From NCBI GenBank assembly GCA_021811365.1, contig JAJZPB010000002.1:8162-72161 (forward strand): a stretch of DNA of 64,000 bases, in the 5' to 3' direction. The stretch comes from a bacterium. Its GTDB lineage: Bacteria > Patescibacteriota > Minisyncoccia > Phycocordibacterales > Phycocordibacteraceae. A program made the position numbers and the translations under genes. This document shows, piece by piece, positions 1 to 64,000 of this stretch. The notes beneath the pieces were generated by a model. That model was given only the letters and a program-made list of their open reading frames with translations. It had not been told where the DNA came from and did no database searches. How positions within the stretch are numbered: the first letter of the stretch is position 1; the number at the start of each line of letters is the position of its first letter.

Positions 1-344
1 GCAAGACGCGGGTCCGTGACCTTGTCGAGTACCGAGAGCGCATTTTTTACGCCCTTCTCTTCGACAGCGCGAACGAGACTTTCGAGAGCCGCATCCTGAT
101 TGCCGTTTTCGATCTGCGAAAGAATATCCTGGGCCGCAGTCTCCATGGCCGGAGAACCCATTTGGTGGGCGCGCGCTGGCTCTTCGTGCGGCAGTTGTGC
201 ATAGGCATGCACCTGTTCAGAAACCACCTGCGCGCGCTCCGGAACTGCAAGCGTCTGCTGCGCGAGCTCCCGTTCCTTTTGCGCAACCTGGGCGCGCAGG
301 TATGCAAGCTCATCTTCTGGCGAATGCAGCAGCGGGCGTTCCAT
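1..344 (-). CDS. Hypothetical protein, 3' partial (runs off the window start)
   Basis: Open frame on the minus strand from the ATG at 342-344 to position 1 with no stop. Translation MERPLLHSPEDELAYLRAQVAQKERELAQQ... has coding-like composition. It sits co-directionally just downstream of the holin-like gene. The ORF track misses it because it has no in-window stop. Confidence 0.5.
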   Translation of the reverse strand, partial: MERPLLHSPEDELAYLRAQVAQKERELAQQTLAVPERAQVVSEQVHAYAQLPHEEPARAHQMGSPAMETAAQDILSQIENGNQDAALESLVRAVEEKGVKNALSVLDKVTDPRL

Positions 345-419
345 TGCTCGTAAGTGTACCAGCTGAACGCCGGTATACTTTTCACAATCCCCGTCACCGC
401 CCCCGAACGAGTTGCTCCG

Positions 420-755
420 CTATGCGCGCTGCCAGAGGTGAAAAACCCAGTTAACCACCGCGAGCACGATAGCAAACAAAAGCGCGGCACCGAAGCTTGC
501 GATCGAGAACCCCGGAACCACGAAGGCGGCAAGCAGCACTATTACCCCGTTTATGATGAGCGAAAAAAGCCCAAGCGTAAGAATTGTCACCGGTAACGTG
601 AGCAAAAAAAGAATCGGACGTACCAGTATATTGAGCGCCCCGAGCACAACGGCGGCAACAAGCGCCCCCACCACCGTAACGGAAACGCCCGGGACAAGAT
701 ACGCGGCAATACCAATCGCTGCTGCTGAAATAAGCCAGTGGAATGCAATTTTCAT
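420..755 (-). CDS. DUF360 / phage-holin-4-like small membrane protein
   Basis: MKIAFHWLISAAAIGIAAYLVPGV... is four predicted TM helices rich in Gly/Ala/Val, typical of the YvlD/DUF360 family. The upstream part of the 201-aa ORF is Arg/Cys-rich and looks non-coding, so the internal ATG at 753-755 was chosen. Confidence 0.7.
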   Translation of the reverse strand: MKIAFHWLISAAAIGIAAYLVPGVSVTVVGALVAAVVLGALNILVRPILFLLTLPVTILTLGLFSLIINGVIVLLAAFVVPGFSIASFGAALLFAIVLAVVNWVFHLWQRA

Positions 756-814
756 GTGGAAATAGTAGCATACTGCGCAATCATCTTCTTGCGACGCCTG
801 CGCCTCTGGACGGG

Positions 815-1513
815 TTACGATACTAGATGCTCTCCTAGAAATGCGTCGACGAGGGCCCAAGCCTCCTTTGCGGACGATTCGTGATAGTGGTTGTCTGCTG
901 TACGCGCAAACGCATGGCCAGCCTCTGAAAACGTAACCTCGACAAACGGCTTGCCTCGAGCAGTAAGTGCATCGGAAACTGCACGCGTTTTTTCGGGCGT
1001 AATGTGGTCGTCCTTCCCTCCCCAAAGAAGCATTTGTGGACCAGCGAGCTTTTCTACGCGGTCAAGCAACTGCTCGGCAATGCCGCCACCATAAAAAGAA
1101 ACCGCGCACGCGAGCGGCAACGTTGCATTAGCAAGAAAACTTGCGCGGCCGCCCATACAGAAACCAAGCGCTGCTATACGACCTTCTGGTATGCCTTGCG
1201 CTGATAGCCAGTCATACGCAGCCTTGAGATCTGCAATGAGGCCCTCGTTTGTAAGCGCCTGCATGTGCGGCGCGACGCTCGGATAGTCGCTATATGAGAG
1301 TTCGGTGCCCGCTTCAGCACTTCGGTGGAATACTTCCGGCGCAATGGCGAGATACCCCTGCTGCCCAAACTGGTCGGTAACACTGCGGATATACTCGGTA
1401 ACCCCGAACGCCTCTTGAATAACAATGATGCCCGCGGCTGCGGTACCAAGCGGACGAGCGACGTGCGCTTGCATTTGCGTACTATCAGATACGGTGAGTG
1501 TGACGGTTTCCAT
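815..1513 (-). CDS. Dienelactone hydrolase family alpha/beta hydrolase
   Basis: 232 aa with a GFCMGG nucleophile elbow and an acid/His arrangement typical of dienelactone hydrolases. Confidence 0.85.
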   Translation of the reverse strand: METVTLTVSDSTQMQAHVARPLGTAAAGIIVIQEAFGVTEYIRSVTDQFGQQGYLAIAPEVFHRSAEAGTELSYSDYPSVAPHMQALTNEGLIADLKAAYDWLSAQGIPEGRIAALGFCMGGRASFLANATLPLACAVSFYGGGIAEQLLDRVEKLAGPQMLLWGGKDDHITPEKTRAVSDALTARGKPFVEVTFSEAGHAFARTADNHYHESSAKEAWALVDAFLGEHLVS

Positions 1514-1559
1514 ATGAGTTGACTATAGCAGGCGGATAACTAAACGGACGGTGAACCCG

Positions 1560-2276
1560 CTAGCTCGCGAGCAGTACCACAACGAACAGCGTCGCTGCGC
1601 CCAGCAGCGTCATGATCGTGGTAAGAAAGCGAGGATGCTCGTGATAGCTTTCCGGAATGAGATCGCTTGCGGAAAGATACAAGAACGTGCCGACAAATAC
1701 GGCAAGCACCAAGCTTATCGCGGAGGCAGGAATGCGGAATAGCAGCGTCGACGCAGCGCCCAACACCGGAGCGATAGCATCGACAAATAGCCAGCGTGCG
1801 GCTCGCCCTGCGCTGCCGCGATTACGCAGCACGAGATTGACCGTATTTATGCCATCCGAAAAGTCATGCGTCAGTACCGCAGCGGTTACGATCGCGCCGA
1901 CTGCGGCTGACGCCTGGAACCCTATCCCGATTGCAATGCCGTCGAGAAAGCTATGTACCGAGAGCGTGAGCGCGCCGAAGAAACCGCGCGGCTCATTCTC
2001 TTGGTGCGCCTCTCCGTGCGCATGCAAAAGAATGAGCCGGTCAAGCACTAAGTAGCCAAAAAGACCGAGTGATATGAAAAGCGCAATTGTTTTAGGAGGA
2101 TAGTAGGCCGTGCCGAGCGAGATTGCCTCAGGCAAAAGATCGTACAACGCAACACCGGCGACCGCACCCGCGGAGAACCCGAGAATGAGGTGGAGACGGT
2201 CACGAAACTTCAGCGCGAAAGAGCCGCCGATGAGCGTAGCGATAAACGCCCCGAGTGCCAAAAGGAGTACGAACAT
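1560..2276 (-). CDS. ZIP family metal (Zn/Fe) transporter
   Basis: Polytopic membrane protein with a His-rich loop (HAHGEAHQENE) and the HSFLDGIAIG / LTHDFSDG motifs of ZupT-like ZIP transporters. Start placed at MFVLLLALGAF because the upstream 18 codons look non-coding. Confidence 0.85.
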   Translation of the reverse strand: MFVLLLALGAFIATLIGGSFALKFRDRLHLILGFSAGAVAGVALYDLLPEAISLGTAYYPPKTIALFISLGLFGYLVLDRLILLHAHGEAHQENEPRGFFGALTLSVHSFLDGIAIGIGFQASAAVGAIVTAAVLTHDFSDGINTVNLVLRNRGSAGRAARWLFVDAIAPVLGAASTLLFRIPASAISLVLAVFVGTFLYLSASDLIPESYHEHPRFLTTIMTLLGAATLFVVVLLAS

Positions 2277-2333
2277 TGTGGGTATAGTAGCGCAACTACG
2301 AACCCGTAACAACACGCAGCTGCCATTCAAGAT

Positions 2334-2777
2334 TCAGAACCGCAATGGTTTTGCTGGCGTCAGTATAGCGGACGGGTCGGTTCGCCACGCGTCGCCAATG
2401 TCGGCATACAGCTCGAGCTCGTTGCCGTCTGGGTCGAGTATGTACAGGCTGTGGGTTACGGTATGATCGGCGGTACCAACGATGGTCACCCCCTGTGCAC
2501 GTAATTCCTGATACGCTTGTTTTGCGGCGCCCGGTCCGTCGCCAATCTTGAAGCCGATATGATACAAGCCCGGGCGCATCTCGCGCGCTCGCTCCGGTTG
2601 CGGGACTCCTCCCACCTCAATCAGCAGCAACTCGTGGTGCGTGCGGCCACCTGAGAAGAGCGCCATCGGCCACGTGCGCGCAATTTCCGTAAAACCAAGC
2701 GTGTCTCTGTAAAAATCTGCACTGCGTGCGAGGTTAGTAACATAAAGTACGACGTGCCCGAGCTCATGAATGCGCAT
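2334..2777 (-). CDS. VOC family protein (glyoxalase / bleomycin resistance / dioxygenase fold)
   Basis: MRIHELGHVVLYVTNLARSADFYRDTLGF... is a classic VOC N-terminus, with HIGFKI later. Internal start chosen because the upstream part of the ORF is Arg/Trp-rich. Confidence 0.8.
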   Translation of the reverse strand: MRIHELGHVVLYVTNLARSADFYRDTLGFTEIARTWPMALFSGGRTHHELLLIEVGGVPQPERAREMRPGLYHIGFKIGDGPGAAKQAYQELRAQGVTIVGTADHTVTHSLYILDPDGNELELYADIGDAWRTDPSAILTPAKPLRF

Positions 2778-2841
2778 ACGGTAATGATACCAAAGACAAA
2801 AGCGCGGCTGGTGGTACCAGCCGCGCTTTTGCGAAAATTCG

Positions 2842-3579
2842 CTAGCCCTGTGTGCTTGTTGCTGTGCCGCTCGATCCCAGCTCCTGGTCAATGGCTTGCT
2901 GGAACGTGGCGTACGGGTATGCCCCGGCGATCATTTGCGTACCAATAACGAATGACGGGGTCGCGCTGATGCCGAACTTCGCCGCTTCCGTTTTGTCTGC
3001 ATTGATTTGCGCATCGTACTTCACCTGGTTAGCAGCCACATCTGCCTCCACCTTAGCCACGTCTATGCCTTGAACCGTTGCGGTAGTTGTCTTCAGGAAG
3101 GCGAGGTTCGCTGACGCGCTCATGCTGTTTTCCTGCGGTTCGCTGCTGTAGATTGCGGTGCGCCACGCAAGGAACTGGTTCGGATACAAGCTCCAAATCG
3201 AACGTGCCCACTCGGCATCAACCATCGAGTCAGGCCCAAGGAACTGGAAGTCTTTGAACACCACGCGCACCTTCCCCGCGTTTACATAGTTTTGGAGAAT
3301 CTGCGGCAGGGTAGAAATTTCCCACTGTTTGCAGAATGGGCACTGGTAGTCAGACCACTCTGCAATGGTTACCGGAGCATTTGGGTTACCGATGAACGGC
3401 TCACCGTTCGTCTGGACATCCTTAATATTTACGCTTGGTGCAGCACCGGTATTCCCCGCCGTCGTTCCGGTAGTGCCCGAGGGGTGCGAACCATTCCAAA
3501 TCACCGCACCGGCAATGAGCAAACCCGCGACTACCACAGCGCCGCCTAAGAAAAGTGGATTGTTATTCGAATTATTCAT
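2842..3579 (-). CDS. DsbA-family thiol:disulfide oxidoreductase, N-terminally membrane anchored
   Basis: N-terminal TM helix followed by a thioredoxin fold with a CPFC active site (WSDYQCPFCKQW) and DsbA-like C-terminal helices. Confidence 0.85.
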   Translation of the reverse strand: MNNSNNNPLFLGGAVVVAGLLIAGAVIWNGSHPSGTTGTTAGNTGAAPSVNIKDVQTNGEPFIGNPNAPVTIAEWSDYQCPFCKQWEISTLPQILQNYVNAGKVRVVFKDFQFLGPDSMVDAEWARSIWSLYPNQFLAWRTAIYSSEPQENSMSASANLAFLKTTTATVQGIDVAKVEADVAANQVKYDAQINADKTEAAKFGISATPSFVIGTQMIAGAYPYATFQQAIDQELGSSGTATSTQG

Positions 3580-3658
3580 ATTGAGTGATTATGCCATCGC
3601 ATCAGACGAATGCAACGGATGTACTACAGCCGTACGCGCCTAATGCTACCATGCCGAC

Positions 3659-3961
3659 ATGGATTCATTTCGACAGGCCGTGTACAGAGCGACGGCGCAG
3701 ATTCCCAGCGGGAAAGTGGCTACCTATGGCCAAATTGCTCGCCTAGCGGGGCGCCCTAAAGCGGCGCGTGCAGTCGGCCAATTCATGGCAAAAAACAACG
3801 ACCCTAAGCACATCCCCTGCCATCGTGTAGTCGGCAGCACGGGCGCACTTACCGGCTACGCATTCGACGGTGTACTGATGAAGCGCAAGAAATTGCTCGA
3901 CGAGGGAGTCGTTTTCAAAGGGACGCGCGTGGACCTCGACCAGTCATGCTGGAATCGCTAG
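3659..3961 (+). CDS. MGMT-family (methylated-DNA-protein-cysteine methyltransferase DNA-binding domain) protein
   Basis: 100 aa with the IPCHRVV motif and a YGQIA helix-turn-helix, as in the Ogt C-terminal domain and alkyltransferase-like proteins. Confidence 0.8.
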   Translation: MDSFRQAVYRATAQIPSGKVATYGQIARLAGRPKAARAVGQFMAKNNDPKHIPCHRVVGSTGALTGYAFDGVLMKRKKLLDEGVVFKGTRVDLDQSCWNR

Positions 3962-4033
3962 ACGCGGTTGCCGAGCAGAATCCGCTTACTCACTACTACT
4001 TCCCGCCTGCGCAGCTACGAACGATTTGCGCGG

Positions 4034-5209
4034 TTACTGGTATTGAATGTAGATAGGGGTTGGCGTAAGGCTAAGAACCTCCTGCGGCGTTAGCATCCGT
4101 GTTGACGGCGGCTTAAGATCTGCATGGTAGAAAAGCTTCATGCCGGTGAACTGCACCGGGTACGGCTCAATGATCCGCTTGTAGGTATTAAATTTCCGTG
4201 CCGGTTCTCCCCAACCATCCATATCCATTACCACTTCTACTTGGGGAAGCGGCCGTATGTCGGAAACGCCCGTTACCATGTCGTAGGTAAAGCGATGCAC
4301 GATGAGGACCTTCGGCGCGAGGTGGTTTTCTTTTACTATCGTTGCGAGGAAACTCGCAGCATAATTCACATCGCCAGCGTTAAACGTGCCGATAACCGTG
4401 CCCGGGGCATTGCCGTATTTCATCGAGAACTCGGGGTCAATGCCAAGCTCGACATTCGGCAACTTAAGCCACTTCTCGAGCGGCGGCAGTTCCTGTTCCA
4501 GCGTGCTCTGCCCCACCTGCACGTCAAGAATAAGCAAACCATGAATTTGATTCGCCATGTCTAGCGCCTTTTGTATCTGACTGTCGGGCATGCGCGCTCG
4601 CCACTTCCCATCCGGCCCGGGCTGGCCCTGCGCCACAACAGCAATGTACTGGATTGCGGGAATGGTCGGCGTCGTCGGGTCGGCCTTTGCCCACATCTCG
4701 GTCGTAGACGCTAGCTTGGCGAGAACGACCGCGGGCGAGTATTCGCCGAGTACGCCCATCTTTGTCGAATAAAAATTCCCATAGTAGGCAACAATGCGCT
4801 TGAACGGCAACAGCGCGCCGCCCTGCGGGTATACCGTTGCCTTTGGCCAAAGCGCCCCTGGTATAGACACGCTTGTCGTTGCCGTCCACTGAGGCATAGC
4901 GACCGGTTTCGTCGACGTAGCTCCGGGTATAGGCGAAGGAGGTGCGACATAGTGTGCAAGAGCGAGCATTCGCTTGTTGTACGCGACCTTGTCGAGCGGC
5001 AGCGGCCAGAGCGGTTGCGCCGGTGCAACCGCTACCGTGCGCACATACACCATTGGTGAAATGTCCGCCCGGTTGGCAGCATAGGCTCCCGCCGCCACAA
5101 ACGCAGCAGCTCCTAAAAGGGCGAACGAACGAACGCTCACTGCGCTCGAAAGGTCAGAAGCGCGTGCGAAGATACGACGAGACCGACGCGGCTCTACGGG
5201 TTTGTTCAT
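4034..5209 (-). CDS. Hypothetical membrane-anchored/secreted protein
   Basis: 391 aa with an N-terminal basic stretch plus hydrophobic helix, then a Pro/Ala-rich linker and a globular domain. No family recognised by eye. Confidence 0.6.
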   Translation of the reverse strand: MNKPVEPRRSRRIFARASDLSSAVSVRSFALLGAAAFVAAGAYAANRADISPMVYVRTVAVAPAQPLWPLPLDKVAYNKRMLALAHYVAPPSPIPGATSTKPVAMPQWTATTSVSIPGALWPKATVYPQGGALLPFKRIVAYYGNFYSTKMGVLGEYSPAVVLAKLASTTEMWAKADPTTPTIPAIQYIAVVAQGQPGPDGKWRARMPDSQIQKALDMANQIHGLLILDVQVGQSTLEQELPPLEKWLKLPNVELGIDPEFSMKYGNAPGTVIGTFNAGDVNYAASFLATIVKENHLAPKVLIVHRFTYDMVTGVSDIRPLPQVEVVMDMDGWGEPARKFNTYKRIIEPYPVQFTGMKLFYHADLKPPSTRMLTPQEVLSLTPTPIYIQYQ

Positions 5210-5300
5210 GAAAGTATGACGTAAAAAGTACCGGTATTCTACCTTTCTATCGCAAAAACGCGAAGCGACTCGACAGCGTTTTCCGCATCCGGCAGCCGTT

Positions 5301-6644
5301 TTAGCCAGTAATCACTACTTTGTCGATACCGAAGATTTGACGCATTGAGTAGTGCGAGTTGAAACTGACGTCGTTTCCGTTTGGAATATACGGGTCGCGC
5401 ATAACGTAATTGCCCTTACTACCACTCACGAGCACGACATAGTGGGTGCCGCCATACGCGTTTATTCCTACAATGACCGGCGTGCCTTGTGCGAGCGACG
5501 GGTCAATAGCGGCTATCTTTTGACGCGTCGCCGTAACGCCGTCGGCGCTGATAGTGAAGAGCAAATATGCCGGGTAGTAAGCGGCAAAGTTCCCAGGATT
5601 ATCGTTAATCGTGAGTGGCGTCACATTGCGATAGCCGTAGTGCGTGAAGACCATTGCCATCGCCGTAATAAGGCAGCCGTCACTCTTTAGCTTGTACTGT
5701 GTTCCGTTGAGCGGGTCATTCCCCCAAGCCGCATCGCGCTGGTTATAGTAGCAACCCCAACTATCGCAGCTCGTTTGATTTGCGAGAAGCCCCGAACCGC
5801 CCGCGTTTTGCGTAAAGGCGGAGAAGCTGCCGAGTTCAGCTTTTGCCTGCGCAAGCAGTTTTTCGTACGTAGATTCTTTTGCATTCGTCTGGGCAAGCAG
5901 GTTTGCCTTCGACTGCTTTGTTTGCACAAGCGAACTTTGCTGCGACGCAAGGGTCGCACGCTGCGAAACCAAGGTCGCCTGTTTCTGCTGCGAGCTCGCC
6001 TGCGAGTAAGCAAGCTGCTGCACCTCGCCCTGCAGCTCCTGAAGCTTTTCACGAATAGCGACCTGTAGCTGCACGGTCTGATCAACATCCTGCCACATCT
6101 GCGTTAAGCTTTTCGATGAAAAAAACTGCACGATAAGCGGGCTCGCGTCCGCTTGCTGCATGAAGCGCAGATTTTCCCCTACCGCTGCTTGGTTCGCCTC
6201 AATTGCGCTCTGTGTACTCATTATATTATTTCCGAGCTGTCGGAGCTGTAGCTGAATGGAGTCAATTTGGTTCTGGGTAGCCGAAATCTGCGCCTGCACC
6301 TTTTTCCGCTGTAAATCAAGCGTGTTAATCGCCGCTTGAAGCGTCTTCTTATCGGCTCCCGCCTTTTGAATTGCCGATTCGTATTTTGCTATTTCAGCGT
6401 TGAGCTGAAGAATTTCTGCCGAATGCGCGTTAATCTGGCTTTGCAGATTACTGAGCGCAGTGGATGATGCACTCGTGTTGTTGGATGAATTTCCCGCGGC
6501 AGTAGCCGCTAAGACGACGCGTACGTTCTGAACAAACAGTGCAAACGCACCGAGCGCAAAAATGGCTGCACCCGCAATGACGAATGGCGTACGAAACCTG
6601 CCCATCTTCACTATCGTATCACTTCCCATTCCGCTTTTGAACAC
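5301..6644 (-). CDS. Membrane-anchored coiled-coil protein with C-terminal C39-like (papain fold) peptidase domain, likely cell-wall hydrolase
   Basis: N-terminal TM, then a long Q/A/L-rich coiled coil, then a C-terminal domain with DGCLITAMAMVFTHYG (Cys nucleophile) and a later HYVVLVSG (His). This matches peptidase_C39-like domains. Confidence 0.7.
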   Translation of the reverse strand: MFKSGMGSDTIVKMGRFRTPFVIAGAAIFALGAFALFVQNVRVVLAATAAGNSSNNTSASSTALSNLQSQINAHSAEILQLNAEIAKYESAIQKAGADKKTLQAAINTLDLQRKKVQAQISATQNQIDSIQLQLRQLGNNIMSTQSAIEANQAAVGENLRFMQQADASPLIVQFFSSKSLTQMWQDVDQTVQLQVAIREKLQELQGEVQQLAYSQASSQQKQATLVSQRATLASQQSSLVQTKQSKANLLAQTNAKESTYEKLLAQAKAELGSFSAFTQNAGGSGLLANQTSCDSWGCYYNQRDAAWGNDPLNGTQYKLKSDGCLITAMAMVFTHYGYRNVTPLTINDNPGNFAAYYPAYLLFTISADGVTATRQKIAAIDPSLAQGTPVIVGINAYGGTHYVVLVSGSKGNYVMRDPYIPNGNDVSFNSHYSMRQIFGIDKVVITG

Positions 6645-6786
6645 CTCGCGCGCTCCCTCAAGGAGTCACGTGCACATTCTTACTAAAGACTCGTAAAAAA
6701 AACTTTGTAACTACCGTACGGATTGGCGCTCATACAATAACCAACCCCCGACGCTACTGCGTCGGGGGTTGTATACAGTTGGTGCT

Positions 6787-7281
6787 TTACTTAGCCCACT
6801 TAGCCCGGAGCAGCCACCCGGGCAAGCTTTCTCCCTCCAAGCGAAGCAACCACGAGTTGTCCCGCACCACCCTCATGAGGGCCAGGTTCTGGCCATACGT
6901 TCCGCGATACACTGGCCATCGTGCACGCTGCTCCGCGGTGAGCGGCACCGTCGGTTGAATCGGGTGCCCATGTTGCGCCGCGAATCGCCACAACACCAGC
7001 CTTGAGCAGAAGTCGGCATGGTCACCTAGTCCTGCCTCGTCGAAGGCTTGCTGTAGTCTCTGTCCTGCTGGCGTACAATGGACCGTATCGCCCGCAACGG
7101 TTTTTTCCTGGCCATACGCCTCAGCAAGCGTATGCGTAATTGCCACTGAGCCCTCGTTAGCGATTGACGCACTTTTCTGATCTTGGAATCGCCAGTCCGC
7201 GATACCCAACACCAGAACAACAATCGATACCAGTATCGCCCCTGCAGTACGGAACGATACGTAACGTGTATGCGTACGCAT
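6787..7281 (-). CDS. Hypothetical membrane-anchored protein
   Basis: 164 aa with one N-terminal TM helix. No recognisable motifs. Confidence 0.45.
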   Translation of the reverse strand: MRTHTRYVSFRTAGAILVSIVVLVLGIADWRFQDQKSASIANEGSVAITHTLAEAYGQEKTVAGDTVHCTPAGQRLQQAFDEAGLGDHADFCSRLVLWRFAAQHGHPIQPTVPLTAEQRARWPVYRGTYGQNLALMRVVRDNSWLLRLEGESLPGWLLRAKWAK

Positions 7282-7443
7282 CGGGTTCTCCCTGTCTCTT
7301 TAGGTTGCTACGTATCCATCTAATATTCTGATGGATTCTTGCTATTATGTCAACTCTCGGTCTAAGCAGAGACATCCGGTGCCGCCCGCCGCATCACTGG
7401 CGCTCTGCACGAGATTACGAGAACGCGGTTGCGATTGCGGTTG

Positions 7444-8163
7444 CTACGCAGATACGCCAATAAGCGTGCCCACGTAATATGTAACGAGCATCGCAAGCGC
7501 ACCCCCAAGCACGACGCGCACGATAGCGCGCATATAGGGAGCACGACTCACTCTTGCGCTCGCATACCCCGTTATAAAAAGCGCACCGAGAACCGACAGA
7601 AACGTTACTGTAATCCGTATAGACGCGGGAGGGAGCAATATTGCAGCGAGCGGTATCGCGCCGCCGACACTAAAAGAAAGAAACGACGCGAGCGAGGCTT
7701 GCCATGGGTTGGTCAGGTCAGATGGATCAATGCCAAGTTCTGCCTCGGCATGCGCGAGAAACTCATCGTGAGCCGAGAGTTCGCGCGCAACCGTCGCGGC
7801 TGTTTCTTCCGAAAGCCCTTTTTCTCGATACAGCCGCTTCAGCTCCTCAAATTCTTCCCGCGGATAATCTCTCAGTTCTCCTCGTTCTTTCTCGAGTAGC
7901 GCTTTCTCAGTATCGCGCTGGCTCGATACCGACACGTACTCCCCCGCTGCCATCGAAAACGCTCCCGCAAGCAGTCCTGCAACGCCGCTAATGAGGATTA
8001 CGCGAGTATCGGCAGTTGCTCCCGCCACGCCCACGACAATCGAAGCATTTGAGATGATGCCGTCATTCGCCCCGAGTACTGCGGCGCGTAGTCGATTCAT
8101 CATACTGTTGCTTACCACAGCATCGCTTACATTGTGCGAAACCGGCCGCTGATTGTCATCCAT
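7444..8163 (-). CDS. VIT1/CCC1 family iron/manganese transporter
   Basis: ANDGIISNASIVVGVAG near the N-terminus, an acidic central helical region (EKERGELRDYPREEFEELK), and C-terminal TM helices: the VIT family layout. Internal start MDDNQRP chosen at 8161-8163. Confidence 0.8.
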   Translation of the reverse strand: MDDNQRPVSHNVSDAVVSNSMMNRLRAAVLGANDGIISNASIVVGVAGATADTRVILISGVAGLLAGAFSMAAGEYVSVSSQRDTEKALLEKERGELRDYPREEFEELKRLYREKGLSEETAATVARELSAHDEFLAHAEAELGIDPSDLTNPWQASLASFLSFSVGGAIPLAAILLPPASIRITVTFLSVLGALFITGYASARVSRAPYMRAIVRVVLGGALAMLVTYYVGTLIGVSA

Positions 8164-8230
8164 GCAGACAGTAGTATACCAAGAGTCGGGAAAGGTCCCC
8201 GGGAGCATCTGAGATGTAAGCCAGGGGACA

Positions 8231-8560
8231 CTAATTGTCAAAACCACTTTCGTGCCCTTCGCGAGAGCGGATTACCGGCGGCGCAGTAACCGGCTGCGAC
8301 GGAGCGCTAGCAGTTGTGTTACTCGGCGCTTGCGTCGAAGCTCCCGCTGCCCCCGAAAGTGTGGTGCTTGCTGGTTTCGAATTCTCAGCGCTTGTTTTCT
8401 GTGTAGAAGTAGCTGCGCTCGTTGTGGCAGAGCTGGGTCGCGCGACTACTTCCTGACCGACCGCGATGAGCCCGATCACGAGTACGGTTCCCAGAATGAA
8501 AACGAAGTTGTCTTCGATGCGTGGCATAGGTACGTGCATTTTCGCGTGGAATGATACCAC
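8231..8560 (-). CDS. Hypothetical small membrane protein with Ser/Thr/Ala-rich low-complexity tail
   Basis: One TM helix (FVFILGTVLVIGLIAV) followed by a T/S/A-rich tail. Weak. Confidence 0.4.
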   Translation of the reverse strand: MVSFHAKMHVPMPRIEDNFVFILGTVLVIGLIAVGQEVVARPSSATTSAATSTQKTSAENSKPASTTLSGAAGASTQAPSNTTASAPSQPVTAPPVIRSREGHESGFDN

Positions 8561-8619
8561 GCGCGTTCGTAGCCGAAAGCCTTCGCTGGTACCCTAACCT
8601 TCTGCTTATGGAGGGTTAC

Positions 8620-8976
8620 TTAATCGTGGCGCTTTGAAAGCGCGGCGGTGTGCGCTTCTATGGCGGCTGTCAGGCGGTCAATCTTTGCTCCCAACACCGC
8701 AAACGAATCTTCACCGTGCGTCATAGGAGCGCTGCGTCGCGGAGCATCATTGTGCGAGGGTCCGTCTTCCTTTCCTCTAAAGCAGTTCCGGCAGTAGACC
8801 GGCTTCTTGCCATTGGGCTTAAACGGAACTTCGCATGCATCCCCGCATTCGTTACAGGTAGCCTGGAAGCGTTCAGCGGGCGCATCGTCCCGAGCGTATC
8901 CTCGCTTGGCGCCATACGGAGCACGTACGCCAAACGGCTTCTTCGTAAAGCCCGGGGATTTTGTGAATGTTTTCAT
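8620..8976 (-). CDS. CxxC-x17-CxxC zinc-ribbon domain protein
   Basis: MKTFTKSPGFTKKPFGVRAPYGAKRG...CNECGDACEVPFKPNGKKPVYCRNCF is the widespread zinc-ribbon small protein seen in many Patescibacteria. Start at the ATG at 8974-8976, because the longer ORF adds a non-coding-like extension. Confidence 0.75.
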   Translation of the reverse strand: MKTFTKSPGFTKKPFGVRAPYGAKRGYARDDAPAERFQATCNECGDACEVPFKPNGKKPVYCRNCFRGKEDGPSHNDAPRRSAPMTHGEDSFAVLGAKIDRLTAAIEAHTAALSKRHD

Positions 8977-9252
8977 GTGATAGTTGTTATGTACCAGAAT
9001 ACCACATGTTCGTGTATATGACAACATTGCTGTCAGCTCTGCTGGTAGCAAGATCGCGCAGATGGTGGTGATGCGTGGCATGTGCACATGATCGTCTATG
9101 TGTGGCGCAGATGCATAAAGTGGTGGTGTGCCTCCGTGGACAATCGCCCGCCATACCGGGTCTGTATGGAAATGAGAACCCCGCGTCGTGGTAAACGCGG
9201 GGTAAGAGGACAAAAGCCCAAGGACCAAGATCCGAGGTTCAATGTTCCAAGT

Positions 9253-9774
9253 TCAACTTGCACGCACTGCGGCGGGGTTGCCGTTGTCCCAGCCGTCGTC
9301 GAGCCAGAAGTCGCTCCAGCGCCACCCGCCGTCGTCCCAGTAGAGGCAGCGGACGCCAAAGCAGCCGTTGCAGTCGCGGTAGACGGTGCCCCAGAAGAAG
9401 ATGTAGCGGGTGTTGCCCTGCCCATCCTTTTCCCACTCCTCGGGAATGAGGTGCGGATTGGCCAGCAGGTAGTCGAGGACGTTGGCATTGAGCACTGGCG
9501 TGCTCTTTTCCGTAAGCTCCTTGCGAAGCCTATTGCCTTCGATGACCTTCCCGTTCATCTGGCCGCTTGCGAGATAGAGTTCCACCTGCGAGGCGTCCCA
9601 CGTGAAGGTGCCCCCTTTCTGGTGTTCCTCCACCGTCCACCCGCCTTTCTCCCACGGGTTGAACGGGTCGGCGTCGCAGTCAATGACGTGTTCGACGACG
9701 CTGAAGTCCGCGCGGCGGAACGCCAGCTTGAGTTCGTTGGCTTGGCCAACATCGAGCATCAAATCTTTGCCCAT
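9253..9774 (-). CDS. Hypothetical protein (Trp/Asp/Gly-rich C-terminus with CNGC pair)
   Basis: Coding-like 174 aa starting at MGKDLMLDVGQ. C-terminal part reads YRDCNGCFGVRCLYWDDGGWRWSDFWLDDGWDNG. No known family recognised. Confidence 0.5.
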   Translation of the reverse strand: MGKDLMLDVGQANELKLAFRRADFSVVEHVIDCDADPFNPWEKGGWTVEEHQKGGTFTWDASQVELYLASGQMNGKVIEGNRLRKELTEKSTPVLNANVLDYLLANPHLIPEEWEKDGQGNTRYIFFWGTVYRDCNGCFGVRCLYWDDGGWRWSDFWLDDGWDNGNPAAVRAS

Positions 9775-10033
9775 CGTTGTACTCCGAATTACGGCGGTGT
9801 TCTTGCAAACCGTGGCGCGTGCCAGCGGGCTCCCTCGGGTTTGAGGGTTTGCCATGGCAGACAAAGGCCGAATATCGGCCGCTCTCTGCTACGGCAAACC
9901 GCGCACTAGCAAAGTACCGTTCCCTGTGAGTATTATTACACAATACGATGCGGTTAGTCAATAGTGTACGCCTAATGGGCACGCGAGACTCTGCTCACGT
10001 CGCGTAACACTATGTATTACTAAGTACTACTCG

Positions 10034-10106
10034 GCTGCCGGACTTGGAATCGAACCAAGATTGAGAGCTTCAAAGGCTCCTGTCCTACCTTTAGACGATC
10101 CGGCAA
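10034..10106 (-). tRNA. tRNA-Gln (anticodon TTG)
   Basis: The reverse complement folds as a cloverleaf: acceptor TGCCGGA/TCCGGCA, anticodon stem GGAGC/GCTCT with loop CTTTGAA (anticodon UUG), T-arm CTTGG-TTCGATT-CCAAG. CCA is not encoded. Confidence 0.8.
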
Positions 10107-10119
10107 TGGGACTACCCTA

Positions 10120-11202
10120 TCATTTTTCTGTGGTTTCTGAAAAAAGTTCGAGCACTGCGAGCTCAAGCGGCAGTGCTTGAATCGGCGCATAACGGATGCG
10201 CTCGGAAGCGGTCAGAAATACCAAAAGAACGTTGTGCGTAATTCCCTTTTCGTTTGCAATTTTCTCAAGCGCCACATACTCGTCCTCGCCAAGCTCGTTC
10301 TTAAATGCAGCTCTCATTTCTGGTGCATAGCGAATGAGTAGTACAGCTCGCAGTGTCTCTATAAGAAACTCGAGGAAGAGCTCCATGTCTGCGCCGGACT
10401 GTGCAGCCTTTTCAATGGCGGCAAGTGCAGCTCCGCGCTCGCCCTTGGCGAGCGCGGCTACGAGCGTATGCACGAGCTCGCGCGCTGGAGCGCCCGTAAG
10501 CTTTTCAACATCTTCCCTGCTGAGAGCTGCAGGATTCTTCTTCGACACTCCAATGGCATCCGAAGCTCCTTGTAGCGGCACAAGCGCGCGCTGTAAAATC
10601 GAAAGTGCATCGCGATACGAACCGTCAGCCAGTCGCGCAACCAAGTCTGCTGCATCAGCGTGAAGTGTATAGCCTTCTTTTTTTGCCACATTTGTAACAA
10701 CCGCAGCAAGCTCTGCACGATTTGGTTTTTTAAATTCAAACACTTGGCAGCGCGACTGGACCGTCTCCGGAACACGCTCAAGCTCAGTCGTAGCAAGAAT
10801 GAATACTGCGTGCCCGGGCGGTTCTTCGAGCGTTTTTAAAAATGCGTTCCATGCCGCTTTAGAAAGCATGTGTACTTCGTCAAGAATATATACTTTATAG
10901 TCAGAACCGAACGGCAATGTGTACACGCCCTCAGCGAGCGCGCGAACGTCTTCGACGCTATTGCTCGAGGCAGCATCGATTTCGTGCACGTCGTGTTCAT
11001 CGTAACGGCCTCTATTTATCTCTCGTGCGAAGATACGCGCAACGCTTGTTTTACCGAGTCCACGGCTTCCCGAAAAAAGATACGCGTGGCCAACTTTCCC
11101 CGCGCGCAGCGCCTCCGCAAGCGGCCGGGTTACCTGCTCCTGTCCGATCACCTCGTCAAACGAGCTGGGGCGATATTTGCGATAAAGCGACTCATGCGCC
11201 AT
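10120..11202 (-). CDS. dnaX: DNA polymerase III subunit gamma/tau (short form)
   Basis: YRPSSFDEVIGQE, Walker A GSRGLGKTS, DEVHML and SRC motifs, with AAA+ clamp-loader architecture. Only 360 aa, so no tau extension. Confidence 0.9.
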   Translation of the reverse strand: MAHESLYRKYRPSSFDEVIGQEQVTRPLAEALRAGKVGHAYLFSGSRGLGKTSVARIFAREINRGRYDEHDVHEIDAASSNSVEDVRALAEGVYTLPFGSDYKVYILDEVHMLSKAAWNAFLKTLEEPPGHAVFILATTELERVPETVQSRCQVFEFKKPNRAELAAVVTNVAKKEGYTLHADAADLVARLADGSYRDALSILQRALVPLQGASDAIGVSKKNPAALSREDVEKLTGAPARELVHTLVAALAKGERGAALAAIEKAAQSGADMELFLEFLIETLRAVLLIRYAPEMRAAFKNELGEDEYVALEKIANEKGITHNVLLVFLTASERIRYAPIQALPLELAVLELFSETTEK

Positions 11203-11220
11203 GGAACCAGTATATAGCTG

Positions 11221-12198
11221 CTACGCGCTGGTGGCTAGAAATGCCTGCGCCTTCGACTCGAGCTGCACTGCATTCTCAGTCGCCATAAGCGCGGCACGCA
11301 GTTCTGCGGCGCCATCAAAGCCGGTGACAAACGCTTTTATATGCTTTTTCAGTATCGAAAAGTTCTTTGCCGGACGAAGCGACTCAAAAGCATGCGCAAG
11401 CTTAGTAAGTGCTGCAAGTTTTTCACCGAGCGATATATCCTCCCTCGTACGTCCGGCAAAAACCCATGGGTTTCCAAACATGCCGCGGCCAATCATGACG
11501 CCATCAGCACCGCTTGCCCGTGCCTTTGCGCGAGCATCGTCGAGGTTCGTCACGTCGCCGTTGCCGAGCAGCAACACTTCCGGTGCAAGCGCATCACGTA
11601 GCGCAACCGCCTTTTGCATAAGCCCCCAGTTTGCTGGCACGAGCGACATTTCTTTGCGTGTACGCAGGTGAAGCGTCACGGCATCGGGCCCAGCAGCGAA
11701 GAGCGCAGGCAGCCACTCGTCGAGCGATTCTTTGCTATAGCCCACGCGCGTTTTCACTGACACGGGCAAACCGGCGCTTTTTGCCGAAGCAACGATCTCC
11801 TGAGCAACTTTCGGCGTCTTAATCATTGCCGACCCGCAACCCTGCCGTTCAATGGCACGGTCTGGGCAGCCCATGTTGATATCAATACCATCGAAGCCGA
11901 GCCTTGCAACGAGCTGCGCGGCATACGCCATGGTTTTCGAGTCGCTTGAAAAAAGCTGGGCGACGATAGGTCGTTCACCTTCGGTGAACGCAAGGTCGCG
12001 CATGAGCGGATTCTCTTCGTCTGGCATTTTTGCCTTCTCGCGGGTGTGATAGAGGCCGTCGGCTGAAACGAATTCTGTCCACGTGACATCCGGCTTGCCG
12101 TAGGTTGCAAGCAGCGCGCGAAAAGCCGAGTCGGTGACGTCTGCCATGGGAGCAGACACAAAAAAAGGCCTTGGTAGGCGGTGCCAAAACGATTGCAT
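11221..12198 (-). CDS. tRNA-dihydrouridine synthase (Dus family, DusB-like)
   Basis: APMADVTDSAFR, DINMGCP with a catalytic Cys, and a TIM-barrel FMN-binding pattern. Confidence 0.9.
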   Translation of the reverse strand: MQSFWHRLPRPFFVSAPMADVTDSAFRALLATYGKPDVTWTEFVSADGLYHTREKAKMPDEENPLMRDLAFTEGERPIVAQLFSSDSKTMAYAAQLVARLGFDGIDINMGCPDRAIERQGCGSAMIKTPKVAQEIVASAKSAGLPVSVKTRVGYSKESLDEWLPALFAAGPDAVTLHLRTRKEMSLVPANWGLMQKAVALRDALAPEVLLLGNGDVTNLDDARAKARASGADGVMIGRGMFGNPWVFAGRTREDISLGEKLAALTKLAHAFESLRPAKNFSILKKHIKAFVTGFDGAAELRAALMATENAVQLESKAQAFLATSA

Positions 12199-12270
12199 AC
12201 GGACATCCTACCACAAGGGTTGACAACACGCAGCTATGTAGTGTTAGGTATCGCAACTAAGCGGTGCCAC

Positions 12271-13278
12271 TTAGCCGCCTCCATGCGGAGCGGCGGTATT
12301 CTTTTTTACGTACACCTTGCCGCTGAAGCGCAGGTCGACATAGTCGATAGACCCATCTGCGAGGTTAATGTCCTGCCGTGCCGCAGTCAGCGCTGAGAGG
12401 GCTTGCGTGGCGTCGGCTAACAGATACTTCACCACGGTTCCAGACGCAAGCGTGTCGTCAACCTCTCCGTTTTGAATAGAAATAATTCGCACGACGGATC
12501 CGAATGGCGTAAGTTCCTGCGCAAATGAAAAAACTTGGGGGAATGCGGCTGCATTCGGCAGCGTCACGCCGATTGGCCCGACCGTACTCGTGGCCAGAGG
12601 CTCGTATACCACGTACGAATCAAGAGGCTGCGTTGACCCCCCGCTCGATACTGGCGCCGTAACCGCAGCAGCTATCTGCGTAGAGACGCTTGAAGTCGCA
12701 GTCGAAGTCGCAACAATAGTCGTCTGTCTGGTAAGCGGTGTGGTCGTGGCAAAAAGGAAACCGCTCGGATCAAATACGTAACACTGCTGGAACGCAGGAG
12801 TGCTGTCTGCTCCGCACCAGCGCGCAAGCGCGACCCTATCCGTCACAGTGATCCGCAAAGCGTTTCCTCCGAAACGATGCAAAGAAACGGCCGCGATGCT
12901 TGGATCACTTGACATGAGAGCTTGTCGGACGCTTCCCGCTGGATAAAAAAATACCGAGTTGCGCGGAATCAGGTGAAAGTACGTTCCGCGCATCGCACGC
13001 TGCGCGGTCGCTGTCATGGTGCTAGTGCCGCCTGATACAACCACCTGAGATAACCGCACCGACGGTTGCCAGAGACCCCATAGCGCAACTCCCAAAAGGA
13101 GTATTCCAAGGAGGACTTCTGCTGCATGCCTATAACGGCGGCGGCGTTTCCGCCGATCGGAGAGTCGCTTCGTCAGCGCGTGGCCGCGGCTACGCCGGGC
13201 CGATGATCTCTTTTCCAACATACGGAACCAGCGCTTCCGGCACCCGTATCGTGCCGTCTTCTTGCTGATAGTTCTCAA
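12271..13278 (-). CDS. FtsQ/DivIB-like cell division protein (POTRA domain)
   Basis: Basic cytoplasmic N-terminus, a single TM (LLGILLLGVALWGLW), then a POTRA-like beta-rich periplasmic domain. The start is uncertain; the 5' end overlaps the serS stop. Confidence 0.6.
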   Translation of the reverse strand: MRTISKKTARYGCRKRWFRMLEKRSSARRSRGHALTKRLSDRRKRRRRYRHAAEVLLGILLLGVALWGLWQPSVRLSQVVVSGGTSTMTATAQRAMRGTYFHLIPRNSVFFYPAGSVRQALMSSDPSIAAVSLHRFGGNALRITVTDRVALARWCGADSTPAFQQCYVFDPSGFLFATTTPLTRQTTIVATSTATSSVSTQIAAAVTAPVSSGGSTQPLDSYVVYEPLATSTVGPIGVTLPNAAAFPQVFSFAQELTPFGSVVRIISIQNGEVDDTLASGTVVKYLLADATQALSALTAARQDINLADGSIDYVDLRFSGKVYVKKNTAAPHGGG

Positions 13279-14455
13279 CTATCGAAACAAGAATGCGCGG
13301 AGTCGGAATGGCCGTTGAGTTGAGCGAGTGCGCGAAGCGCAGCGTGCCTTCAGCGTCTCGATACCGGATATTGAGGCGGCGTGTTTGGAAGTCGTGGAAA
13401 TACGACGCGGAGCTAATCTCGCGGTACGTCTTCTCGCCCGGCACCCAGAGTTCGATGTCGTACTTCTTAACCTGTCCGAGACCGAGGTCGCCGCCGCAGT
13501 TCACCACGGTGTGGTACGGGATCTTAAGAAGCTCGATAAATTCTTCAGTGTTGCGGTTAATCGCCGTATGCAACTGCACCGACTCGTCGTGCTCCGCCTT
13601 GCAGAGCACAACCTGCTCCCATTTAAAAAATTCGTGTACACGAATGAGTCCACGCACGTCTTTCCCGTGCGCGCCCGCTTCTCTGCGGAAACAGGGTGAA
13701 AACGCGAGAAATTGTATCGGCAGCTTCTCTAAGTCGAGCGTCTCGTCCATGTGGTATCCCATGGTGGCCACCTCTCCCGTACCCGCAAGGAAATCGCCGT
13801 CCTGTGTTTTGTAGAGATCCTCCTCTCCTTGTGGCAGATAGCCCGTGCCGAGAAACGTTTCGCGGCGTACAAGGGACGGTACGATCATGGGCGAAAGCCC
13901 TTTGCTTGAAAAATGCTTGAGCGCCAGTTGCCAAACCGCGTTCGTAAGCAGTACTCCGTCGCCCTTCAGAAAGTAGCCACGAAACCCTGCAACTTTCGAA
14001 CCCCGTTCGAAGTCCACCATACCGAGATTCGTCATGAGCTCAACGTGTCCTTTCGGCTCAAAAGCGAACTGCGTAGGCTCGCCCCATTTTTTTACCTCCT
14101 TGTTATCTGAGTCATCATCGCCGTCCGGGACGCTGATGTCCGGGACATTCGGTACCGAAAGCATAAGGCGCTGCCACTCCTCCATCACTGTCTTGAGCCG
14201 TTCTTCACTTTCCTGCATGCCCACCTTAAGTTGCCGCATCGCCTCTACAAGATTCTCGCGCGCGGCTCCCTGCGCGCGCTGTATGTCGCTAGAATGACGG
14301 TTCTGTTCAGCTTTTTTAGTATCTATTTCAAACCGCAGCGCGCGGCGTTCGTCGTCTACCACCAAAAGGCGGTCAATATCTACCTCGATGTGCTTTTTAA
14401 CCGCACCGGCTTTGACGATGTCCGCGTTTTCCCGGATGAACTTAATATCGAGCAT
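13190..14455 (-). CDS. serS: Seryl-tRNA synthetase
   Basis: N-terminal coiled-coil arm plus a class II core with motifs FRxE and GLGxxR (FRREAGAHGKDVRGLIRVHEF, GDLGLG). Confidence 0.95.
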   Translation of the reverse strand: MLDIKFIRENADIVKAGAVKKHIEVDIDRLLVVDDERRALRFEIDTKKAEQNRHSSDIQRAQGAARENLVEAMRQLKVGMQESEERLKTVMEEWQRLMLSVPNVPDISVPDGDDDSDNKEVKKWGEPTQFAFEPKGHVELMTNLGMVDFERGSKVAGFRGYFLKGDGVLLTNAVWQLALKHFSSKGLSPMIVPSLVRRETFLGTGYLPQGEEDLYKTQDGDFLAGTGEVATMGYHMDETLDLEKLPIQFLAFSPCFRREAGAHGKDVRGLIRVHEFFKWEQVVLCKAEHDESVQLHTAINRNTEEFIELLKIPYHTVVNCGGDLGLGQVKKYDIELWVPGEKTYREISSASYFHDFQTRRLNIRYRDAEGTLRFAHSLNSTAIPTPRILVSIVENYQQEDGTIRVPEALVPYVGKEIIGPA

Positions 14456-14551
14456 GGTAGTGTCATTCTACGGCATTATTGCGACCACGAAAAGCGCCGT
14501 ACGGGGATTTGCACCGATTGCGGATTCGGCCCGGTTTATACTCAGTACGCA

Positions 14552-15430
14552 ATGGATGCGACTGATGAGATTAGACTACTGCGGCGCGAGGAGTTTCCAC
14601 CCGAGCTACTCGAGTTGCCCGACCCGCCCGAACAGTTGTGGCTGCGGGGTGCACCCATCCCCGTACGCGTTGCACGCTTAGCTATCGTTGGCAGCCGCGC
14701 GCTCAGCTCGTACGGACGCGAGGCGTGCCAGACCCTCGTAGCCGGCCTTGCCGGCTACCCTATTGCGATCATTTCAGGTCTTGCTCTTGGCGCTGATGCC
14801 TGCGCGCACCGCGCGGCGCTTACCGCAGGACTGCCGGTTATTGCCGTTCCGGGCTCAGGTCTCGGCGATGACGCGCTCTACCCGCGCGCTAACTATGCGC
14901 TCGCACAGGACATTCTTGCGTCCGGCGGCACGCTTCTTTCCGAACACGAGCCATCGCACAAAGCGCGCGTGTACGACTTTCCGTCACGCAATCGCATTAT
15001 GGTCGGACTTGCTGACGCAGTACTGGTCATCGAGGCGGGCCAAAAATCCGGGACACTCATAACTGCGCGACTGGCAAGCGAATACAACCGCGAACTGCTT
15101 TTCGTGCCGCACCGCATCGGTGATCCGCACGGCTTCGGCGCACACCTTTTTTTACGCCTTGGCGCTGCACTTGCCGCAGAGCCGCGGCACATCCTTGAAG
15201 CCTTGCGCATACCGCCTCGGGAAGAAGCATTGGCGACAGAAATGCCAAGACTCGAGGGCGCGGACTTGCGCGTATGGGAGCTTCTCGCTGAACCTCGCTC
15301 GCGCGACGAGCTTTTGCGCGCCGGCAGAGCCAGCGCGCACCATGCAGCGGGCGACTTGCTTACCGCACTCATTTCGCTTGAACTGCGCGGCTTGGTCCGT
15401 GAAGAGTTCGGAGCCTGGCGGCGCACGTGA
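14552..15430 (+). CDS. dprA: DNA-processing protein DprA (Smf)
   Basis: Rossmann-like DprA core with IVGSR...ISGLALGADA...HR motifs. Start at MDATDEIRL (14552) so it does not run across the divergent serS start. Confidence 0.9.
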   Translation: MDATDEIRLLRREEFPPELLELPDPPEQLWLRGAPIPVRVARLAIVGSRALSSYGREACQTLVAGLAGYPIAIISGLALGADACAHRAALTAGLPVIAVPGSGLGDDALYPRANYALAQDILASGGTLLSEHEPSHKARVYDFPSRNRIMVGLADAVLVIEAGQKSGTLITARLASEYNRELLFVPHRIGDPHGFGAHLFLRLGAALAAEPRHILEALRIPPREEALATEMPRLEGADLRVWELLAEPRSRDELLRAGRASAHHAAGDLLTALISLELRGLVREEFGAWRRT

Positions 15431-15449
15431 ACTCCTCTGCACTTCCCCC

Positions 15450-16307
15450 ATGAAGGTACTCTCCTGGAATATGCTTTTTACCAATTCGCACCTGGAGCGC
15501 GCGCTGGCTTTTTTGCGCAGCGCTGATGCAGACATCATTTGTTTGCAAGAAGTGCCGAAGCAGTTTCTTCTGCAGCTACGCGCGCTTCCGTACGAACTCG
15601 TAAGCGCCCAGGAAATCGAGCGCGTACACCGCAGCGGTCGTTCGGCTCAGTACCTTGTAATACTCTCCCGCTACCCAATCCGGCGACGGCAAGCAGTGCG
15701 GCTCCCTTTGCGCGATACGCACGACCCGTTGCGTACACGCCTTTTTGTTCGCGTAATGCGAGCGCTCGGCGTGTGGGCGCAAGGCGTAGGCGATCGCCAC
15801 GCACTTATTGCCGACCTCGACACGCACGACGGCATCGTGCGCGTTTTTAACCTGCACCTGCCGCTTCACCGCTTCGCATGGCGGCAAGAGGAGTTCGAGC
15901 TTGCCCTGGCAGAACGGGACGCAACCATACCCACAATCGTCTGCGGCGATTTCAACACACTCGAGTCGCGCCGCATTGCGGTTCTGAGCTGGCTACTGGG
16001 CGGGCGATTCGCGAGCGCCGTCCGCTGGCGACGCGAACGCACAAACATGCAGGAGCGATTTGACGCACACGGCCTCACCAACCCGCTACGCGGCCGCATC
16101 ACGCATCCGCTTTCTAACAGCCAACTCGATCACATCCTCGCCTCGAAACATTTTTTCGTTGGCGAGTCAGCGGCGCAGCGGGAAACAATCGGTTCAGACC
16201 ACCGACCCATTTTCGCCGTACTTTCTCGCTTTCCCATAGCGCAAACAAACGACAACCACGAAGACAGAGGCCGCAGCGAGCGCTACGAGCTGATACAGAG
16301 GCGATAG
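15450..16307 (+). CDS. Endonuclease/exonuclease/phosphatase (EEP) family protein
   Basis: MKVLSWNMLF...DIICLQEV...GDFN...SDHRPI are EEP hallmarks. Start at the ATG at 15450, immediately after the dprA stop. Confidence 0.8.
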   Translation: MKVLSWNMLFTNSHLERALAFLRSADADIICLQEVPKQFLLQLRALPYELVSAQEIERVHRSGRSAQYLVILSRYPIRRRQAVRLPLRDTHDPLRTRLFVRVMRALGVWAQGVGDRHALIADLDTHDGIVRVFNLHLPLHRFAWRQEEFELALAERDATIPTIVCGDFNTLESRRIAVLSWLLGGRFASAVRWRRERTNMQERFDAHGLTNPLRGRITHPLSNSQLDHILASKHFFVGESAAQRETIGSDHRPIFAVLSRFPIAQTNDNHEDRGRSERYELIQRR

Positions 16308-16847
16308 CGTCCCGACAAACGCAAAATAAAATCCGAACGGCGAGACGCCGATCGCCGTTGCGAGAACATACTGCCACGACGGAATCGGTGCGAACAGCCC
16401 GAGCGCATAACTGAGCAAGTCTACCGGTACGAGCATCCGCAGTACGATTACCGACCAAAAAAGATTTGTCCGAGGTACTCGACGACGCAGCTGCTCGACT
16501 GCTCTTTTCCCCGCAATCATGCTCACGAGCGGAGTCCCGTACCGCCGCGCAAGCGCAAAAGATATGCTCGCGCCGATGGTCCAGCCTGTGATGCTCATGA
16601 GGGCCGTCGCGACCGGCCCGTACAGAACTACCCCGAGCGGCACGAGAAGCACCAAATCTAGCGGAATGAAAAAAATCTCGAAGCACATGGTAAGGAGTAC
16701 GAACGCGACCATGCCACTTACTCCGCCACTTCCCACGGCTGTAGCGAGCGTACCGCTGTACGAATGCGCAAGGAACGAGACGAGCACAAAAACAGCCACA
16801 ACCGCTAGCATGGTGCCTACCTGGCGCACGCCCAGCCGCCCGTTCAT
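16194..16847 (-). CDS. TVP38/TMEM64 (DedA-like, SNARE-associated) family membrane protein
   Basis: Multi-TM protein with the ITGWTIGASISFALARRYG motif typical of TVP38/TMEM64. The 3' end overlaps the convergent EEP gene by about 110 nt. Confidence 0.75.
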   Translation of the reverse strand: MNGRLGVRQVGTMLAVVAVFVLVSFLAHSYSGTLATAVGSGGVSGMVAFVLLTMCFEIFFIPLDLVLLVPLGVVLYGPVATALMSITGWTIGASISFALARRYGTPLVSMIAGKRAVEQLRRRVPRTNLFWSVIVLRMLVPVDLLSYALGLFAPIPSWQYVLATAIGVSPFGFYFAFVGTLSPLYQLVALAAASVFVVVVCLRYGKARKYGENGSVV

Positions 16848-16955
16848 GTGTCTAGTATACCCTTAGAAATACTGCAGTTTCTGAATCCTGAAGCCGTTCT
16901 CCCCACACCCGCCGAGGTTGACTATATAGAGGTATGCACGGTATGAGTTGAAATC

Positions 16956-19340
16956 ATGGCAAAGCAATTACTCATAGTGGAGTCGCCCACCAAGGCGCGA
17001 ACCATCGGCCAGTACGTCGGAAAGGAGTACGACGTGCTGGCCTCTGTGGGCCACGTGCGCGACCTTCCCAAAAGCAACAAAGACGCCGTTGACATCCCGG
17101 GCGGTTTCGTCCCGCACTACGTCGTGTCCCCGGACAAGCGAGATATCATCGAAAAGATTAGAGCTGCAGCGGCTAAGGCGAGTGTTGTGTATCTTGCAAC
17201 CGACCCCGACCGAGAGGGCGAAGCGATTGCCTGGCACCTCAAAGAGGCAGTAAACCTAAAAAAGCCAAAACGCGTCGTTTTCCACGAAATTACAAAAAGC
17301 GCGATCGAGGAAGCACTCAAACACCCGCGCGAAATCGACGAGAACTTGCGCCAAGCTCAGGAGGCGCGGCGTGTTCTTGACCGCATTGTCGGATACGACC
17401 TCTCCGGCCTTATTTGGAAAAAGGTACGGTACGGTCTTTCTGCAGGCCGTGTACAGTCGCCAGCGCTCCGTATCCTCGCGGAACGCGAGCGCGAAATCGC
17501 CGCATTCGTACCGGAAACATATTTTGTCATTACTGCCGAGTTTGGAGACACCCACGCAAACCAGTTTCCCGCAACCTGTGTTGAGCAGCCTAAGACGCGC
17601 GAGGAGGCGGACCGCATCGTCTCGCTCGGGAAAGACGCGTCGTGGAAAGTAGCGAACGTAACGGAAAAGTCTGAGGAGCGCAATCCGCGGCCTCCGTTTA
17701 CCACCTCTACCCTGCAACAGACCGCTTCGACGCGTCTCGGATTTGCACCGAGCCGCACCATGCGCGCAGCGCAAAAGCTCTATGAAGCAGGACACATTAC
17801 GTACATGCGGACCGACTCGGTAAACCTTGCCTCGGAAGCGGTGACTAAACTCGCAGCGGTCGTCCAGCAAGGGTTTGGATCGGAATACCTCGAGACACGC
17901 GCATACAAGACGACGAGTAAAAACGCTCAGGAGGCGCACGAAGCGATCCGACCGACTGAGCCCGCGCGCGAACACGCGGGCTCTACGGCAGACGAGCAAA
18001 GCCTCTACGAGCTCATTCGGACGCGTGCAATTGCTTCTCAAATGGCAAGCGCGCGCATCATGCGCACGAGCGTTTCGGCGGAAGCGTCCGCGGACATGCC
18101 GGTCTTTACCGCAAACGGTTCGCGCGTCATGTTCCCCGGATGGCTTGCGCTCGATACACGCGCGCGTGGAGAAGATGTGGAGCTGCCCAAGCTCACGAGT
18201 GGCGAACCGCTTTCCCTTACAACCCTTGACGCGCAGGAGAAGCAGACTGAACCGCCCCATCGCTACACGGAAGCCGGCCTCATTCGCGAACTTGAAAAGC
18301 GCGGCATTGGCCGCCCCTCGACCTATGCGAGCATTATGAAAACTATCCAGGATCGCGGCTATGTGGATCGAACCGGCCGTACGCTCACGCCCACTGCGAC
18401 CGGCATGGTGGTTTCTGGCTGGCTTGAAGAACATTTTCCACAGTATGTGAGCGATTCGTTTACGGCCGAGATGGAGGATGAACTCGACGAAATCGCACGA
18501 GGCGAACGTAGCTATCTTGAGACGCTTTCTGCGTTTTATGGCCCGTTTGAGAAAGAGGTCCGAGAGAAAGACTCCCTCCCAAAGGCAACCGCTCTCGGCG
18601 ATGCGCCGGCCGAGTTTCCCTGTCCGATTTGCGGCAGTCCCATGGAATACAAACTCGGCCGCGGCGGTATCTTCATGAGCTGCAAGCGATACCCAGAATG
18701 CACGGGTGCCCGTACGGAAAGCGGCGGCGAGATCAAAGCAGACGAACCAATTGGCCTGCATCCGCAAACCGGCATGCCGGTGTACGTCAAGACCGGACGT
18801 TTCGGTCCCTATGTCGAGATGCCGCTTACCAATACGGAAGCAAAAGAACCCGTAGACGACGAAGTCAAGCCGAAACGAAAAAAGCGTGCAGCAAAAAAGA
18901 CCGCGCCTCCGGTAAAGCGCGCAAGCATCCCGACAGATAAAAAACCAGAGGAGGTCACGCTGGAGGACGCCGTGAAATACCTGTCACTGCCGCGCGAGCT
19001 GGGCGTCGATCCGAATACTGAAAAGCCAGTTTTTGCGAACACAGGTCGTTTTGGTCCCTATGTTGGTCGAGATGGAGAATTTCGTTCTATCAAAAAAGGC
19101 GACCCGTATACGATCACGTTTGAAGAAGCGCTCAGCCTTCTTGCGCAGCCAAAGCTGCCGCCGCGCGGAGCAGAGATCGTACGCGACATCGGTAAAATGC
19201 CTAAAAGCGGTAAGCCGATCGTACTTTACAAATCAAAACAGGGTCTGTTTTTCAAGAAAGGCCTTCGGCGCATCTACCTTCCGGAAAATACCGATCCGAC
19301 GAGCATTACTCCTGCAGAAGCGGAGGCGTATATAAAGTAG
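16956..19340 (+). CDS. topA: DNA topoisomerase I
   Basis: Toprim N-terminus (LLIVESPTKART), catalytic Tyr region (GHITYMRTDS), C4 zinc ribbons (CPICGSPM...CKRYPEC) and a Lys-rich C-terminal tail. Confidence 0.95.
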   Translation: MAKQLLIVESPTKARTIGQYVGKEYDVLASVGHVRDLPKSNKDAVDIPGGFVPHYVVSPDKRDIIEKIRAAAAKASVVYLATDPDREGEAIAWHLKEAVNLKKPKRVVFHEITKSAIEEALKHPREIDENLRQAQEARRVLDRIVGYDLSGLIWKKVRYGLSAGRVQSPALRILAEREREIAAFVPETYFVITAEFGDTHANQFPATCVEQPKTREEADRIVSLGKDASWKVANVTEKSEERNPRPPFTTSTLQQTASTRLGFAPSRTMRAAQKLYEAGHITYMRTDSVNLASEAVTKLAAVVQQGFGSEYLETRAYKTTSKNAQEAHEAIRPTEPAREHAGSTADEQSLYELIRTRAIASQMASARIMRTSVSAEASADMPVFTANGSRVMFPGWLALDTRARGEDVELPKLTSGEPLSLTTLDAQEKQTEPPHRYTEAGLIRELEKRGIGRPSTYASIMKTIQDRGYVDRTGRTLTPTATGMVVSGWLEEHFPQYVSDSFTAEMEDELDEIARGERSYLETLSAFYGPFEKEVREKDSLPKATALGDAPAEFPCPICGSPMEYKLGRGGIFMSCKRYPECTGARTESGGEIKADEPIGLHPQTGMPVYVKTGRFGPYVEMPLTNTEAKEPVDDEVKPKRKKRAAKKTAPPVKRASIPTDKKPEEVTLEDAVKYLSLPRELGVDPNTEKPVFANTGRFGPYVGRDGEFRSIKKGDPYTITFEEALSLLAQPKLPPRGAEIVRDIGKMPKSGKPIVLYKSKQGLFFKKGLRRIYLPENTDPTSITPAEAEAYIK

Positions 19341-19417
19341 CGTAGCTGCATAGAACGGAGTAGTGCCAGTCGTACTTTCACTTTACTCTTGCCAGAATAG
19401 CGCTATTATAGCGCTTC

Positions 19418-21037
19418 ATGACTCCGCTCAAGGACATCCTGGGCGCGATGCGCGGTACCGCGGACACTGAACGCGATCTCGTACGGCGTGCGTACGAATT
19501 TTCGGAGCAGGCACATGCAGGCCAGACCCGCTATTCGGGCGAACCCTACTTCATTCACCCTGCCGCTGTCGCAAAAACACTTGCCGAATTCGGCATGGAC
19601 GCGGTAACCATAGCAGCTGGGCTGCTCCACGACACCGTCGAAGATGCACAAACGTCGGAAGAGGAGATTGAGAAAAATTTCGGGAAAGAGGTGCTTTTTA
19701 TTGTTGACGGAGTCACAAAACTTGGCCGCCACAAGTACCGTGGTGCAGAACGCCATGCCGAAAGCCTCCGTCGCCTGCTCGTCGCCACCGCGTCCGACAT
19801 CCGCGTTCTCATCGTGAAGCTTGCCGACCGTCTCCACAACATGCAAACGCTCGGACATGTCCCGCCGCACAAGCGCCACCGGATAGCGCTTGAGACGCTC
19901 GAAATTTATGCCCCGATTGCCGACCGGCTTGGTATGGGTCAGGTTAAGCGCGACCTAGAAGACCTTGCGTTCCCCCATATCGACCCCGATGCCTATGCGC
20001 ATACGCTTGAATTGCGCAAAGCAAAGACAAAAGAAACGGAAACAGGTCTTGCGAAAGTACAAAAAGAGCTCCGCAAAGAGTTTGCGAAGAAGGGCGTGCA
20101 GAACTTTCGCACCGACATTCGTACTAAAGGTCTCTGGAGTCTCCACCAGAAACTCATTCGCAAACACGACGACATTACGCTCATTCACGACATTGCGGCG
20201 TTGCGAATTATCGTGCCGAAACTCGAAGTCTGCTATGTTGCGCTCGGCATCGTGCATGCGCTCTATCGCCCGCTTCCAGGCGAGTTCAAGGATTACATAG
20301 CCTTCCCGAAACCGAACGGATACCAGTCCCTACACACGACCGTCATGACGAGTGAAGCGGGCGTAGTCGAAGTACAAATCCGCACTGAAGAAATGCATCG
20401 CCACGCCGAATTCGGCATTGCATCCCACATGAGCTACAAGCTTTTGGGAAAAGATATAGAGCTGCTCGCCCGCTCTGTCCAGCGCAGTCGTTTCTCTGCT
20501 CTCTCTTTTTCATGGATACGCTCGCTCATTCCGTCGCTCATGCACGTTTCAAGCGCTACGAAGGGAGCTGATAGGAACGCTGCGGAGTCTCCGCACTGGC
20601 TCACAGAGCTTGCGGACGCCCACGCAGCGATTGCGGAATCGCAGGTGTTTGTTGAAGGTCTTAAGGAGGACTTCTTCTCTCACCGTGTATTTGTGTTCAC
20701 GCCGCAGGGCGACGTGGTTGACCTACCAATCTCTTCAACACCTATCGATTTTGCTTACGCAATTCACACCGATCTTGGGGACCATCTCCAGGGAGCAAAG
20801 GTTAACAGCAAGCTTGTTTCTTTTGCAACGAAGCTTAACAATGGTGACATCGTTGAAATACTGCGGCGCGACAGCGCCCATCCATCTCCGAAGTGGCTCG
20901 AGCACGTAAAAACGGCTCTGGCGCGCAAGCATATTCGCCTCGCACTCGGAATGACCGAACCAGACAAGACGAAACGCCGAAAACGGCGTGGCGCAACGAA
21001 GCACGCTACCGTTACGCATGAGGACGTAAAGAAATAG
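19418..21037 (+). CDS. RelA/SpoT homologue (p)ppGpp synthetase/hydrolase, short form
   Basis: HD domain (HDTVED), synthetase domain (RIIVPKLEVCYVALGIVHALYRP...YQSLHTTV) and a TGS domain. At 539 aa it has no room for the usual C-terminal ACT/RRM region. Confidence 0.9.
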   Translation: MTPLKDILGAMRGTADTERDLVRRAYEFSEQAHAGQTRYSGEPYFIHPAAVAKTLAEFGMDAVTIAAGLLHDTVEDAQTSEEEIEKNFGKEVLFIVDGVTKLGRHKYRGAERHAESLRRLLVATASDIRVLIVKLADRLHNMQTLGHVPPHKRHRIALETLEIYAPIADRLGMGQVKRDLEDLAFPHIDPDAYAHTLELRKAKTKETETGLAKVQKELRKEFAKKGVQNFRTDIRTKGLWSLHQKLIRKHDDITLIHDIAALRIIVPKLEVCYVALGIVHALYRPLPGEFKDYIAFPKPNGYQSLHTTVMTSEAGVVEVQIRTEEMHRHAEFGIASHMSYKLLGKDIELLARSVQRSRFSALSFSWIRSLIPSLMHVSSATKGADRNAAESPHWLTELADAHAAIAESQVFVEGLKEDFFSHRVFVFTPQGDVVDLPISSTPIDFAYAIHTDLGDHLQGAKVNSKLVSFATKLNNGDIVEILRRDSAHPSPKWLEHVKTALARKHIRLALGMTEPDKTKRRKRRGATKHATVTHEDVKK

Positions 21038-21078
21038 CACGCAAATCAACCCTAGAGGCGCTAGGGCTGGTTCGCGGG

Positions 21079-22116
21079 CTACACCGTAAACGACGTGACC
21101 GAGTACAAATCCTCTTCTCCATCACGCGGTTCTTCTGACGCGGCGGGCGCCACCGGATCATCCGAGAGCTGAGTGGTATTGGGATACACCGGCATTTCCG
21201 CTACGACGATCTCCGCCTCTGATGCGTGAATGTCCTCATTTTGCATGTCACTGGAGGATACCTGAGCCTCGGTACTATGTTCTGCGGCGAGCGTCGCAAC
21301 GAGCACCGCAAGATCTTCAGGCGAAAAGAAGTCAATCATGAGACGACCACCCTCGACGCCCGCTTCGATAATGACTCGCGTGCCAAGACGCTCGGCGAGC
21401 GAGCGTTCGAGCTCAGCCATTTCTGGTGTCTTGCGATGGTGTTTACGCACGCGCTCCTGCGCAATAGAACGCGCAATGCGTTCGGCCACTCGCACGGTAA
21501 TTTTCTTGAGGACGATCTCCTTGAAGAGCGTCTCCTGCTCTTCAATTCGGTCAGCAAGAGCAAGCAGCGCACGGGCATGGCCTTCGGTAATCTCCTTGGT
21601 CGTTATTGCCATCTGCATGTGCTCGGGCAGTGAAAGGAGGCGCAGCGAATTGCTGACATACTCCCGGCTTTTCCCAATCTTTGCTGCTGTTTCACCGTGC
21701 GAAATACCAAATTCGTTTACCAACTGCTGGAGCGCTTTCGCGCGATCTATTGCGTTAAGATCCTCACGCTGAAGGTTTTCTATTATTGCGAGCTCAAGCT
21801 TGGTCAAGCTACTCTCGCCGGTACGAATTACTACCGGTACCTGCTTAAGACCGGCAAGTTTGCTCGCGCGCAAACGCCGTTCACCAGCAATGAGCTCGTA
21901 ATGTGTTTCGAGTCCCCCGTCGGGTTTCTCAACCTCCTCACGCGTGACGGTCAGTGGCTGCAAGAGGCCATACTGGCGAATACTATCAGCCAAGGAGCGC
22001 AGCCCTTCTTCACTAAAGTCGCGGCGTGGCTGATAGGGGTTTGGACGAATTTTCTCCGTATCTACCCAATACACCGAATCGTATCTTGTCGGAATGTAGC
22101 GTGTCTCCTCATTCAT
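21079..22116 (-). CDS. parB: ParB/Spo0J family chromosome partitioning protein
   Basis: ParB N-terminal box (IAGERRLRA), HTH, and an acidic C-terminal tail. Confidence 0.85.
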   Translation of the reverse strand: MNEETRYIPTRYDSVYWVDTEKIRPNPYQPRRDFSEEGLRSLADSIRQYGLLQPLTVTREEVEKPDGGLETHYELIAGERRLRASKLAGLKQVPVVIRTGESSLTKLELAIIENLQREDLNAIDRAKALQQLVNEFGISHGETAAKIGKSREYVSNSLRLLSLPEHMQMAITTKEITEGHARALLALADRIEEQETLFKEIVLKKITVRVAERIARSIAQERVRKHHRKTPEMAELERSLAERLGTRVIIEAGVEGGRLMIDFFSPEDLAVLVATLAAEHSTEAQVSSSDMQNEDIHASEAEIVVAEMPVYPNTTQLSDDPVAPAASEEPRDGEEDLYSVTSFTV

Positions 22117-22192
22117 GGCCGGATTGTACCACGATGAAATTACGAGCTGGAAATGCTACCGTATGCACAAGCGAGTTGCGTATGCGGCACGC

Positions 22193-22273
22193 GCCGGGAT
22201 GGCGGAATGGTAGACGCGGTGGATTCAAAACCCACTGTCGCAAGACATGAGAGTTCAAGTCTCTCTCCCGGCA
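22193..22273 (+). tRNA. tRNA-Leu (anticodon CAA), type II with long variable arm
   Basis: GCCGGGA acceptor, anticodon loop TTCAAAA, long variable arm, T-arm AGAGTTCAAGTCTCT. The anticodon arm is very similar to E. coli tRNA-Leu(CAA). Confidence 0.75.
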
Positions 22274-22289
22274 CACGTAAGTTTTCTGG

Positions 22290-22357
22290 AGTTCGGCTAG
22301 CGCCTCTCCCGGCACAAAGAGACCTTTCAAAGTTCGGCTAGCGCCTCTCCCGACATA
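22290..22357 (+). repeat. Two tandem copies of a 27-nt tRNA-Leu 3'-end-like sequence (AGTTCGGCTAGCGCCTCTCCCGRCAYA), spaced 41 nt apart
   Basis: Seen directly: copies at 22290-22316 and 22331-22357. Both resemble the T-loop/acceptor 3' end of the upstream tRNA-Leu (AGTTCAAGTCTCTCTCCCGGCACA). Confidence 0.6.
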
Positions 22358-22427
22358 CGTACCGTATCCTAAGGCTATTTAACGCGTGCTATCATGGCGG
22401 CGGACCTTAACAAGAGGAGTTCCGTTA

Positions 22428-23177
22428 ATGACGAAACACCGAACGGAAGTGGTGTTCGCATTCGATCGCAGTGTATACGGCCGGCAAGAGAGAGCGCTCC
22501 TCAAAGCAGTTCGCGGCTCAGGGATTGAGATACTCAAAGTCGGACTTGAAGCTATGACCGCACGCGCTGGCTGGAGGCGCAAGTCCGTTGCCGACCGAGC
22601 TGCTGCTGCCTGGGGCCCGGAACGCATACTTTGGGACCAGAAGATTCACGATATCCCGGAAACGGTTCAGCGAGCCGTCTACAACCTCACCGGTACCGTG
22701 TGGGGCGTTACGCTTCATGCCAGTGGAGGCACGGCAATGCTCCAAGCGGCCGTCACCGGCTGGCGCAAGAAACTCCATGACATCGGCGCCGAGGGCATTC
22801 GCACAACCTTGTTTGGCGTAACGGTGTTGACCTCGTTGAGCGGCGAGTGCGAGAGCATTTTTGGCAGTGAACCAGCAGCGAAGGTGTTGCAGTTTGTACG
22901 TTTCTGCGCAAATGAAGGAATCGGCGGTGTCGTATGCTCTGGACAAGAACTGCAGTCGCTATCGAACTCTGGGTTTTCTGGAGTCGTTAAAACGCTGGTG
23001 CCCGGCATACGACCCGCCTGGGCCACGGTGAACGACCAAGCCCGCACTATGACTCCAAGAGACGCAGCGCGTCTTGGGGCCGACTACATTGTTGTGGGTC
23101 GGCCAATCTCGGACGGGCCCTATGCGCCTAGCGAAGCAGTCCGACGCATACGTGAAGAGCTCGGAGCTTATGGATAG
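22428..23177 (+). CDS. pyrF: Orotidine 5'-phosphate decarboxylase
   Basis: Short-type OMP decarboxylase with a (beta/alpha)8 pattern, DxKxxD-like FAFDRS...KVGLE and a C-terminal YIVVGRPI. Confidence 0.8.
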   Translation: MTKHRTEVVFAFDRSVYGRQERALLKAVRGSGIEILKVGLEAMTARAGWRRKSVADRAAAAWGPERILWDQKIHDIPETVQRAVYNLTGTVWGVTLHASGGTAMLQAAVTGWRKKLHDIGAEGIRTTLFGVTVLTSLSGECESIFGSEPAAKVLQFVRFCANEGIGGVVCSGQELQSLSNSGFSGVVKTLVPGIRPAWATVNDQARTMTPRDAARLGADYIVVGRPISDGPYAPSEAVRRIREELGAYG

Positions 23178-23235
23178 CCCTAACCCCTACGGCGCGCCGT
23201 AGGGGTTCCTGCTTTTTTACTGCGCGTGTCGCTCG

Positions 23236-23901
23236 CTATGCGCCGCGCTTCTGCTTAAGCGCCTTTTCTACTTCAATTGTATCGCTACCGGGCTGCCAGG
23301 AAGCCGGACACACCTGTCCTTTGTGCGTATCAACGAACTGGCAGGCCTCAAGCTTGCGAAGCGCTTCAGCGGCACTGCGTCCGACTGCACTATCGCTCAC
23401 CTCCATCGCACGGAGCGTCCCGACCGTATCTATAATGAACGTACCGCGCTGGGCAAATCCCTCGTCTGCAACAAGCTCCGGCTCGCCGCCCTCGACGAGC
23501 ACCCCAAAAGCGTAGGCGAGCTTGCCGGAAGGGTCAGCGGCCATTGGGTACTGCACCTTTCCTACTTGCGGAGAACTTTCATGCCACGCCTTATGCACGT
23601 AGGCAGAGTCCGTCGACACAGAAATCACCTCGGCGTTGTGTTCCTTAAATTTTGTATAGAGATCCGCAAGTTCCTCAAGCTCGGTTGGACATACGAACGT
23701 GAAGTCCGCAGGATAGAACACCAGAACTACCCATTTGCCACGCAGCGACGAAATCGAGCGTGTCGATATATTCCCGTCCTGGTATGCCTCGAACTCAAAG
23801 TCGGGCACCGGCTCGCCAACCTTCACCTGAGAGGCGTAGTCACGCACGGTATCGTGGAATTCCCCGCAATGTTCGCAATAGTTGCTTTTAGTCTCCTTCA
23901 T
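23236..23901 (-). CDS. Peroxiredoxin (AhpC/Tsa family, typical 2-Cys)
   Basis: Peroxidatic FTFVCPTE motif and a resolving Cys in the C-terminal VCPA region. Confidence 0.9.
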   Translation of the reverse strand: MKETKSNYCEHCGEFHDTVRDYASQVKVGEPVPDFEFEAYQDGNISTRSISSLRGKWVVLVFYPADFTFVCPTELEELADLYTKFKEHNAEVISVSTDSAYVHKAWHESSPQVGKVQYPMAADPSGKLAYAFGVLVEGGEPELVADEGFAQRGTFIIDTVGTLRAMEVSDSAVGRSAAEALRKLEACQFVDTHKGQVCPASWQPGSDTIEVEKALKQKRGA

Positions 23902-23926
23902 GGCATTTTATTAATGTATAGGGGCC

Positions 23927-24826
23927 ATGATACCATCGCGTTCAATGGACGCCAAAAGCCAGACCTCGCTCGATATACTTTGCATCACGGGGCCAACCGC
24001 CTCGGGCAAGACCGCACGCGCGGTTGCCGAAGCGCTTGCCCGAGGTGGTGAGGTGATTTCGGTTGACTCTCGACAGGTATATCGACATCTCGACATAGGA
24101 ACGGAGAAAGCTAACAAGACTGAACTGCGCGGTGTGCCGCACCACCTCATCGACATACGCGAACCGACCGAGGTCTACTCTGCTGGCGACTTTGTGGATG
24201 ATGCCTCGAGGCTTATTGCGGAAATCAGCGCGCGCGGGAAGCTGCCGATACTCGCTGGAGGTACTCACTTCTATTTCGATGCCCTTCTGAACGGTCTCCC
24301 GGTCGCCACCGACCCCAACGACGCCTTGCGCAGTGCGCTTGAACCGCTCACCAATGAAGAACTGCTCGCGCGCATAGCAGCAGCGGACCCGCGGCGCGCT
24401 CAGGAACTCGACCCGCGCAATCGTCGTCGGCTCGTCCGTGCTCTTGAAATCATCAGCGCGCACGGTAGTGTTCCTTCGCGCACTACAAGAACCGCGCATT
24501 ACCGCACCGAATGGATTGTCATCGACCCTCCCCTGCTGCAATTACGCGAGCGCATCGACGCGCGGCTTGCGCAGGCGCTTGGACGCGGACTTATACATGA
24601 GACTGCGTGGGCACGAGATACACTCGGAGACGCGCGGTTAAACGAGCTCGGTCTTGAGTACCGCGTGGTGGGCGAATTCCTGCGAGGCGAGCGCAGCGAA
24701 GCATCTCTTCTTCCTGCGCTTTCAGCAAAACTCTGGCAGTATGCGCGGCGCCAGAAGGCGTGGCTAAGAAAACTGCGAGACGAGCACGCTATTGCGGAAG
24801 CACCGTCGCACCCGGGCAGAAACTAA
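23927..24826 (+). CDS. miaA: tRNA dimethylallyltransferase
   Basis: P-loop GPTASGKT, DSRQVYR, IPHHLID. Confidence 0.9.
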   Translation: MIPSRSMDAKSQTSLDILCITGPTASGKTARAVAEALARGGEVISVDSRQVYRHLDIGTEKANKTELRGVPHHLIDIREPTEVYSAGDFVDDASRLIAEISARGKLPILAGGTHFYFDALLNGLPVATDPNDALRSALEPLTNEELLARIAAADPRRAQELDPRNRRRLVRALEIISAHGSVPSRTTRTAHYRTEWIVIDPPLLQLRERIDARLAQALGRGLIHETAWARDTLGDARLNELGLEYRVVGEFLRGERSEASLLPALSAKLWQYARRQKAWLRKLRDEHAIAEAPSHPGRN

Positions 24827-25397
24827 ACCCGAGGTTTTTCCCCGCATACACCGGATTCACATCTACGGTTGTGCCGAGATAGTACGTGAGTGCGCACGCC
24901 TGTGCTTCAGTAATTCCAAGTGTTTGCAAGAGGAACTGCTGCGCAGCGAGACGAGCAGCGCCAATCGGCTCTTGCGTAAGCGCTATGAGGAAATACTGAC
25001 CGGTGCTGTCATAAAAAATATTGAAGTCGGTAGTCGAAGCGGTGCCGCACGGCCCGCCGCCAACTGGACAGTACCCAAGATCGCCCGCAAGCAGATATCG
25101 TCCAGGGTTCGCCGAGTCAGCTAGGGTAACGCCGTTATGAATAAAGTCCGGAACCGTTACGGGCGCCTGGCCGCGCTCTGCGATTGTTATCGTTTGCGCT
25201 GCTGAAGTAGCCGACGTCGTACCAGTGAACGAACCGCTTTGCGCTGGTATGGAGTTACTTACTGGCAATGTCCCCGTCGGTAGTGGTCCTGTGGTCTGCC
25301 GCGGCGCGGGCGACAGCAGGTACACCCACACAAACCCGAACACAACTGCGACAGCCACTACGATACCGGTCCACGCAAGAATGTGTTTCAGATACAT
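24789..25397 (-). CDS. Hypothetical membrane-anchored protein
   Basis: N-terminal TM helix followed by a Thr/Gly/Ala-rich extracytoplasmic domain. Overlaps the miaA 3' end by a few codons. Confidence 0.55.
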   Translation of the reverse strand: MYLKHILAWTGIVVAVAVVFGFVWVYLLSPAPRQTTGPLPTGTLPVSNSIPAQSGSFTGTTSATSAAQTITIAERGQAPVTVPDFIHNGVTLADSANPGRYLLAGDLGYCPVGGGPCGTASTTDFNIFYDSTGQYFLIALTQEPIGAARLAAQQFLLQTLGITEAQACALTYYLGTTVDVNPVYAGKNLGFSFCPGATVLPQ

Positions 25398-25407
25398 ACG
25401 TTTAGCA

Positions 25408-26367
25408 TTAGTACTGCGCTATGCAAGCAGCCTGATTTGCACTATGCGAATCAGCAGTCCAAGGACTGAAGCTTCCGCCGTTGTTTGCCAGAAGACATGC
25501 TGCAGCCGATGAACTACAACTGATGCTCGCAGCAGCCTGTACACACTGAGCGACTACCGGGCTCCCGGGAATCGGGTTGCCGCCGCTAAAGCCGCTCGCA
25601 CAGTTGAGCGGCCCCGTGGCGCCCGCTGCCGTCTCGCACGCTTGGTTGTTGTAACATGAGCTGTTGCTCTGCATAAGAACCTGAAAAGCTCCTGCAGCGC
25701 TTGAACCTTTACCCCAGGCATAATTTTTGTTAGCTGCTCCGCACCCGCTTTCGAATTTGGCAATGCAGGCAAGCGTTTGCGATTGCGCTACTGAGAGAGA
25801 ATAGCCACCTGCAGCTGCACCCTGCTGCACGAGTGTGGGGTCGCACGCACCCATGCCCGTTGGCGAAAGGTTAGCCACGACCGACCCTGTCGTCGCGCCC
25901 ATAGTGCCCGTATAGGTTTCGCTTACATTAACCGGTAAACACACGGCCGTTCCGCCCCCAAACATACCGCTCGTCCACTGGGCGATGCCCTTAGCAGTAA
26001 GGCTAACAAGCACCATGTTTACGATTAGCCACGCAGCAAGCGCCACCACGATTCCGACCACCAGGTTAACCAGCAGTTTGCGTGCCTTTTGGTGCCCGCC
26101 TGGAGACGCAGGTTCGAACACCATCAGAAAGCCCGCGTAAGCAATCATGAGTGGTGCAATGAACACGATGGCCATCGTAACCGTAAACGCCAGCAGATTG
26201 TTTACGGTTTGTATAAGGCCATTGAAATTCCCCGCGCAGGTCTGGTTGAGCGTGGGCACAATTGGTCCAAAAAACGGGACGCCGGTAGCGTGCGCCAGAG
26301 GCGGCAAGACCGTAGCTACCCCTAACGCAAGAAGCGCAGACCCTGTAAGCATCCTGCGAGAACTCAT
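25408..26367 (-). CDS. TrbC/VirB2-like pilin family protein with Cys-rich Gly/Ala/Ser-rich C-terminal extension
   Basis: Signal peptide, then VPFFGPIVP...CAGNFNGLIQTVNNLLAF, then two hydrophobic helices ending in AAWLIVNMVLVSL. This matches the Patescibacteria 'TrbC/VIRB2 pilin' family from recollection. The C-terminal ~190 aa is low-complexity with 13 Cys. Confidence 0.6.
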   Translation of the reverse strand: MSSRRMLTGSALLALGVATVLPPLAHATGVPFFGPIVPTLNQTCAGNFNGLIQTVNNLLAFTVTMAIVFIAPLMIAYAGFLMVFEPASPGGHQKARKLLVNLVVGIVVALAAWLIVNMVLVSLTAKGIAQWTSGMFGGGTAVCLPVNVSETYTGTMGATTGSVVANLSPTGMGACDPTLVQQGAAAGGYSLSVAQSQTLACIAKFESGCGAANKNYAWGKGSSAAGAFQVLMQSNSSCYNNQACETAAGATGPLNCASGFSGGNPIPGSPVVAQCVQAAASISCSSSAAACLLANNGGSFSPWTADSHSANQAACIAQY

Positions 26368-26445
26368 GCGCCCATGATAGCGCGACGCGGCAGGGCGTGG
26401 CGCGCTTTCCCCACTCGTCGCTCTCTGGTATCGTAAAGCGCGTTA

Positions 26446-26515
26446 GGGCCTATAGTTTAGTGGTAAAACAGCGGTCTCCAAAACCGCCGTCCCAGGTTCG
26501 AGTCCTGGTGGGCCC
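26446..26515 (+). tRNA. tRNA-Trp (anticodon CCA)
   Basis: GGGCCTA acceptor, anticodon arm GCGGTCTCCAAAACCGC (near-identical to E. coli tRNA-Trp), T-arm CCAGGTTCGAGTCCTGG, 3' acceptor TGGGCCC-G. CCA is not encoded. Confidence 0.8.
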
Positions 26516-26625
26516 GCCCGAAGACTTTTGTATCGGACAGACCCGAAGGCCTTATTCTTAGCCGTTATTGCGCAGCACGTTTTTAGAAAAGCTAGATAGG
26601 GCGAAGGGACACCGAACTTTGGCCG
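26508..26625 (+). repeat. att-like repeat copy a (native tRNA-Trp 3' end plus ~110-nt downstream flank)
   Basis: Reads gcccgcccgaagacttttgtatcggacagacccgaaggcc...agaaaagctagatagggcgaaggg. It is the prototype of the copies listed below. Confidence 0.7.
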
Positions 26626-27018
26626 TTAGTGCAGTAGTGCGAGAAGGTACGGTCCGAAGATAAGAAGCCCTATTATGGCAGCTGCGATGGCGGCAATGAG
26701 CACTGCTCCGGCGGCAACATCCTTCGTATCACGCGCGAACGGATGGTACTCGGGCGATGTCAGGTCGATATCTATCTCTATCGCCGTATTAAACGCTTCT
26801 GCGGCGAGCACCAGTCCAGCGGCGAAGACGATGAGCATCCAATCGGCTTGCGTGATGCGGAAATAGAAGCCGAGTGCGATTACGACGAGAAGGATTGCAA
26901 TGTCTACCCATGCGTTGTGAGTCGTTTTGATGACAAGCCAGATCCCGCGCCCCGCATGAGTGAAGCTTTTCGCTCGCTTCACAATTGAAAATCGTTTCTC
27001 TTCTTGTTTGGTTGCCAT
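26626..27018 (-). CDS. Diacylglycerol kinase family protein (prokaryotic DgkA / undecaprenol kinase type)
   Basis: 130 aa with three TM helices and EAFNTAIEIDIDLTSPEYHPFARDTKDVAAGAVL, matching the DgkA signature. Confidence 0.85.
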   Translation of the reverse strand: MATKQEEKRFSIVKRAKSFTHAGRGIWLVIKTTHNAWVDIAILLVVIALGFYFRITQADWMLIVFAAGLVLAAEAFNTAIEIDIDLTSPEYHPFARDTKDVAAGAVLIAAIAAAIIGLLIFGPYLLALLH

Positions 27019-27024
27019 AGCAAT

Positions 27025-27666
27025 TTATCCGATTACGCGAATCGCTAATCTGCGGAACAGGAAGTATATAGCGGCGCAGAGCATCCCGAACAAGATCACC
27101 AATCCCAAAAGATATGCAGAAGCGAAAATGGATGCGATCAGTATTAGTAGGTGGAGCGGATCAGTAAAAATTACGTTGGAATTTATGTGCTCAAATCTGC
27201 CTAATACAATTCCAAATCCGACGACAAGGTTGAATACTATCAGCCACAGAATTTTCCTTTCTCGGAAGATTCGTACACGATCCGTGATGATCTCGAACGG
27301 ATAGAACGAAAAAATGAACGTCGGTACGGCGAACAGCTCAAGCAATATATATTGTGCGATGAGCAAGGTATGGCCGGATGCGGGCACCACGTATTCCCAT
27401 TGATACACGACGTGCCCCGCATCGGTGAATAAATATGCAGCGTTAGGCAAAAAGAGCAGCCATACTATTCCGAAAATAATCTGCGCGACTTTTGATCTGC
27501 TCCGCAGCGTCAACAAAAAGAGCCACGTGAATGCAACTGCGACAAGTGCGACGACGCAGTTGGAAACATCAACCCTGTTGATCAGAAAGAATATGACAAG
27601 GAGGAAAACAGCGGTAACGGTGTTCCGCCCAGTCTTGCCCGGTATAAATCTTTTCACAGCCTCCAT
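27025..27666 (-). CDS. Hypothetical polytopic membrane protein
   Basis: 213 aa, about six hydrophobic helices. Co-directional with the DgkA gene. Confidence 0.55.
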   Translation of the reverse strand: MEAVKRFIPGKTGRNTVTAVFLLVIFFLINRVDVSNCVVALVAVAFTWLFLLTLRSRSKVAQIIFGIVWLLFLPNAAYLFTDAGHVVYQWEYVVPASGHTLLIAQYILLELFAVPTFIFSFYPFEIITDRVRIFRERKILWLIVFNLVVGFGIVLGRFEHINSNVIFTDPLHLLILIASIFASAYLLGLVILFGMLCAAIYFLFRRLAIRVIG

Positions 27667-27674
27667 CGCATTGA

Positions 27675-27766
27675 TTTTACACCCGCCGAGATTCGAACTA
27701 ACGCGTAAAAATAAAAAGCTATATTCTAAGCCATAGGCGAAGGTACGACTCGAGAGCTTTCGTATC
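27675..27766 (+). repeat. Conserved ~90-nt element (copy 1) immediately upstream of att-like copy b
   Basis: gagattcgaac...aagctatattctaagccataggcgaaggtacgactcgagagctttcgtatcc. A second copy lies at 29385-29470. Confidence 0.55.
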
Positions 27767-27880
27767 CTGCCGCCCGAAGACTTTAGTATCGGACAGACCC
27801 GAGAGTCTTATTTGTAGCCATTATTACGCAGCACGTTTTTAGAAAAGCTAGATAGGGCGAAGGGATTCCGAACTTTTCCC
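27767..27880 (+). repeat. att-like repeat copy b
   Basis: Near-identical by eye to 26510-26620 over about 110 nt, including the ...cgcagcacgtttttagaaaagctagatagggcgaaggg tail. Confidence 0.7.
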
Positions 27881-27918
27881 TGAAATTCTAATCGATCGGC
27901 AATGCTACGATTATAGTC

Positions 27919-28593
27919 ATGAAGAACCCCGCGCTAAAGCTTTTCACGATGACGGCCATCTCTTTGGCCGTCATCTCACTTGCACTATTCCTTTCTGCGG
28001 GCACGCTCGCATACTGGCAAGCATGGACGTATCTCGCGGTGACACTACTCGCGAGCGTGCCGTACGTACGGATCATGCTTAAGGACCCGGTGCTTCGCGA
28101 AGGCAGAACGAAACTCGGTCCGCTCGCTGAGAAACGGCCCATCCAGAAAATCATCGTCGCGCTCTCAGGATTGCCGGGCATCGCTTTGTTCATTGTGCCC
28201 GGTCTCGACCATCGCTTCCACTGGTCAAGTGTGCCCTTCGGACTGATGCTGGCAGGAGATGTACTTATTTTCGTGAGCATGTGGATGGTGTACCGCGTTG
28301 TGAAAGAAAACTCCTTTGGTTCGGCAACGATCGAGGTGACCGAGAATCAGAAGGTCATTTCCACCGGCCCCTATGCCATCGTGCGCAATCCTATGTATGC
28401 GAGCGCACTCGTGTATTTCATCGGCATGTCCTTTGCGCTCGGCTCCTACTGGACTCTGGTTCCTGCTGCACTCACGACACTCGGTTTCGTATGGCGGCTC
28501 TTCGACGAAGAGAAATTTCTCTCCGCCAACCTCTCGGGCTACAAAGAATACTGCGCCAAAGTTCGTTGGCATCTCGTGCCGGGAATTTTTTAA
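27919..28593 (+). CDS. Isoprenylcysteine carboxyl methyltransferase (ICMT) / phospholipid methyltransferase family membrane protein
   Basis: Multi-TM protein with a C-terminal ISTGPYAIVRNPMYASALVYFIGMSFALGS...E motif, characteristic of the ICMT/PEMT superfamily. Confidence 0.8.
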   Translation: MKNPALKLFTMTAISLAVISLALFLSAGTLAYWQAWTYLAVTLLASVPYVRIMLKDPVLREGRTKLGPLAEKRPIQKIIVALSGLPGIALFIVPGLDHRFHWSSVPFGLMLAGDVLIFVSMWMVYRVVKENSFGSATIEVTENQKVISTGPYAIVRNPMYASALVYFIGMSFALGSYWTLVPAALTTLGFVWRLFDEEKFLSANLSGYKEYCAKVRWHLVPGIF

Positions 28594-29376
28594 TTGAGTG
28601 CAATGACCCTATTCTTGCCTGAATTCTCCATCCTTTTTCTCGCCTCGATTGTCGGCACGGCGGCCGTTGTTCCGTATAGCTTGCGGCTATTGAGATCGTC
28701 CGCGCAAAAGAAACCTTTGAAGATATCCGTTCCGATACTAACTCTTCTATCGGTGGTTCAGACTGCAGTTCTCTGTGGAATCGCGATTGCGGTAGGCTTG
28801 CTTGCATCTCACACAGTCGCACTTGGTGCTCCATACATTGAAGCAATACTCGCCAGCACACCCCTTCCTTCAGGTGTCGGTCTTGAGATCGCGGTTGCTT
28901 TCGGCGTTCTTGCTGGAGCAGTTCTTTTGATCGCAGATTTGTTCTTCCTGCCGTACTGGCCCCAACCGATTCTTGATGCGGCAAAAAGTACGACTATGCT
29001 GGAAAATTTCCTCGCAGCTTTCTATGGCGGTATCAACGAAGAGCTGTTGATGCGCCTGTTTGGGTTTTCTGTGCTCGTCTGGCTCCTGTCGTTTGTATGG
29101 CAGCCGAACCCGCTTATCTTTTGGAGCGTAAACGTCGTGATGGCGATTGTGTTCGGTATCGGCCATTTGCCTGCGCTGAAAGCACTGGTTGGTAACATAT
29201 CGGGGGTAATGCTTGCGCGAACACTGATCCTCAATGCTCCGGTCGGGCTTGTGTGCGGCTGGCTATTTTGGACATACGGCATAGAAGCTGCGATCATCGC
29301 GCACTTCTCGGCAGATATTGCGTATCACGTTTTTGGGACAGTAGTACTTCGGCGCAAGTTGGAGGTGGCAAATTAA
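28594..29376 (+). CDS. CPBP family intramembrane glutamic endopeptidase (CAAX protease / Abi domain)
   Basis: The three CPBP motifs are present: EELLMRLFG (EExxxR), FGIGHL (FxxxH), HFSADIAYH (HxxxN/D-like). Starts one nucleotide after the ICMT stop. Confidence 0.8.
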   Translation: MSAMTLFLPEFSILFLASIVGTAAVVPYSLRLLRSSAQKKPLKISVPILTLLSVVQTAVLCGIAIAVGLLASHTVALGAPYIEAILASTPLPSGVGLEIAVAFGVLAGAVLLIADLFFLPYWPQPILDAAKSTTMLENFLAAFYGGINEELLMRLFGFSVLVWLLSFVWQPNPLIFWSVNVVMAIVFGIGHLPALKALVGNISGVMLARTLILNAPVGLVCGWLFWTYGIEAAIIAHFSADIAYHVFGTVVLRRKLEVAN

Positions 29377-29384
29377 AACAGTCG

Positions 29385-29470
29385 AACCCCGACGAGATTC
29401 GAACCAAACACCGAAAATAAGGAAGCTATATTCTAAGCCATGGCGAAGGTACGACCCGAGAGCTTTCGTA
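29385..29470 (+). repeat. Conserved ~90-nt element (copy 2) immediately upstream of att-like copy c
   Basis: gagattcgaaccaaacaccgaaaataaggaagctatattctaagccatggcgaaggtacgacccgagagctttcgtatcc, closely matching 27675-27766. Confidence 0.55.
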
Positions 29471-29570
29471 TCCCTTCGCCTCCGCCAACACACTTTTTTA
29501 TCGGTGTCAACCCGAAGGCCCAAATCCACTACCCTCAGACTTTTTTATCGTGCAGACCCGGGAGCCTTAT
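29461..29570 (+). repeat. att-like repeat copy c (two tandem degenerate cores)
   Basis: cgccaacacacttttttatcggtgtcaacccgaaggcccaaatccactaccctcagacttttttatcgtgcagacccgggagcc. Closely matched by copy g at 51861-51960. Confidence 0.6.
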
Positions 29571-29636
29571 ACTGGAAAGCACCATGTTTTGTGCATGGTG
29601 CTTTCTGGGATAGCCGTGCTTCTCCAGGTACCTTTG

Positions 29637-29906
29637 TTACTTGCCCTTGTGCTGGATTTTGTCCGATTTCTCGCGGTTTTCCTCCCAATGCAGCGGCTGC
29701 AAATTTCGCGCATGGTCCGTTCCGCCATTGGCCACTGGATTTTTATGGTCGATTTCCCAACCATAATCACCACACGTGCCATATGAGCCAAAACGAATCG
29801 TGTTTCCGTATGTGTCTTTCCGCCACGTGTCAGGATCTTTGCCGCGTATCTCTCGGCCCTTCCCCCAGACCTCCTCGACTTGTTTTCTCGAAGCCATATG
29901 CCTCAA
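29637..29906 (-). CDS. HNH endonuclease
   Basis: GYGWEIDHKNPVANGGTDHARNLQPLHWEEN fits the HNH motif (His-metal finger, paired Asn). Confidence 0.75.
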   Translation of the reverse strand: MRHMASRKQVEEVWGKGREIRGKDPDTWRKDTYGNTIRFGSYGTCGDYGWEIDHKNPVANGGTDHARNLQPLHWEENREKSDKIQHKGK

Positions 29907-30029
29907 TGTCTTAATGCTGATAAACCTGATTCATCGACCACAAGGGGGACCCTTGACCGCCAGGTGGTATCTATAATATACTTCCCGCTATGGGAGTCAA
30001 CATGGAGGTACTAAGAGCGAACCACGGCT

Positions 30030-30317
30030 ATGCAATTAGTTGGAAAAGACACCTTGGATACCTTCAAAAATGAGCATCCCGATGCGCGCTCACAGGTCGA
30101 AGCGTGGGAAGCCGAAGTGGAGAACGCTAGTTGGGGAACACCGCACGACCTCAAACGGCGTTATCCGAAGGCAAGCCTTCCCGGTAAACAACAAGCCATA
30201 TTCGACATTTGCTGGAACAGGTATCGGTTGTGGGTCAAGGTCGCATACAACACCGGTATCGTGATAGTGAAGGCGATCGGTACACACCAAGAGTACGAAG
30301 AGTGGCCTATTGAATAG
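30030..30317 (+). CDS. higB: Type II toxin-antitoxin system HigB-family toxin (RelE-like mRNA interferase)
   Basis: 95 aa ending ...LWVKVAYNTGIVIVKAIGTHQEYEEWPIE, like the HigB C-terminus (THKEYD). The antitoxin gene starts 3 nt downstream. Confidence 0.75.
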   Translation: MQLVGKDTLDTFKNEHPDARSQVEAWEAEVENASWGTPHDLKRRYPKASLPGKQQAIFDICWNRYRLWVKVAYNTGIVIVKAIGTHQEYEEWPIE

Positions 30318-30320
30318 CAT

Positions 30321-31532
30321 ATGGACGATATAAAAATTATAAAAACCAAAGAAGACTACGAACGCGCGCTTCGACTCGTCGAGACGCTTGTCGATCGCGA
30401 CCCGGAATCCGGTTCCGCAGACGCAGATCGACTCACACTTCTCACGGCGCTCGTCAAGGAATACGAATCGAAGAGCTTTCCGGAGCATCTCCCCGACCCG
30501 ATTGAGGCAATCAAGTTCCGCATGGAGCAGGAAGATCTTAAGCCTGTGGATCTTGTGCCATATATCGGCAGTGCGGGAAGAGTCTCTGAAGTACTTTCTG
30601 GGAAACGTCAGCTCACGCTTGACATGGTGAGGGCGCTTTCTGCCGGTCTTGGCATTCCAGCGAAAGTTCTCATACAAAAACCGTCAAGAGATTTCGAATC
30701 ACAGAATTGGGATACTGCGCTCGTTAAGACGATGGAGCGGCGCGGCTACTTCGGCAAGAAGACAATGAAAGATCACACCAAATCCGAACTGATAAGCGGA
30801 TTCTTCGCAGCATTCGGTCACATGCAACCAGCCGTTTTATATCGGAAGACAAGCTTTCGGTCCGCGCCACGTACCGACAATAATGCCCTGCTCGCTTGGG
30901 GGAAGCGTGTGTTGCAGAAATCAGAGAAAATAAAAGTGCCAGCGAAATTCAAAGACGGCACGGTAACGCTCTCATTTATGTGCGCGGTACTGAATCTGAG
31001 TACCAGAGATAAAGGACCTGTGCTTGCACGAGATTACCTTAAAAAACACGGCATTAAATTAGTCATTGAGCCGCATCTCCCAAAAACACACCTCGATGGT
31101 GCCACGTTCTTCGCATTCAAGGCGAATCCCGTTATAGGACTCACTATCCGTCACGACCGACCTGATAACTTTTGGTTCACATTGATGCACGAGCTTGCAC
31201 ATGTTGCCCTCCATTACAACAACGGTGTTGAATCCTTCTATGACGAAAAATTGCAGGATAAGGACGGTATAGACATTGATCCCAAAGAGCAGGAGGCAGA
31301 CAAACTTGCAGAGGAATCTATTCTTCCGGAAAGCAAATGGGAGACGAGCGCGGCGAAGTCAACGCCGAACCAGTTCTCTACCGAAGACTTAGCTAACGAG
31401 CTCGGCGTACAGACCGCAGTCATAGCGGGAATGATTCGGTTCAAGCATCAGAACTTCTTCTACCTGAATAAAATCGTGAACGACGAGACTCTATCCGTTA
31501 AGAAGTATTTTGCCGAGGAATTTACCGACTAA
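30321..31532 (+). CDS. HigA-like HTH (XRE) antitoxin fused to ImmA/IrrE-family zinc metallopeptidase domain (COG2856-like)
   Basis: The N-terminal ~100 aa resemble HigA antitoxins (MDDIKIIKTKEDYERALRLVETL...). The C-terminal domain carries an HEXXH zinc site (LMHELAHVALH) in an ImmA/IrrE-type context. Confidence 0.8.
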   Translation: MDDIKIIKTKEDYERALRLVETLVDRDPESGSADADRLTLLTALVKEYESKSFPEHLPDPIEAIKFRMEQEDLKPVDLVPYIGSAGRVSEVLSGKRQLTLDMVRALSAGLGIPAKVLIQKPSRDFESQNWDTALVKTMERRGYFGKKTMKDHTKSELISGFFAAFGHMQPAVLYRKTSFRSAPRTDNNALLAWGKRVLQKSEKIKVPAKFKDGTVTLSFMCAVLNLSTRDKGPVLARDYLKKHGIKLVIEPHLPKTHLDGATFFAFKANPVIGLTIRHDRPDNFWFTLMHELAHVALHYNNGVESFYDEKLQDKDGIDIDPKEQEADKLAEESILPESKWETSAAKSTPNQFSTEDLANELGVQTAVIAGMIRFKHQNFFYLNKIVNDETLSVKKYFAEEFTD

Positions 31533-31535
31533 ACT

Positions 31536-32660
31536 ATGGCTACCATTAAACCCTACATCCCAATATTGCGATGGCGACCAGCTGAAATAAAGGCGCTGGA
31601 GAAGCTTTTCCCGCAAGACCGAGGGAATATCACGCCGTTAATAGAATTTGTGATGCCCGCTCCGTCAATCACTCGTAAAGGCGACAAAATCATCATTACA
31701 AAGACGCGTAAGGAGAAATTCTTGGAAGAGCTCCCGGATGTTGCCAAGAATTTGTTGAAGTCATGCGGTCAGATGCACATGCTTATCGACGTCCAGCAGC
31801 TCGACGCAGACATCAGGGCATCTTCGCTTGAGCAAATTCTCGCATCGTCGAAGGATTTGGATCTGTTTTCAATTCCTGTAACGTACATTATTCCTATGAT
31901 GGGCACGAGCGCCGATGCGGCTACCCGTGCTGCTGCCGTAAAATACGCCAAATCGAGCGGACATGGACTCTGCATACGTATCGATAAGTCACATCTCAAA
32001 GAGCCCAACCTGTCGTCTCAAATCGCTACCTTCGTCAAGGAGAACCAGCTCGATATAGGGAAAATAGATCTACTCATCGACCTGCGCGTCATTGATCAGG
32101 ATACGGCCGTCGCTGATGTTGTGAAGAAACTGAAGATCCTCCCGGACTTGCAAAAGTGGCGTTCATTCATCGTATCGGGAGGTGTGTTTCCTAAAGATTT
32201 GTCCGACTTTCTCCCGGGCGATGTACACCAGCTAGAGCGGTTTGATTGGAAACTGTGGAATAAGCTTCAAAAGACAGACTTACTTCGTAAGCCGTTGTTC
32301 TCCGACTACACCATTCAACATCCGTTCTATGAGTATGTAGCTGCCATTGGCAGTGCGAGCGTGCGATACACGGATGATGGTGAATGGTGGATTTTCCGGG
32401 GGACGAAGCCGGGTCATATCAACAGCAAGACTGGTAAAAAAGGGCCCGGGCGAGAGCAATACATCGGCCATGCACGCACGCTCATCAATCGAGTTTTCTA
32501 CAAAAAGTCTGGTTTTAGTTTTGGTGATGCAGAAATCACTCGAATTGCAGCAGCTGAAAATCAAAAGCCGGGGAGCCCGGCGACCTGGCTTACCATTGGT
32601 ATCAACCACCACATCACGCTAGCTGCACGTCAGACCGCCAGTCTTGCCGGGAAGATTTAA
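31536..32660 (+). CDS. Beta-protein-like (sce7725-like) protein, partner of the ImmA/HTH gene
   Basis: 374 aa beginning MATIKPYIPILRWRPAEIKALEKL. From recollection this matches the N-terminus of the 'beta protein'/sce7725 family that pairs with COG2856 ImmA genes. Family assignment is from memory, not a search. Confidence 0.5.
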   Translation: MATIKPYIPILRWRPAEIKALEKLFPQDRGNITPLIEFVMPAPSITRKGDKIIITKTRKEKFLEELPDVAKNLLKSCGQMHMLIDVQQLDADIRASSLEQILASSKDLDLFSIPVTYIIPMMGTSADAATRAAAVKYAKSSGHGLCIRIDKSHLKEPNLSSQIATFVKENQLDIGKIDLLIDLRVIDQDTAVADVVKKLKILPDLQKWRSFIVSGGVFPKDLSDFLPGDVHQLERFDWKLWNKLQKTDLLRKPLFSDYTIQHPFYEYVAAIGSASVRYTDDGEWWIFRGTKPGHINSKTGKKGPGREQYIGHARTLINRVFYKKSGFSFGDAEITRIAAAENQKPGSPATWLTIGINHHITLAARQTASLAGKI

Positions 32661-33228
32661 GAACATCCCACACGTACTCTTTAAGAGAGTCGATCTTCTG
32701 CGATTCAGCGAGCCGTTGATACACAGCCTCTCGTGGTTTTGTTCGAACACCATCGGCTTTGCCCAAATCCTCAAGCCTCTCGAGAGCCTCGTGCCTCCAT
32801 AGCAGTCGTGCAATCGAAATACTATCCTGCTCAAGATTATTTTGTGGACTCCTGATGTGGTTAAAAAAGACCGTACCATTCTCGTCCACGCGGGCCGTCT
32901 CGATACCCCACCAATCGGGCACCATTCTAAACGCATCCACGAAATGTTTGCTGCCCACTACAAGGGTTACCTGGTCGAATATGCTGTTGTAGGCATGCAT
33001 TTGCTCTGGCAAGCGGGTAAGCGTATCGCGATCACTCTTGATCTCGAAACCCCGCAGAGAACCGTTCACGACGGCGACGTCGATCCTAGCAGCTCCATGC
33101 CAGACTCCTAACTCAGGTATGACGCGGTAATTCGGATAGTCAACGACGAGCCGATTGACCAACGCTTCCCGAATGATTGTGTCGTTTGTTTGATTCATTT
33201 CTTGAAGATCAATACGACACGGGTCCAT
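32614..33228 (-). CDS. sce7726-like protein with PD-(D/E)xK nuclease-like motif
   Basis: VIPELGVWHGAARIDVAVVNGSLRGFEIKSDRD fits a D...E-x-K restriction-endonuclease-fold core. Convergent with the beta-like gene and overlapping it by about 47 nt. Confidence 0.5.
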   Translation of the reverse strand: MDPCRIDLQEMNQTNDTIIREALVNRLVVDYPNYRVIPELGVWHGAARIDVAVVNGSLRGFEIKSDRDTLTRLPEQMHAYNSIFDQVTLVVGSKHFVDAFRMVPDWWGIETARVDENGTVFFNHIRSPQNNLEQDSISIARLLWRHEALERLEDLGKADGVRTKPREAVYQRLAESQKIDSLKEYVWDVLKSSRQDWRSDVQLA

Positions 33229-33291
33229 GGATATATTTTACACGTAACATGCGCTGGCCGGATAGTCGCTCGCTGTGGATGCGACGCGCAT

Positions 33292-35772
33292 TCACATCTC
33301 CACGACTTTCATCGCTTCGTCGCCGTAGTGGTTGATGACCTTTACGGCGATCTTGCCTGTCTTAGGCTTCGGGAACGAACGTGATGTAGTCGAATGGAGT
33401 TCATCCCACACATCCTCCGGAATGTCCGCCTTCAGGGCCTTTTTGAGCTTCTCATACGGGTTGTCTGCCCCTAGGAAATACGCGTGAGTGACGAAAAATG
33501 CTTCGTCACTGTAGTTCGTGTCGATGAACCACGCGGCAATATCGTGCTCGAGCTCACCATCACCGGATGAGCGGATTTCGCTTTTCACGGGGTCATATAC
33601 GTCCATACCGACGATTTCGACGGTGACACCATCTTTCGATTCCTTCACATTTACCTGCGGCTCGCCAAAGGCAATGAATAGGTTGCCGGAGCCGGTCTTC
33701 TTGAGGAGATCGCCCATCGAGAGATCTGGGTTGATTTTCACCTTCATAAGGCGCAATCCCTCCTGTTGTTCGGATTCGGTAAACGCTGAGGCGTCAAAAG
33801 AAGTTGCTGCGACCACGAGCAAATCGGCAAAGTTCTTCGCTACGCGGATAGCGTCGCGGACGAAGTCATCGTCAACGCTACCGAATTCAGGACCGATGGC
33901 GACCGCGACCTTTTTAAGGCCCTCGACAGTCTTGTATTCGCCAACCGCTTGCACTTCGGGTCCACTCGGCAGGATCTCAAGATTCTCGAATTCGACACGG
34001 GCGCCTTTCTCACCGGTCTGCACCCCCGCAGACCTTAGGTTCTCAACAACTGTTTCGACGAATCGCTCCGACGCGATCATTTCCTGTGCATCGGATACAC
34101 GATGTGGCGCTAGCGACTCGACCGTAAAAGGACCGGAGACGCGTACGACATCCTTATTTTCTAGGGGCTGGTCATAAAGCACTTCCTCTTCGGGCTGCTC
34201 ATCATTCGCAAGCGACCTGAGTGTCACGTGCGGGACGGTCTTGTAGATGAATCCATCTGCCACGTTTGCTCTCTCGTCGCTCCCGTTTTCTTTGAGCTTA
34301 AAGTATGGGTATTGAGCTGTCATGAGCCGCGTGCGAGCAAGTGCGAGCGCAACGCGTGACGTGTCAGTTGTGATCCAGCGTCGGCCCCATTGCTCGGCAA
34401 CATATGCAGTCGTCCCTGACCCACATGTTGGGTCTAGGACGATATCTCCCGGATCGGTTGTCATTAAAATACATCGCCGAATAACCTCTGTGTTTGTTTG
34501 AACAACGTATTTTTTGTTGTCAGCACCAACGGTATCTCCCCAGGAGGCCAATAATTTGCTTACGGGGTAGTCTTCCTCGAAGTACCGGTAGGTTAGTCTG
34601 TTTCCTTCAACTTGAACCCTACCCTTCATTACAAGCCTCTCAAGGCCTTCTCTGGTGGTTCCGTAACCCGGCGGTCCCGGCGAATATTTCTTTCCTTCGA
34701 ATTCAAAATCGAATTGGCCGCTTGGGTTCGTGCCAGATGCGATGAGAGATTTCAGTAAATAAACCTGAGCGCCTTTTGGTAGCAGCTTGTGGTTATTTAG
34801 TTGCTCACGTGTCATTTGATGATGAGAACCATCTGGCATGCGATACCACTTGTAATGGAAATCACCCTCAGTGATTGTCTCAACAAAAAGACCACGGTAT
34901 TTAAGCGAGTCCTTGTCTTTCGCGTACCAAATTATGAAATCGTTCATTTGTTCCAAGAATTTTGCGCCGAGGGGCATTGTCTTTTTCCTGAATGGGATAA
35001 GCGCAATGAAATTCCCGCTTCCGAAGACCTCGTCCATGAGTACTCTAACCAGATGAACATTGGCATCATCAATCTGCACAAAGCACGAGCCGCTTTCTGT
35101 CAGAAGATCACGGGTGACAAGGAAGCGATCGCGCAAATACGAAAGGTAAGAATGGGTACCGAGCTCCCAAGTGTCGCGGAATGCCTTGATCTGTTCCGGC
35201 TGGCGGATCATGTCGTCGAGCTTGTTATCCTTCACGTCACGCTTGCGCGTTGAGACCTGCCAATTGCTACCGAATTTGATGCCGTATGGCGGATCGATGT
35301 AGACGGTTTGTACTTTCCCGCGCATACCCTCCTTCTCGAGAAGCGAATTCATGACGACGAGCGAGTCGCCCAGGATCATGCGGTTCTTCCAGTTATCTTC
35401 GTGCTTATAGAAATCGACCGCCTGATGCGCCTGGTCGGCCGCGAAGTCGCCAAAGAGCGAGATCATCGGCAATTCTTCATTAGCCCGCATCTTGAGCCGC
35501 GCGATGATGCCTTCCGGAGCGATATTTTCCTGTACGTAAATCGGTACAGTTGAGACGCTCATCTCAGCGCCCTCTTCCTCCTTACCAGCCCAGACGAGCT
35601 GCGGATCGAGCGACGGATCGTATGCGTATTTTTTCTTCACTTGCTGCTTTTCGCGCGGAGAAAGATCCCGCGATTCCTCCTGCGTCGGGATGCGTGTACG
35701 CGTCGTCTTGTGTTTGTAGCTTTTTACAGCTGCCGCCGTTGATAGTTCTGGTGTTTTCTTTCGTGATGCCAT
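33292..35772 (-). CDS. mod: Type III restriction-modification system methyltransferase (Mod), N6-adenine specific
   Basis: LVWAGKE N-terminal box, DPPYG (motif IV), and DPTCGSGTTAYVA (SAM-binding motif I) in the permuted order typical of type III Mod. Confidence 0.9.
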   Translation of the reverse strand: MASRKKTPELSTAAAVKSYKHKTTRTRIPTQEESRDLSPREKQQVKKKYAYDPSLDPQLVWAGKEEEGAEMSVSTVPIYVQENIAPEGIIARLKMRANEELPMISLFGDFAADQAHQAVDFYKHEDNWKNRMILGDSLVVMNSLLEKEGMRGKVQTVYIDPPYGIKFGSNWQVSTRKRDVKDNKLDDMIRQPEQIKAFRDTWELGTHSYLSYLRDRFLVTRDLLTESGSCFVQIDDANVHLVRVLMDEVFGSGNFIALIPFRKKTMPLGAKFLEQMNDFIIWYAKDKDSLKYRGLFVETITEGDFHYKWYRMPDGSHHQMTREQLNNHKLLPKGAQVYLLKSLIASGTNPSGQFDFEFEGKKYSPGPPGYGTTREGLERLVMKGRVQVEGNRLTYRYFEEDYPVSKLLASWGDTVGADNKKYVVQTNTEVIRRCILMTTDPGDIVLDPTCGSGTTAYVAEQWGRRWITTDTSRVALALARTRLMTAQYPYFKLKENGSDERANVADGFIYKTVPHVTLRSLANDEQPEEEVLYDQPLENKDVVRVSGPFTVESLAPHRVSDAQEMIASERFVETVVENLRSAGVQTGEKGARVEFENLEILPSGPEVQAVGEYKTVEGLKKVAVAIGPEFGSVDDDFVRDAIRVAKNFADLLVVAATSFDASAFTESEQQEGLRLMKVKINPDLSMGDLLKKTGSGNLFIAFGEPQVNVKESKDGVTVEIVGMDVYDPVKSEIRSSGDGELEHDIAAWFIDTNYSDEAFFVTHAYFLGADNPYEKLKKALKADIPEDVWDELHSTTSRSFPKPKTGKIAVKVINHYGDEAMKVVEM

Positions 35773-35784
35773 ATGCCTATTGTA

Positions 35785-38712
35785 CTAGCTTTGGTTCGCG
35801 ATGACTTCGCGTATTGTTTTCTGCGTCTCGTGAATGTCGCGGATCTCGACCATCGCCCAACGACCGAAGCCGCCGTGGTTATTGACCGCCGGAATCCAGA
35901 GGTCATTCGTGATCTTCACCTTCGATACTTTTTTCTGATCCTTCTCGCCGGTTACCTCGATAAGTAAATTCAGCACGTCGCCGTTCGGCAAGCGGATCCG
36001 CGCGATGTAATCGGGGTAGTAGAGATGGATCGCGCCGTTGCGCTCGTACGGGATGGTGAAATCGAGCTTGTAGTTCTTCGCATACGAGATGACTTCCTCC
36101 ATGTCTTCGAGTCGCTTCGCGACGCCCTGTTCCCAAACCTCGGTGTCGGCGACGACGTAGTTTAAATGGCTCTTCGTCGTCTCGAAGACCGGCCGTGTCG
36201 TGAGAAAATCGACGCCCGCGGTTGAGCCGCGCGGGTTGCGACTGGAAAGGACGGGGAGGAGTTTGCGCTCGCCCTCCTGATCGTCGAGATTCGCTTTCAC
36301 GATCGCGTGCTGGGTCTTCTCGGATGCGCCATGGAGATATTCGCCAATTGAGAGATAACCGATGAACATGTTGTCCTTAAGGATGACCTGCGTCCGCACG
36401 TACTTCTCGGCAATCTTGCGGAGCTGTGGGTAGAGCCAGTATTTCGATGCCCCGGACGCGTCGCGGTAATACCGCTCAAGGAGTTCCTTCGCCAGCATCT
36501 CGACGACCGTACCTTCCCGTCGTTCGCGGATCTTTTCCATCGTCTCGGTCGTCTCCGCGCCGATGATGCCCTCAAGCACGACCTTCGTCGTCTCGTTTTC
36601 GATGACCGTTTTCGAGTCGTCGGTAAATTTCGCCGCAAGTCTTTTCTCGTCGATTTCATAGTGATAGCCCTCGACGCGCGGGAATTCGATCTGGTATGTA
36701 GCAGCGCGTTCTGGAAGCGTCTTCACGTGATGGTACTCGACTGGCTCCGGAGGCGGCGTCGGCGTACCGCTCGAATCCCAAAGAATGAACGGCACGCCGT
36801 ACACTTCCGCGTACTCGGCGCGGAATAGGCCGTTCTCGTCCGGCGTGTAGTCGACGCGGCGGAGCGCACGCCCGACAACCTGCTCGCAGAGGAGCTGTGT
36901 CGAAAAGGCACGGACGCCGAGAATATGCGTCACCGTGTTCACGTCCCATCCTTCCGTGAGCATGGAGACCGATACGACGCACTTGATGTTTTCGCCAAGG
37001 CGTCCCGGCTTGCCGACCGTATTCATAACCTCTCGGAGGATCTCCTCATCCGTCGGCTCATCGCGGCCTGGGAAGCGGCGCTTGTATTCTTGCTTGAATT
37101 CGTCGATCTCTCGCGCGAATGTTTTCTTGAACTCAGGCGTCACACTCTCGCCACTCTCGAGACTCGCGCTGTCGATAAGGAGGGTGTTGGGCTTTTCGCG
37201 GAGCGCGAAGCCGTCCTCGTTTCGGAATACGTCGAGATGTCCTTTTTCGATTGATACCTGGCCGCTCGCAGTCTGCGATTCGTATCCGGCTATCCAGTCG
37301 TATACAAGCTTCGAAACCGCCATGTTGTTGCAGACAACAATCATCACGGGCGGCATGACGTTATGTCGCTTCTTCTTTTCCTCTTCGTATAGTTTGTAGT
37401 TTTTCTCGTAGCTGCCGTAAAGGGAGAGAAGCGCCGTCTCGAGTTTGCCCGGTAGACGCTCGGCCGGAAGCTCCTCGCGAATGTGTACCCAGAGATTCCG
37501 GAACTCCGGCAACGACTCGCGCCCGATACGATCGTCAGCGCTCGGAAGGCGCGGGATCTTTACGATGCCGCTTTCAAGGGCGTCGAGAAGCGAGAAATCG
37601 TATGTGACCCAGGGGAAAATCGTACCCTCAGGATAGCCGGAGCCCGAGAGGAAATACGGCGTCGCTGAGAGGTCGATGACCGCGTTCACGGTTGAACGCG
37701 ACGCGAGTGTCGTGAGCCCCGCGAGCCAGACTCTCGCGGCCTTGTTGTTTTCAGCCGCCTCGGCGTGCTCATCAGCAGAGAGCTTTTCGTCCGTAGGTTT
37801 CTCCTGGTAGCAGTGATGCGCCTCGTCGTTGATGACAAGAATGCGCGACTTGCCGGCGACCTGCTTGAAGACGCGTCGCGCCATCGCTTCCGGCGTTTCC
37901 TGTACGACATCCTCGTTGATGAGCCCTGCGGCTTTCATGACGCCACCGATCGCAAAGCGAGGATTCTGACGAAGCACCATCTGCTGGTAGTTGACGATAA
38001 GAATGTTCGCGCGATTGAGATCCTCCATGTCGGTAATCGTCACCACTTCGCGCTCGCGGTAATAGTTGTGCGGATTGTTCGGTTGGAGTACGTTCAGACG
38101 ATCGCGAATCGTGATGCCTGGCGCGACGACCACGAACGTATCCGTGAAGCGCGTGTCCTGCGGATATCGAATTTTGTTGAGCGTGTTGTACGCAATGATC
38201 ATCGCCATGACGACGGTCTTGCCGGAGCCGGTCGCGAGCTTAAACGCGAGGCGGTAGAGACCGCCGTTCGCATCGCGATTGACCGTCTTGAGCTCGTTGA
38301 TGATCCAGTGCTCGCCGACTTTCTCCGCGACCTCGTTTATATAAATGAGTGTTTCGAGCGCTTCGATCTGACAAAAGAAAAGGCGGTTCTCGCGCGTGTC
38401 GTCGGTCCAGTACCGGAGGAGGTCTTGGGTTGTCTTGGTCGTGCCGGAATATCCAGCCTTCCGCCATTCGGTCACTTTCACCCGAATCTTGTTGACGAAT
38501 TCGTTTTCCTGAAGGCGCTCGCTGCTCCACGCCTGCGCCGCAGGGTCGTGCCGTGCCTGGGCAACACCACGCCCACGCGGACGGGCTATGGGGATCTGAA
38601 CCGTGCTCGGACGCCGCGACTCGATAACCTCTTCAGTCAGGCCGCGTTCGTCGGATTTAAAATAGCGGCCTGGTTCCGCATAGGGAGAATTGAGAATCGG
38701 CGAGATTTTCAT
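35785..38712 (-). CDS. res: Type III restriction enzyme Res subunit (SF2 helicase plus C-terminal endonuclease)
   Basis: Walker A (ATGSGKT), DEAH box (INDEAHH), helicase C motifs (TEGWDV, QVVGRALR). Its stop lies 13 nt upstream of the mod start. Start placed at MKISPILNSPYAEPG (38710-38712). Confidence 0.9.
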   Translation of the reverse strand: MKISPILNSPYAEPGRYFKSDERGLTEEVIESRRPSTVQIPIARPRGRGVAQARHDPAAQAWSSERLQENEFVNKIRVKVTEWRKAGYSGTTKTTQDLLRYWTDDTRENRLFFCQIEALETLIYINEVAEKVGEHWIINELKTVNRDANGGLYRLAFKLATGSGKTVVMAMIIAYNTLNKIRYPQDTRFTDTFVVVAPGITIRDRLNVLQPNNPHNYYREREVVTITDMEDLNRANILIVNYQQMVLRQNPRFAIGGVMKAAGLINEDVVQETPEAMARRVFKQVAGKSRILVINDEAHHCYQEKPTDEKLSADEHAEAAENNKAARVWLAGLTTLASRSTVNAVIDLSATPYFLSGSGYPEGTIFPWVTYDFSLLDALESGIVKIPRLPSADDRIGRESLPEFRNLWVHIREELPAERLPGKLETALLSLYGSYEKNYKLYEEEKKKRHNVMPPVMIVVCNNMAVSKLVYDWIAGYESQTASGQVSIEKGHLDVFRNEDGFALREKPNTLLIDSASLESGESVTPEFKKTFAREIDEFKQEYKRRFPGRDEPTDEEILREVMNTVGKPGRLGENIKCVVSVSMLTEGWDVNTVTHILGVRAFSTQLLCEQVVGRALRRVDYTPDENGLFRAEYAEVYGVPFILWDSSGTPTPPPEPVEYHHVKTLPERAATYQIEFPRVEGYHYEIDEKRLAAKFTDDSKTVIENETTKVVLEGIIGAETTETMEKIRERREGTVVEMLAKELLERYYRDASGASKYWLYPQLRKIAEKYVRTQVILKDNMFIGYLSIGEYLHGASEKTQHAIVKANLDDQEGERKLLPVLSSRNPRGSTAGVDFLTTRPVFETTKSHLNYVVADTEVWEQGVAKRLEDMEEVISYAKNYKLDFTIPYERNGAIHLYYPDYIARIRLPNGDVLNLLIEVTGEKDQKKVSKVKITNDLWIPAVNNHGGFGRWAMVEIRDIHETQKTIREVIANQS

Positions 38713-38784
38713 GTAGATAAAGGGCCAAGCTAGAAAAGAATACTTAGCGCAGTACTTGCATATTGGACCATTTTTCATAATATT

Positions 38785-40107
38785 TCAATCAGCCGAAATT
38801 GCGCCTCTAGTTACGCGCAGCTTTGTCTTTAGGCAGCCCAGCAGTTCTCGCTTCTCCTCCTTCGAACCGTCGACCAGGATATATTTGGCGTAGGTTGAGA
38901 CATCGATTTCTTGATCGGGACTTGCCGGGTTCGGCAGCCCAAGTACGGTCCGTTGGAAGCGGCCATAACGCCTTAGCTCATCCCGCAACTTCGCTTTTAC
39001 GTCGAGCTCGTTGAAGTCGATCTTGTCGAATATCTTTATAAGCTGCTCGATGAGCTCCTCCTCACGCAGATATTTGTTCCCCTTGCAGTAGTGGTCCTTG
39101 GAGCGGTTGCAGCCGTAGTAGACATAGCGGGCGGTGGTGCCGTTTTTGCGTGGCTTGTATTTCTCCTCCGCGCTTATGCCGGAGCCGCACTGGCCGCAGG
39201 TCATGAGCCGCGTGAAGGCGAACTCCCTGCTCTCGCGCACTACGACCTCTCGGCGCAGCTGCGACTGCACCTGGTCGAAGAGCTCTTTCGTAATCAGGGG
39301 CTCGTGCTTGCCCTGGTACCAATTGCCACTTCCTTTCGGAAACTCGAAGGTGCCGCAGTAGAAGGTATTCTGGAGGGTGCGGAACACATTGCTGAATGCC
39401 AGGTTCTTGTTCCCTTTCGTTTTGAAGTTGAGCTCGAACTTGAGCCAGTGGTGCACTTTCCGGCCCGACCATTTCTCGTATGCCACCTTTTCGAACATCT
39501 TGCGCACAACCGGTCCGCGTTCGGGGTCGATAACCATCTGACAGCGCTTCTCCATATCTTTCTGGGAGCGGTATCCGGTCGGCGGCACGGTTGGCCACAG
39601 TCCCATCTCCACTCTCGCCCTGAGCCCTCGCTTCACGTTTATGCCACGATTATCGTTCTCAAGCTTTGCCTGACCTCCCAAGATCGTGAGGAGGAATTTT
39701 TCATTCGGATTGTTTGAGAACCGTTGCCCGAAGGTGCGTATTTCCTCGAGGTACCCGGCGTCCATAAGGTCTACGACACGGCCGAGGTCGCCAGCGTTCC
39801 TGCTGATGCGGTCCGTTGCCCAGGTAAGGATGCCGTTGTACTTGCCGCTTTTAATTTCTTCCACGATCTCGTTGAAGACCGGCCGCTGGCCGGTATCCTT
39901 AGCCGAATGGCTTTCCCGCTTGAGCGCCACCACCTCAAGGCCGTCGCGCTCCGCGAGCGCAAGCATCTCTTTGATTTGGCTATCTATACTCAGGACCTGC
40001 CGTTCCTCGCTCTCCGTGCTCTTACGAGCATAAAGGCAGAATTTGACCTTAATGGGGGCTTGTATCTGCTTGGCTGGGAATCCTGCTGGTGCTTCTATTG
40101 TGTTCAT
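38785..40107 (-). CDS. Large serine recombinase (resolvase/invertase N-terminal domain plus recombinase and zinc-ribbon domains)
   Basis: YARKSTESEERQVLSIDSQ gives the catalytic Ser in the resolvase-type N-domain. GILTWATDRISRN, a recombinase domain, and a Cys cluster (CGQCGSG...CNRSKDHYC) follow. Confidence 0.9.
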   Translation of the reverse strand: MNTIEAPAGFPAKQIQAPIKVKFCLYARKSTESEERQVLSIDSQIKEMLALAERDGLEVVALKRESHSAKDTGQRPVFNEIVEEIKSGKYNGILTWATDRISRNAGDLGRVVDLMDAGYLEEIRTFGQRFSNNPNEKFLLTILGGQAKLENDNRGINVKRGLRARVEMGLWPTVPPTGYRSQKDMEKRCQMVIDPERGPVVRKMFEKVAYEKWSGRKVHHWLKFELNFKTKGNKNLAFSNVFRTLQNTFYCGTFEFPKGSGNWYQGKHEPLITKELFDQVQSQLRREVVVRESREFAFTRLMTCGQCGSGISAEEKYKPRKNGTTARYVYYGCNRSKDHYCKGNKYLREEELIEQLIKIFDKIDFNELDVKAKLRDELRRYGRFQRTVLGLPNPASPDQEIDVSTYAKYILVDGSKEEKRELLGCLKTKLRVTRGAISAD

Positions 40108-40330
40108 ACAACACCATTGATGACGCAGACCCCCTAATGAGTCTAGGGCGTCCTGAGAGCCCGAGAAGTTGGTAACCCCTTCGAGCTAGACAAAGACAGC
40201 GGCCTCACACTTGGCGAAGCGCAGAAGGTTCAGAATGTCGCCGACGAACTCGGCCTCGATCTCGACGATGCGTTTGAGATCTCAGAGGCGCCGTAGCGCC
40301 ACGACCTAGGACCTTGCTAAAATAGCAGCT

Positions 40331-40465
40331 ATGGAAAAGATCGGCGACGAATGGCAAGTATGTAGCAAAGGACACCAGTATCGCGGTAGCGGTTCATGCC
40401 CCGTCTGTCGACCGAAACGCAAGAAGCGAGACGCGAAGGGTGGGCAAAAGGGTTCTCCTAAGTGA
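40331..40465 (+). CDS. Possible small zinc-ribbon protein (44 aa), below the ORF-track length cutoff
   Basis: MEKIGDEWQVCSKGHQYRGSGSCPVCRPKRKKRDAKGGQKGSPK has a C..H...C..C arrangement and a basic tail. Speculative. Confidence 0.25.
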   Translation: MEKIGDEWQVCSKGHQYRGSGSCPVCRPKRKKRDAKGGQKGSPK

Positions 40466-40973
40466 GCCTCACTTCTCCAGCTTCACGAACGACACTTCGA
40501 TACTGGCTTTCTTGAGGGAGGGTATTTAAGTCCTCTTCCCGGCAAGATGTGCGACCCATTGGTTGCCCATTGGTTGCCCAAGATTCTGATTGAGCATTGT
40601 TCGTGGGCTCAGCATTTCAAATGCCTGACTCAGCCGTTCTCGCAGAGTATGTGCAGACGGCGTTGCAGATAGCCACCCGTCGAGTGACTGGCCGTTGTCT
40701 TTGGTGAACACATGCCCCATCCCCTTTTTTGCGCAAAGGGCGCAGCACATACGTCTACATTCGTGAGCATGGGGCGCTCGCGGTTGCTCTTGGTGGTTTC
40801 GAGCTTCTTGATGTCGTCGTTCCAGGAGTGTCGGATAATGCTGCTCTGACTCTGCCAGTCAACAGAGCCCCGTACGAGGATATGTAAAAACGGCAATTAC
40901 TATCACGGGCGAGCAACGGGACTACTGCTATTGCTTCCTGTGAACGCTGACTCACTATAGTAACCACTACGCT

Positions 40974-43472
40974 CTACGTACGGCCCTGTCGGTAGTAAAA
41001 GACCTTCGCAAAATCAAGGGCAAACAAATAAACGGCCATAAGGGCAAAGATTGTGATAACCGATCCGGTTGGTAGTGATGCAAAAGAAAGCCAAGATTGA
41101 AACTGGGGAATATAAACTATGGCCAAGGAAAACACCGACGCAAGCAGAAATGATACGTTTAGTAGGTGAGATGGCGCTCTCGTTTTCCAAAAGTGGCCTC
41201 TGTTACGAATCGCGTAAAACACGACAAACGACAGGAATGTAATGAATACATAGAGACTTGTTTGTGCCTGCTTTTCCGGTTGCGACTTTACGAGCACAAA
41301 GTAAAAGATCTCAAACAATGCCGTCGGCACACCGAGCACTAACGACAACAGCATGATCTCTTTCATGTTGTGTTTTTCCGGTCGCATGACCTCGGCGTCA
41401 TCAACGGTATCTGTAGATACCGCAATGAGAGGGATATCGGCAACGACAGACGTTAGAAGCACCTGTACCGGAAGCAACGGCAACTCAGTGGACAAGAGAT
41501 ACAAGACGCCGAGCGCAATGAAATTGCCGAAATTACTGACCATGGTATACGCGACGTATTTATTGATGTTTACGAAAATCGATCGGCCATACTTGATACC
41601 GTTCACAATAACCTCAAGACTTTTATTAAGAAGTACTATATCGGAATTTTCTTTCGCAATGTCGGTTGCCGTATTAACGGCAATAGCAACATCCGCTAGT
41701 TTCAGCGCAGGTGCGTCATTGATCCCATCACCCTGATAGGCGACGACGTATTCCTTCTTGAGTGCGGCGATGATATTAAACTTTTGCGCAGGCGAGACCC
41801 GCGCAAAGACATTTGAGCTGAGTACTGTAGCGCTGAATTCTTGAGGAGACAATGTTTCCAGCTCATCTCCGAGATATACGCGCTCTCCTTCCTGTACAAG
41901 CCCAATTTGTTTGCCAACATACTCAGCCACCTCTCTGCTATCGCCGGTCAACACTTTAATCTCGATGCCCAATTTCTGAGCATGTTGAATTGTTGTCTTA
42001 GTGCTCGGTCGTAATGGGTCCTCAAAGCTGGCGTAGCCCAGGAAGTGCATTCCGTGTTCGTTTTTCAAAATATCAAAATCGTCTGTATAGGTGATTTCTT
42101 TGTATGCCAAAGCAAGGTGATGCAGGCCCGACTTCCCTTCTTCAATGAGCGTGCGGGAATATTCCGACTTTTTACCGGATGTGGAAATTTCAATCAACAT
42201 TTCCGGAGCTCCTACAGCAACCAGGTATTGCGTATGAGTCTTCGCATCCTCAAGAATGACCCTGTTTCTGCGAACGTCAGGATCAAATGGTATCTCTTTG
42301 ACGATGGAAAGTTCTTTTGCTTCCCGGGCGACCTGTTCCTGGACGTAGTTAAGAAACGCGTCGTCGTACGAATTTTGAGATCTCCGTTTCTTACCCTTAA
42401 GCGGCGTTATGGTTGCGTACATCAGCTTCTCGAACAAGTCGTCGTCGTTTGTGGCAATTGAGCGAATCACCATTTTATTTTCGGTAAGAGTGCCGGTCTT
42501 ATCGGTGCACAGTAGGTTTACGTTACCAAGATCCTCCAAGGACGAGAGGCGCTTTACGACCACATGTTTCTTTGCAAGCTTTATAGCGCCAATTGAAAGC
42601 GTTACCGTTGAAATCACTGGCAGCACCTCGGGTACAACCGCGACAGCGAGAGCAATGACGAACAACAGCAAGCCGGGTATATCGTAGCGGCCGGAGCTGA
42701 GAAGTAGTTTGACAATGAATATGAGAGTCAACCCAATGAGAGTGGCCCGCACCAAAAGTGCGCTCAATGACTGAAGAGACTTCTCGTACTGAGTTTGCTT
42801 CTTAGTTTCTGTAGATAACTTTGCAATCGTCCCCAGTTCCGTATCTCTTCCTGTCGCATACACCACGCCAGTGCCGACTCCTTTTTCGATACTACTGCCG
42901 GTATAAAGAAGTGTTTCCGATGGCGCATTCGATACGGGCGAGACGCGTTTAATAACAGGAACCGATTCACCGGTAAGCTGCGATTCATTGACTTGCAGGT
43001 AGTCGGCCTCAAGAAGCCGCATGTCGGCTGGAACGATGTCTCCTTCGCGTACTGTGAGTACATCGCCAGGAACAACCTGGGAGTCGTCAAGAAGTCTTAT
43101 TTTGCCATCGCGTTTCAACCTAACCTGTTTCGAGATGAATTGTGATAATTTTTCGATTATTTTTTCCGACTTATATTCTTGATAGAAACCGAGCGACGTA
43201 TTGATGAGGAGAATCAACAAAATGATGGTGCCATCGGTGTAGTCGTGGATGCTATACGAAATGACACTTGCTATGACGAGCAGGTATACTAGTGAACTTT
43301 TCAGTTGGCGACCGAGAACGACTAGGGCATTAGCAGTTTTCTTGCCCATGACATTTGGACCATACTTAACAATGCGTTTTTCTGCCTCCTTCTGATTAAG
43401 CCCGCTGAACGAGGTCTGGAGACGGTCTATGAGCTCGGATTGACTGAGTTGGCGTGCTAGATCTTTATTCAT
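40974..43472 (-). CDS. Cation-transporting P-type ATPase, MgtA-like (magnesium-importing type)
   Basis: CTDKTGTLTEN phosphorylation site, TGDS, GDGINDAPALK hinge, ten TM helices. The N-terminus LSQSELIDRLQTSFSGLNQKEAEKR resembles MgtA. Confidence 0.85.
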   Translation of the reverse strand: MNKDLARQLSQSELIDRLQTSFSGLNQKEAEKRIVKYGPNVMGKKTANALVVLGRQLKSSLVYLLVIASVISYSIHDYTDGTIILLILLINTSLGFYQEYKSEKIIEKLSQFISKQVRLKRDGKIRLLDDSQVVPGDVLTVREGDIVPADMRLLEADYLQVNESQLTGESVPVIKRVSPVSNAPSETLLYTGSSIEKGVGTGVVYATGRDTELGTIAKLSTETKKQTQYEKSLQSLSALLVRATLIGLTLIFIVKLLLSSGRYDIPGLLLFVIALAVAVVPEVLPVISTVTLSIGAIKLAKKHVVVKRLSSLEDLGNVNLLCTDKTGTLTENKMVIRSIATNDDDLFEKLMYATITPLKGKKRRSQNSYDDAFLNYVQEQVAREAKELSIVKEIPFDPDVRRNRVILEDAKTHTQYLVAVGAPEMLIEISTSGKKSEYSRTLIEEGKSGLHHLALAYKEITYTDDFDILKNEHGMHFLGYASFEDPLRPSTKTTIQHAQKLGIEIKVLTGDSREVAEYVGKQIGLVQEGERVYLGDELETLSPQEFSATVLSSNVFARVSPAQKFNIIAALKKEYVVAYQGDGINDAPALKLADVAIAVNTATDIAKENSDIVLLNKSLEVIVNGIKYGRSIFVNINKYVAYTMVSNFGNFIALGVLYLLSTELPLLPVQVLLTSVVADIPLIAVSTDTVDDAEVMRPEKHNMKEIMLLSLVLGVPTALFEIFYFVLVKSQPEKQAQTSLYVFITFLSFVVFYAIRNRGHFWKTRAPSHLLNVSFLLASVFSLAIVYIPQFQSWLSFASLPTGSVITIFALMAVYLFALDFAKVFYYRQGRT

Positions 43473-43520
43473 ATTGCGACTGGCAGGATATCAGTCTCAG
43501 TATACTCGACCTAGGATAGG

Positions 43521-44120
43521 TTACTTCACTGCGAGCGCGCCGCTCTTCTCGACAATTGCTGCAAGTTCGGCCTGCGTCTTTGGGAGATGGTTTATATCCA
43601 CATGTCCCACAACACGAATTGTGACACCTTTACAGATACCCAGCACATTGGCAGCATTTACAACACTTCCGTTAGGTGCAATGTAATTCGTTTTCGTATC
43701 AAGCAGGACGTCAATGCGATTGGTGTACCGCGCATTCATCGTGTCTCCGATGACTCGATATCCTATATGGGGAACGACGACATTGTATCCACAGGTGTTG
43801 TCGGACGAAATGTTTGAACCGTCGAGCTGAATGATGGTACCGAAAGGTAGCTCGTCCGCAAGATCTTGTGAACGCGCTGCGATGATTTCTGGATTTGAAT
43901 ACGCGCCTGAAGCGGTGACAAAAGGGTGATTGCTCGTTTGTTCTGGAACAGCATTATAGGCCGTAAGTGTAACGGTATAGCTCGGCATCACTGTTGCAGT
44001 TTGTGCGACAATGGTTGGTGCAGCGGCGTTTCTAACAGAAAACGACATGCTGCCGAGCAAAAGAGAAAAGCCCATAAGGGCTCCTAAATATTGCATTGAA
44101 TGAAAGTGATGAAACAGCAA
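43521..44120 (-). CDS. 3D-domain protein (MltA-like / YuiC-like cell-wall binding or lytic domain), secreted
   Basis: Signal peptide, then TAYNAVPEQTSNHPFVTASGAYSNPEIIAARSQDL...PFGTIIQLDG, which matches the 3D (Asp-rich) domain. Confidence 0.7.
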   Translation of the reverse strand: MLFHHFHSMQYLGALMGFSLLLGSMSFSVRNAAAPTIVAQTATVMPSYTVTLTAYNAVPEQTSNHPFVTASGAYSNPEIIAARSQDLADELPFGTIIQLDGSNISSDNTCGYNVVVPHIGYRVIGDTMNARYTNRIDVLLDTKTNYIAPNGSVVNAANVLGICKGVTIRVVGHVDINHLPKTQAELAAIVEKSGALAVK

Positions 44121-44183
44121 GTAACTGCCTCGTATTTACAATACTAGCACATCGACCCTTTTCAAGGAAGAAACGAGGCGCAG

Positions 44184-44402
44184 ATGACTGGCGCTGAATC
44201 CGTGCTCGACGAACCACCCCCAAAGACCAACCGAGCTGTTCCGTTTGTGACAACCATAAGCGGTCGCGCGCTCGGTGAGAAGTACTCTCAATTTGCAGAA
44301 CTCGCCACGGCTTCTGGTTACACCCTTCACGAAATACTTTTTCTTGCCATTGAATCTAGGTTCAAACATCGTCCTACATGCGAACGTTTCCATACAGCCT
44401 AA
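44184..44402 (+). CDS. Possible small hypothetical protein (72 aa)
   Basis: MTGAESVLDEPPPKTNRAVPFVTTISGRALGEKYSQFAELATASGYTLHEILFLAIESRF has protein-like composition in an otherwise gene-poor stretch. Weak. Confidence 0.3.
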   Translation: MTGAESVLDEPPPKTNRAVPFVTTISGRALGEKYSQFAELATASGYTLHEILFLAIESRFKHRPTCERFHTA

Positions 44403-44687
44403 TCAATGACGCCTATCCCGGCGATAGTCCAGCGATGCGGGAGTTGGTAACTACCCCCTTCGCAAGTCTCCAAATCTAAGCTAGGGTCTACACCGGTAGG
44501 TTAATACAGGCTATCATGTACCCGTTCCGCAACTTAATGAAAGGCATAAACCCTGTGCCGGGCATGGCTGCAAAACCTAGTAGAGATCAAAGGACTCCCA
44601 GTCAAATCATTAACGTAAGTACCCTGAGTGAAAACGGAAGCATCCACCGACGTGTGATTTTTATGCGTCTGTCAAAACTAACAAACC

Positions 44688-45263
44688 ATGAGCCTGTCTA
44701 AAAACGTCCAGAGAGAAAAGGAATCTTCAGATGGCAAAGCAGCGTACATCCGATCTTTAACCATTAGGGAGGTAAAGACTATAGTCGTTGTAGTCATACT
44801 GCTAATCGGAGCTGGTTACGTTCTAAGTATGCAGGACTCCACTCAAGGGGAGGTTTTGACTATTTTGATATTTGCCACAGTGCTCTTTAGTTTTAGAACT
44901 CGCTATCTAGTTCGAAGAGAGGAGAATCGGAATAGAATATTGCAAGCATACATCGCAGCCGTTGTTCGCAGCGTTACGGACTATGCAGGCTTTACCGACA
45001 CTGCACATAACACGCCGAAACTTAACTTCAAATTGCCAATTCCTTACGAGAACTTTCGTGAAGCAGTCAAGTACGAGCTAGAGAAAACCAATCCTCGATA
45101 CATCTTTAACTCTCCAAAGTGGAAAGAATTATACTCAGTTTGGTTGTATGAGAGTAGACAGCTATTTACTGACAAGTGGGAATACATGGACGGATTTGTC
45201 ATGATGAACTATGACGTGTTCGATTACATAATTGATGAGCATGGCGATAAAAACCCTCAATAG
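44688..45263 (+). CDS. Hypothetical membrane protein
   Basis: 191 aa with two TM helices near the N-terminus. The segment is visibly AT-richer than its surroundings. Confidence 0.5.
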   Translation: MSLSKNVQREKESSDGKAAYIRSLTIREVKTIVVVVILLIGAGYVLSMQDSTQGEVLTILIFATVLFSFRTRYLVRREENRNRILQAYIAAVVRSVTDYAGFTDTAHNTPKLNFKLPIPYENFREAVKYELEKTNPRYIFNSPKWKELYSVWLYESRQLFTDKWEYMDGFVMMNYDVFDYIIDEHGDKNPQ

Positions 45264-45735
45264 GATTCGGCAAGAATTCCATGACTGGCCAGTACTCTCA
45301 TGGGTTCTTACCACTTTTTCTGTATTGATGCTGTTCCTTGTTGCCATGGCTTTCATACATCCCACTCCGCCAAATGTCCCCATGTCTCCGGCATCAGCAT
45401 TGTATTCCGGAACCGCTACCACGTCAGAACCGACACCAGAGTCCCCATCGCAACTCGCTTTTTATGCCACGCTTAAATGCCCTGACGACTACGCCACGTT
45501 CAATGAGAAAATGGCTGCCTTTAAGCAATTCACAAATTTCTACTATTCTCAACATCCAGCAGCCACAGTAAACGACATGCTCGCGGCACGGTATCAATTT
45601 TATGAAATTAAACACTGCACGGCAGCGCTCGCAAGATACCAGGCGGTAGTATCCGGTACAGTGAATGCAACAACCTCCGCCACATTGAATTCGGCTTATA
45701 AGCGGGTGTACAGCAACGCCTCGACTACTCAGTAA
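45232..45735 (+). CDS. Hypothetical membrane-anchored protein
   Basis: 167 aa with an N-terminal TM. Overlaps the previous gene by about 30 nt. Confidence 0.45.
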   Translation: MMSMAIKTLNRIRQEFHDWPVLSWVLTTFSVLMLFLVAMAFIHPTPPNVPMSPASALYSGTATTSEPTPESPSQLAFYATLKCPDDYATFNEKMAAFKQFTNFYYSQHPAATVNDMLAARYQFYEIKHCTAALARYQAVVSGTVNATTSATLNSAYKRVYSNASTTQ

Positions 45736-45786
45736 GGGGTCCACGACTCCCGCACCGTCCTTACGAGCTGTTTCCACTTACCATAT

Positions 45787-46230
45787 TCAGCTGCCCACAT
45801 CTCGCGAGCTCTTAGGCTCGCGTTCGCGCTTCCGCCTCTGCAGTTCGAACGTTTCTTTGCTGACGAGAATTCCATCGTCCTGGTCCTCAATATCGACAAG
45901 CATAGGACTCTCCCGCCGCCTCTGACGCGTGTCCGAATACTCAGATGCCTTTGGTGCGTAGCGCGGGGAGTTGTTCGATAGGAAGTACTTTATTGCTCCC
46001 ATGTCCCCCGCTTTGACTTTGTTCACGAGCTGCATTTCGCCGACGTCGCAGAGGTCTTCCCGGGCGAACTCCATAGTCTCTTCGACGAGACGGCCGAATT
46101 CCGGATTGCGCTTCATCCAGCGGTATATGGTTGAGCGGTCAATGCCGTGCTTACGCGCAACATGCGCGATGAACGGGGTCCTCGCAAGGTCTTCGAGCAC
46201 CTTCTTCCGTATGTTCTTGCTATACGCCAT
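45787..46230 (-). CDS. HTH-domain protein (terminase-small-subunit-like / transposase-HTH-like)
   Basis: IAHVARKHGIDRSTIYRWMKRNPEF is a helix-turn-helix. The C-terminus is acidic/basic. Sits immediately downstream of the ParB-methylase. Confidence 0.5.
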   Translation of the reverse strand: MAYSKNIRKKVLEDLARTPFIAHVARKHGIDRSTIYRWMKRNPEFGRLVEETMEFAREDLCDVGEMQLVNKVKAGDMGAIKYFLSNNSPRYAPKASEYSDTRQRRRESPMLVDIEDQDDGILVSKETFELQRRKREREPKSSRDVGS

Positions 46231-47563
46231 TCACTTTTACGCGCTTCTGCCCCGTGTGCTTTTCCCAGCGATTGAGAATCACCTCTGCGTATACGGGACT
46301 CTTCTCCATGATGCAGCAGCGTCGCCCGAGCGCGACCGACGCCATGAGGGTTGAGCCCGAACCGCCGAACGGCTCGAGCACGAGCTGCCCGCGGCGCGTG
46401 AGCACCTTGATGTACGGGATGAGCAGTGGCAGCGGCTTCACACCGAAGATGATGCCCTGGCCCGAAGACTTCTCGTCAGCGGCATTGTAGTCAAGGAAAT
46501 CGGTCGGGCAGTACTTCTTGTCCTTGCCGTACGGCTCCCAGTGCGGCTTTCCCGCGATACCGAAGAGCGCGGTGCGGTATTCCTCCTCGAACAAACCCTC
46601 CTCGTCGCCCAAGTTAAGGCCGCCGAATTCCTCGGTCGTTCCAACCATGGCGATGTCGTGTTTGCTGAAAAACTTATGCTGTCCGGCATACCCCTGGTTG
46701 CGGTTCGGGAGGTGCCAGACGAGCATGTTGCGCACCTTCCAGTGCTTCTCCATTTCGCCCCACACCTCGCGCAGGTTCTTCCAGTTTTCGTAGCAGATGA
46801 TGGCAAAGTCGGGAGCCGCCACCTTCGCCACGTTATCCATCCAGAGAGTCGTGAAGTCGGGCGGAATTGACTCGGTTTCAAGATATCGACGGTTCTTTTT
46901 CGCGCCAAAGCCTACCGTAGGTTCACCTGCACGCGTCTTGCCGTGGAGATAATCTAAACGGTATGGTGGGTCGGTCATCACCATATCGGCTTTTTCCGTG
47001 CCCATGAGCGCGAGCATGTCGGCTTCGATAGTGCTGTCGCCAATATAGAGACGGGAGCCGTCGAGATCGTACAAGTCGCCCTTCTGGCTCGTTATGGCGC
47101 TGATGCCAGCCTTGCCGAGCGCTTTCTCGAGGTCGAAATGTTCTTCTGCGCTCTCTTCTTCAAAAATCGCATCGAGCTCTTCTGAGCTGAACCCCACCTC
47201 CGTGAGGAACGATTCGTCGAATTCAGCGAGCAGCTCATAGTCCCATTCCCCTACGGCCTTGTTTAGCCTTAGGCATAGGTCTCTTTCCCTTTCGATATCG
47301 GGAATGTCGACGTACACAATGGGGACGAATTCGTACTTAAGCTGCTTGAGCGCCTCGTACCGAAGATTGCCCCCAATAATAATGCCTTCGCGCCCGGGAG
47401 CGTGGTTCACAACGAGCGGGTCGACGACGCCGTGCTTCGCGATGCTGTCGGTTACGGCTTTTTTGGTCGACTCGTCAATTACTCTCGGATTATAGGGGGC
47501 ATGCCTAAGCGAGTCGGTTGGAACGTACTCGATGCGGAGCTCGGTTTGGGTGGTGTTGGCCAT
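46220..47563 (-). CDS. ParB-like nuclease domain fused to DNA methyltransferase (N6-A/N4-C, DPPY type)
   Basis: The N-terminus has ParB N-domain motifs (NPRVIDESTKKAVTDSIAKHGVVDPLVV). The core has DPPY and a C-terminal EPFGGSGSTL SAM-binding motif. This architecture is common on phages and plasmids. Confidence 0.85.
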   Translation of the reverse strand: MANTTQTELRIEYVPTDSLRHAPYNPRVIDESTKKAVTDSIAKHGVVDPLVVNHAPGREGIIIGGNLRYEALKQLKYEFVPIVYVDIPDIERERDLCLRLNKAVGEWDYELLAEFDESFLTEVGFSSEELDAIFEEESAEEHFDLEKALGKAGISAITSQKGDLYDLDGSRLYIGDSTIEADMLALMGTEKADMVMTDPPYRLDYLHGKTRAGEPTVGFGAKKNRRYLETESIPPDFTTLWMDNVAKVAAPDFAIICYENWKNLREVWGEMEKHWKVRNMLVWHLPNRNQGYAGQHKFFSKHDIAMVGTTEEFGGLNLGDEEGLFEEEYRTALFGIAGKPHWEPYGKDKKYCPTDFLDYNAADEKSSGQGIIFGVKPLPLLIPYIKVLTRRGQLVLEPFGGSGSTLMASVALGRRCCIMEKSPVYAEVILNRWEKHTGQKRVKVNGV

Positions 47564-47767
47564 TACGGTTGGGTCTTTAAAGGGGCGCGTTGTAAAAGGA
47601 AGCCCCTCTATCCACACTACGGCCGGTTTTGCGAAATTTGAGAAATTTGACAGGCGTCTAGTTTTAATTTACTGTGCGAACAGCTTCTCGCATGCCAACG
47701 TTCCCAAATAGGGCTGAAACAAGCCGCCTTTGGGAGGCGTATAGGCAAATAGAGTATCCCGTTCCTT

Positions 47768-47950
47768 TTGGAGGCACCCATGCTCGCACGCACCGTCGAC
47801 CACCCCTACATGCTCGCCATGTTCAAGGACCTCGAACTCACCGAAACCGAGATCCGAAACCTCACGACCCAGCGGACTCCGGAACAGGACAGGGCGCATA
47901 CCCCAAACCCCGTTCCCGCACTAGCCCTTCCCGGTCCGGCGGCAAGCTGA
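47768..47950 (+). CDS. Possible small conserved protein (paralogue at 52443-52631)
   Basis: MFKDLELTETEIRNLTT versus MFADLELTQTEIRAYTT are conserved at the amino-acid level between the two duplicated segments, while the nucleotides have diverged. Confidence 0.35.
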   Translation: MEAPMLARTVDHPYMLAMFKDLELTETEIRNLTTQRTPEQDRAHTPNPVPALALPGPAAS

Positions 47951-48018
47951 CCAAGCCAGCAGCCTCTGACTCATCTCACGCCACCCCAGACGCTCGACGT
48001 CCTTGGGGTGGTTTTTCT

Positions 48019-48405
48019 TTAGCGCACCCAGCGCAGCATCGGCGCTTTGGCGCCTTTCGGGAAGTCTTTTTGAAGACGCGGCGCAAATAGAGCGAGGTCG
48101 GTCCTGGAGGACTTCCTCAACTTGGCTATCTCCGCGTCGGTCTCGACGGGCAGGTAGGTGCTGTACTGCGGGTCATCTCCGTCCACCCAGTCTATTTCCT
48201 CGTAGAACTCAAAGAAGTAGCGCTGATCGCACTCCCGGCATCGGAGAAGGTACCGCCAGAAGTGGCTATCCTTGTAGTATGTTTCGAGCAATTCGAACGG
48301 TCCTGAGATCGGTGCGTTCACGAGCTCCGGATACTTCCAGAGCGCGCATTGCGTGGGAGCCTTTAATCGGTTATACGCCGCACTCTCTTTTCTTCTGTTG
48401 GGCAT
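48019..48405 (-). CDS. Hypothetical protein (paralogue of 52702-53103)
   Basis: 128 aa reading ...LWKYPELVNAPISGPFELLETY...RCRECDQRYFFEFYEEIDWVDGDDPQYSTYLPVETDAEIAKL. The second copy is conserved. Confidence 0.5.
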   Translation of the reverse strand: MPNRRKESAAYNRLKAPTQCALWKYPELVNAPISGPFELLETYYKDSHFWRYLLRCRECDQRYFFEFYEEIDWVDGDDPQYSTYLPVETDAEIAKLRKSSRTDLALFAPRLQKDFPKGAKAPMLRWVR

Positions 48406-48420
48406 AGTGGTGATGTGCGT

Positions 48421-48745
48421 TATCGGCTAATCTCCTCGCCGATTCCGCAGACGACTACTATGCAAAAGCGGCTCGGAGTTTTGATCCAGCCCATTGGCTG
48501 AATGAAATCTCCCAACCGCTTTGCGATCAGTCGCGCGCGCCATCTGGCTCCCCGCAGATTTCCCAGTTCGCCTACCCTCATCAGGAGGCGCGCGCGGTCC
48601 GCATTCGGTGCGCGGACTGCACTATTTCCTCTCAAGGAACAACTTAATTGTACCAGAAATGAAGGTAGTAACGGAGTGTCGCATTTGTTGCATTTCCAAA
48701 GACAGACCTTAGACCCGAAGGGTTCCGAATCCACCATTAGAGGAA
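48421..48745. repeat. Non-coding repeat R, copy 1 (copies 2 and 3 at 53105-53445 and 63866-64000)
   Basis: The shared core reads ...gcgatcagtcgcgcgcgccatctggctccccgcagatttcccagttcgcctaccct... An indel between copies 1 and 2 breaks any frame, so the repeat is non-coding. Confidence 0.65.
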
Positions 48746-48781
48746 CCAGGAATAGCCTTATGTTGCCTCAGCGACAAAGTT

Positions 48782-48860
48782 TGAATCCCGAGTGGCCCGC
48801 CCGAAGACTTTTGTATCGGACAGACCCGAGAGTCTTGTTTTGAGCCATTTTACGGTACGC
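48782..48860 (+). repeat. att-like repeat copy d (truncated)
   Basis: tttgaatcccgagtggcccgcccgaagacttttgtatcggacagacccgagagtcttgttttgagcc. It includes a degenerate T-loop/acceptor tRNA 3' fragment. Confidence 0.65.
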
Positions 48861-48951
48861 ATATGAAAAAATCTAGACAACCCCCAACGGGACTCGAGGT
48901 GCTGTTCCATGCCACAAAAAGAATAGTGGCGACCGCAGGGTTCGGTTGCCA

Positions 48952-49518
48952 CTATTTTGGCGTGACAAGGATTGCCTTGCCAGCACCGTAGTCTTTTTTC
49001 ATGTCTGCCAATGTTGCGATTTCAACGTCGCCGCCTCCACCATAGACAGACACATACATTCCGAAACCAACGTATATGGCGGCATGGTGGAAAAATAAGT
49101 CTGAGTCCAGTAAAAATACTATGTTGCCAGGCGTACCTTCCTCAGCTTCACACCAGGACGTATTCCACCACTGGCCCCACTCAAAACCCCAGTGGGGATG
49201 TTGGTCTGATGGAATACCAGCAACAAGACAGGCGAATGCGTAGCAGTCAAAAGTCATGTTCACCTTGGCGTGATGGCAATGAAGAAATTCAACGAGGGCT
49301 TTCTTTGTCTCAGGCGTGAGTACAAGCTTCGTTGAGCAAAACGCCAGATACCAGGGCCGTATAAGAATCTCCACGTCATCAACAGCACGATAGTCCTCGC
49401 GCTCATGGAAGCAGCGTAGCTCGCCTTCTTCTTTAATCATGAGCGGGAAGACTCTCATCCTCCTCCCATCAGCGGTCATGACAGTCTGTTTTCTTGGAGT
49501 GACGAAGATCGTAAGCAC
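48952..49518 (-). CDS. Hypothetical protein with NlpC/P60-like (papain-fold) Cys-His signature
   Basis: TFDCYAFACLVAG (Cys) followed by FHHAAIYVGFGMYV (His), in the order seen in NlpC/P60/LRAT-like hydrolases. No signal peptide. Confidence 0.45.
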   Translation of the reverse strand: MLTIFVTPRKQTVMTADGRRMRVFPLMIKEEGELRCFHEREDYRAVDDVEILIRPWYLAFCSTKLVLTPETKKALVEFLHCHHAKVNMTFDCYAFACLVAGIPSDQHPHWGFEWGQWWNTSWCEAEEGTPGNIVFLLDSDLFFHHAAIYVGFGMYVSVYGGGGDVEIATLADMKKDYGAGKAILVTPK

Positions 49519-49779
49519 GGGGCACCTCCATATGCCAATCTCTTTTCAACAGATACCACAATACTGTAGTCATGTCTATGGCTACGAGTGCCAACGTATT
49601 TGACTCACTTCTTGTCGAATCTCGTCCCACAGGGCCCGCCAAGAAAAGCGCCGAAGGACGCTTTTTGCATGACGGGACCAAGTGAGGCGCGGGACGTCTC
49701 ACGTCCAGGACTCGAAAACCTTGCGAGCATATTTTTGGAGCACTGCGCACTAAAATATCCGCAAGGTGTACTGAACCTG

Positions 49780-49860
49780 TACGGTTCGAGAAAGGTAATC
49801 CTGGTCCTGGTGGGCCCGCCCGTAGTATTATTTTATTTATAGGACAGACCCGAACACTTA
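49780..49860 (+). repeat. att-like repeat copy e (tRNA-Trp 3'-end remnant with internal insertion)
   Basis: ggttcgagaaaggtaatcctggtcctggtgggcccgcccgtagtattattttatttataggacagacccgaacac. Confidence 0.55.
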
Positions 49861-50532
49861 ATGAGCTTCAATAATCCCTTCAAATCTGGCCCGGAGAAAA
49901 AACCAGCTGCGACGGTTGAAGTCGAGCTGGAATATTCCGCTTTCGTTCCACCCGTTTTCCAGGCCGACCCTGTCGGATACTTTGAACGCGAAGGGCAGAA
50001 TATTAAGACTGGAAAAATAAAAACTGACGAAGCTGGCAGGGTTCGCGAAGATACGACGGCAGTAAAGGATTTACCGATTTGGAGAGACGACCATGGCGTA
50101 GAACTTCAGACAGTCGGGCGGCGCGTGGATATTACCAAAGGTGCAGTGGGAGAATCTGGAGATCCTTTTTATGAGTATAAAATCCTTCAACGACTTCATG
50201 GAATGGGATTGCCCGCTGCGCGCCCGATAGCTAAGGCAGAACAAGGAGGCGTGCATATTATCGTCATGGAGCGTATTCCCGGCGTCCGATGGTCAGAGAA
50301 AGAAAGCCTCCAGTTGCGCGAACGTGGGTATTCGAACGAAGACATCACCGAACTCCAAACACAGGCTGAGCAAAAGATGGATCAATTGCGTCAGCAGTTT
50401 GGAGCTGCCGGTGTAGTGCGAGGATGGAAATTGAAGGATATGGTATTTCAGATTGATATTGAAAGTAAGAAGGTTCTTGCTGTTGTACCGACAGACTGGG
50501 AGCGAACTCGAATTGAAGAAAAGGCCGCCTGA
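49861..50532 (+). CDS. Hypothetical protein (possible kinase-like fold)
   Basis: 223 aa, coding-like. ...ILQRLHGMGLPAARPIA...HIIVMERIPG loosely resembles aminoglycoside/choline kinase-like N-lobes. Weak. Confidence 0.45.
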   Translation: MSFNNPFKSGPEKKPAATVEVELEYSAFVPPVFQADPVGYFEREGQNIKTGKIKTDEAGRVREDTTAVKDLPIWRDDHGVELQTVGRRVDITKGAVGESGDPFYEYKILQRLHGMGLPAARPIAKAEQGGVHIIVMERIPGVRWSEKESLQLRERGYSNEDITELQTQAEQKMDQLRQQFGAAGVVRGWKLKDMVFQIDIESKKVLAVVPTDWERTRIEEKAA

Positions 50533-50597
50533 CCCGGAACCTTTGCTGCGACGCGAGGGAATCGGCTAGAACACCCTTATGGCGTGATACTAAAAGT

Positions 50598-50715
50598 CTG
50601 AATCTCGGGTAGCCCGCCAAACATTTTTGTCGGACAAACCTGAGAGCCTTGTTTTATGGCGTTATTATGCAACATGTTTTCAAAAGGCTAGATGAGAGCA
50701 GAGCGATTAGGACTC
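50598..50715 (+). repeat. att-like repeat copy f (diverged full-length copy)
   Basis: ctgaatctcgggtagcccgccaaacatttttgtcggacaaacctgagagccttgttttatggcgttattatgcaacatgttttcaaaaggctagatgagagc aligns along the full length of copy a. Confidence 0.6.
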
Positions 50716-50834
50716 CCCTACTAAAGCACCCCTCGCGTTAATGTGTGCCTTTCGGATGGTTTTGAGGTGTGAAAAAGATCGCCAAGCTTGTGGCTTGGCG
50801 ATCATCGGTGACTTGCGGCAACGTTAGTGCTGGT

Positions 50835-51386
50835 TCACTTCTTCGAATCTTCCCCTTCACACAATCTCGACATGTCTTGCGCTAATGCGCCACTCGCAAT
50901 TCTGCCATGACGACCTAAGTAATCGCCAAAACGGTAGAGTGCACTGGCCGCTGTGTGTCGCGCAATAACGCGCAATGCTTGTTGCTGCCCCGGACGCAGA
51001 TCGCAGTATCGTCGGCGTACTTCGCAACTTAGCTGAACAGTTGCCTTGCTGACTTTGTGCGCCGGTGTCATTTCCAGTGGCAGTGACGTGCTGGTGAGCC
51101 AACTCGTCATAACACCAATGAGAGGACTTAGAAAAGCTACGAGAAAGTATATGCCGCTAAGAATGAGCTTATAGGTGAAGACGTTCGTGTCGTCGAGATT
51201 TGTGTTGGTGAGCACGAGTGCATCCACCAGCTCGTAAATCCCGAGCCCGAACCAGACGAGTGCCCAAGTAAAGGCAACTGCAAAGGCGCGACGAACTCGT
51301 ATGAGTCCGAAAAACGCACCTAAGACAAGCACTATGACCGGAACGGTCACTAATATATCGAACATGACGACCTCCCCTTTGTTCAC
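50835..51386 (-). CDS. Hypothetical membrane protein
   Basis: 183 aa, 3-4 TM helices in the N-terminal half, charged C-terminus. Confidence 0.5.
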   Translation of the reverse strand: MNKGEVVMFDILVTVPVIVLVLGAFFGLIRVRRAFAVAFTWALVWFGLGIYELVDALVLTNTNLDDTNVFTYKLILSGIYFLVAFLSPLIGVMTSWLTSTSLPLEMTPAHKVSKATVQLSCEVRRRYCDLRPGQQQALRVIARHTAASALYRFGDYLGRHGRIASGALAQDMSRLCEGEDSKK

Positions 51387-51498
51387 TCTAGATGAGAGAG
51401 TGTCACGGAGTTAAGCATAAGTCAATAGGACTATTGACGCCACATACAACTTATGATACGGTTTCTATGGTTCTTCGCTCGTCAGGAAGGGGAAACAC

Positions 51499-51735
51499 AT
51501 GCCTGGTTCGCACTTTGTTCGTGCCGTTCATAGGGTCCGCTACCCGGTCGCGGCTGTATGCGGCTTGCTTGCGCTCGTGTTCGCGAGTGCAATACTGCAA
51601 GTTGCGGGGTGGATACCGCGTATTACTGTGCGGACAGATTTCATTCCGGGGCCGGGGTACGACCTCGGCATGACTCTGGCTACCCTGTTCTTCATCTTTT
51701 TGGCTTGGTTCGTCTTCAGGGTTCCGAAACACTAA
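51499..51735 (+). CDS. Possible small membrane protein (78 aa)
   Basis: Two hydrophobic helices. Weak. Confidence 0.3.
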   Translation: MPGSHFVRAVHRVRYPVAAVCGLLALVFASAILQVAGWIPRITVRTDFIPGPGYDLGMTLATLFFIFLAWFVFRVPKH

Positions 51736-51860
51736 TGGCCGATTGTCCGGTGGAAGCATACTTCCACCGGACAATTTCTATTTCCATCACCGTGATGGAC
51801 CAGTCCCAGGGCAAAGATTTTCTGCATTAGGTAAGTATTCGATTTAGAATAATCTCTCGT

Positions 51861-51960
51861 TTGACCTCGTCCCACAAGGCCCGCCACACACTTTTTTATA
51901 GGTGTCAACCCGAAGGCCCAAATCCCCTACCCTCGGACTTTTTTTGTGTAGACCCAAAGG
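51861..51960 (+). repeat. att-like repeat copy g (paralogue of copy c, two degenerate cores)
   Basis: cgccacacacttttttataggtgtcaacccgaaggcccaaatcccctaccctcggactttttttgtgtagacccaaagg. Confidence 0.6.
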
Positions 51961-52028
51961 ATTCAATTGCTTTTTGCAATCCTTAAAAAAAATAGATTCG
52001 ACGCACCTATAACTTACTTCCTTACACG

Positions 52029-52247
52029 TCAGCAAACAACTCCGCCGCCAATAATGATGCCTTCGCGCCCGGGAGCGTGGTTCACAACGAGCGGGTCGAC
52101 GACGCCGTGTTTCGTACTGCTCTCTACAATCGCCCTTTTGGTTGAGTCATCGACGACTCGCGGATTGTACGGCGCGTGCGTGAGTGAGTCAGTCGGAACG
52201 TATTCGATACGGAGTTTTGTTTGTGCGGTGGTGGCCATGGTGAGCGT
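52029..52247 (-). pseudogene. Truncated N-terminal fragment of a ParB-like/methyltransferase gene (paralogue of 46220-47563)
   Basis: MATTAQTKLRIEYVPTDSLTHAPYNPRVVDDSTKRAIVESSTKHGVVDPLVVNHAPGREGIIIGG, then an immediate stop. The nucleotide sequence matches about 47380-47565. Confidence 0.7.
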
Positions 52248-52442
52248 AAATAGCAAGGTGTGATAATGGAATGTCCTCTCTTTATGGGAGTGGTGAATTT
52301 GCAAAATTAGAACCATTTGACACCGTCCGTGTTGTAATTTACAATACATACAGCTTCTCGCACGACACGCTTCCCAAAGGGGCTGAAACAAGCCATATTC
52401 TGGCAGCGTATACATAAACGGAGACCAAAACGTTCCTTTTCC

Positions 52443-52631
52443 ATGGAGGCAGCATTGCCCAACACAGCGCCCAATGTCGACCCGTTCATCGCTGAGATGT
52501 TCGCGGACCTCGAACTCACCCAAACAGAGATCCGGGCCTACACAACTCACCCGTCCCGGGAGGGGCAGAACCAAGCGCGGAAGCCTAGCCGTGACTATGA
52601 GACTCCTCCCCGTTCGGAGGCGGCATGCTGA
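52443..52631 (+). CDS. Possible small conserved protein (paralogue of 47768-47950)
   Basis: See 47768-47950. Confidence 0.35.
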   Translation: MEAALPNTAPNVDPFIAEMFADLELTQTEIRAYTTHPSREGQNQARKPSRDYETPPRSEAAC

Positions 52632-52701
52632 CGAAATCAGCTTGTTCTTCCATCACCTGTGCCACCCCAAAGCGCTTAACGGCGTTGGGGGTGGCTTTTC
52701 T

Positions 52702-53103
52702 TTATTGCACCCAGCGCAGCGTCGGCTCCTTGGCGCCCTTTGGGAAGTCCTTCTGGAGGCGTGGCGTGAATTGAAGGAGTTCAACCTGCGTGGCGTTTTG
52801 CAACTTTGCTATTTCCGCGTCGGTCTCGACGGGCAGGTAGGTGCTGTACTGCGGGTCCTCGCCGTCGACCCAGTCGATCTCTTCGTAGAACTCAAAGAAG
52901 TAGCGCTGCCCGCACTCGCGACATCGGAGAAGGTACCGCCAGAGGTGGCTATCCTTGCTATATGTTTCGAGCAATTCGAACGGTCCTGAGATCGGTGCGT
53001 TCACGAGCTCCGGATACTTCCAGAGCACACACTGGGTGGGGGTGCGCAGTTGATTATATGCTGAGCACGTTTTCTTTTTGTTAGTCATAGCGATGATGTA
53101 CAA
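52702..53103 (-). CDS. Hypothetical protein (paralogue of 48019-48405)
   Basis: 133 aa with the same LWKYPELVNAPISGPFELLETY...RCRECGQRYFFEFYEEIDWVDGEDPQYSTYLPVETDAEIAKL core. Confidence 0.5.
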   Translation of the reverse strand: MYIIAMTNKKKTCSAYNQLRTPTQCVLWKYPELVNAPISGPFELLETYSKDSHLWRYLLRCRECGQRYFFEFYEEIDWVDGEDPQYSTYLPVETDAEIAKLQNATQVELLQFTPRLQKDFPKGAKEPTLRWVQ

Positions 53104-53104
53104 T

Positions 53105-53445
53105 ATCGGCTAATCTCCTCGCCGGTTCCGCAGACGACTTCAATGCAAAAAGCGGCTCGGAGTTTTGATCCAGCCCATTGGCTGAATGAAATCTCCCAAC
53201 CGCTTTGCGATCAGTCGTGCGTACCATCTGGCTCCCCGCAGATTTCCCAGTTCACCTACCCTTTCGGGAGGTACGCACGGTCCGCAGTAAGTGCGCGAAC
53301 TGCACGATTTCCTTTCAAGGAACATCGTAAGTATACCAGAAAGGTGGTCGTAAACAGAGTATTGGATGTGTTGCATTCTCCACAAGCGGCGCCGGAGAGT
53401 AAACCCGAAGGGCTTTGCGTCGCTACCGAAGAAAGTCAAGAATAG
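53105..53445. repeat. Non-coding repeat R, copy 2
   Basis: Aligns with 48421-48745 for most of its length (copy 1 diverges in the last ~100 nt) and with 63866-64000 over the shared core. Confidence 0.65.
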
Positions 53446-53464
53446 TCCTGTACTGCCCTGACGA

Positions 53465-53520
53465 TATAGTTTGAATCCCGAGTTTGCCGTCCGAAGACTT
53501 TCCTATCTTTGTAACCTGAG
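53465..53520 (+). repeat. att-like repeat copy h
   Basis: tagtttgaatcccgagtttgccgtccgaagactttcctatctttgtaacctgag. Confidence 0.55.
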
Positions 53521-53811
53521 ATCTAGAATCTACATGCAATGAGTCACGTCAGTGAAATAAACCTGTCGTCTTTCCGCTCAAATACCGCAAAGCATTCCTG
53601 ACGCCACACAGCAGCAGAGCAATTCTGAAAAACGTCAAAGAAGTCGAAGAGCGATACGATATGGGGATATTGGAAAACAATCGAACGGTACGTCGCGAAC
53701 CAGGAAAGTTGGCGGACCCAGCTTAGCTCACGCTCTGGCATTGAGCCCAAGCATAGCGTCATACCCCGTCGCTTCGGCGGGGTTGTTGATTCGGAAATAG
53801 CGATGAATAGC

Positions 53812-54489
53812 TCAGCGCTCTTCGAATCGATCGATTCTCCCATCACTAAGCCATATACTCCGATCTATGAACGGCCGCGCCTCATCGGGTTCATGAGTTA
53901 CGAGCAGGATGGTTTGACCCGTTTCGTTTCTGAGTTTAGCGAAAAGCTCTAAGACGACTTTTGCCGACAGATGGTCAAGATTCGCCGTTGGTTCATCGGC
54001 AAACAACACCTTTGGGTTATTAATGAGAGCACGCGCCACCGCAACCCGTTGCTGTTCACCGCCCGATAGTTCACTCGGGTAGTGATCAAGCCGCTCGCCA
54101 AGACCGACAGTGGTGAGAAGTTGCTTGGCATGCTGTTTATATGCAGCAGATTCAACACCTAATGCCATAGCCGGAAGGTACACATTCTGTAGTGCGGTAA
54201 ATTCAGCAATGAGGGCATACTCTTGGAAAACATACCCGAGGCGTTTAAGACGGAATTGAGACCTTTCAGCATCCGTTAGATTCAGTACGTCGATACCATC
54301 TATGGAGATCGAACCTCCTGAGGGTACATCGAGCAACCCAAGCTGATGCAGAAGTGTTGATTTCCCCGAACCACTCCTCCCTGAAATAATAATGAACTCT
54401 CCCTCAGTAACGGAAAAGGAAATATCTTTGAGCGCGGGGTTCGGTACCTTTCCAGGATACGTCTTACTGAGATGCGATACCGTAATCAT
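53812..54489 (-). CDS. ABC transporter ATP-binding protein (MacB/LolD/FtsE-like)
   Basis: Walker A GRSGSGKST, Q-loop, signature LSGGEQQR, Walker B ILFADEPT, H-loop. Confidence 0.9.
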   Translation of the reverse strand: MITVSHLSKTYPGKVPNPALKDISFSVTEGEFIIISGRSGSGKSTLLHQLGLLDVPSGGSISIDGIDVLNLTDAERSQFRLKRLGYVFQEYALIAEFTALQNVYLPAMALGVESAAYKQHAKQLLTTVGLGERLDHYPSELSGGEQQRVAVARALINNPKVLFADEPTANLDHLSAKVVLELFAKLRNETGQTILLVTHEPDEARPFIDRSIWLSDGRIDRFEER

Positions 54490-54501
54490 GGTGTGTTGAG
54501 G

Positions 54502-55746
54502 TTAGCGGTCAATTGCCGTAAGAATGTTTTCCCGTGCTACCAGTTTACTTGGGAAATAGCCCGCCAACATGCTCGCAGCAACCAGCATTAAAGTACTAAT
54601 CGCGATTGTCACGGGCACATATACTGGGTACAACACGCCGATAGGAAGAACGATTGGATGCGCATCCATGAACGGGGTTACGACCCCGAAGGCAAGTCCT
54701 GCACCGATGATACTGCCTACCGTCATGTAGAAGAGCGACTGAAACACGTAGGATAGTACGATGATGGACTGCCGAAGGCCTATTGCTTTCAAAATACCGA
54801 TTTGTCGTCGCCTATTCACTGCGTTGATATAAATGAGCACAAATATAATGACCGCAGCAATCAGAATACTTATAGCGCTTACGATGTAGGAGATTAAATT
54901 AAACGCAGCAATAACCGGCGCCACCACGGCTAGCAGCTGCTTATAGGTCTGCACTTTTAGGTTCGGAAATAGCGCTCGGATCTTCGCGGCATACTGATCA
55001 ACTGACGCATACTGTAGATTCGTCTTAACGAGAATCTGCGAAGCCTCGTCATGCACCCCCAATTCCGACTCAGCCTCTCGTGACGTGATGATCGCGGAAT
55101 CACCAAGATTGCCGAGCAAGATGCTGTAAATGCCTTTTACGGTATACGTGCGAATGTCGCCATTACTGTAGGTAACACGCACCTTATCTCCTACCTTTAC
55201 TCCTCCGAGGTCTGCTGGTTGCGGGTATTTCCCGCCTCCGGCAACCCCCACGCCTAAGAGTATCTGGTCCGTATCCGAGGGGGAAAGGAATTGTCCAGCA
55301 ATAAGGTCTTTTTTGAAAGACAATACTGTATTTACATCACTTGGGTCGACGCCATACACTTCGCCCGAAGTGGTGACGTACTGTCCATCATGGTACTTAT
55401 CGAACGCAACTGACGAAGCTAGCAAGTACTCTCGCGTAGTTGCTTCGACACCTGGAATGGTCTGGATCTCTGCCCGTAACCGCGCTTGATCAGGAATGTA
55501 TGTCCGCACAGTCGGATACTGCTGCGGATTTATGACGACATCGGACGTACTGTTATCGACCAAGTTGGCATACACCGCTTGTGGGAATCCAGCAAGAATG
55601 CCCGCAGTAAAAGTCACGTTTAGAAACGAAAGTGCAAGAATACAGATCATAAGAAGCATCGAGGCTTTACTCCCTTGCACGATCGACTTTGTCGCTATAA
55701 AAAGTGCGGTGCGAACTGTTCTCATGCGTTTACTTTGGGACTGCAA
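54502..55746 (-). CDS. ABC transporter permease, FtsX-like/MacB-type (four TM helices plus large periplasmic domain)
   Basis: N-terminal TM, large extracytoplasmic domain, then three C-terminal TM helices. Sits directly upstream of the ATPase gene. Confidence 0.85.
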   Translation of the reverse strand: MQSQSKRMRTVRTALFIATKSIVQGSKASMLLMICILALSFLNVTFTAGILAGFPQAVYANLVDNSTSDVVINPQQYPTVRTYIPDQARLRAEIQTIPGVEATTREYLLASSVAFDKYHDGQYVTTSGEVYGVDPSDVNTVLSFKKDLIAGQFLSPSDTDQILLGVGVAGGGKYPQPADLGGVKVGDKVRVTYSNGDIRTYTVKGIYSILLGNLGDSAIITSREAESELGVHDEASQILVKTNLQYASVDQYAAKIRALFPNLKVQTYKQLLAVVAPVIAAFNLISYIVSAISILIAAVIIFVLIYINAVNRRRQIGILKAIGLRQSIIVLSYVFQSLFYMTVGSIIGAGLAFGVVTPFMDAHPIVLPIGVLYPVYVPVTIAISTLMLVAASMLAGYFPSKLVARENILTAIDR

Positions 55747-57337
55747 GCGCTTCCCCTTGTGTCAGACCGGAGGTAATCTCAATCATGCCATCCTGTCCTA
55801 CGATGCCGGTAGTAACCACTTGGGGAATAAGTGCCCTGCCCTCAACACGCATCACGGTGGTCGTAGTTCCTGTTTGCGTGAGTGCGCTCGCCGGCACAAG
55901 AAGCGCATTTGTGCTTGATGCTGTGGTAATCCACACGTTTGCGGTCATACCGGAACGCAAATTTGGGTAACTTTTATCAAACAGAATCGTCGTTGTGTAG
56001 TAAACCGAACCATCAACTATGGTCTCTGCTGGGTCTATTTCGGTCACTTTCCCGTAAAAAGAATCTGTTGAAGGAAACGCATACAATCCGATACGCACCG
56101 AGTCACCGACCGCGACACCCACAATATCGTCTTCTGATACATTTGCTTTCACTTCAAGGGGGTCAAGAGGGATAAGCGAAATAATGGTACGGCCCGGTCC
56201 GACCACCTCTCCCACTGATCCGTGCGTGTCCGTAACAACGCCATTGAAGGGCGCCACTATCTCATCATTGCGAATTTGAGCTTCAATCGCCGACGCATTT
56301 GCCTGTGCTTCGCGCACCATCGCCTGAGTAGCGGCAATGTTGTTTGTTGTTGACGTTGCAGTAGTGAGTGCAAGCTGGGACTGCGTCTGATCGAGCGTTG
56401 CCTTTGCAAGCGCAATCGTGTTCATCAAGGCGCGAACCTCTGATATAGCTGCGTTGGTCTCACTGAGTCCCGTCGACGCGCCGAGACGATACGCTGCTGC
56501 CTGCGCACTTGAAAGATTGTTGCTGTCTGCCACAACGGTCACCGCATCATTCATAAATGAATGTACCGCATCCAAACGACTTAACGCCGACGAGAGCGCC
56601 GAGTCGAGCACGGCTGGTGTACTCGCGCTGTCTAACAAGGCCGTGCTGCGCGTCCAGGCTGCGAGAGCCTGCCCTGCCGACACCCGCTCACGCGGGAACG
56701 CCAGTGTAAGCGCCGCATTGCTTACCACAAACGTTAACTCCGGGTTAGCGGTGCTCGCGCTCGTAAAGAAATTAGCAAGCTGCGTTGTAACAGCGTCGTT
56801 TGCCTTTGAGTATGCATCTGCCAGCGTACTTGGCACCTCCGCATAGGCGTTTTGTAGCTGCTGCTTCGCAACGGAGACCTGCGCCTGAGACACCCCCACA
56901 CTCTGCGGCGTTGCTCCGCTAAGCAGCTGATTGAGATTCGCGGTCGCTGCGCTTACGCTTGCCTGCGCCTGGGCAAGTTCCGCCTCAAGCACACTTGCGC
57001 TCTGCTTTGCAAGTACTTGACCACTTACGACCGTCTCTCCCACATGCACATTCAGCGCCGCAAGTTTCCCGGGCGCTTCAAAAAATAAATTGCTCGTCGT
57101 AGGTGGCTGAAGGTTTCCAGTTGCTAGCACCTCTTGTGCGACTGCCCCGCGCTGCACGGTAATCTGCATATATGTAGGCCCTCTGGCATACCCATACGCA
57201 TACCACCCAGCACCTACTGCGATAGCGATAAGGATGAATACGGGAACAATTATCCTCACGATGATAACTATACACCCGGCCCACGAAGTAAATATCTTGT
57301 TCTCCCCTATCGAACATCGAGCATCCCCTGGGCCCAA
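55730..57337 (-). CDS. HlyD-family membrane fusion (periplasmic adaptor) protein with extended Ala/Gln-rich coiled coil
   Basis: N-terminal TM, a long coiled-coil hairpin, and C-terminal beta-barrel/lipoyl-like segments (...VTEIDPAETIVDGSVYYTTTILFD...). Overlaps the permease start. Confidence 0.8.
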   Translation of the reverse strand: MGPGDARCSIGENKIFTSWAGCIVIIVRIIVPVFILIAIAVGAGWYAYGYARGPTYMQITVQRGAVAQEVLATGNLQPPTTSNLFFEAPGKLAALNVHVGETVVSGQVLAKQSASVLEAELAQAQASVSAATANLNQLLSGATPQSVGVSQAQVSVAKQQLQNAYAEVPSTLADAYSKANDAVTTQLANFFTSASTANPELTFVVSNAALTLAFPRERVSAGQALAAWTRSTALLDSASTPAVLDSALSSALSRLDAVHSFMNDAVTVVADSNNLSSAQAAAYRLGASTGLSETNAAISEVRALMNTIALAKATLDQTQSQLALTTATSTTNNIAATQAMVREAQANASAIEAQIRNDEIVAPFNGVVTDTHGSVGEVVGPGRTIISLIPLDPLEVKANVSEDDIVGVAVGDSVRIGLYAFPSTDSFYGKVTEIDPAETIVDGSVYYTTTILFDKSYPNLRSGMTANVWITTASSTNALLVPASALTQTGTTTTVMRVEGRALIPQVVTTGIVGQDGMIEITSGLTQGEALAVPK

Positions 57338-58407
57338 ATGACTACCTCATCGGGCGGACGCCTTGATGTACGGAACCGCGGTCCGGGACCTGTGCCGATT
57401 CGGAATACGAACGGGAGCGTCGCAGAATCGGTAGCGAACGCGTCTGCGAGTGACCGGTTTGCTTCAAGAATTCGGGCGCGCTCCGCGGGCGTAAATAGGC
57501 GCGCTTTATCAGGAGCCTGCAGAGACGCACCTAGGTACAGGATACCCGTCATGGGTTGCAGATTGAGACCGTTAAGCTGAGCGGTAAGCCAAAACCGCTC
57601 AACTGCGCGCCCCGCCTCAAAATAATCATGGGGAGTCGACCCCAGCATAAGGAGCGCGCCAAATGCGCCGGAACTCATGTACACACGCCTATTGCGCGCG
57701 GCTATTCCTTTTTGCATGCCAAATACATTTAGCAGACGCTGCAGACTCCAGTACCGAAGAAGCCGGAACGCTAGCTCTACGTGAGGCGGCGCAGCGAGGG
57801 TAGGGTAATAGAATCCTTTTCGTCGTAAGCGATCTTGCTGCTTAGTCCAGTTTATGGTTGAGAAAAATCCTTGGTGCACCGCATAGTTCCCGAAAATGAG
57901 TTCGTCGTAGACGCTCACTGCCTTTGCGATTTTGCGCATCAGTGCGCGATCATCGCACAAGCGCAGCGTTACGGTCGGCGTTTGGTCGAGGGAACTGCGC
58001 AGTGCTGCCCGCTGCGCAGTTGTGAGCGACGTACGCTTAAAGGGATTTCGATTCGTCGCGCGCGTCAATAAGCATCTCAAGAGAGGGTCAATGCTTTCCT
58101 GCGAATGTTTCGTTAACCGAAGTACGGCAACGCACCGCTCACCCTTCTCACGCGGGAAAGGTTCGAGCCTCGTCTCGTACCCTCTCGCACGCGCGGCAAT
58201 GCAAGCGCTTTCGCAAGCTGCCCCAAGTGAGACGTAGTCCGATGCGCTCGTAAATACCGAATCCGTCGTTTGCGGGCCCGGTTCGTAATACAGCTCCAGC
58301 GTCGCAAGGTCCCGCACAACCCACTGCCAGGGCTGATTATTGTCGCCCGAGGGGGCCTGTAGCGCAGCTGTGAGTATGTATTGTATATCGTCGACAGAGC
58401 GTTCCAT
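57307..58407 (-). CDS. Tandem nitroreductase-fold protein (SagB/ThcOx-type dehydrogenase-like)
   Basis: The N-terminal domain has SGDNNQPWQWVV, typical of the FMN nitroreductase family. A second nitroreductase-like half (GILYLGASLQAP...) follows, giving 366 aa overall. Confidence 0.7.
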   Translation of the reverse strand: MERSVDDIQYILTAALQAPSGDNNQPWQWVVRDLATLELYYEPGPQTTDSVFTSASDYVSLGAACESACIAARARGYETRLEPFPREKGERCVAVLRLTKHSQESIDPLLRCLLTRATNRNPFKRTSLTTAQRAALRSSLDQTPTVTLRLCDDRALMRKIAKAVSVYDELIFGNYAVHQGFFSTINWTKQQDRLRRKGFYYPTLAAPPHVELAFRLLRYWSLQRLLNVFGMQKGIAARNRRVYMSSGAFGALLMLGSTPHDYFEAGRAVERFWLTAQLNGLNLQPMTGILYLGASLQAPDKARLFTPAERARILEANRSLADAFATDSATLPFVFRIGTGPGPRFRTSRRPPDEVVIWAQGMLDVR

Positions 58408-58453
58408 ATAGCTACTCTAGTGGTGTGTAGGGTACCACGTCCCGGAACACAAA

Positions 58454-59389
58454 GTGTACAGAAGGAGAATCGTGGCGCGTATTCGGTATACTATCGTCAT
58501 GGACCAAACTCCGCCCCCTCTAACAAACGAAGCGTCTTACTATGCCGAAGCATTTTCCAGAAATATAGGGCTCCTCACAGAGGAAGAACAGCAGCGGCTT
58601 AAAAACTCTACCGTAGCAATAGCAGGTTTAGGCGGTGTGGGAGGCATTTTTACGCTTGGCTTCGCTCGGCTCGGCGTCGGCGGATACCACCTCGCCGACC
58701 CTGACGAATTTGAACGCGCAAACACTAACCGTCAAGCAGGAGCAATGACCTCAACCGAGGGAAAAGCGAAGGCAGCCGTTATGAAGTCAATGGTGCTCGA
58801 CATAAATCCCTACGCCCGAGTAAAGACGTTCTCGGGCAAAGAAGAGAACTTTGATGAGTTCCTTGGAGAGGCCGATGTCGTTGTCGACGCAATAGATTTT
58901 TTTTCTATCGACGCGAGACGGCGGCTTTACCCTGCGGCACGTGCCCAGAAAAAATTCGTCGTGTCTGCAGGTCCAATTGGTTTCGGATCGGCAATGCAGG
59001 TTTTTGACCCGTTTGGGATGAGCTTTGACGAATACTTCGACCTTCATGACAGAATGACCCAAGAAGAGATGCTGATTCGATTCGGCGTCGGCATTACCCC
59101 CACCCTGCTACAACGACCGTACTTTCATCCAGACAAAGTGGGGCTCAAGAACCACACGGCTCCGTCCCTCGTTACGGGTACATTTCTTGCAGCTAACCTT
59201 GTAACTTGCGAGGTGGTTAAATTGCTGCTGAAGCGTGGGAAAGTGAAATGCATACCGCACTCAAGCCACATCGACCCGTATGTGCGCAAATACAAAAAAG
59301 TACACCTTCGTCGAGGGAACCGTTCGCTTATTCAACGCTTGAAGATACGATACGTCGAGCGCTTAGTAGCAAGAGAAGTATCGCTGTGA
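58454..59389 (+). CDS. ThiF/MoeB/HesA family E1-like adenylyltransferase
   Basis: Glycine-rich nucleotide loop VAIAGLGGVGG and the LADPDEFERANTNRQ motif. Divergent from the nitroreductase gene. Confidence 0.85.
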   Translation: MYRRRIVARIRYTIVMDQTPPPLTNEASYYAEAFSRNIGLLTEEEQQRLKNSTVAIAGLGGVGGIFTLGFARLGVGGYHLADPDEFERANTNRQAGAMTSTEGKAKAAVMKSMVLDINPYARVKTFSGKEENFDEFLGEADVVVDAIDFFSIDARRRLYPAARAQKKFVVSAGPIGFGSAMQVFDPFGMSFDEYFDLHDRMTQEEMLIRFGVGITPTLLQRPYFHPDKVGLKNHTAPSLVTGTFLAANLVTCEVVKLLLKRGKVKCIPHSSHIDPYVRKYKKVHLRRGNRSLIQRLKIRYVERLVAREVSL

Positions 59390-59632
59390 CATAAAAATGC
59401 TGCGCGCTACTGTCGCGGAACCATACTGTGCGTTTCGTTCTCTCCGGAAATCTCGAGTCTCTCCGGCGGCAACGAAATCGCCGTAGCGGATTACCGCAAA
59501 AACGCAAGACAGAATTACCCAGTTCTCCTTTGTGCAACATTTGACGCACGGCGTACGATGCTCGCCTTTTTCCCGCGAAGCAATCCTTCTGATCGGCACC
59601 CATTAAAATCGGTGTATACTCGACGCAATTCC

Positions 59633-60283
59633 ATGAGGTCGCTTTTGGTTTACCCTGAAACCGTTCTGCAACGCGCCAAAAGAAGCTGCCGATCACCCTT
59701 TGATGCATTTTGGCTTTTGAGCCAGCTTTCAACCTACCCTTTTATAGGGCTTCTCATGCTGCGATGGCGCGTCCAAATACACCGCCCCGACTCGTTTGAT
59801 GTCCCACAAGGAACACTTATCCTAGCAAACCACCAATCATACTACGACCCATTTCTTATTACCTACGGCCTTGGCCCTCACAACTGGCCTCGCGTCTTGC
59901 CCTGCCGGTATCCGGTCGCGCAAGACGTCATTCGCGACCGCGCCCTCGCGCTTCCTATTCGAGCACTTGGCGGTTACGACATTGGGGGATCTAAAATTGA
60001 ACGCGCCAAAAAATTACTCTATACACGAGAGTTGCTTGACCGGGGTTACACGATCATCATTTTCCCGGAAGGGGCGATTACGAAGACGGGCGAAATGATT
60101 AGCGACTTCAAGTTAGGGGCGCAGATGCTATTTTCTCGAGCCTACCCAGTCGTATTTACAAAGCTCCAGGGCTTTACGAAAACGGCGCGGCGAGAGCGCA
60201 CGTACTCGATTACATACAGCCCTGTGTTGCGAGGATCCTCTGAGGAATTGAGCCAACGAATGCGGGACTTCTATCGATCCTGA
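59633..60283 (+). CDS. Lysophospholipid acyltransferase family protein (PlsC / OlsA-like)
   Basis: NHQSYYDP (HxxxxD acyltransferase motif) and IFPEGAITK (FPEG motif). Start placed at MRSLLVYPETV. Confidence 0.8.
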   Translation: MRSLLVYPETVLQRAKRSCRSPFDAFWLLSQLSTYPFIGLLMLRWRVQIHRPDSFDVPQGTLILANHQSYYDPFLITYGLGPHNWPRVLPCRYPVAQDVIRDRALALPIRALGGYDIGGSKIERAKKLLYTRELLDRGYTIIIFPEGAITKTGEMISDFKLGAQMLFSRAYPVVFTKLQGFTKTARRERTYSITYSPVLRGSSEELSQRMRDFYRS

Positions 60284-60538
60284 CCGCTGATACACACAAA
60301 TCGACTGCCCATAGACACTTCTATTCACACCTGCCACTCAGCGCTTCAGAGCGCGTATGCCAAGGTTCCTCGTCCGCATATCCTATACGGATTCGGCAGT
60401 AACCACTGGCAATAAAAGACGTGGGGAACTGCTTGTGGTACCGTATAGCGCAGCACGAGAGGCTCACAATCGTTTCCCTGAGCAGGTAAAATGAATCCTC
60501 GTGGCACTGCGCAGGCTTTTCGATAATGCATCGGCGCA

Positions 60539-61399
60539 CTATTCTCGACCCGTGTTGACTGCCGCGTTTGCAGGATTTCTATTTTCATCTTCAAACTGAT
60601 AGCCGCGTGCTTGCATCTCACGCCACATGCGGTTATACCACAGTCGGTATCCCTCGCTGCTTGGGTGGGTGTAGTCATATGAAAAATACCGCTTTGGATC
60701 TTCTGAGAATGGGTTGTTCAAGTCTGTCTCGGGGAATAGCTCTATGTATGCCACGTTATGAAGGTTGCATACTTGTATGAACAAATCCCGCACCTTTAGC
60801 ATGCGTCGGACGAGTACAGAGCGAATAAAAGGCGGGAAGAGAGGTGAGAGACCGAAATTTGCGTAAAAAAGAACAACCACCTTGTGATCGCTTATTGCTG
60901 CAGTTTCTGAAATGAGTCTGGTCAGTGCCCGAGTAAGCACCGGTAGACTGGTGAAATGCCAGATATCATTCCCGCCCGTGAAGAGTAAGACGAGATTGAA
61001 ATGCTGCCCTTGAACCTTTGCTAACTGTTGTACTACCTCGCTTGTCGTTGCACCATTCACTCCCAAATTAATGATTTCCGTGTGTGGGAAATCGCGCCCA
61101 AGCCTTCCAGCTATGGAGTCTTCGGGCTGCGCAGCACCCCTGCCAAACGCGGTACTGTCCCCCAGTATCAGTATCCGTTTCCCATTAGGGCGCAGTGCGG
61201 AATACGATTTTCGGTGCTTGCGCCACGTTACGAAATGAACAAAATCAAACCACAGAAGGCGTCCCGCCATCCTGAGCGCCTGCAGCACCACGAAGGCGAT
61301 GCCGAGTAGTGCAAATATGGTTAAAGCATCAAGTAAAAGCTGAACAGGCGATGTCCCCCGAGTCGTAAAGTCATGCACTATCTGAGAAAAAAATATCAT
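60539..61399 (-). CDS. SGNH/GDSL hydrolase family protein, membrane anchored
   Basis: ILGDSTAFG (block I, Ser), GGNDIW (block III), DYTHPS (block V, Asp-x-x-His). Confidence 0.8.
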   Translation of the reverse strand: MIFFSQIVHDFTTRGTSPVQLLLDALTIFALLGIAFVVLQALRMAGRLLWFDFVHFVTWRKHRKSYSALRPNGKRILILGDSTAFGRGAAQPEDSIAGRLGRDFPHTEIINLGVNGATTSEVVQQLAKVQGQHFNLVLLFTGGNDIWHFTSLPVLTRALTRLISETAAISDHKVVVLFYANFGLSPLFPPFIRSVLVRRMLKVRDLFIQVCNLHNVAYIELFPETDLNNPFSEDPKRYFSYDYTHPSSEGYRLWYNRMWREMQARGYQFEDENRNPANAAVNTGRE

Positions 61400-62133
61400 G
61401 CTGAAAGTAAGCGTTCTACATGGGGACGAATTTGTACATACCAGAGTGCATAGCCCTCATCTGTGGGGTGAGTCTGATCTCCAGCAAAATGACCGCCCAA
61501 CGCAACAGGATCATCCTCACGATGGAGCGAGAGGCACGCCACGCTATTTTCCGCACAGGTGTGCATAAACCGCTCTTGCCACGCCATTCCGCGTCTCCTG
61601 TAAACGCGATTAAACGGAAAATGGAACAAAGGGGCGGCTGCAGGATTGTTCGGACCAACATAGAGCACCTTTAGACCAAGCCGTCTTGCCTCCTGAATAG
61701 CAGCGCGAAGAGCGCGGTCCATTCGCTCGAGAGACGTAGCGTGTACGATGTCCATACCGCCAACCGCAAGAACAACCAAATCATAGGGATGCTCGGGTGT
61801 CAGCGCTTTCGAAAGCGCTGACGCTAGCGTGCGAAGCTTAAGACCACGCCGCGACCAGTTTTCAATATGCGCGTCCGGATAGTCAAGCCCAATTCGTCCT
61901 GGTACCGTTCGAACCGAGTCGCTCGCGCCAGTGCCGTAACCCGTACTATCGCCCACATAGAGTATCCGTGGACTCCCGTCAGCGCTCATGCGTTCAAACG
62001 GCCGTATACGATGTGTCAATTGACGGGAGATACATAGGTACCATCCGATCCTGAGGCCAATAACAGCCGACACTAAACCGCAGGTCGCGACAACTGCTAA
62101 AAGTATGCGGAAACAGAGCGCCATATCGACCAT
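61396..62133 (-). CDS. SGNH/GDSL hydrolase family protein, membrane anchored (paralogue of the adjacent gene)
   Basis: YVGDSTGYG, GGMDIV, DQTHPT. Its stop overlaps the start of 60539-61399 by 4 nt. Confidence 0.8.
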   Translation of the reverse strand: MVDMALCFRILLAVVATCGLVSAVIGLRIGWYLCISRQLTHRIRPFERMSADGSPRILYVGDSTGYGTGASDSVRTVPGRIGLDYPDAHIENWSRRGLKLRTLASALSKALTPEHPYDLVVLAVGGMDIVHATSLERMDRALRAAIQEARRLGLKVLYVGPNNPAAAPLFHFPFNRVYRRRGMAWQERFMHTCAENSVACLSLHREDDPVALGGHFAGDQTHPTDEGYALWYVQIRPHVERLLSA

Positions 62134-62210
62134 TCAAGTATAGCTGATTAACCAAACCAGAAAGGATTCACACGTCCAGACATTGGGATTATACTCTAGA
62201 ATGTCAAGAT

Positions 62211-62933
62211 ATGCTGATACGGATTGTGCGAACACAGCACTCAACAAAGACGAATATTTTGTCCCGCGCCGCGGAAAGCGCCCTGGCACACCGTGCCGCA
62301 AGCCAAGTGATTAGCGCGCTTTGGAACGGCGAACCAGCACTCTCTTTTGAGGTTATTAAAGATGCGCTCGGCAAACCTCGCGTGAATATAGACTGTGACG
62401 GGACACAAAGCGCGTGTCCGATCTCATGGGCGCACGCCTACCCATACGCACTCGCGGCAGGCATACGCAACGAGTCCATGGACATTGGCGCCGATATCGA
62501 GCGCGTGCGTAGATTCCGTCGAGAGGTAATCACCGCATTTCTCACAGACCGCGAATGCGCACATGTACTCGAAAGAGAAGAAGCGACCCGCGCTTACCAC
62601 ACAACCCTTACCTGGTCGATTAAAGAGGCGATACTGAAAAGTATCGGTCTTGGACTACGCCTGAACCCTCGACGCATTGATGTAACTGAGGCACTCACGC
62701 TCCCGAATTACCACATCGGCTTCGCATACGTCGACAATATACGCGTCCCGTTGCAAATATGGAAACACCGTACTGCTGACTCGCACTTCGTGGCAGCAGC
62801 CGTTGCAATTCACCGCAACTACACCTACACTTTACGGAATGGCTTCTTCCTCGAGCGTTCCCTCGGAAGCGCGCCGGGTTGTGCTCTCGGTTATCGCCCA
62901 GACGGTCGGCCTCCCTTCGGAGAGCATCTCTGA
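62211..62933 (+). CDS. 4'-phosphopantetheinyl transferase (Sfp-type)
   Basis: GKPRV, GADIERV (Mg-binding), WSIKEAILKSIG (W/KEA motif). Confidence 0.75.
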   Translation: MLIRIVRTQHSTKTNILSRAAESALAHRAASQVISALWNGEPALSFEVIKDALGKPRVNIDCDGTQSACPISWAHAYPYALAAGIRNESMDIGADIERVRRFRREVITAFLTDRECAHVLEREEATRAYHTTLTWSIKEAILKSIGLGLRLNPRRIDVTEALTLPNYHIGFAYVDNIRVPLQIWKHRTADSHFVAAAVAIHRNYTYTLRNGFFLERSLGSAPGCALGYRPDGRPPFGEHL

Positions 62934-63138
62934 TGAGGCGCATCTGGCTGACATAGCGCCTGACTCGATTGCGCTGTTTGAGTTGCTCGTGTGTTTCGAA
63001 AACGTGCTCGGTACAACAGTACGGTACGAAGACATTGCGGCTATTGAGACTGTCGGTGACGTCATTGCATACGCGGAACACTTGCCGCAAGAAGTTATCA
63101 ATGCCGCCCTCGAACGCACCGCCTCTACCGCCATATGA
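62839..63138 (+). CDS. Acyl carrier protein
   Basis: LADIAPDSIALFELL contains the phosphopantetheine Ser in a DSI/L context, and the size is ACP-like. The start is uncertain: the frame overlaps the PPTase 3' end, and a GTG/TTG start further in is possible. Confidence 0.6.
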   Translation: MASSSSVPSEARRVVLSVIAQTVGLPSESISDEAHLADIAPDSIALFELLVCFENVLGTTVRYEDIAAIETVGDVIAYAEHLPQEVINAALERTASTAI

Positions 63139-63857
63139 CCACGGACGTACGCTTTACCATTCTCTCAATGCCTGCAGACATAGCACAAGCACGCTCTATG
63201 GTGAGCCGCGTATATGCCGAATCCGGCTATCATCCTGACCAAGAGGAGCACGCTATTCCGCGCACCCTTGACCGCGCAGACACTATTACCTTGGGAGCAT
63301 TCCACGGCGATACGCTTGTTGGAACGATTTCTCTCGTGATCGACGGCCCACAGGGTCTTCCTATGGACTGCATTTATAGTGAGGAACTTACGCCCTTGCG
63401 CGCATCACAGTTACGTATAGCCGAGGTGGGACAGTTTGCTATTGACTCTGAAACCTACCGCGCGAGCACCGGCAGAGCAGTGCCCCGATTCCTTGCGCTT
63501 GCATTCTTTGGCGCTGCACTGTCCGGAGCAATCGCGCATGAGTGCGCGTACATATGCGTTGCGGTGAATCCGAAGCATGCTCGATTTTATCGATTGCTCG
63601 GGTTCCGTAAAATTGGTGAGGAAAAACGCTACGGAGCAGTAAGTGCCCCCGCAATCGCACTGGTCTTCCGCACGGAAGACTGGCAGCGCCAAAGCACGTT
63701 GCTAGGACTACTTGGGCGAGAAGTGGAGAAGCACCTGCTTCCGCAGGAGTTCTTTTTCTCCGCAACTACGCGCCCCTCTCAGACACTCAGTACCGCACGT
63801 GTTGAACTGGCTACAACGCAGGATACTGCAGCCAGGCTTCCTCAAACCGCGCCGTAA
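63135..63857 (+). CDS. GNAT-fold N-acyltransferase resembling acyl-ACP-dependent N-acyl amino acid synthases (OlsB/FeeM-like)
   Basis: RIAEVGQFAI resembles the E-x-[SG]-R/Q-[FL]-A-V core of OlsB/LuxI-like acyl-ACP N-acyltransferases. The start codon overlaps the ACP stop. Family call is by motif recollection only. Confidence 0.55.
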   Translation: MTTDVRFTILSMPADIAQARSMVSRVYAESGYHPDQEEHAIPRTLDRADTITLGAFHGDTLVGTISLVIDGPQGLPMDCIYSEELTPLRASQLRIAEVGQFAIDSETYRASTGRAVPRFLALAFFGAALSGAIAHECAYICVAVNPKHARFYRLLGFRKIGEEKRYGAVSAPAIALVFRTEDWQRQSTLLGLLGREVEKHLLPQEFFFSATTRPSQTLSTARVELATTQDTAARLPQTAP

Positions 63858-63865
63858 CTAGGACA

Positions 63866-64000
63866 AAGTCTTCGCGATTAGTCGCGCGTGCCATCTGGCT
63901 CCCCACAGATTTCCCAGTTCGCCTACCCTTTCGGGAGGTACGCACGGTCCGCAGTAGGTGCGCGAACTGCACGATTTCATTTCAATGAACATCGTAATCA
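63866..64000. repeat. Non-coding repeat R, copy 3 (truncated by window end)
   Basis: tcgcgcgtgccatctggctccccacagatttcccagttcgcctaccctttcgggaggtacgcacggtccgcagtaggtgcgcgaactgcacgatttc matches the core of copies 1 and 2. Confidence 0.65.

Follow-up and report, generated by a model that had tools for sequence, protein, structure and literature searches.

The repeats between 26.5 and 53.5 kb of the window (the whole stretch of 64,000 nucleotides analysed here) are att junctions left by the stacking of mobile elements and of small gene units behind a single tRNA-Trp. We consider it probable, at roughly 70%, that the region is a composite island, built by repeated site-specific insertion behind this tRNA by one family of small integrative elements and its derivatives, with a large serine recombinase (LSR) as integrase. 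The bacterium that carries it probably belongs to the Patescibacteria (CPR). Its best description is a serial LSR-mediated accretion at a tRNA, akin to the SCC composite and tycheposon islands. The hotspot of serial integration at tRNA-Trp envisaged in the first-pass annotation is supported.

Junctions, units and strain variation

The tRNA-Trp gene was identified by ARAGORN and by the Rfam tRNA model (69.7 bits). With 26446-26640 as query, BLAST and nhmmer recover plus-strand copies at 27770, 29481/29532, 48779, 49804, 50596-50702 and 53469; repeat finding adds one at 51886, with 95% identity to 29488-29546. The eight copies listed in the first-pass annotation are all present on the plus strand, and a further junction, c4b (49.60-49.64 kb), is the ninth. 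These are more than chance matches: a 23-nt flank motif has four matches at up to three mismatches, against none expected from shuffles. BLAST, nhmmer and the repeat search found no copies in the window outside 26.5-53.5 kb, and an HMM of the P' arm found no significant copy elsewhere in it; an exact 26-mer of the tRNA end occurs once, even with three mismatches permitted. The array is not an assembly artefact, since an independent ENA assembly agrees at 99.99-100% identity across 28.8-64 kb.

The copies are heterogeneous: c4, c6 and c8 bear a diverged T-arm-like arm (GTTTGAATCCCGAG..GCCCGCC), c5 has a host-type T-arm with an insertion, and in c2, c3 and c7 the shared part is limited to the CCGCC core, alongside arms of other types. 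The flank of about 100 nt said to be shared is indeed common to c1 and c2 (about 90% over 102-107 nt), c4 (77-82% over 79 nt) and c6 (73% over 99 nt); it is, however, an element-borne P' arm and not chromosomal flank.

The anatomy of arms and cores (Table 1) bears out the earlier view of the copies as att-type junctions that divide the DNA into units. Junction c1 is an attL, combining the intact tRNA-Trp with the element arm P'; at c2, c3, c4, c6 and c7, all hybrid junctions, one unit meets the next; c4b and c8 are attR, the latter of the second array, where it ends the island. There are two adjacent arrays: one at the tRNA and one at the relic tRNA 3' fragment c5, past the ancestral trailer (Dx) that c4b adjoins. 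Junction c5 acts as the attL-like start of the second. The P'1 arm of c2 is 90% identical to that of c1; the P2 arm of c3 is 84% identical to that of c2 over 94 nt; the P3 arm of c7 is 74% identical to that of c4b, and its P'a+b arms are 95% identical to those of c3. A 36-nt block of c1 (26511-26546) recurs identically in c4.

Table 1. Features of the tRNA-Trp island, in window coordinates
Feature	Position	Strand	Description
tRNA-Trp(cca)	26446-26518	+	intact target gene, left half of attL (c1)
P'1 arm of attL (c1)	26519-26620	+	conserved motif GACTTTTGTATCGGACAGACCCGA
Unit A	26519-27774		1.26 kb, GC 0.48; DgkA 26626-27018 (-), DUF1361 27025-27666 (-)
Junction c2	27682-27876	+	P2 arm 27682-27774, CCGCCCG core, P'1 arm 27775-27876
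Unit B	27775-29480		1.7 kb; PEMT/ICMT methyltransferase 27919-28593 (+), CPBP-like membrane protein 28603-29376 (+)
Junction c3	29388-29577	+	P2 arm, then tandem P'a + P'b arms
Unit C	29481-48803		19.3 kb; sole unit with family core genes
C: HigB	30030-30317		
C: M78 protein	30321-31532		
C: Beta_protein	31536-32660		
C: sce7726/P4-cII-like protein	32614-33228	-	
C: Type III mod	33292-35772	-	
C: Type III res	35785-38778	-	
C: LSR	38785-40107	-	Resolvase + Recombinase + Zn ribbon; YARKSTE catalytic-serine motif
C: P-type ATPase	40974-43472	-	
C: HTH/small-terminase-like (TerS-like) protein	45787-46230	-	family core
C: ParB_N-N6/N4 DNA methylase	46220-47617	-	family core
C: 128-aa Cys-containing protein	48019-48405	-	terminal gene
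Structured RNA candidate	48467-48648	-	directly 5' of 128-aa gene
Junction c4	48739-48877	+	P1 arm with T-arm mimic AATAGCCTTATG...AAAGTTTGAATCCCGAGTGGCCCGCC, then P'1 arm
Unit D	48802-49641		0.84 kb; single 188-aa hypothetical gene 48952-49518 (-)
c4b	49599-49641	+	P3 arm + GGCCCGCC core; true attR of array 1
Dx	49642-49782	+	ancestral tRNA-Trp trailer; terminator-like hairpin, inverted T-arm fragment
c5	49783-49856	+	relic host-type tRNA-Trp 3' end GGTTCGAG..CCTGGTGGGCCCGCCCG, then degenerate P' arm
Unit E	49826-50617		0.8 kb; single 223-aa hypothetical gene 49861-50532 (+)
Junction c6	50570-50706	+	short P1-type arm AAGTCTGAATCTCGGGTAGCCCGCC, then P'1-type arm
Unit F	50618-51886		1.27 kb; hypothetical genes 50835-51386 (-), 51451-51774 (-)
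Junction c7	51844-51950	+	P3 arm, then P'a+b arms
Unit G	51887-53490		1.6 kb; truncated ParB-methylase 52029-52574 (-), 133-aa protein 52702-53103 (-)
G: second RNA copy	53151-53331	-	
c8	53429-53507	+	P1 arm + degenerate core TTTGCCGTCCG, then chromosomal flank

The gene content (DgkA, DUF1361, PEMT/ICMT, CPBP-like, Type III R-M, HigB) agrees with the first-pass annotation, and the LSR of unit C is, as had been stated, the single recognisable recombinase found. It has three of three LSR domains and the catalytic motif. Unit A carries no recombinase; together with B, D, E and F it belongs to the recombinase-less units, which are 0.8-1.8 kb long with one or two cargo genes each. Unit G matches 47369-48793 at 75% identity over 1.46 kb and is what deletion has left of a C-like element. 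The 128-aa protein of unit C belongs to a widespread family without annotation; the neighbouring RNA candidate is cargo or a leader, not family core.

The tRNA-Trp locus varies between relatives. A strain with 99% nucleotide identity (L004) is without exactly 26547-48778, namely units A, B and C (22.2 kb): its junction consists of the left side of c1, the identical 36-nt block and the right side of c4, so that the breakpoint falls inside the block common to both and c4 is the right breakpoint of the polymorphism. Units D-G are identical in the two strains. A further relative (L001) has, at the same tRNA, another island of the same family that is 3.7 kb long and differs in content; the arm type after its genuine tRNA-Trp is that of P'a/P'b in c3, the flank after its island is homologous to Dx, and its attR with chromosomal flank to the c4b-Dx-c5 segment. 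In other samples, short-read contigs end at 26546 and within the repeats. The sole polymorphism seen is the A+B+C block and not single units; independent movement of any mini-unit was not seen in the compared sequences. An age gradient is apparent: the polymorphic block is tRNA-proximal, while the most distal unit, G with c8, is the most degenerate.

A tRNA-associated clade of large serine recombinases

The clade to which the LSR belongs is large and tRNA-associated; it was absent from the first-pass annotation and is, relative to the array, the more novel part. Large serine recombinases have long been described as not targeting tRNA genes. The family core of unit C (ParB-methylase, TerS-like HTH protein and LSR) is widespread: loci L020 and L021, at the 3' ends of a tRNA-Gln and a tRNA-Ser respectively, encode the ParB-methylase (70-73% amino acid identity), the HTH protein and the LSR (58-69%). 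In IMG/VR, 67 relatives of the LSR were found at 41-68% identity. For 22 of these the fetched flank includes a tRNA, which in every case lies downstream of the LSR gene and convergent with it, often 115-160 nt from the LSR stop codon, though provirus boundaries in IMG/VR may be biased towards tRNAs. In L020 and L021 the tRNA is likewise just downstream and convergent, and two further relatives terminate within a tRNA 3' end followed by P'. At ten distant LSR loci (23-24% identity) no tRNA was found.

Among the loci searched (L020-L099), the ParB-methylase occurs in 51 and the HTH protein in 45; loci with both usually have the order ParB-methylase, HTH, LSR, with the tRNA, when present, beyond the LSR. 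In nine sequences, which between them have Ser, Asp, Gln and Trp tRNAs, the P' motif comes at a fixed spacing after the tRNA end. A P-arm HMM derived solely from the copies in the window matches L021 at the expected far end of its element (E=9.5e-5), and in L025 a Trp-type P-core-P' site lies intact 2.7 kb beyond an LSR gene. The junctions of L020 and L021 share 4-6 nt and no long direct repeats, which fits the expectation for an LSR. Most fetched relatives are single elements, not arrays. By these associations the LSR is the most likely enzyme inserting the elements, and hence the proposed integrase of the family.

Proposed accretion and rival readings

In the proposed mechanism the LSR would recombine the attP of an element with the 3' (acceptor-strand) end of the tRNA gene, attP comprising a P arm that ends in the T-arm mimic, a short core, and a P' arm with TTnTATCGG-N4-GACCCGA. 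The tRNA would remain intact and gain P' as a new trailer (attL), and the P arm and core would land at the far side of the element (attR). Later arrivals would re-insert at the tRNA and displace older units outward, leaving hybrid P-core-P' junctions between them. A-B-C-D constitute the first array, between the tRNA and the ancestral trailer, and E-F-G the second, at the relic fragment about 180 nt further on. C is the sole full element, G is a decayed copy, and A, B, D, E and F are conserved arms around cargo, either mobilised in trans or stripped-down remnants.

Some observations sit uneasily with this scheme. Canonical LSRs recombine only attP with attB; standard LSR behaviour does not include re-insertion at a tRNA that P' already follows (an attL-type site). 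The dyad symmetry expected of P and P' is not significant against shuffles. The LSR gene lies 12 kb from the tRNA beside the Type III R-M pair, and the block with mod, res and LSR (33170-40426) forms a separate contig in sample ERR3200796; given this contig and these neighbours, a nested R-M module could be where the LSR belongs. This block also has a GC content above its neighbours, and the 36-nt identity of c1 and c4 exceeds what an LSR needs. Tandem arrays with displaced tRNA 3' fragments are moreover a hallmark of tyrosine integrases (PMC4383910; PMC7192596), so that one may picture an array made by such an enzyme, encoded elsewhere or lost, with the LSR as unrelated cargo mobilising only the R-M module. 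We regard this as unlikely: a screen of the island proteins and of selected flanking proteins gave no tyrosine recombinase domain, nor was a tyrosine recombinase found in the gene tables of L020 and L021, whereas the LSR accompanies the ParB-methylase and HTH protein in most LSR-relative loci searched, and has a convergent tRNA beside it at every IMG/VR locus with a tRNA, and the P' motif is conserved after the tRNA end.

It is distinctly unlikely that the island is a strict integron-like or SCC-like capture platform, with A, B, D, E and F as cassettes moved singly by one recombinase. Units A and B do have homologous ends (90% over 102 nt, 84% over 94 nt) with unrelated and closely packed interiors, D and F share arm types, the mini-units have a GC content of 0.48-0.52, below the 0.55 of the host, and ccr-less units are known in SCC arrays (10.64898/2026.03.31.715619). 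However, polymorphism was seen only for the whole A+B+C block, the mini-unit arm sequences tried were not found in IMG/VR, relatives mostly occur singly, gene orientation is mixed, and neither IntI nor attC was found in the array. The deletion of A+B+C could alternatively reflect homologous recombination across the 36-nt identity. Extending this to the entire region, as a fixed, non-mobile set of local duplications in which RecA-mediated deletion at the perfect repeat yields ordinary strain differences, would agree with the invariance of D-G; it is nonetheless highly improbable, as ends matching the arms occur on elements located independently at other tRNAs of other genomes, the GC of the units is foreign and their cargo unrelated, and L001 has different content at the same tRNA. 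We therefore retain serial accretion by the LSR family as the preferred reading.

Comparison with known systems

The first-pass annotation had termed the array integron-like, and an array of short one- or two-gene units with recombination sites between them is a genuine likeness. The window array is nevertheless not an integron: an IntI-type tyrosine recombinase, attI and attC were not found in it, unit genes run in both directions with no common orientation or promoter, and the sites are two-armed att junctions from a tRNA end, not attC. The CIMEs of ICESt1/ICESt3-type accretion-mobilisation are reportedly att-flanked units without recombination or transfer genes, arranged in tandem beside the element that encodes the cognate recombinase, co-excision being possible in principle; these systems are said to have tyrosine integrases and conjugation modules and to occur in Firmicutes, unlike the window array.

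The tDNA islands and tandem IGE arrays described with Islander and TIGER have ends marked by an intact tDNA and displaced direct-orientation fragments, and form tandem arrays via re-use of the regenerated site; tyrosine integrases define them, whereas here none was found and an LSR clade tracks the tRNA genes (PMC4383910; PMC7192596). The statement that such an arrangement is unfamiliar in small genomes was too strong, given the tycheposon precedent (10.1101/2020.12.28.424599) and the SCC/ECC arrays (10.64898/2026.03.31.715619; PMC6222049). According to Hackl et al., the tycheposons and cryptic elements of the streamlined Prochlorococcus genome resemble the window array in forming islands that adjoin tRNA genes, with elements side by side in tandem, only partial tRNA copies between them, degenerate remnants with extra partial tRNAs, and cargo and defence genes; an LSR is in the minority (27/937 elements), 910/937 using tyrosine recombinases (10.1101/2020.12.28.424599). 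Many have replication modules, whereas the proteins of the island yielded no primase or helicase; the core gene set is another, and conserved-arm mini-units are not described in the text consulted.

The SCC/SCCmec/ECC islands (CcrAB/CcrC at the 3' end of rlmH) differ in their target, rlmH instead of a tRNA gene, and in their CcrA/B pair, as against a single LSR here, which has CcrB as its best NCBIfam match but scores 100.9 bits against a Ccr family cut-off of 900. The window array further differs in its ParB-methylase and TerS-like HTH core genes, its Patescibacteria-like host, and att arms of about 50 nt per side with a T-arm mimic. In both, no mobility gene other than an LSR is conserved, and insertion takes place at the 3' end of a housekeeping gene that is itself conserved and left intact. 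Also common to both are tandem or composite arrays, which in SCC/ECC are LSR-driven, bounded by repeated att sites and including recombinase-less units and remnants, and highly variable cargo (10.64898/2026.03.31.715619; PMC6222049).

Repeat junctions and units of the island

The DNA downstream of tRNA-Trp is a real, strain-variable, layered island, bounded by an intact tDNA and by displaced tDNA 3' fragments in direct orientation, the arrangement by which Islander recognises an island. BLAST and nhmmer searches with the 3' half of the tRNA plus 120 nt of flank recovered the plus-strand copies marked in the table below, and a repeat search of the window added c7, which is 95% identical to 29488-29546. 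The first-pass annotation had counted at least eight copies of the tRNA end and called them degenerate: the count holds, with c4b added as a ninth junction, and so does the degeneracy, the exact 26-mer of the tRNA end occurring only once in the window. A 23-nt motif of the flank has four matches at ≤3 mismatches vs none in shuffles, and neither a motif scan nor a P' HMM found copies of it outside the array region in the 64-kb window. Since an independent ENA assembly is 99.99-100% identical over 28.8-64 kb, the array is not an assembly artefact.

Every copy consists of two arms around a short core (..GCCCGCC..), a left arm termed P and a right arm termed P'. The right arm is either P'1, of ~100 nt, or P'a+b, the type that also adjoins the genuine tRNA-Trp 3' end in L001, a relative at the same locus; among the left arms, P1 carries a mimic of the T-arm (AAAGTTTGAATCCCGAG). 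The ~100 nt beyond each copy had been described as flank: the sequence is indeed shared, but evidence from the family of the large serine recombinase (LSR) identifies it as the P' arm of the element rather than chromosomal flank. Dyad symmetry between P and P' does not exceed that of shuffles, and we claim no half-site geometry.

Coordinates of junctions, units and other features of the region, with the arms on either side of each junction core (window positions unless another locus is named)
Feature	Position	Strand	Left arm	Right arm
tRNA-Trp(cca)	26446-26518	+		
Junction c1	at tRNA-Trp		real tRNA	P'1
Junction c2	27770	+	P2	P'1
Junction c3	29481/29532	+	P2	P'a+b
Junction c4	48779	+	P1	P'1
Junction c4b	49599-49641		P3	
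Junction c5	49804	+	host-type relic	
Junction c6	50596	+	P1	P'1
Junction c7	51886		P3	P'a+b
Junction c8	53469	+	P1	
Unit A	26519-27774			
Unit B	27775-29480			
Unit C	29481-48803			
Unit D	48802-49641			
Unit E	49826-50617			
Unit F	50618-51886			
Unit G	51887-53490			
LSR (unit C)	38785-40107	-		
Structured RNA, ~180 nt	48467-48648	-		
Structured RNA, ~180 nt	53151-53331	-		
Structured RNA, truncated	63862-63998	-		
Structured RNA, L001	3696-3871			
Structured RNA, L015	2063-2242			
Structured RNA, L016	699-880			
Structured RNA, L017	6290-6472			
128-133-aa Cys-containing protein	48019-48405	-		
128-133-aa Cys-containing protein	52702-53103	-		

The junctions separate units that share ends. 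Units A and B both run from P'1 to P2, and these ends are 90% and 84% identical over ~100 nt around unrelated interiors; D and F run from P'1 to P3, and C and G from P'a+b to P1. Unit G repeats the terminal 1.46 kb of C (75% identity) and has a truncated ParB-methylase, and is on these grounds a decayed C-like element. The mini-units have a GC content of 0.48-0.52 vs 0.55 for the flanking chromosome. Unit C does not qualify as a prophage: no capsid, portal, large terminase or tail gene was found in it, the TerS-like HTH protein being all that turned up.

Between c4b and c5 (49596-49830), the sequence is homologous to the attR of L001 together with the chromosomal flank of that relative. Both contain the relic CCTGGTGGGCCCGC, a T-arm fragment in inverted orientation and a hairpin that shows compensatory changes. 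From this comparison of sequences we infer two adjacent arrays rather than one: the first, A-B-C-D, would lie between tRNA-Trp and an ancestral trailer, and the second, E-F-G, would have formed at the relic c5.

Variation between relatives and the recombinase family

That segment content varies between relatives had been proposed as a check, and it does vary, but movement of single units was not seen. The relative L004 (a JGI contig, ~99% nucleotide identity) matches the window over 20432-26546 and 48779-63017 and lacks 26547-48778, while units D-G are present in both strains. Its junction passes from the left side of c1 through 36 nt that c1 and c4 share to the right side of c4, and because of this the gain or loss involved A, B and C together and took place exactly at the repeats. 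Homologous deletion across the 36-nt identity could account for their absence; this length of identity between attL and attR of the window would follow from the target having already had a P' arm. L001, which retains upstream synteny and 76-88% amino acid identity in most flanking genes, bears at the same locus an island of 3.7 kb that differs from this one but belongs to the same family. In two further samples, the short-read contigs are broken at 26546 and within the c2 repeat. We considered unit B as independently mobile and rejected this, the extra contig simply breaking inside c2; no mini-unit showed independent movement. An exact-protein look-up had no record of DgkA or of a 319-aa flank protein.

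The LSR had been singled out as the only recognisable recombinase, and this is borne out by Pfam, PHROGs and NCBIfam, which find no tyrosine recombinase or Phage_integrase among the island proteins and selected flanking proteins screened. It has the Resolvase (PF00239), Recombinase (PF07508) and Zn-ribbon (PF13408) domains of Pfam, its catalytic serine motif YARKSTE is conserved in the LSR of the related element L020, and its structural relatives in the PDB are SPbeta SprA/YokA and the A118 integrase. Its gene lies 12 kb from tRNA-Trp and adjoins a Type III R-M pair. In sample ERR3200796, the segment with mod, res and the LSR (33170-40426) forms a contig of its own (7257 nt, 100% identical), and in the window the GC content of this segment is above that of its neighbours; on these two grounds the segment could be a module that is nested or variable.

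Two related elements found via the ParB-methylase, L020 and L021, encode the HTH protein and an LSR (58-69% identity), together with R-M cargo that varies, and each adjoins a tRNA 3' end (tRNA-Gln and tRNA-Ser, respectively); these single-copy elements are without long direct repeats, with 4-6 nt in common at the junctions. Scanning IMG/VR with an LSR alignment yielded 67 relatives at 41-68% identity. A tRNA lies within the fetched flank in 22 of these, always downstream of the LSR gene and convergent with it (22/22), often 115-160 nt from its stop codon, and belongs to the Ser, Asp, Glu, Gln, Trp, Arg or Asn species; two more contigs terminate within a tRNA 3' end followed by P'. Distant LSR loci had no tRNA (0/10). 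Across the LSR-relative loci L020-L099, the ParB-methylase occurs in 51 and the HTH protein in 45, usually in constant order relative to the LSR. Taken together, these tRNA and P' associations and the lack of a tyrosine recombinase among the proteins screened make the LSR the best candidate for the integrase of the element family.

The arms themselves recur beyond the window. The pattern TTnTATCGG-N3-5-GACC stands at fixed spacing after the tRNA end in nine sequences with four tRNA species, and an HMM of the P arm, trained on window copies alone, matches L021 at the expected far end of the element (E=9.5e-5). The P' HMM recovered only its own seed sequences from the LSR loci, so that conservation of the P' motif beyond close relatives rests on inspection; exact-pattern IMG/VR scans with the P' motif, the P1 core, the P2 arm and a degenerate P' pattern gave 0 matches each. 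Most fetched relatives are single elements, with extra tRNA-end copies within the fetched flanks in one locus only (L026); six IMG/VR contigs have two LSR copies each. The 28-kb viral contig L025 (IMGVR_UViG_3300000970_000154) has two LSR genes and ends at a tRNA-Ser. At 7280-7322, 2.7 kb beyond an LSR gene, it has an intact Trp-type, attP-like P-core-P' site, whose core CCCGAGTGGCCCGC is that of c4; this site may represent either a tandem junction or a free attP.

Comparison with known systems and significance

The window falls outside the definitions of the integron, the Islander-type island and SCC alike. It had been called integron-like, a label that we abandon: there is no IntI-type tyrosine recombinase in the proteins screened, and whereas integron cassettes end in attC and are co-oriented, the genes here lie on both strands and the junctions are not attC but P-core-P' sites, with homologues at the ends of elements that adjoin other tRNAs. 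An Islander-type island requires a tyrosine-family integrase, and none was found in the window proteins screened. A tycheposon is defined by a site-specific integrase plus a replication module (primase, helicase or polymerase) at a tRNA-proximal island; the window has an LSR and a tRNA-proximal position, and no replication gene was recognised among the island proteins screened. In Prochlorococcus islands, elements lie side by side with partial tRNAs between them, together with remnants, and 27 of 937 elements have an LSR (10.1101/2020.12.28.424599). SCC/ECC elements are inserted by an LSR at a conserved gene, at its 3' end, and some units of their composite arrays have no recombinase (10.64898/2026.03.31.715619; PMC6222049). 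Likewise, the window has a composite array with repeated att sites as bounds and recombinase-less units; however, the SCC/ECC target is the 3' end of rlmH rather than tRNA-Trp, and SCC/ECC uses a Ccr-family recombinase, while the best NCBIfam match of the window LSR, to CcrB, scores 100.9 bits against a cut-off of 900. By analogy, the SCC/ECC cassette chromosome is the closest functional counterpart, and the window would work most like an SCC moved to a tRNA.

Stacking at the tRNA requires an attL-type target; to our knowledge, canonical LSRs do not use such targets. We tentatively propose, with a probability of about 0.3, that a large undescribed LSR clade recognises what tRNA genes have in common, the T-arm and the acceptor end, easily switches tRNA species and tolerates a tRNA that already bears P'. 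In Patescibacteria this would have led to a tRNA-anchored 'cassette chromosome', in which one enzyme captures, stacks and excises, as nested blocks, both full elements and recombinase-less mini-cassettes with ~100-nt conserved arms and one or two cargo genes. As an array, the locus is in principle nothing unusual; what merits follow-up is the LSR clade that tracks tRNA genes, together with the mini-units and their conserved arms.

The small serine recombinase of phiRSM integrates into tRNA-Ser. It provides a precedent (cited in PMC7192596), as do the 27 Prochlorococcus elements that have an LSR. A large LSR survey classes targets by protein-coding gene only and never mentions tRNA (10.1101/2021.11.05.467528). 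If a sizeable LSR clade targets tRNA 3' ends, such islands are currently missed: as far as we know, only tyrosine integrases are considered to target tRNA genes, and Islander and similar island finders rest on that rule. The clade would also offer a natural series of related enzymes with differing short targets and a common T-arm-like half-site, which would help to explain how LSRs choose their sites and perhaps to re-programme that choice. Patescibacteria have small genomes and few known mobile elements; the locus offers a concrete route of gene flux in them, with defence systems, membrane-lipid enzymes, a P-type ATPase and strain-level variation.

A structured RNA, a small protein family and neighbouring features

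The structured RNA listed in the table has 45 pairs predicted by RNAalifold, 15 with compensatory double changes, and a GNRA loop (CCCGAAAGGG); A.C mismatches on the plus sense indicate that the minus strand is the functional one. It has no match in Rfam. In the window it lies directly 5' of the 128-aa gene, and in two unrelated metagenome contigs 5' of HD_4 (RelA/SpoT-type hydrolase) genes; it has the look of a small RNA or of a cis-regulatory leader. A role in the att machinery was rejected, as its model R1 finds the RNA in none of the 70 LSR loci searched (L020-L089) and it occurs next to HD-domain genes elsewhere. The 128-133-aa family has no Pfam, PHROG or NCBIfam match, and the 128-aa protein found 0 loci in IMG/VR; 504 database matches at ~55-65% identity extend to distant phyla (Omnitrophica, Bradyrhizobium), a conservation that is unusually high for an unannotated small protein.

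Directly past the island, 53.8-63.9 kb encodes an ABC ATPase, an FtsX permease, an AprE-like barrel protein, a nitroreductase-like protein, ThiF, an acyltransferase, two GDSL lipases, a phosphopantetheinyl transferase, an acyl-carrier protein and a FeeM-type N-acyl amino acid synthase. In a reduced genome such a set, which resembles a small cluster for a lipid or natural product, is unexpected. Just upstream of tRNA-Trp, a minus-strand gene (25408-26367) with a weak T4SS-pilin match has 45-56% amino acid identity between relatives vs 76-88% for most neighbouring genes. Directly after tRNA-Leu(caa), two extra degenerate copies of its 3' end (gttcggctagcgcctctcccggcaca) stand in tandem at 22275-22360, where they resemble att scars, empty or stacked, at another tRNA.

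Follow-up and report, generated by a model that had tools for sequence, protein, structure and literature searches.

The window analyzed here is a 64,000-nt stretch of contig JAJZPB010000002.1 from a patescibacterial genome (GCA_021811365.1). It contains a tRNA-Trp gene followed by a tandem array of elements that runs from the end of the tRNA (26518) to at least 53.5 kb and has a conserved element-end (P') motif at every junction (Table 1). Within this array lies the island E3, whose large serine recombinase (LSR) is the sole recombinase gene of the array. Neither Phage_integrase (PF00589) nor a transposase was found among the precomputed Pfam matches of every called gene between positions 6956 and 73857, i.e., up to 10 kb past the right end of the window, and Phage_integrase was also absent from the Pfam scans that we ran on the window proteins. 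These results agreed with the first-pass annotation, which had singled out this segment as the only plausibly self-mobile one in the array; the tyrosine integrase that it had envisaged just outside the window was not recorded up to 73857.

Table 1. Features of the tRNA-Trp array and of island E3 (window coordinates).
Feature	Position	Strand	Content or evidence
tRNA-Trp(CCA), putative target gene	26446-26518	+	ARAGORN; Rfam tRNA 69.7 bits
J0, attL-type junction	26519-26549	+	P' motif CGAAGACTTTTGTATCGGACAGACCCGAAGG directly after tRNA-Trp
Cassette E1, no recombinase	26519-27774	+	DAGK 26626-27018 (-); DUF1361 27025-27666 (-)
J1 junction module, ~200 nt	27676-27876	+	Inverted tRNA-like fragment 27682-27698, degenerate motif copy, core CTGCCGCC, P' motif 27775-27805
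Cassette E2, no recombinase	27775-29476	+	PEMT/ICMT-like 27919-28593 (+); 260-aa membrane protein 28594-29376 (+)
J2, E3 left end	29477-29564	+	tRNA-Ser-type end CGCCTCCGCCA, then two tandem P' motifs (29488-29518, 29537-29564)
E3, 19.3-kb island	29477-48801	-	LSR, defense cargo, P-type ATPase, phage-like ParB-MTase/HTH backbone; bounded by J2 and J3
HNH endonuclease gene, 89 aa	29637-29906	-	PF01844, E 1.9e-5
PD-Lambda-2 defense system	30030-32660	+	Contiguous and co-directional; PADLOC, Pfam
HigB-like (PD-Lambda-2_A)	30030-30317	+	PADLOC E 2.5e-35
ImmA/M78 peptidase (PD-Lambda-2_B)	30321-31532	+	PADLOC E 3.9e-133
Beta_protein (PD-Lambda-2_C)	31536-32660	+	PADLOC E 3.2e-42
P4 cII-like protein, 204 aa	32614-33228	-	PADLOC 'cll' E 2.2e-25; PF26915 precomputed
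Type III restriction-modification (mod + res)	33292-38778	-	Co-directional with LSR
mod	33292-35772	-	MTase_III, E 5.9e-208
res	35785-38778	-	ResIII PF04851 E 1.2e-11; REase_III E 2.1e-5 (weak match)
LSR, 440 aa, full length	38785-40107	-	Resolvase PF00239, Recombinase PF07508, Zn_ribbon_recom PF13408 (Pfam)
Conserved leader directly 5' of the LSR ORF	40108-40190	-	GTTACCAAC..GGACGCyCTrGACTC..TGCGTCAT..ATG
44-aa zinc-ribbon ORF, divergent from LSR	40332-40466	+	Homology to L006 stops inside, ~40412
P-type cation ATPase, cargo	40974-43472	-	Pfam
Phage-like backbone	45787-47617	-	HTH/small-terminase-like 45787-46230; ParB_N-DNA methylase 46220-47617; Pfam
J3, E3 right end	48779-48832	+	tRNA-Trp-like 3' fragment GTTTGAATCCCGAGTGGCCCGCC, then P' motif
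J4, distal edge of composite	49804-49855	+	Exact 17-nt tRNA-Trp 3' end copy (49804-49820), then degenerate P' motif
E6, deleted paralogue of E3	51878-53507	+	From J5 to J6 (53469-53507)

The HNH, HigB/ImmA/Beta, Type III restriction-modification (R-M) and LSR genes called in the first-pass annotation were all recovered by Pfam and PADLOC. The PADLOC profiles identify the HigB/ImmA/Beta trio as a PD-Lambda-2 defense system, and the domain matches of mod and res identify a Type III R-M system with the Mod methyltransferase and the Res helicase-nuclease in one operon. As had been proposed, res lies directly upstream of mod on the same strand, with a gap of 12 nt; it also begins 6 nt downstream of the LSR stop codon, so that one strand carries all three genes. 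The res gene itself was confirmed and is given here with a start at 38778; the start may instead be 38712, as in the first-pass annotation and in one gene call. P-type cation ATPase-like cargo was seen again near relatives of the LSR. Of the 80 genome loci, up to 29 have the HTH and ParB-MTase pair upstream of the LSR and co-directional with it.

The last 17 nt of tRNA-Trp (26502-26518) recur at J4, and this 17-mer has exactly two copies in 74 kb. The tRNA is thereby intact on one side, and on the other a displaced piece of its 3' end forms the distal repeat (17/17 nt); this sole perfect tRNA-end direct repeat encloses a 23.3-kb composite, E1-E4. At the other junctions the sequences vary: J2 (Ser-type) and J3 (Trp-type), which both flank E3, are not identical repeats, and the core common to all junctions is ..CCGCC and nothing longer. 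In the tRNA-Ser array of another locus (L013), three or four junctions match the J1 module at 81-87% identity along as much as 204 nt. J2 is 95% identical to 51886-51944, where J5, the left end of E6, consists of a decayed tRNA-Trp end and the double P' motif of J2. Within E6 the ParB-MTase is truncated, and the right-end module of E3 is present in a second copy of 77-97% identity. A third copy of this right-end module, suspected at 63.8 kb, turned out to be a mere 130-nt piece with no junction behind it and was rejected.

The 19-kb segment delimited in the first-pass annotation, with its repeats near 29.48 and 48.80 kb, is real. The repeats lie well beyond chance expectation, a search with a 21-nt core and up to three mismatches having returned 4 matches where 100 shuffles returned 0. 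Its description of the repeats as tRNA-derived applies to 7-25 nt of tRNA 3' end in each, the longer conserved part that follows being a copy of the element-end motif. Similarly, the repeats at 29.47 and 48.79 kb that it offered as attL and attR are plausible junctions of the LSR element, whereas the perfect repeat delimits the larger composite. The segment revealed no att sites of its own nested within it, and E3 (29477-48801) contains no internal P' junction. A metagenome search for close relatives able to delimit E3 returned a best match of 73% identity. The contig breaks of other samples (33170, 40426, 40485 and 44599) were considered as element ends and dropped, because 33170 abuts the next contig and the others had no link to an att-like sequence.

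The LSR has a catalytic domain (PF00239, E 9.3e-19, residues 25-169) and a Recombinase domain (PF07508, E 6.3e-15), followed by a zinc ribbon (PF13408, E 2.4e-7). Comparison with 32 relatives showed that Y26, A27, R28 and the catalytic Ser30, as well as the zinc-ribbon cysteines C304, C307, C333 and C341, are invariant. Homology was detected to SPbeta SprA (9dxd, E 2.4e-11, residues 26-354) and to the A118 integrase (4kis, E 1.2e-6), and TP901-1 (3bvp) was also matched. Judged from these domains and residues, the protein is an intact large serine recombinase.

Outside the LSR gene, conservation among relatives is confined to the 5' leader, which was found in about 126 of the collected loci with one copy per locus. 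An alignment of 92 leader sequences yielded just three invariant pairs and zero covariation, and a conserved RNA structure was rejected; in an Rfam scan of 26-54 kb, tRNA was the sole match and the leader had none. The leader is probably a protein-binding regulatory site. Excision by serine integrases is controlled by a directionality factor; the divergent 44-aa zinc-ribbon ORF is only a candidate partner of the LSR.

Relatives of the LSR with 42-90% identity were collected at 231 loci from CPR genomes, metagenomes and IMG/VR; these loci are metagenome-assembled genomes and metagenome contigs, and the taxon labels of some are implausible. Counted at 60-77% identity, members of the clade occur in no fewer than 590 species-level genomes. 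A tRNA gene was found downstream of the LSR in 115 of the 231 loci, where the first such tRNA was always convergent with the LSR (115/115) and in most cases a tRNA-Ser (93/115). LSR and tRNA are a median of 1.8 kb apart, and in several loci they are separated by about 110 nt. Upstream of the relatives only 5 tRNAs occurred in 1.46 Mb, compared with 184 in 1.17 Mb on the downstream side. Classically, tRNA genes serve tyrosine integrases as landing sites, and the targets known for serine integrases are protein-coding. The statement in the first-pass annotation that serine integrases do not normally use tRNA 3' ends holds in general and probably fails for the present clade.

Three clean elements were identified, bounded by tRNA-end direct repeats of 17 nt (L070; 4.5 kb, immediately flanked by a housekeeping lyase gene), 16 nt (L010; 6 kb) and 19 nt (L050; 12 kb). 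In each, the repeats enclose the LSR together with cargo, and the LSR is the only recombinase, with no Phage_integrase. The far ends of most other relatives were not found within 10 kb, and probing for them with 24-nt tRNA-end probes mostly returned nothing. The attP and attB sites of serine integrases are short, with dyad symmetry around a 2-bp crossover and without long identity. Because of this symmetry, an inverted motif copy would be expected at the far end; none was found at the far ends of the relatives, which counts against the integrase model.

The closest relative of the LSR (L006, 90% identity) shares with the window only the 1.6 kb between 38804 and 40412, and a different R-M cargo starts directly after its LSR stop codon. 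Ordinary recombination may therefore have brought the LSR module into E3. Additionally, this small unit, the leader as the one conserved non-genic stretch and the highly variable cargo on either side of the LSR among relatives could be taken to mean that the LSR mobilizes only a small module (leader and gene, with or without the next downstream gene) that homes into existing tRNA-linked islands, the islands and cassettes having come otherwise. We consider this improbable, as no repeats or att-like sequences flank the 1.6-kb unit, the repeats of L070, L010 and L050 enclose cargo as well, and the ParB-MTase/HTH backbone accompanies the LSR in up to 29 of 80 loci.

A conserved motif (..TTTnnTATCGGnnnnGACCCGAG..) begins 11-13 nt past the tRNA end in 77 of 81 cases, and in the same loci it followed 34 of 54 LSR-proximal tRNAs compared with 1 of 44 other tRNAs. 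The J0 motif recurs at 90-100% identity after tRNA-Ser or tRNA-Trp in L007, L008, L010, L011 and L013. One variant (90-100%) abuts tRNA-Trp, tRNA-Ser(GGA), tRNA-Ser(CGA) and tRNA-Ser(GCT) at the same position, and the LSRs beside it are 74-77% identical to that of the window. With its two GACCC boxes the motif resembles a long hairpin; RNAalifold predicted zero pairs on 26 sequences, and the motif was consequently treated as a sequence (protein-binding) motif. The repeats measure 16-19 nt and the flanking motif exceeds a canonical serine-integrase half-site in length, a pattern seen more with tyrosine integrases that likewise counts against the integrase model.

A 56-kb phage-like IMG/VR contig with terminase-like, amidase and LysM genes has a tRNA-like end followed by the motif downstream of its LSR, without a tRNA gene, and this site is a candidate attP. 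Circular viral contigs, sought for a direct view of attP, showed no terminal overlaps, and the window-type motif had no exact match in IMG/VR.

Altogether, these observations make it likely that this clade of LSRs, which belongs to Patescibacteria (CPR) and their phages and is large, highly conserved and apparently undescribed, works as an integrase at tRNA 3' ends, mostly of tRNA-Ser and here of tRNA-Trp, with repeated entry giving rise to a tandem array. Insertion of mobile DNA at tRNA 3' ends by this group probably also built the tandem islands of the window. The attP of the incoming phage or island would consist of a short tRNA-3'-end-like stretch followed by the conserved motif (..GACAATTTnnTATCGGnnnnGACCCGAG.. 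or variants). Recombination with the tRNA end would place the motif directly behind an intact tRNA (attL), and the opposite end of the element would be marked by a duplicate of the tRNA end (attR). As the tRNA end is regenerated, further elements could enter, and every junction of the resulting array would read as a tRNA-end fragment plus motif. E3 would then be the sole member still encoding the enzyme, with PD-Lambda-2, Type III R-M and HNH as its cargo.

We infer that the LSR at 38785-40107 catalyzed the array insertions, with the crossover in or beside the shared ..CCGCC end, and that it may still be able to move E3 or, in trans, the recombinase-less cassettes. Of the two alternatives in the first-pass annotation, the comparative data (the orientation, the shared motif and the elements with the LSR as sole recombinase) favor the first, in which the LSR acts at the tRNA-associated repeats; service of the whole array in trans would be a further step. 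More tentatively, and short of what we would call probable, the clade could be a phylum-wide set of CPR and phage serine integrases whose attB is the tRNA 3' end (..CC-G-CC of Ser, Trp and Asp) and is regenerated to give integron-like tandem arrays, in which recombinase-less cassettes with ~200-nt junction modules common to distant genomes would be captured and moved in trans by a single resident enzyme. Such a system would be a serine-recombinase counterpart to tRNA islands and integrons alike, and one of the main routes of defense-gene traffic in these reduced genomes.

Tandem arrays, together with 16-19-nt direct repeats at the 3' ends of tRNA genes, form the classical signature of tyrosine integrases (Islander; PMC4383910). 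A tyrosine integrase that has been lost, or that lies beyond the analyzed sequence, may have built the tRNA-Trp array, leaving the LSR as cargo or as a local regulator, e.g., an R-M-linked resolvase or invertase. Its co-transcription with res-mod would fit such a role, and two tRNA-adjacent proteins (202 and 314 aa; window 24789-26367) without a Pfam match could be relevant. This explanation appears very improbable, because no Phage_integrase is recorded in 6956-73857, three repeat-bounded elements elsewhere hold the LSR as their only recombinase, and Phage_integrase is absent from the families matched by at least 2 of 150 sampled neighbor ORFs. Moreover, the 115/115 convergence with the tRNA would go unexplained if the LSR were unrelated to the tRNA site, and the R-M genes lack flanking inverted repeats.

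The present state of the array could be that of a fossil, in which junctions persist and the elements are immobile, most copies having arisen when repeats recombined homologously or when segments were duplicated or deleted. The deleted E6, the decay of J5 and J6 and the differences among junctions in their tRNA-like part point in this direction, as do contigs of two other samples, which match the window over E3 with 100% identity and contain no alternative junction. We nevertheless rate this state as rather unlikely, since no invariant residue is missing from the full-length LSR ORF and the 17-nt repeat at J4 is perfect. The fossil view is compatible with an LSR-mediated origin.

If the LSR clade acts as proposed, island searches in CPR genomes would change, because tools keyed to tyrosine integrases miss such islands. 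It would also explain the traffic of restriction-modification, CBASS, PD-Lambda-2 and other defense systems among tiny CPR genomes, and the temperate phages of CPR bacteria would become accessible for the first time. Since serine integrases do not need host factors, enzymes with a near-universal tRNA attB could become genetic tools for organisms without any.

The serine recombinases of SCC elements (CcrAB/CcrC; SCCmec at rlmH/orfX) also insert at the 3' end of a conserved gene that is kept active, and SCC composite arrays have short direct repeats between elements and recombinase-less members presumed to move in trans. The likeness is a functional analogy only, as the present array has a tRNA target instead of rlmH, a single recombinase instead of a CcrA/CcrB pair, other junction sequences and a host of another phylum. 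Phage-type LSRs (SPbeta SprA, A118/LI, TP901-1, Bxb1 and phiC31) share the resolvase, recombinase and zinc-ribbon architecture with detectable homology and are likewise encoded at one end of the phage or island beside the att site. In contrast to them, the present clade targets tRNA 3' ends instead of protein-coding genes, has 16-19-nt junction repeats with a long conserved flanking motif and includes close relatives that use several tRNA species; the protein of the window, at 440 aa, is at the short end of the family. When thousands of LSRs were surveyed, their targets were classified by the protein-coding genes disrupted, with tRNA unmentioned in the main text (PMC10083194). Among the papers searched, no description of a tRNA-targeting serine integrase or of a CPR serine integrase was encountered.

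Islander-type tRNA/tmRNA islands show the same 3'-end insertion, intact tRNA, displaced distal fragment and tandem accretion; here their defining tyrosine integrase is absent and a serine recombinase is the sole recombinase. Tycheposons of Prochlorococcus are also cargo elements at tRNA genes, in tandem arrays within genomic islands, and a large serine recombinase occurs in a minority of them, all but 910 of the 937 elements (10.1101/2020.12.28.424599). They differ from the present array in their mostly tyrosine recombinases, their hosts and their backbone genes. Integrons share the plan of one recombinase with ordered recombinase-less cassettes and a recurring site, as in E1 and E2 here and in the three or four cassettes of L013. 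They employ the tyrosine recombinase IntI and a folded single-stranded attC, whereas the present array has a serine enzyme and a junction motif without consensus structure by RNAalifold.

Tandem elements E1-E6 follow the tRNA-Trp(CCA) gene (26446-26518, plus strand), and one of them, the 19.3-kb island E3 (29477-48801), carries a large serine recombinase (LSR) with defence genes. The preceding 26 kb holds housekeeping genes (topA, relA/spoT, parB, serS and miaA), with part of the region showing its nearest match among the fetched loci to a Candidatus Adlerbacteria MAG (65-72% nucleotide identity), so a host within the Patescibacteria (CPR) is most likely; G+C content moves from about 0.56 before the tRNA gene to 0.46-0.53, in patches, after it. 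All the genes named in the first-pass annotation (HNH, HigB/ImmA/Beta, res, mod and the serine recombinase) were recovered by Pfam and PADLOC, and its description of the 19-kb segment as a defence island plus LSR is accurate given this content. The recombinase, res and mod genes share a strand, with intergenic gaps of 6 and 12 nt; the rest of the segment encodes, by Pfam, a P-type ATPase, an HTH/small-terminase-like protein and a ParB_N-methyltransferase fusion, with small uncharacterised ORFs besides.

Features of the island, of the junction modules and of the relatives with a far-side tRNA-end repeat
Feature	Position	Details
HNH	29637-29906	Pfam
HigB / ImmA-M78 / Beta_protein	30030-32660	Pfam; PADLOC, three PD-Lambda-2 proteins (E 2.5e-35, 3.9e-133, 3.2e-42)
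P4 cII-like, 204-aa ORF	32614-33228	PADLOC
mod	33292-35772	PADLOC Type III methyltransferase (E 5.9e-208)
res	35785-38778	Pfam
440-aa recombinase	38785-40107	Domains Resolvase, Recombinase, Zn_ribbon_recom
Junction modules, ~200 nt	27676-27876, 29384-29565	81-87% identical counterparts at L013 12568-12734, 14160-14362, 16991-17189
L070 element		17-nt repeat; 4.5-kb element; housekeeping Lyase_1 gene ends 14 nt outside
L010 element		16-nt repeat; 6 kb
L050 element		19-nt repeat; 12 kb; terminator-like native flank beyond far end

The cation P-type ATPase (40974-43472) is unexpected company for defence genes, and ATPases also recur as cargo near relatives of the recombinase (3 of 150 sampled neighbour ORFs, plus the window). 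Additionally, a 41-nt stretch (GGTTGCAAAACCTAGTAGAGATCAAAGGACTCCCAGTCA, 44564-44604) is 97.6% identical to positions 3744-3784 of an Adlerbacteria contig (L072), lies downstream of the ParB-MTase/HTH pair in both, and marks the end of one Logan contig; possible roles are as a small RNA, an origin or a binding site.

The annotation had left two candidates for building the array, this LSR or an absent tyrosine integrase. Sequence beyond the window was taken from metagenome contig ENA ERZ27237050 k141_473462 (125 kb; window position = record position - 20494), and the integrase search extended to 73857, 10 kb past the window's right edge. Precomputed Pfam matches for all called genes in 6956-73857 included no Phage_integrase and no transposase, and our own Pfam scans of the array likewise gave no tyrosine integrase; an enzyme of that kind next to the array, outside the window, was thus not found in this range. 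The serine recombinase was the sole recombinase detected by Pfam there, in agreement with the earlier view that its segment is the only plausibly self-mobile one in the array.

Evidence on the LSR itself came from 231 loci of its relatives (83 genomes, 80 metagenomes and 68 IMG/VR contigs). In 115 of these loci the recombinase gene was followed downstream by a tRNA gene, and in all 115 the first such tRNA was on the opposite strand with the 3' ends facing, an outcome with a chance of about 2e-35 under random orientation. Upstream of the recombinase there were 5 tRNAs in 1.46 Mb, versus 184 in 1.17 Mb downstream. The first downstream tRNA was tRNA-Ser in 93 of the 115, covering all five anticodons, and Trp, Asp, Arg, Asn, Gln or Glu in the others, most non-Ser targets coming from the more divergent IMG/VR relatives; distances ranged from about 110 nt to 8.1 kb (median 1.8 kb). 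The window shares the convergent arrangement, with the tRNA on the plus strand and the recombinase on the minus strand, 12 kb apart.

A TATCGG..GACCC motif followed 34 of 54 recombinase-proximal tRNAs versus 1 of 44 other tRNAs of the same loci, was absent after nine other tRNA-Ser genes there, and began 11-13 nt past the tRNA end in 77 of 81 cases. Judged by this distribution, the motif belongs to the element and not to the tRNA. The window's variant (90-100% identity) follows tRNA-Ser(GGA) in L007 and L013, tRNA-Ser(CGA) in L008, tRNA-Ser(GCT) in L010 and tRNA-Trp in L011, always starting right after ..CCGCC, and the recombinases of these five loci are 74-77% identical to that of the window. 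Motif variants differ between subclades, examples elsewhere being ATTGACAACCTGTTAG.. and ..GTGAGACnGACCGAG, the latter for tRNA-Arg. No conserved secondary structure was found in the motif region, so it is more likely a protein-binding site.

The junction modules near 27.7 and 29.4 kb match 3-4 junctions of the tRNA-Ser array of L013, and the shared modules contain an inverted tRNA-like fragment, internal sub-repeats of GACCCGAGAGCTTTnGTATC and the core. In both arrays they separate small cassettes without a recombinase, in an integron-like layout. The repeats had been called tRNA-derived; this holds for 7-25 nt of tRNA-like sequence, but because the motif follows tRNAs in other loci and the modules recur in L013, the repeats are largely shared element termini. 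Long perfect palindromes were also observed 60-100 nt after the recombinase-proximal tRNA (L096, L103, L104/L106, L078 and L087), made of T-arm/acceptor-like sequence and its own reverse complement, as in GGTTCGAATCCCTCCCTGG-CTCGA-CCAGGGAGGGATTCGAAC, with related ..GGGATTCGAAC.. pieces in the window at ~26600 and 27860. These palindromes could serve as secondary recombinase sites or as terminators.

Within the window, the sequence following tRNA-Trp recurs at 27775, 29488/29537, 48802, ~49821 and 51886/51935, with a truncated copy at 53492, and every junction copy combines the tRNA 3' end-like stretch with the motif CGAAGACTTTTGTATCGGACAGACCCGAG or a variant. The tRNA-like part is Trp-like at 48779, 49804, 51878 and 53469 and Ser-like (CGCCTCCGCCA) at 29477, and the junctions flanking E3 (J2, left, and J3, right) differ in this part. 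Contigs from two other samples were identical to the window across E3, with no alternative junction seen. Since the last 17 nt of tRNA-Trp (GTCCTGGTGGGCCCGCC) have one further exact copy in 74 kb, at 49804-49820, a perfect direct repeat encloses 26519-49803 (23.3 kb), which contains the small membrane-protein-gene cassettes E1 and E2, E3 and a 1-kb remnant, E4. Older decayed pieces lie past this stretch; among the array's elements, E6 (51878-53507) has a left-end double motif as in E3 (95% identical) and a right-end module 77-97% identical to that of E3, with the internal 17 kb missing. Repeated insertion at a single tRNA, with later decay, would be expected to leave such a layout.

A ~130-nt sequence occurs in three copies (48519-48648, 53203-53330 and 63870-63997; 85-93% identical), two within the right-end modules of E3 and E6 and the third isolated directly after a FeeM-like gene, with no junction motif nearby. 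Past the last junction, 53544-63857 encodes ABC transporter/FtsX/HlyD proteins, a nitroreductase-like protein, ThiF, an acyltransferase, two GDSL lipases, a phosphopantetheinyl transferase, a carrier protein and the FeeM-like N-acyl synthase. The cluster resembles a small locus for lipid or peptide natural products and their export, and could represent additional cargo of an island.

The core common to all junctions, ..CCGCC(A/C), comprises the acceptor-stem end, G73 and CC, and fits the target set Ser, Trp and Asp because these tRNAs begin with GG and carry a G discriminator. One element variant is found beside intact tRNAs whose acceptor stems are of four different kinds, which speaks for a crossover at the tRNA terminus, or very close to it, rather than in the T-loop. 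Three relatives had a tRNA-end direct repeat on the recombinase's far side (L070, L010 and L050), and with such a crossover the 16-19-nt repeats of these clean elements would mean that the element's other arm mimics the tRNA end; a dyad-symmetric partner of the motif was looked for and not found. Should attP and attB have similar left arms, attL would resemble attP and attR would resemble attB, a likeness that could, speculatively, ease excision and further capture.

By Pfam, the ORFs of the three clean elements comprised cargo and a ParB/HTH backbone and no tyrosine integrase, and Phage_integrase was not among the families matched by at least two of 150 randomly sampled neighbour ORFs. Altogether, the convergent tRNAs, the shared motif and these LSR-only elements are comparative evidence by which the first of the annotation's alternatives, that the LSR acts at the tRNA-associated repeats, is well supported. 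Families frequent in the 150-ORF sample were Type I R-M subunits, other methylases, reverse transcriptases, UvrD/Gabija-like helicases, Shedu, CBASS parts, Beta_protein and P-type ATPases; defence cargo near recombinase relatives is therefore common, though not universal. Modules appear to be exchanged around the recombinase gene, since similarity between the window and the nearest relative (L006, 90% identity) is confined to 38804-40412. This stretch covers the recombinase gene with its leader and reaches into a divergent ORF for a 44-aa zinc-ribbon protein; in L006, Type II R-M cargo stands in place of res-mod directly after the recombinase stop codon. No att-like sequence was found at the breakpoints. 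These exchanges, and the differing tRNA-like parts of J2 and J3, limit how firmly E3 can be read as a single unit.

A 56-kb IMG/VR contig (L186/L243) carries, in order, a terminase-like gene, a Type I R-M system, the recombinase, a CBASS pair, a candidate site (..GGTTCTAACTTCGGGACATCGCCACCGCCA|GGACAATTTCTTATCGGAGCGACCC..), an amidase, a 938-aa protein and a LysM protein. With no tRNA gene there and phage-like genes on both sides, the site matches the expected look of an unintegrated phage attP, as a single case on a contig without terminal overlap. In L186 (IMG/VR UViG_3300025154_002045, ~3000-14060) the Type I R-M system and the CBASS pair (Cap15 and CD-NTase) flank the recombinase near this candidate attP, suggesting that the integration module of such phages is a hotspot for defence genes. 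ParB-methylase and small-terminase-like genes are found with the recombinase in as many as 29 of 80 genome loci. Together with the phage-like context of that contig, they suggest that temperate CPR phages, and islands descended from such phages, use this clade; E3 would then be one of these phage-derived islands.

More than 8000 relatives of the recombinase were present in the database at E <= 1e-20, and at least 590 genomes had one in a scan of one genome per species. The best 120 showed 68-100% identity across the full length, and the few with source names were almost all from Patescibacteria lineages; some MAG titles naming other phyla were taken to be binning or labelling noise. The catalytic serine and zinc-ribbon cysteines are invariant. 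Among solved structures, those of SPbeta SprA, A118 integrase and TP901-1 integrase come closest, and the protein is on these grounds a bona fide LSR. A conserved ~80-nt leader (40108-40190, minus strand; GTTACCAAC..GGGACGCTCTGGACTCCT..TGCGTCAT..ATG) lies directly 5' of its start codon and is present as a single copy in each of about 126 related loci. The leader shows neither a conserved RNA structure nor a match in Rfam, and could act as an operator or autoregulatory site. Two recombinase-family copies were observed on the IMG/VR contigs behind L177/L178, L190/L197, L181/L211, L205/L216, L212/L220 and L240/L241, and likewise in L048, L089 and L187; in some contigs the second copy (54% identical) sits right beside the first in convergent orientation. 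Such pairs may reflect two stacked elements or a system with two recombinases.

The enzyme is an LSR family member by every sequence criterion tested. SCC composite islands combine a serine recombinase, the 3' end of a conserved gene, tandem arrays and recombinase-less members, which are presumed to be moved in trans. The array described here is alike in all these features, as a functional analogy, and differs in its target and in having a single recombinase; on the SCC model the resident enzyme may move the recombinase-less cassettes E1 and E2 in trans. Behaviour at the tRNA is that of tRNA-targeting islands, but their defining tyrosine integrase is missing, and the Islander description ascribes tRNA-gene integration to tyrosine integrases (PMC4383910). 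The closest parallel in print for elements at tRNAs is that of the tycheposons, although a serine recombinase is present in just a small fraction of these (10.1101/2020.12.28.424599). A survey that covered the targets of thousands of LSRs leaves tRNA unmentioned in its main text (PMC10083194), and no description of the present clade was found among the papers searched. We rate as the novelty, from these comparisons, what appears to be a serine integrase clade with an unusual conserved target class, forming arrays.

Follow-up and report, generated by a model that had tools for sequence, protein, structure and literature searches.

The locus at positions 30030 to 33228 of the window (the whole stretch of DNA analysed, 64,000 nt) raises the question of whether its four adjoining genes, A to D, form a single defence module and, if so, of which kind. 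The identity of the genes and the composite architecture of the locus, a toxin-antitoxin-like A-B pair joined to a P4-type beta/cII pair, are assigned with high confidence. With its four genes the locus represents a variant of systems already known, not a new kind of module, and is very probably a mobile anti-phage cassette formed by the PD-lambda-2 genes A, B and C and a D gene of the P4 cII type.

The four genes and their setting

The four reading frames that a sequence-only reading had placed here are all present in the ORF listing at the same coordinates. The features of the locus are the following:

29953-29982, plus strand: sigma-70-like promoter candidate, TTGACC-18-TATACT, 48 nt upstream of A, 10/12 positions matching
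30030-30317, plus strand: gene A, HigB-type RelE-fold protein, PD-Lambda-2_A, 95 aa
30321-31532, plus strand: gene B, HigA-like HTH and ImmA/IrrE (M78) zinc peptidase, PD-Lambda-2_B, 403 aa
30339-30674, plus strand: HigA-like helix-turn-helix domain of B, residues 7-118, by match to HigA structures
31041-31427, plus strand: M78/ImmA peptidase domain of B, residues 241-369, Pfam Peptidase_M78
31188-31202, plus strand: HEXXH motif of B, H290-E291-x-x-H294, from alignment
31536-32660, plus strand: gene C, Beta_protein family (P4 beta, PD-Lambda-2_C), 374 aa
32614-32660, both strands: tail-to-tail overlap of the C and D 3' ends, 47 nt, coding on both strands
32614-33228, minus strand: gene D, P4 cII / sce7726 family, 204 aa, PD-(D/E)xK nuclease-like core, then a helical C-terminal region
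33037-33114, minus strand: codons of the putative catalytic residues of D, E39, D50 and E62-x-K64, from invariance in alignments

Genes A, B and C are all on the plus strand and are separated by spacers of 3 nt each; the 3-nt gap and the 403-aa length given for B in the sequence-only reading were correct, and the 4 nt it gave between B and C was measured as 3. Genes C and D are convergent and their 3' ends overlap. To judge by the strong profile matches to conserved proteins, the four genes are not chance reading frames.

Gene A matches Pfam HigB_toxin (E 7.6e-22), which agrees with the toxin family first proposed for it, and PADLOC PD-Lambda-2_A over its full length (E 2.5e-35). Conservation across 37 homologues reaches at least 95% at R66, G84, H86 and Y89, and the C-terminal G-T-H-x-x-Y motif is kept. 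None of the solved HigB structures matched A by sequence. Gene B matches PADLOC PD-Lambda-2_B from residue 1 to 399 (E 3.9e-133, model of 402 positions). A profile of B homologues aligns with nearly the whole HigA chain of the E. coli structures 5ifg and 5ycl (E ~1e-12) and the peptidase domain was identified by Pfam Peptidase_M78 (E 1.5e-9), with H290, E291 and H294 of the HEXXH motif invariant in 12 B homologues and H298 also invariant in the alignment. The fusion of a HigA-like HTH to an ImmA/IrrE HEXXH peptidase, as originally read, is thereby borne out. Weak and partial PADLOC matches were found in the peptidase stretch to capP (E 8.8e-9) and RmrA (E 2.3e-5).

Gene C matches Pfam Beta_protein (PF14350) over its full length (E 5e-63), PADLOC PD-Lambda-2_C (E 3.2e-42) and, weakly, PADLOC 'beta' (E 6.5e-9), and it is 20% identical to P4 beta (pairwise E 1e-5). 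Neither C nor P4 beta was matched by any NCBIfam model at E<=10, in a search where HMMER filters may hide very weak matches, so that of the label beta-protein/sce7725-like the first half stood and the second found no match. C is predicted to fold as a TIM barrel in which many polar residues are invariant, and fold searches gave generic TIM-barrel matches only. Literature searches found no mechanistic work on beta, cII or sce7726.

Gene D matches NCBIfam sce7726_fam (NF033832; E 3.6e-45, 154.1 bits against a cut-off of 70), PADLOC 'cll' (E 2.2e-25) and P4 cII (E 2e-14, 39% identical over 74 aa), and Pfam PF26915 (Phage_P4_cII) is precomputed on a protein identical to D. No substitution occurs at E39, D50, E62 or K64 among 22 close homologues, nor in a set of 10 sequences which takes in P4 cII and the Rac-SA53, Mycofy1, Sinorhizobium and Rhodococcus homologues. 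In the predicted model these residues lie on strands 1-3 of an alpha-beta-beta-beta core; D fits the alpha-beta-beta-beta-alpha-beta core with E...D...(D/E)xK, and its predicted fold is restriction-endonuclease-like. By motif and predicted fold D is a putative PD-(D/E)xK nuclease-like protein, and its reading as sce7726-like with a D-E-x-K core was confirmed in the family match and in the invariant residues.

The setting of the cassette is a defence island. Profile searches placed type III R-M genes and a serine recombinase gene directly beside it, and the G+C is lower in the cassette region. The only known RNA family found in 26-41 kb was tRNA-Trp. Promoter-like sites in the region are not more numerous than expected from shuffled sequence, so the site upstream of A is a candidate only, possibly the place where the HigA-type HTH of B has its operator. 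A hairpin at 32567-32581 was rejected as a terminator for D: such hairpins are no more numerous than chance predicts, and this one lies where C encodes a conserved P-G-x-P stretch.

Conservation of the cassette and of its two halves

The survey sample comprised 123 loci centred on a gene-B homologue, where 39 contained A-B-C-D, 8 contained A-B-C without D and 45 were A-B pairs alone. The 39 four-gene loci, from many phyla, keep the order A>B>C><D, and the A-B-C order is the same in 57 other C-bearing loci. Among the four-gene loci, 24 came from reference genomes (B at least 43% identical to the one in the window, with room downstream) of Patescibacteria, Proteobacteria, Acidobacteria, Atribacterota, Armatimonadota and others. 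All 24 keep this order and have a C/D 3' overlap of 38-83 nt, and their flanking ORFs are not common to them. The proposal that the four genes form a conserved module is thus upheld in that they travel together, with one reservation: cII is not obligatory, as it is missing from the 8 A-B-C loci, all of them on contigs long enough to hold it. D is therefore dispensable for at least some members of the family. Where there is room, it is present in 39/47 C-bearing loci, a partner which the three-gene definition of PD-lambda-2 misses.

The closest relatives of the cassette proteins are largely from Patescibacteria/CPR MAGs and not from E. coli. One cassette, with B proteins 75-83% identical, has spread very recently between Patescibacteria/CPR and Proteobacteria. 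The B proteins of C-bearing loci group together, apart from those of A-B-only loci, and the nearest neighbour of a B protein from a four-gene locus is another such protein in 34/39 cases.

The beta/cII pair was also identified on its own. Of 78 loci in viral contigs, 77 have beta and cII as a convergent pair standing alone, with a 3' overlap of 11-159 nt in 76/77; the exceptions to the overlap are P4, with a 27-nt gap, and one viral locus. The pair alone is found in Rac-type prophages of 93 complete E. coli genomes and on Rhodococcus plasmids. The cassette DNA of the window had no match in 5,426 complete E. coli genomes by near and distant searches, nor had an Enterobacteriaceae A-B contig used as DNA query, and the Rac-SA53 beta/cII query recovered from these genomes only the Rac-type stand-alone pair. 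The counts of 39/47 and 77/78 make it unlikely that D lies beside C only at the chance rate of a defence island. A-B without beta/cII occurs on plasmids, where it is common, and on chromosomes. Since A-B and beta/cII each occur alone, the cassette is seen as joining two modules.

The same observation would suit two unrelated modules, a conventional HigBA-like toxin-antitoxin pair and a beta/cII pair, that are neighbours in a defence island and do not cooperate. This is very improbable: the 39 loci agree in gene order, strands and 3-nt spacing, the flanks of the 24 reference loci are unrelated, the B proteins of C-bearing loci cluster as described, and C is required for PD-lambda-2 defence (PMC9519451).

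Another assignment would make D a part of the neighbouring type III R-M operon, being on the same strand as the mod (methylase) gene at 33292-35772 and 63 nt downstream of it. The neighbourhood survey effectively refutes this, leaving it scarcely credible: D has beta as its neighbour in all the four-gene loci, whatever gene follows on its other side, the genes around these loci show no conservation, and beta and cII are paired in P4, prophages and plasmids with no R-M genes nearby.

Relation to known systems

PD-lambda-2, whose PADLOC models are those matched by A, B and C, is also listed as a system by DefenseFinder. It was cloned from E. coli ECOR42 as an abortive-infection defence against lambda-vir (Vassallo 2022; PMC9519451). 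The three proteins, their order, the Pfam domains (PF09907, PF06114 and PF14350) and the co-directional A-B-C arrangement are the same in the present locus, which differs in coming from an uncultured bacterium and in the fourth, convergent cII/sce7726 gene, outside the published three-gene definition. ImmA and beta pairs had been described in the sequence-only reading as functionally uncharacterised and their coupling to a HigB toxin as unusual wiring; HigB, HigA-peptidase and beta together are PD-lambda-2 (PMC9519451), so the pairing has been characterised and the wiring is not new, and P4 gop-beta-cII already has beta and cII facing each other in this way. In the ECOR42 system, the one homologue studied by experiment, the HTH-peptidase protein alone is toxic and the HigB-like protein rescues, and beta is needed for defence and not for neutralisation (PMC9519451). 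The idea that the protease destroys its own HTH and frees the HigB toxin does not fit this polarity. The same polarity (B toxic, A protective) may fail in the present clade, which is roughly 40-45% identical. The ECOR42 reference clone ends 396 bp past the end of C, too short for an intact convergent cII (~570 nt beyond C), so either its defence is independent of cII or ECOR42 lacks cII.

The second relative is gop-beta-cII of the satellite phage P4 ('Rst_gop_beta_cll'; Ghisotti 1990, Rousset et al. 2022). Its defence function has been validated (PMC9122126): it defends against lambda and P1, is triggered by phage orf184 (PMC9122126; bioRxiv 10.1101/2023.04.06.535777) and shows an abortive-infection or cell-death behaviour. 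Shared elements are beta followed by a convergent cII with invariant E-D-ExK, and a toxic element that immediately precedes beta in the same orientation. In P4 the upstream element is gop, a small membrane toxin, whereas here it is A and B, and the P4 cII of 264 aa is longer than D. No gop homologue is present here: iterated phmmer/HMM searches from P4 gop matched P4 alone among the loci fetched, one of which has the same sequence as 27.8-35.4 kb of the window. PD-lambda-2 and P4 gop-beta-cII, catalogued separately, are thus linked through their common beta/cII pair.

The likeness to other systems is partial. As in canonical HigB/HigA the toxin-type gene comes first, A is in HigB_toxin and the B N-terminus aligns with the whole of HigA; the differences are ~280 extra residues in B, including a peptidase with intact HEXXH, two further genes attached, and a direction of neutralisation that is reversed in the E. 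coli homologue. RosmerTA (Xre-COG2856) comprises a small toxin-like gene and an Xre-type HTH fused to an M78 zinc peptidase, an arrangement similar to the present one. However, the RmrA models match B only weakly and partially (at best over residues 240-352), so B is not a member of the RmrA family; in addition the partner here is HigB-type, and in the E. coli homologue it is the HTH-peptidase protein that is toxic. ImmR/ImmA, DdrO/IrrE and CapH/CapP are protease-controlled HTH repressors. They share with the cassette an M78 peptidase and an HTH near defence or mobile-element genes, along with the capP match of B, and differ in that the HTH and the peptidase of B form one polypeptide.

Proposed working and alternatives

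In the working proposed for the cassette, A and B would neutralise each other, B alone being toxic and A rescuing as shown only in the E. coli homologue. From the biology of HigA and of ImmA/IrrE/CapP, the HTH of B would repress the A-B-C operon and an infection cue would switch on the zinc peptidase of B. Beta, a predicted TIM barrel with enzyme-like invariant residues, may couple the infection signal to the A/B switch. Activation would lead to cell arrest or death, that is, abortive infection, for which the candidate agents are B once released, A through cleavage of mRNA, and the putative cII nuclease through cleavage of DNA, the last as an additional or reserve effector. Expression of C and D may be coupled by their tail-to-tail overlap. 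Confidence in any one of these steps taken singly is low.

A different division of labour, judged unlikely, has B as a fused CapH/CapP- or ImmR/ImmA-like repressor-protease that controls the transcription of beta, and that of cII through the overlap, with beta/cII as the effector and A restraining B. It would agree with the self-contained state of beta/cII in the viral loci and in the 93 E. coli genomes, with the partial capP match of B and with the ECOR42 system, where beta serves defence and not neutralisation (PMC9519451). In several viral loci, moreover, beta is immediately preceded on its own strand by a gene for an HTH-peptidase repressor. This repressor is of the LexA/CI-like type in 7+1 loci and resembles ImmA in 3, although the LexA/CI-like neighbours may be no more than the prophage immunity gene. 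The toxicity of B and its rescue by A in E. coli are toxin-antitoxin-like and not expected of a simple repressor, and 45 A-B loci have no beta/cII nearby.

A role mainly in stabilising the mobile island by post-segregational killing or addiction, with no phage defence, is quite improbable. The A-B genes behave as a toxin-antitoxin pair in the E. coli homologue and are common on plasmids, and the adjoining serine recombinase and R-M genes and the lower G+C would agree with such a role; however, both parent systems were tested or recovered as phage defence, with abortive-infection phenotypes or phage triggers, and stabilisation and defence are compatible with each other.

A broader reading of the superfamily that includes PD-lambda-2 and gop-beta-cII is offered tentatively, as less likely than not. 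Here beta/cII, a TIM-barrel enzyme and a PD-(D/E)xK nuclease, would be an ancient, self-sufficient core and the real sensing and effector unit, the upstream killer or switch modules (Gop, HigB/HigA-ImmA or none) would be interchangeable, and the dual-coding overlap would act as an antisense or transcriptional-interference switch setting the beta:cII ratio. For the anti-phage cassette favoured here, testable catalytic residues are at hand in the HEXXH of B, in E39, D50, E62 and K64 of D and in those polar positions of the beta barrel that never vary.

Composition and family assignment of the cassette

The cassette comprises four genes, three of them co-directional (A, B and C) and the fourth (D) convergent on the third.

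Genes of the cassette (ORF call)
30030-30317, + strand: gene A, 95 aa, HigB-type
30321-31532, + strand: gene B, 403 aa, HigA-type HTH fused to an ImmA-type peptidase
31536-32660, + strand: gene C, 374 aa, beta
32614-33228, - strand: gene D, 204 aa, cII/sce7726 nuclease-like

These coordinates are exactly those of the four-gene module claimed by the sequence-only reading. The spacers between A and B and between B and C are 3 nt each, and the 3' ends of C and D share 47 nt. Profile searches bore out most of the families proposed in that reading: A matched Pfam HigB_toxin (E 7.6e-22); B contained Peptidase_M78 at residues 241-369 (E 1.5e-9) after a HigA-like N-terminus (E 1e-12); C was matched along its whole length by Pfam Beta_protein (E 5e-63); and D scored 154 bits against NCBIfam sce7726_fam (cut-off 70). 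The additional label sce7725 for C found no support, as NCBIfam models gave no match to C or to P4 beta even at E<=10.

The identity of A-C as PD-lambda-2, an anti-phage system of E. coli ECOR42, is settled by the PADLOC matches PD-Lambda-2_A (E 2.5e-35), PD-Lambda-2_B (E 3.9e-133, full length) and PD-Lambda-2_C (E 3.2e-42). D is matched by the PADLOC model 'cll', which represents cII of gop-beta-cII, the anti-phage system of satellite phage P4 (E 2.2e-25), and the newer Pfam family Phage_P4_cII is annotated on a protein identical to D. We hold it highly probable that the cassette is a PD-lambda-2 core joined to a P4-type cII, in identity as in composite architecture.

In A, R66 and the C-terminal motif G84-T-H86-x-x-Y89 are kept in at least 95% of 37 homologues, a conservation compatible with a RelE/HigB-type active site. 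B has 4,657 homologues at E<=1e-10. A profile of B homologues aligned residues 7-118 with the E. coli HigA structures 5ifg/5ycl (E 1e-12), and the HEXXH residues H290, E291 and H294 are invariant in the homologue alignment.

The predicted structure of C is a TIM barrel (pLDDT 91.2, pTM 0.91), for which fold searches returned no specific relative. The polar residues invariant in the alignment are E37, D85, D127, R131, C146, R148, D150, H153, D182, R209, R235, D257, Y258, R277, R288, K323, D331, N357, H358 and H359, several of them within or at the ends of predicted strands, a pattern that suits an enzyme more than it does a passive 'antitoxin'. The model of D (pLDDT 87.6, pTM 0.83) consists of a core of alpha-beta-beta-beta-alpha-beta topology and, C-terminal to it, a helical part, and its matches include PaqCI, Can2, AF1548, N.BspD6I, NucS and SdaI, all of the restriction-endonuclease fold. 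Because of this fold and of E39, D50, E62 and K64, invariant throughout the family including P4 cII, D is very probably an active PD-(D/E)xK nuclease. The cII family comprises 4,965 representatives of clusters at 50% identity (E<=0.001).

Relation to PD-lambda-2 and gop-beta-cII

Vassallo et al. 2022 (PMC9519451) recovered PD-lambda-2 from E. coli ECOR42 by functional selection. [quoted passage not shown] The three-gene core A-C is a further member of this known, validated system.

The published clone stops 396 bp past C, which leaves no room for an intact convergent cII; in the window that gene reaches about 570 nt past the 3' end of C. Either E. coli PD-lambda-2 defends without need for cII or ECOR42 carries a three-gene form. 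Since such a form exists in nature, among metagenome loci, D is a frequent and not an obligatory component.

The P4 system protects against lambda and P1, and gop is toxic without beta (PMC9122126); the trigger of its toxicity is the phage gene orf184 (bioRxiv 10.1101/2023.04.06.535777). In the P4 record gop (+), beta (+) and cII (-) share with the window the layout of an upstream element, beta and a convergent cII; the proteins are distant (20% identity, E 1e-5 for beta; 39% over 74 aa, E 2e-14 for cII). Knowledge of the beta/cII pairing in P4 dates back to 1990, and annotation pipelines already have names for it, P4 cII being called 'sce7726 family protein' in RefSeq. The literature search returned no report of one conserved two-gene core common to PD-lambda-2 and gop-beta-cII.

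Work on homologues shows mutual neutralisation of A and B, a requirement for beta in defence and abortive infection as the outcome (PMC9519451); in the P4 system the response is to one specific phage protein (bioRxiv 10.1101/2023.04.06.535777). In the proposed working, the HigA-type HTH of B would repress the operon (a promoter candidate is located at 29953-29982, upstream of A); the ImmA-type peptidase would be the part that is activated, as in ImmA, IrrE and CapP; beta would couple the A/B switch to the infection cue; arrest of growth could come from B itself, from A-mediated mRNA cleavage or from both; cII would contribute DNA cleavage; and the C/D overlap may couple expression of the two genes. 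Any single step of this scheme is doubtful. The main rival, in which beta/cII is the actual effector and B acts as a regulator like CapH/CapP, is quite unlikely; less likely still are mere juxtaposition of A-B and C-D, an addiction-only role for the cassette, and D as part of the restriction-modification operon.

Conservation and spread of the four genes

The reference survey covered species-representative genomes (40 loci; ORFs called, iterated HMMs from the four window proteins). The arrangement A>B>C><D was identified in 24/24 loci with sequence downstream and a B sharing at least 43% identity with that of the window. The hosts include Parcubacteria, Saccharibacteria, other Patescibacteria, Sideroxydans, uncultured Gammaproteobacteria, Acidobacteria, Aminicenantes, Atribacterota, Armatimonadota, Bdellovibrionales and Terriglobia. 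Because flanking ORFs are essentially not common among these 24 loci, the cassette is, judged by its gene neighbourhoods, a mobile unit with its boundary at the start of D. The same flanks rule out membership of D in the adjoining type III methylase operon. Five loci from Parcubacteria, Saccharibacteria and uncultured Gammaproteobacteria MAGs (L006, L008, L028, L010 and L012) have a B 75-83% identical to that of the window, an unusually high identity across phyla which points to very recent horizontal spread of the cassette.

The metagenome survey, seeded with more distant B proteins, added 80 loci: 13 ABCD, 1 BCD, 8 ABC without D despite room, 8 ABC at a contig edge, 32 AB without C and 18 AB at a contig edge. 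The pooled 123 B-centred loci comprise 39 ABCD, 8 ABC without D and 45 AB only, the others being truncated by contig ends, so that D is present in 39/47 C-bearing loci with room; no report that most C-bearing PD-lambda-2-type loci carry cII was found in the literature search. The nearest neighbour of an ABCD-type B is another ABCD-type B in 34/39 cases, and AB-only B proteins group with one another. B proteins of ABC loci without D are dispersed among the C-bearing ones, which suggests sporadic loss of D.

Stand-alone A-B pairs were identified on plasmids of Acinetobacter, Paraburkholderia and Limnohabitans, and a beta/cII pair alone in phage Rac-SA53, mycobacteriophage Mycofy1, an E. coli STEC plasmid-prophage, a Rhodococcus plasmid and 93/5,426 complete E. 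coli genomes. A distant version on a Sinorhizobium plasmid (B 32% identical) comprises a hypothetical gene, an XRE-peptidase, beta and a convergent sce7726.

A diverse cII alignment, run against viral contigs, returned 80 loci, 78 with room, and beta converges on cII in 77 of the latter. Most lack a co-directional gene directly upstream of beta; in a few this position is held by a LexA/CI-like or ImmA-like HTH-peptidase gene. The tail-to-tail overlap is 38-83 nt in 24/24 reference four-gene loci and 11-159 nt in 76/77 viral pairs, the exceptions being P4 (27-nt gap) and one viral locus. The overlap is a family trait, and the literature search gave no report of a near-universal dual-coding 3' overlap in the beta/cII core.

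By sequence reading only, the same-strand gene directly upstream of beta is LexA/CI-type-like (HTH + S24 peptidase) in the IMG/VR loci L075, L077, L078, L083, L084, L088, L095 and L103, recalling lambda cI-rexAB, and ImmA-like with HEXXH in L060, L068 and L069. The sole insertion within the cassette among the loci surveyed is a 171-aa ORF, its N-terminus hydrophobic by eye, between B and C of a Candidatus Yonathbacteria four-gene locus (L018, PFQT01000031.1, 7216-7781).

Surroundings in the window

A complete type III restriction-modification pair (33292-38778, - strand) adjoins the cassette, and the recombinase gene ends 6 nt upstream of the restriction gene start.

Features around the cassette
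26446-26518: tRNA-Trp, its 3' end being the start of the direct repeats
26514-26620 and 27770-27876: direct repeat pair 1, 107 nt, 91% identity
27682-27774 and 29388-29480: direct repeat pair 2, about 93 nt, 76-90% identity
29637-29906, - strand: small stand-alone HNH endonuclease-like ORF, 89 aa (Pfam HNH, E 1.9e-5)
33292-35772, - strand: type III methylase gene (PADLOC MTase_III, E 5.9e-208)
35785-38778, - strand: BPTD_3080-family restriction endonuclease gene (NCBIfam, 1053 bits, cut-off 800)
38785-40107, - strand: large serine recombinase gene (Resolvase + Recombinase + Zn_ribbon_recom)
46220-47617, - strand: ParB_N fused to an N6/N4 DNA methyltransferase (PADLOC MTase_II, E 7.2e-37)

The recombinase and a G+C of 0.46-0.53 over about 27-36 kb (against about 0.56) suggest an integrated mobile defence island. 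The direct repeats, possibly intergenic repeat elements or else att-like relics of successive insertions, enclose two small gene pairs left of the cassette (DAGK + DUF1361; PEMT + a 260-aa ORF without Pfam match); one repeat has a tRNA T-arm-like motif, with no tRNA called there. The HNH ORF is divergent from A, is also present on two identical metagenomic contigs and lies outside the conserved cassette elsewhere.

A G+C-rich hairpin with T-run (GCCGGGCTCCCCGGC TTTTGATTTT; 32567-32581, - strand) lies within the 3' end of C, 33 nt beyond the D stop. It could be a terminator of the D transcript, antisense to C; such sites are not above chance in count, and this one overlies codons of a conserved P-G-x-P stretch of C. 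A second low-G+C stretch is given as 41-46 kb, where the ParB_N-methyltransferase gene was placed, with a P-type cation ATPase gene nearby (40974-43472).
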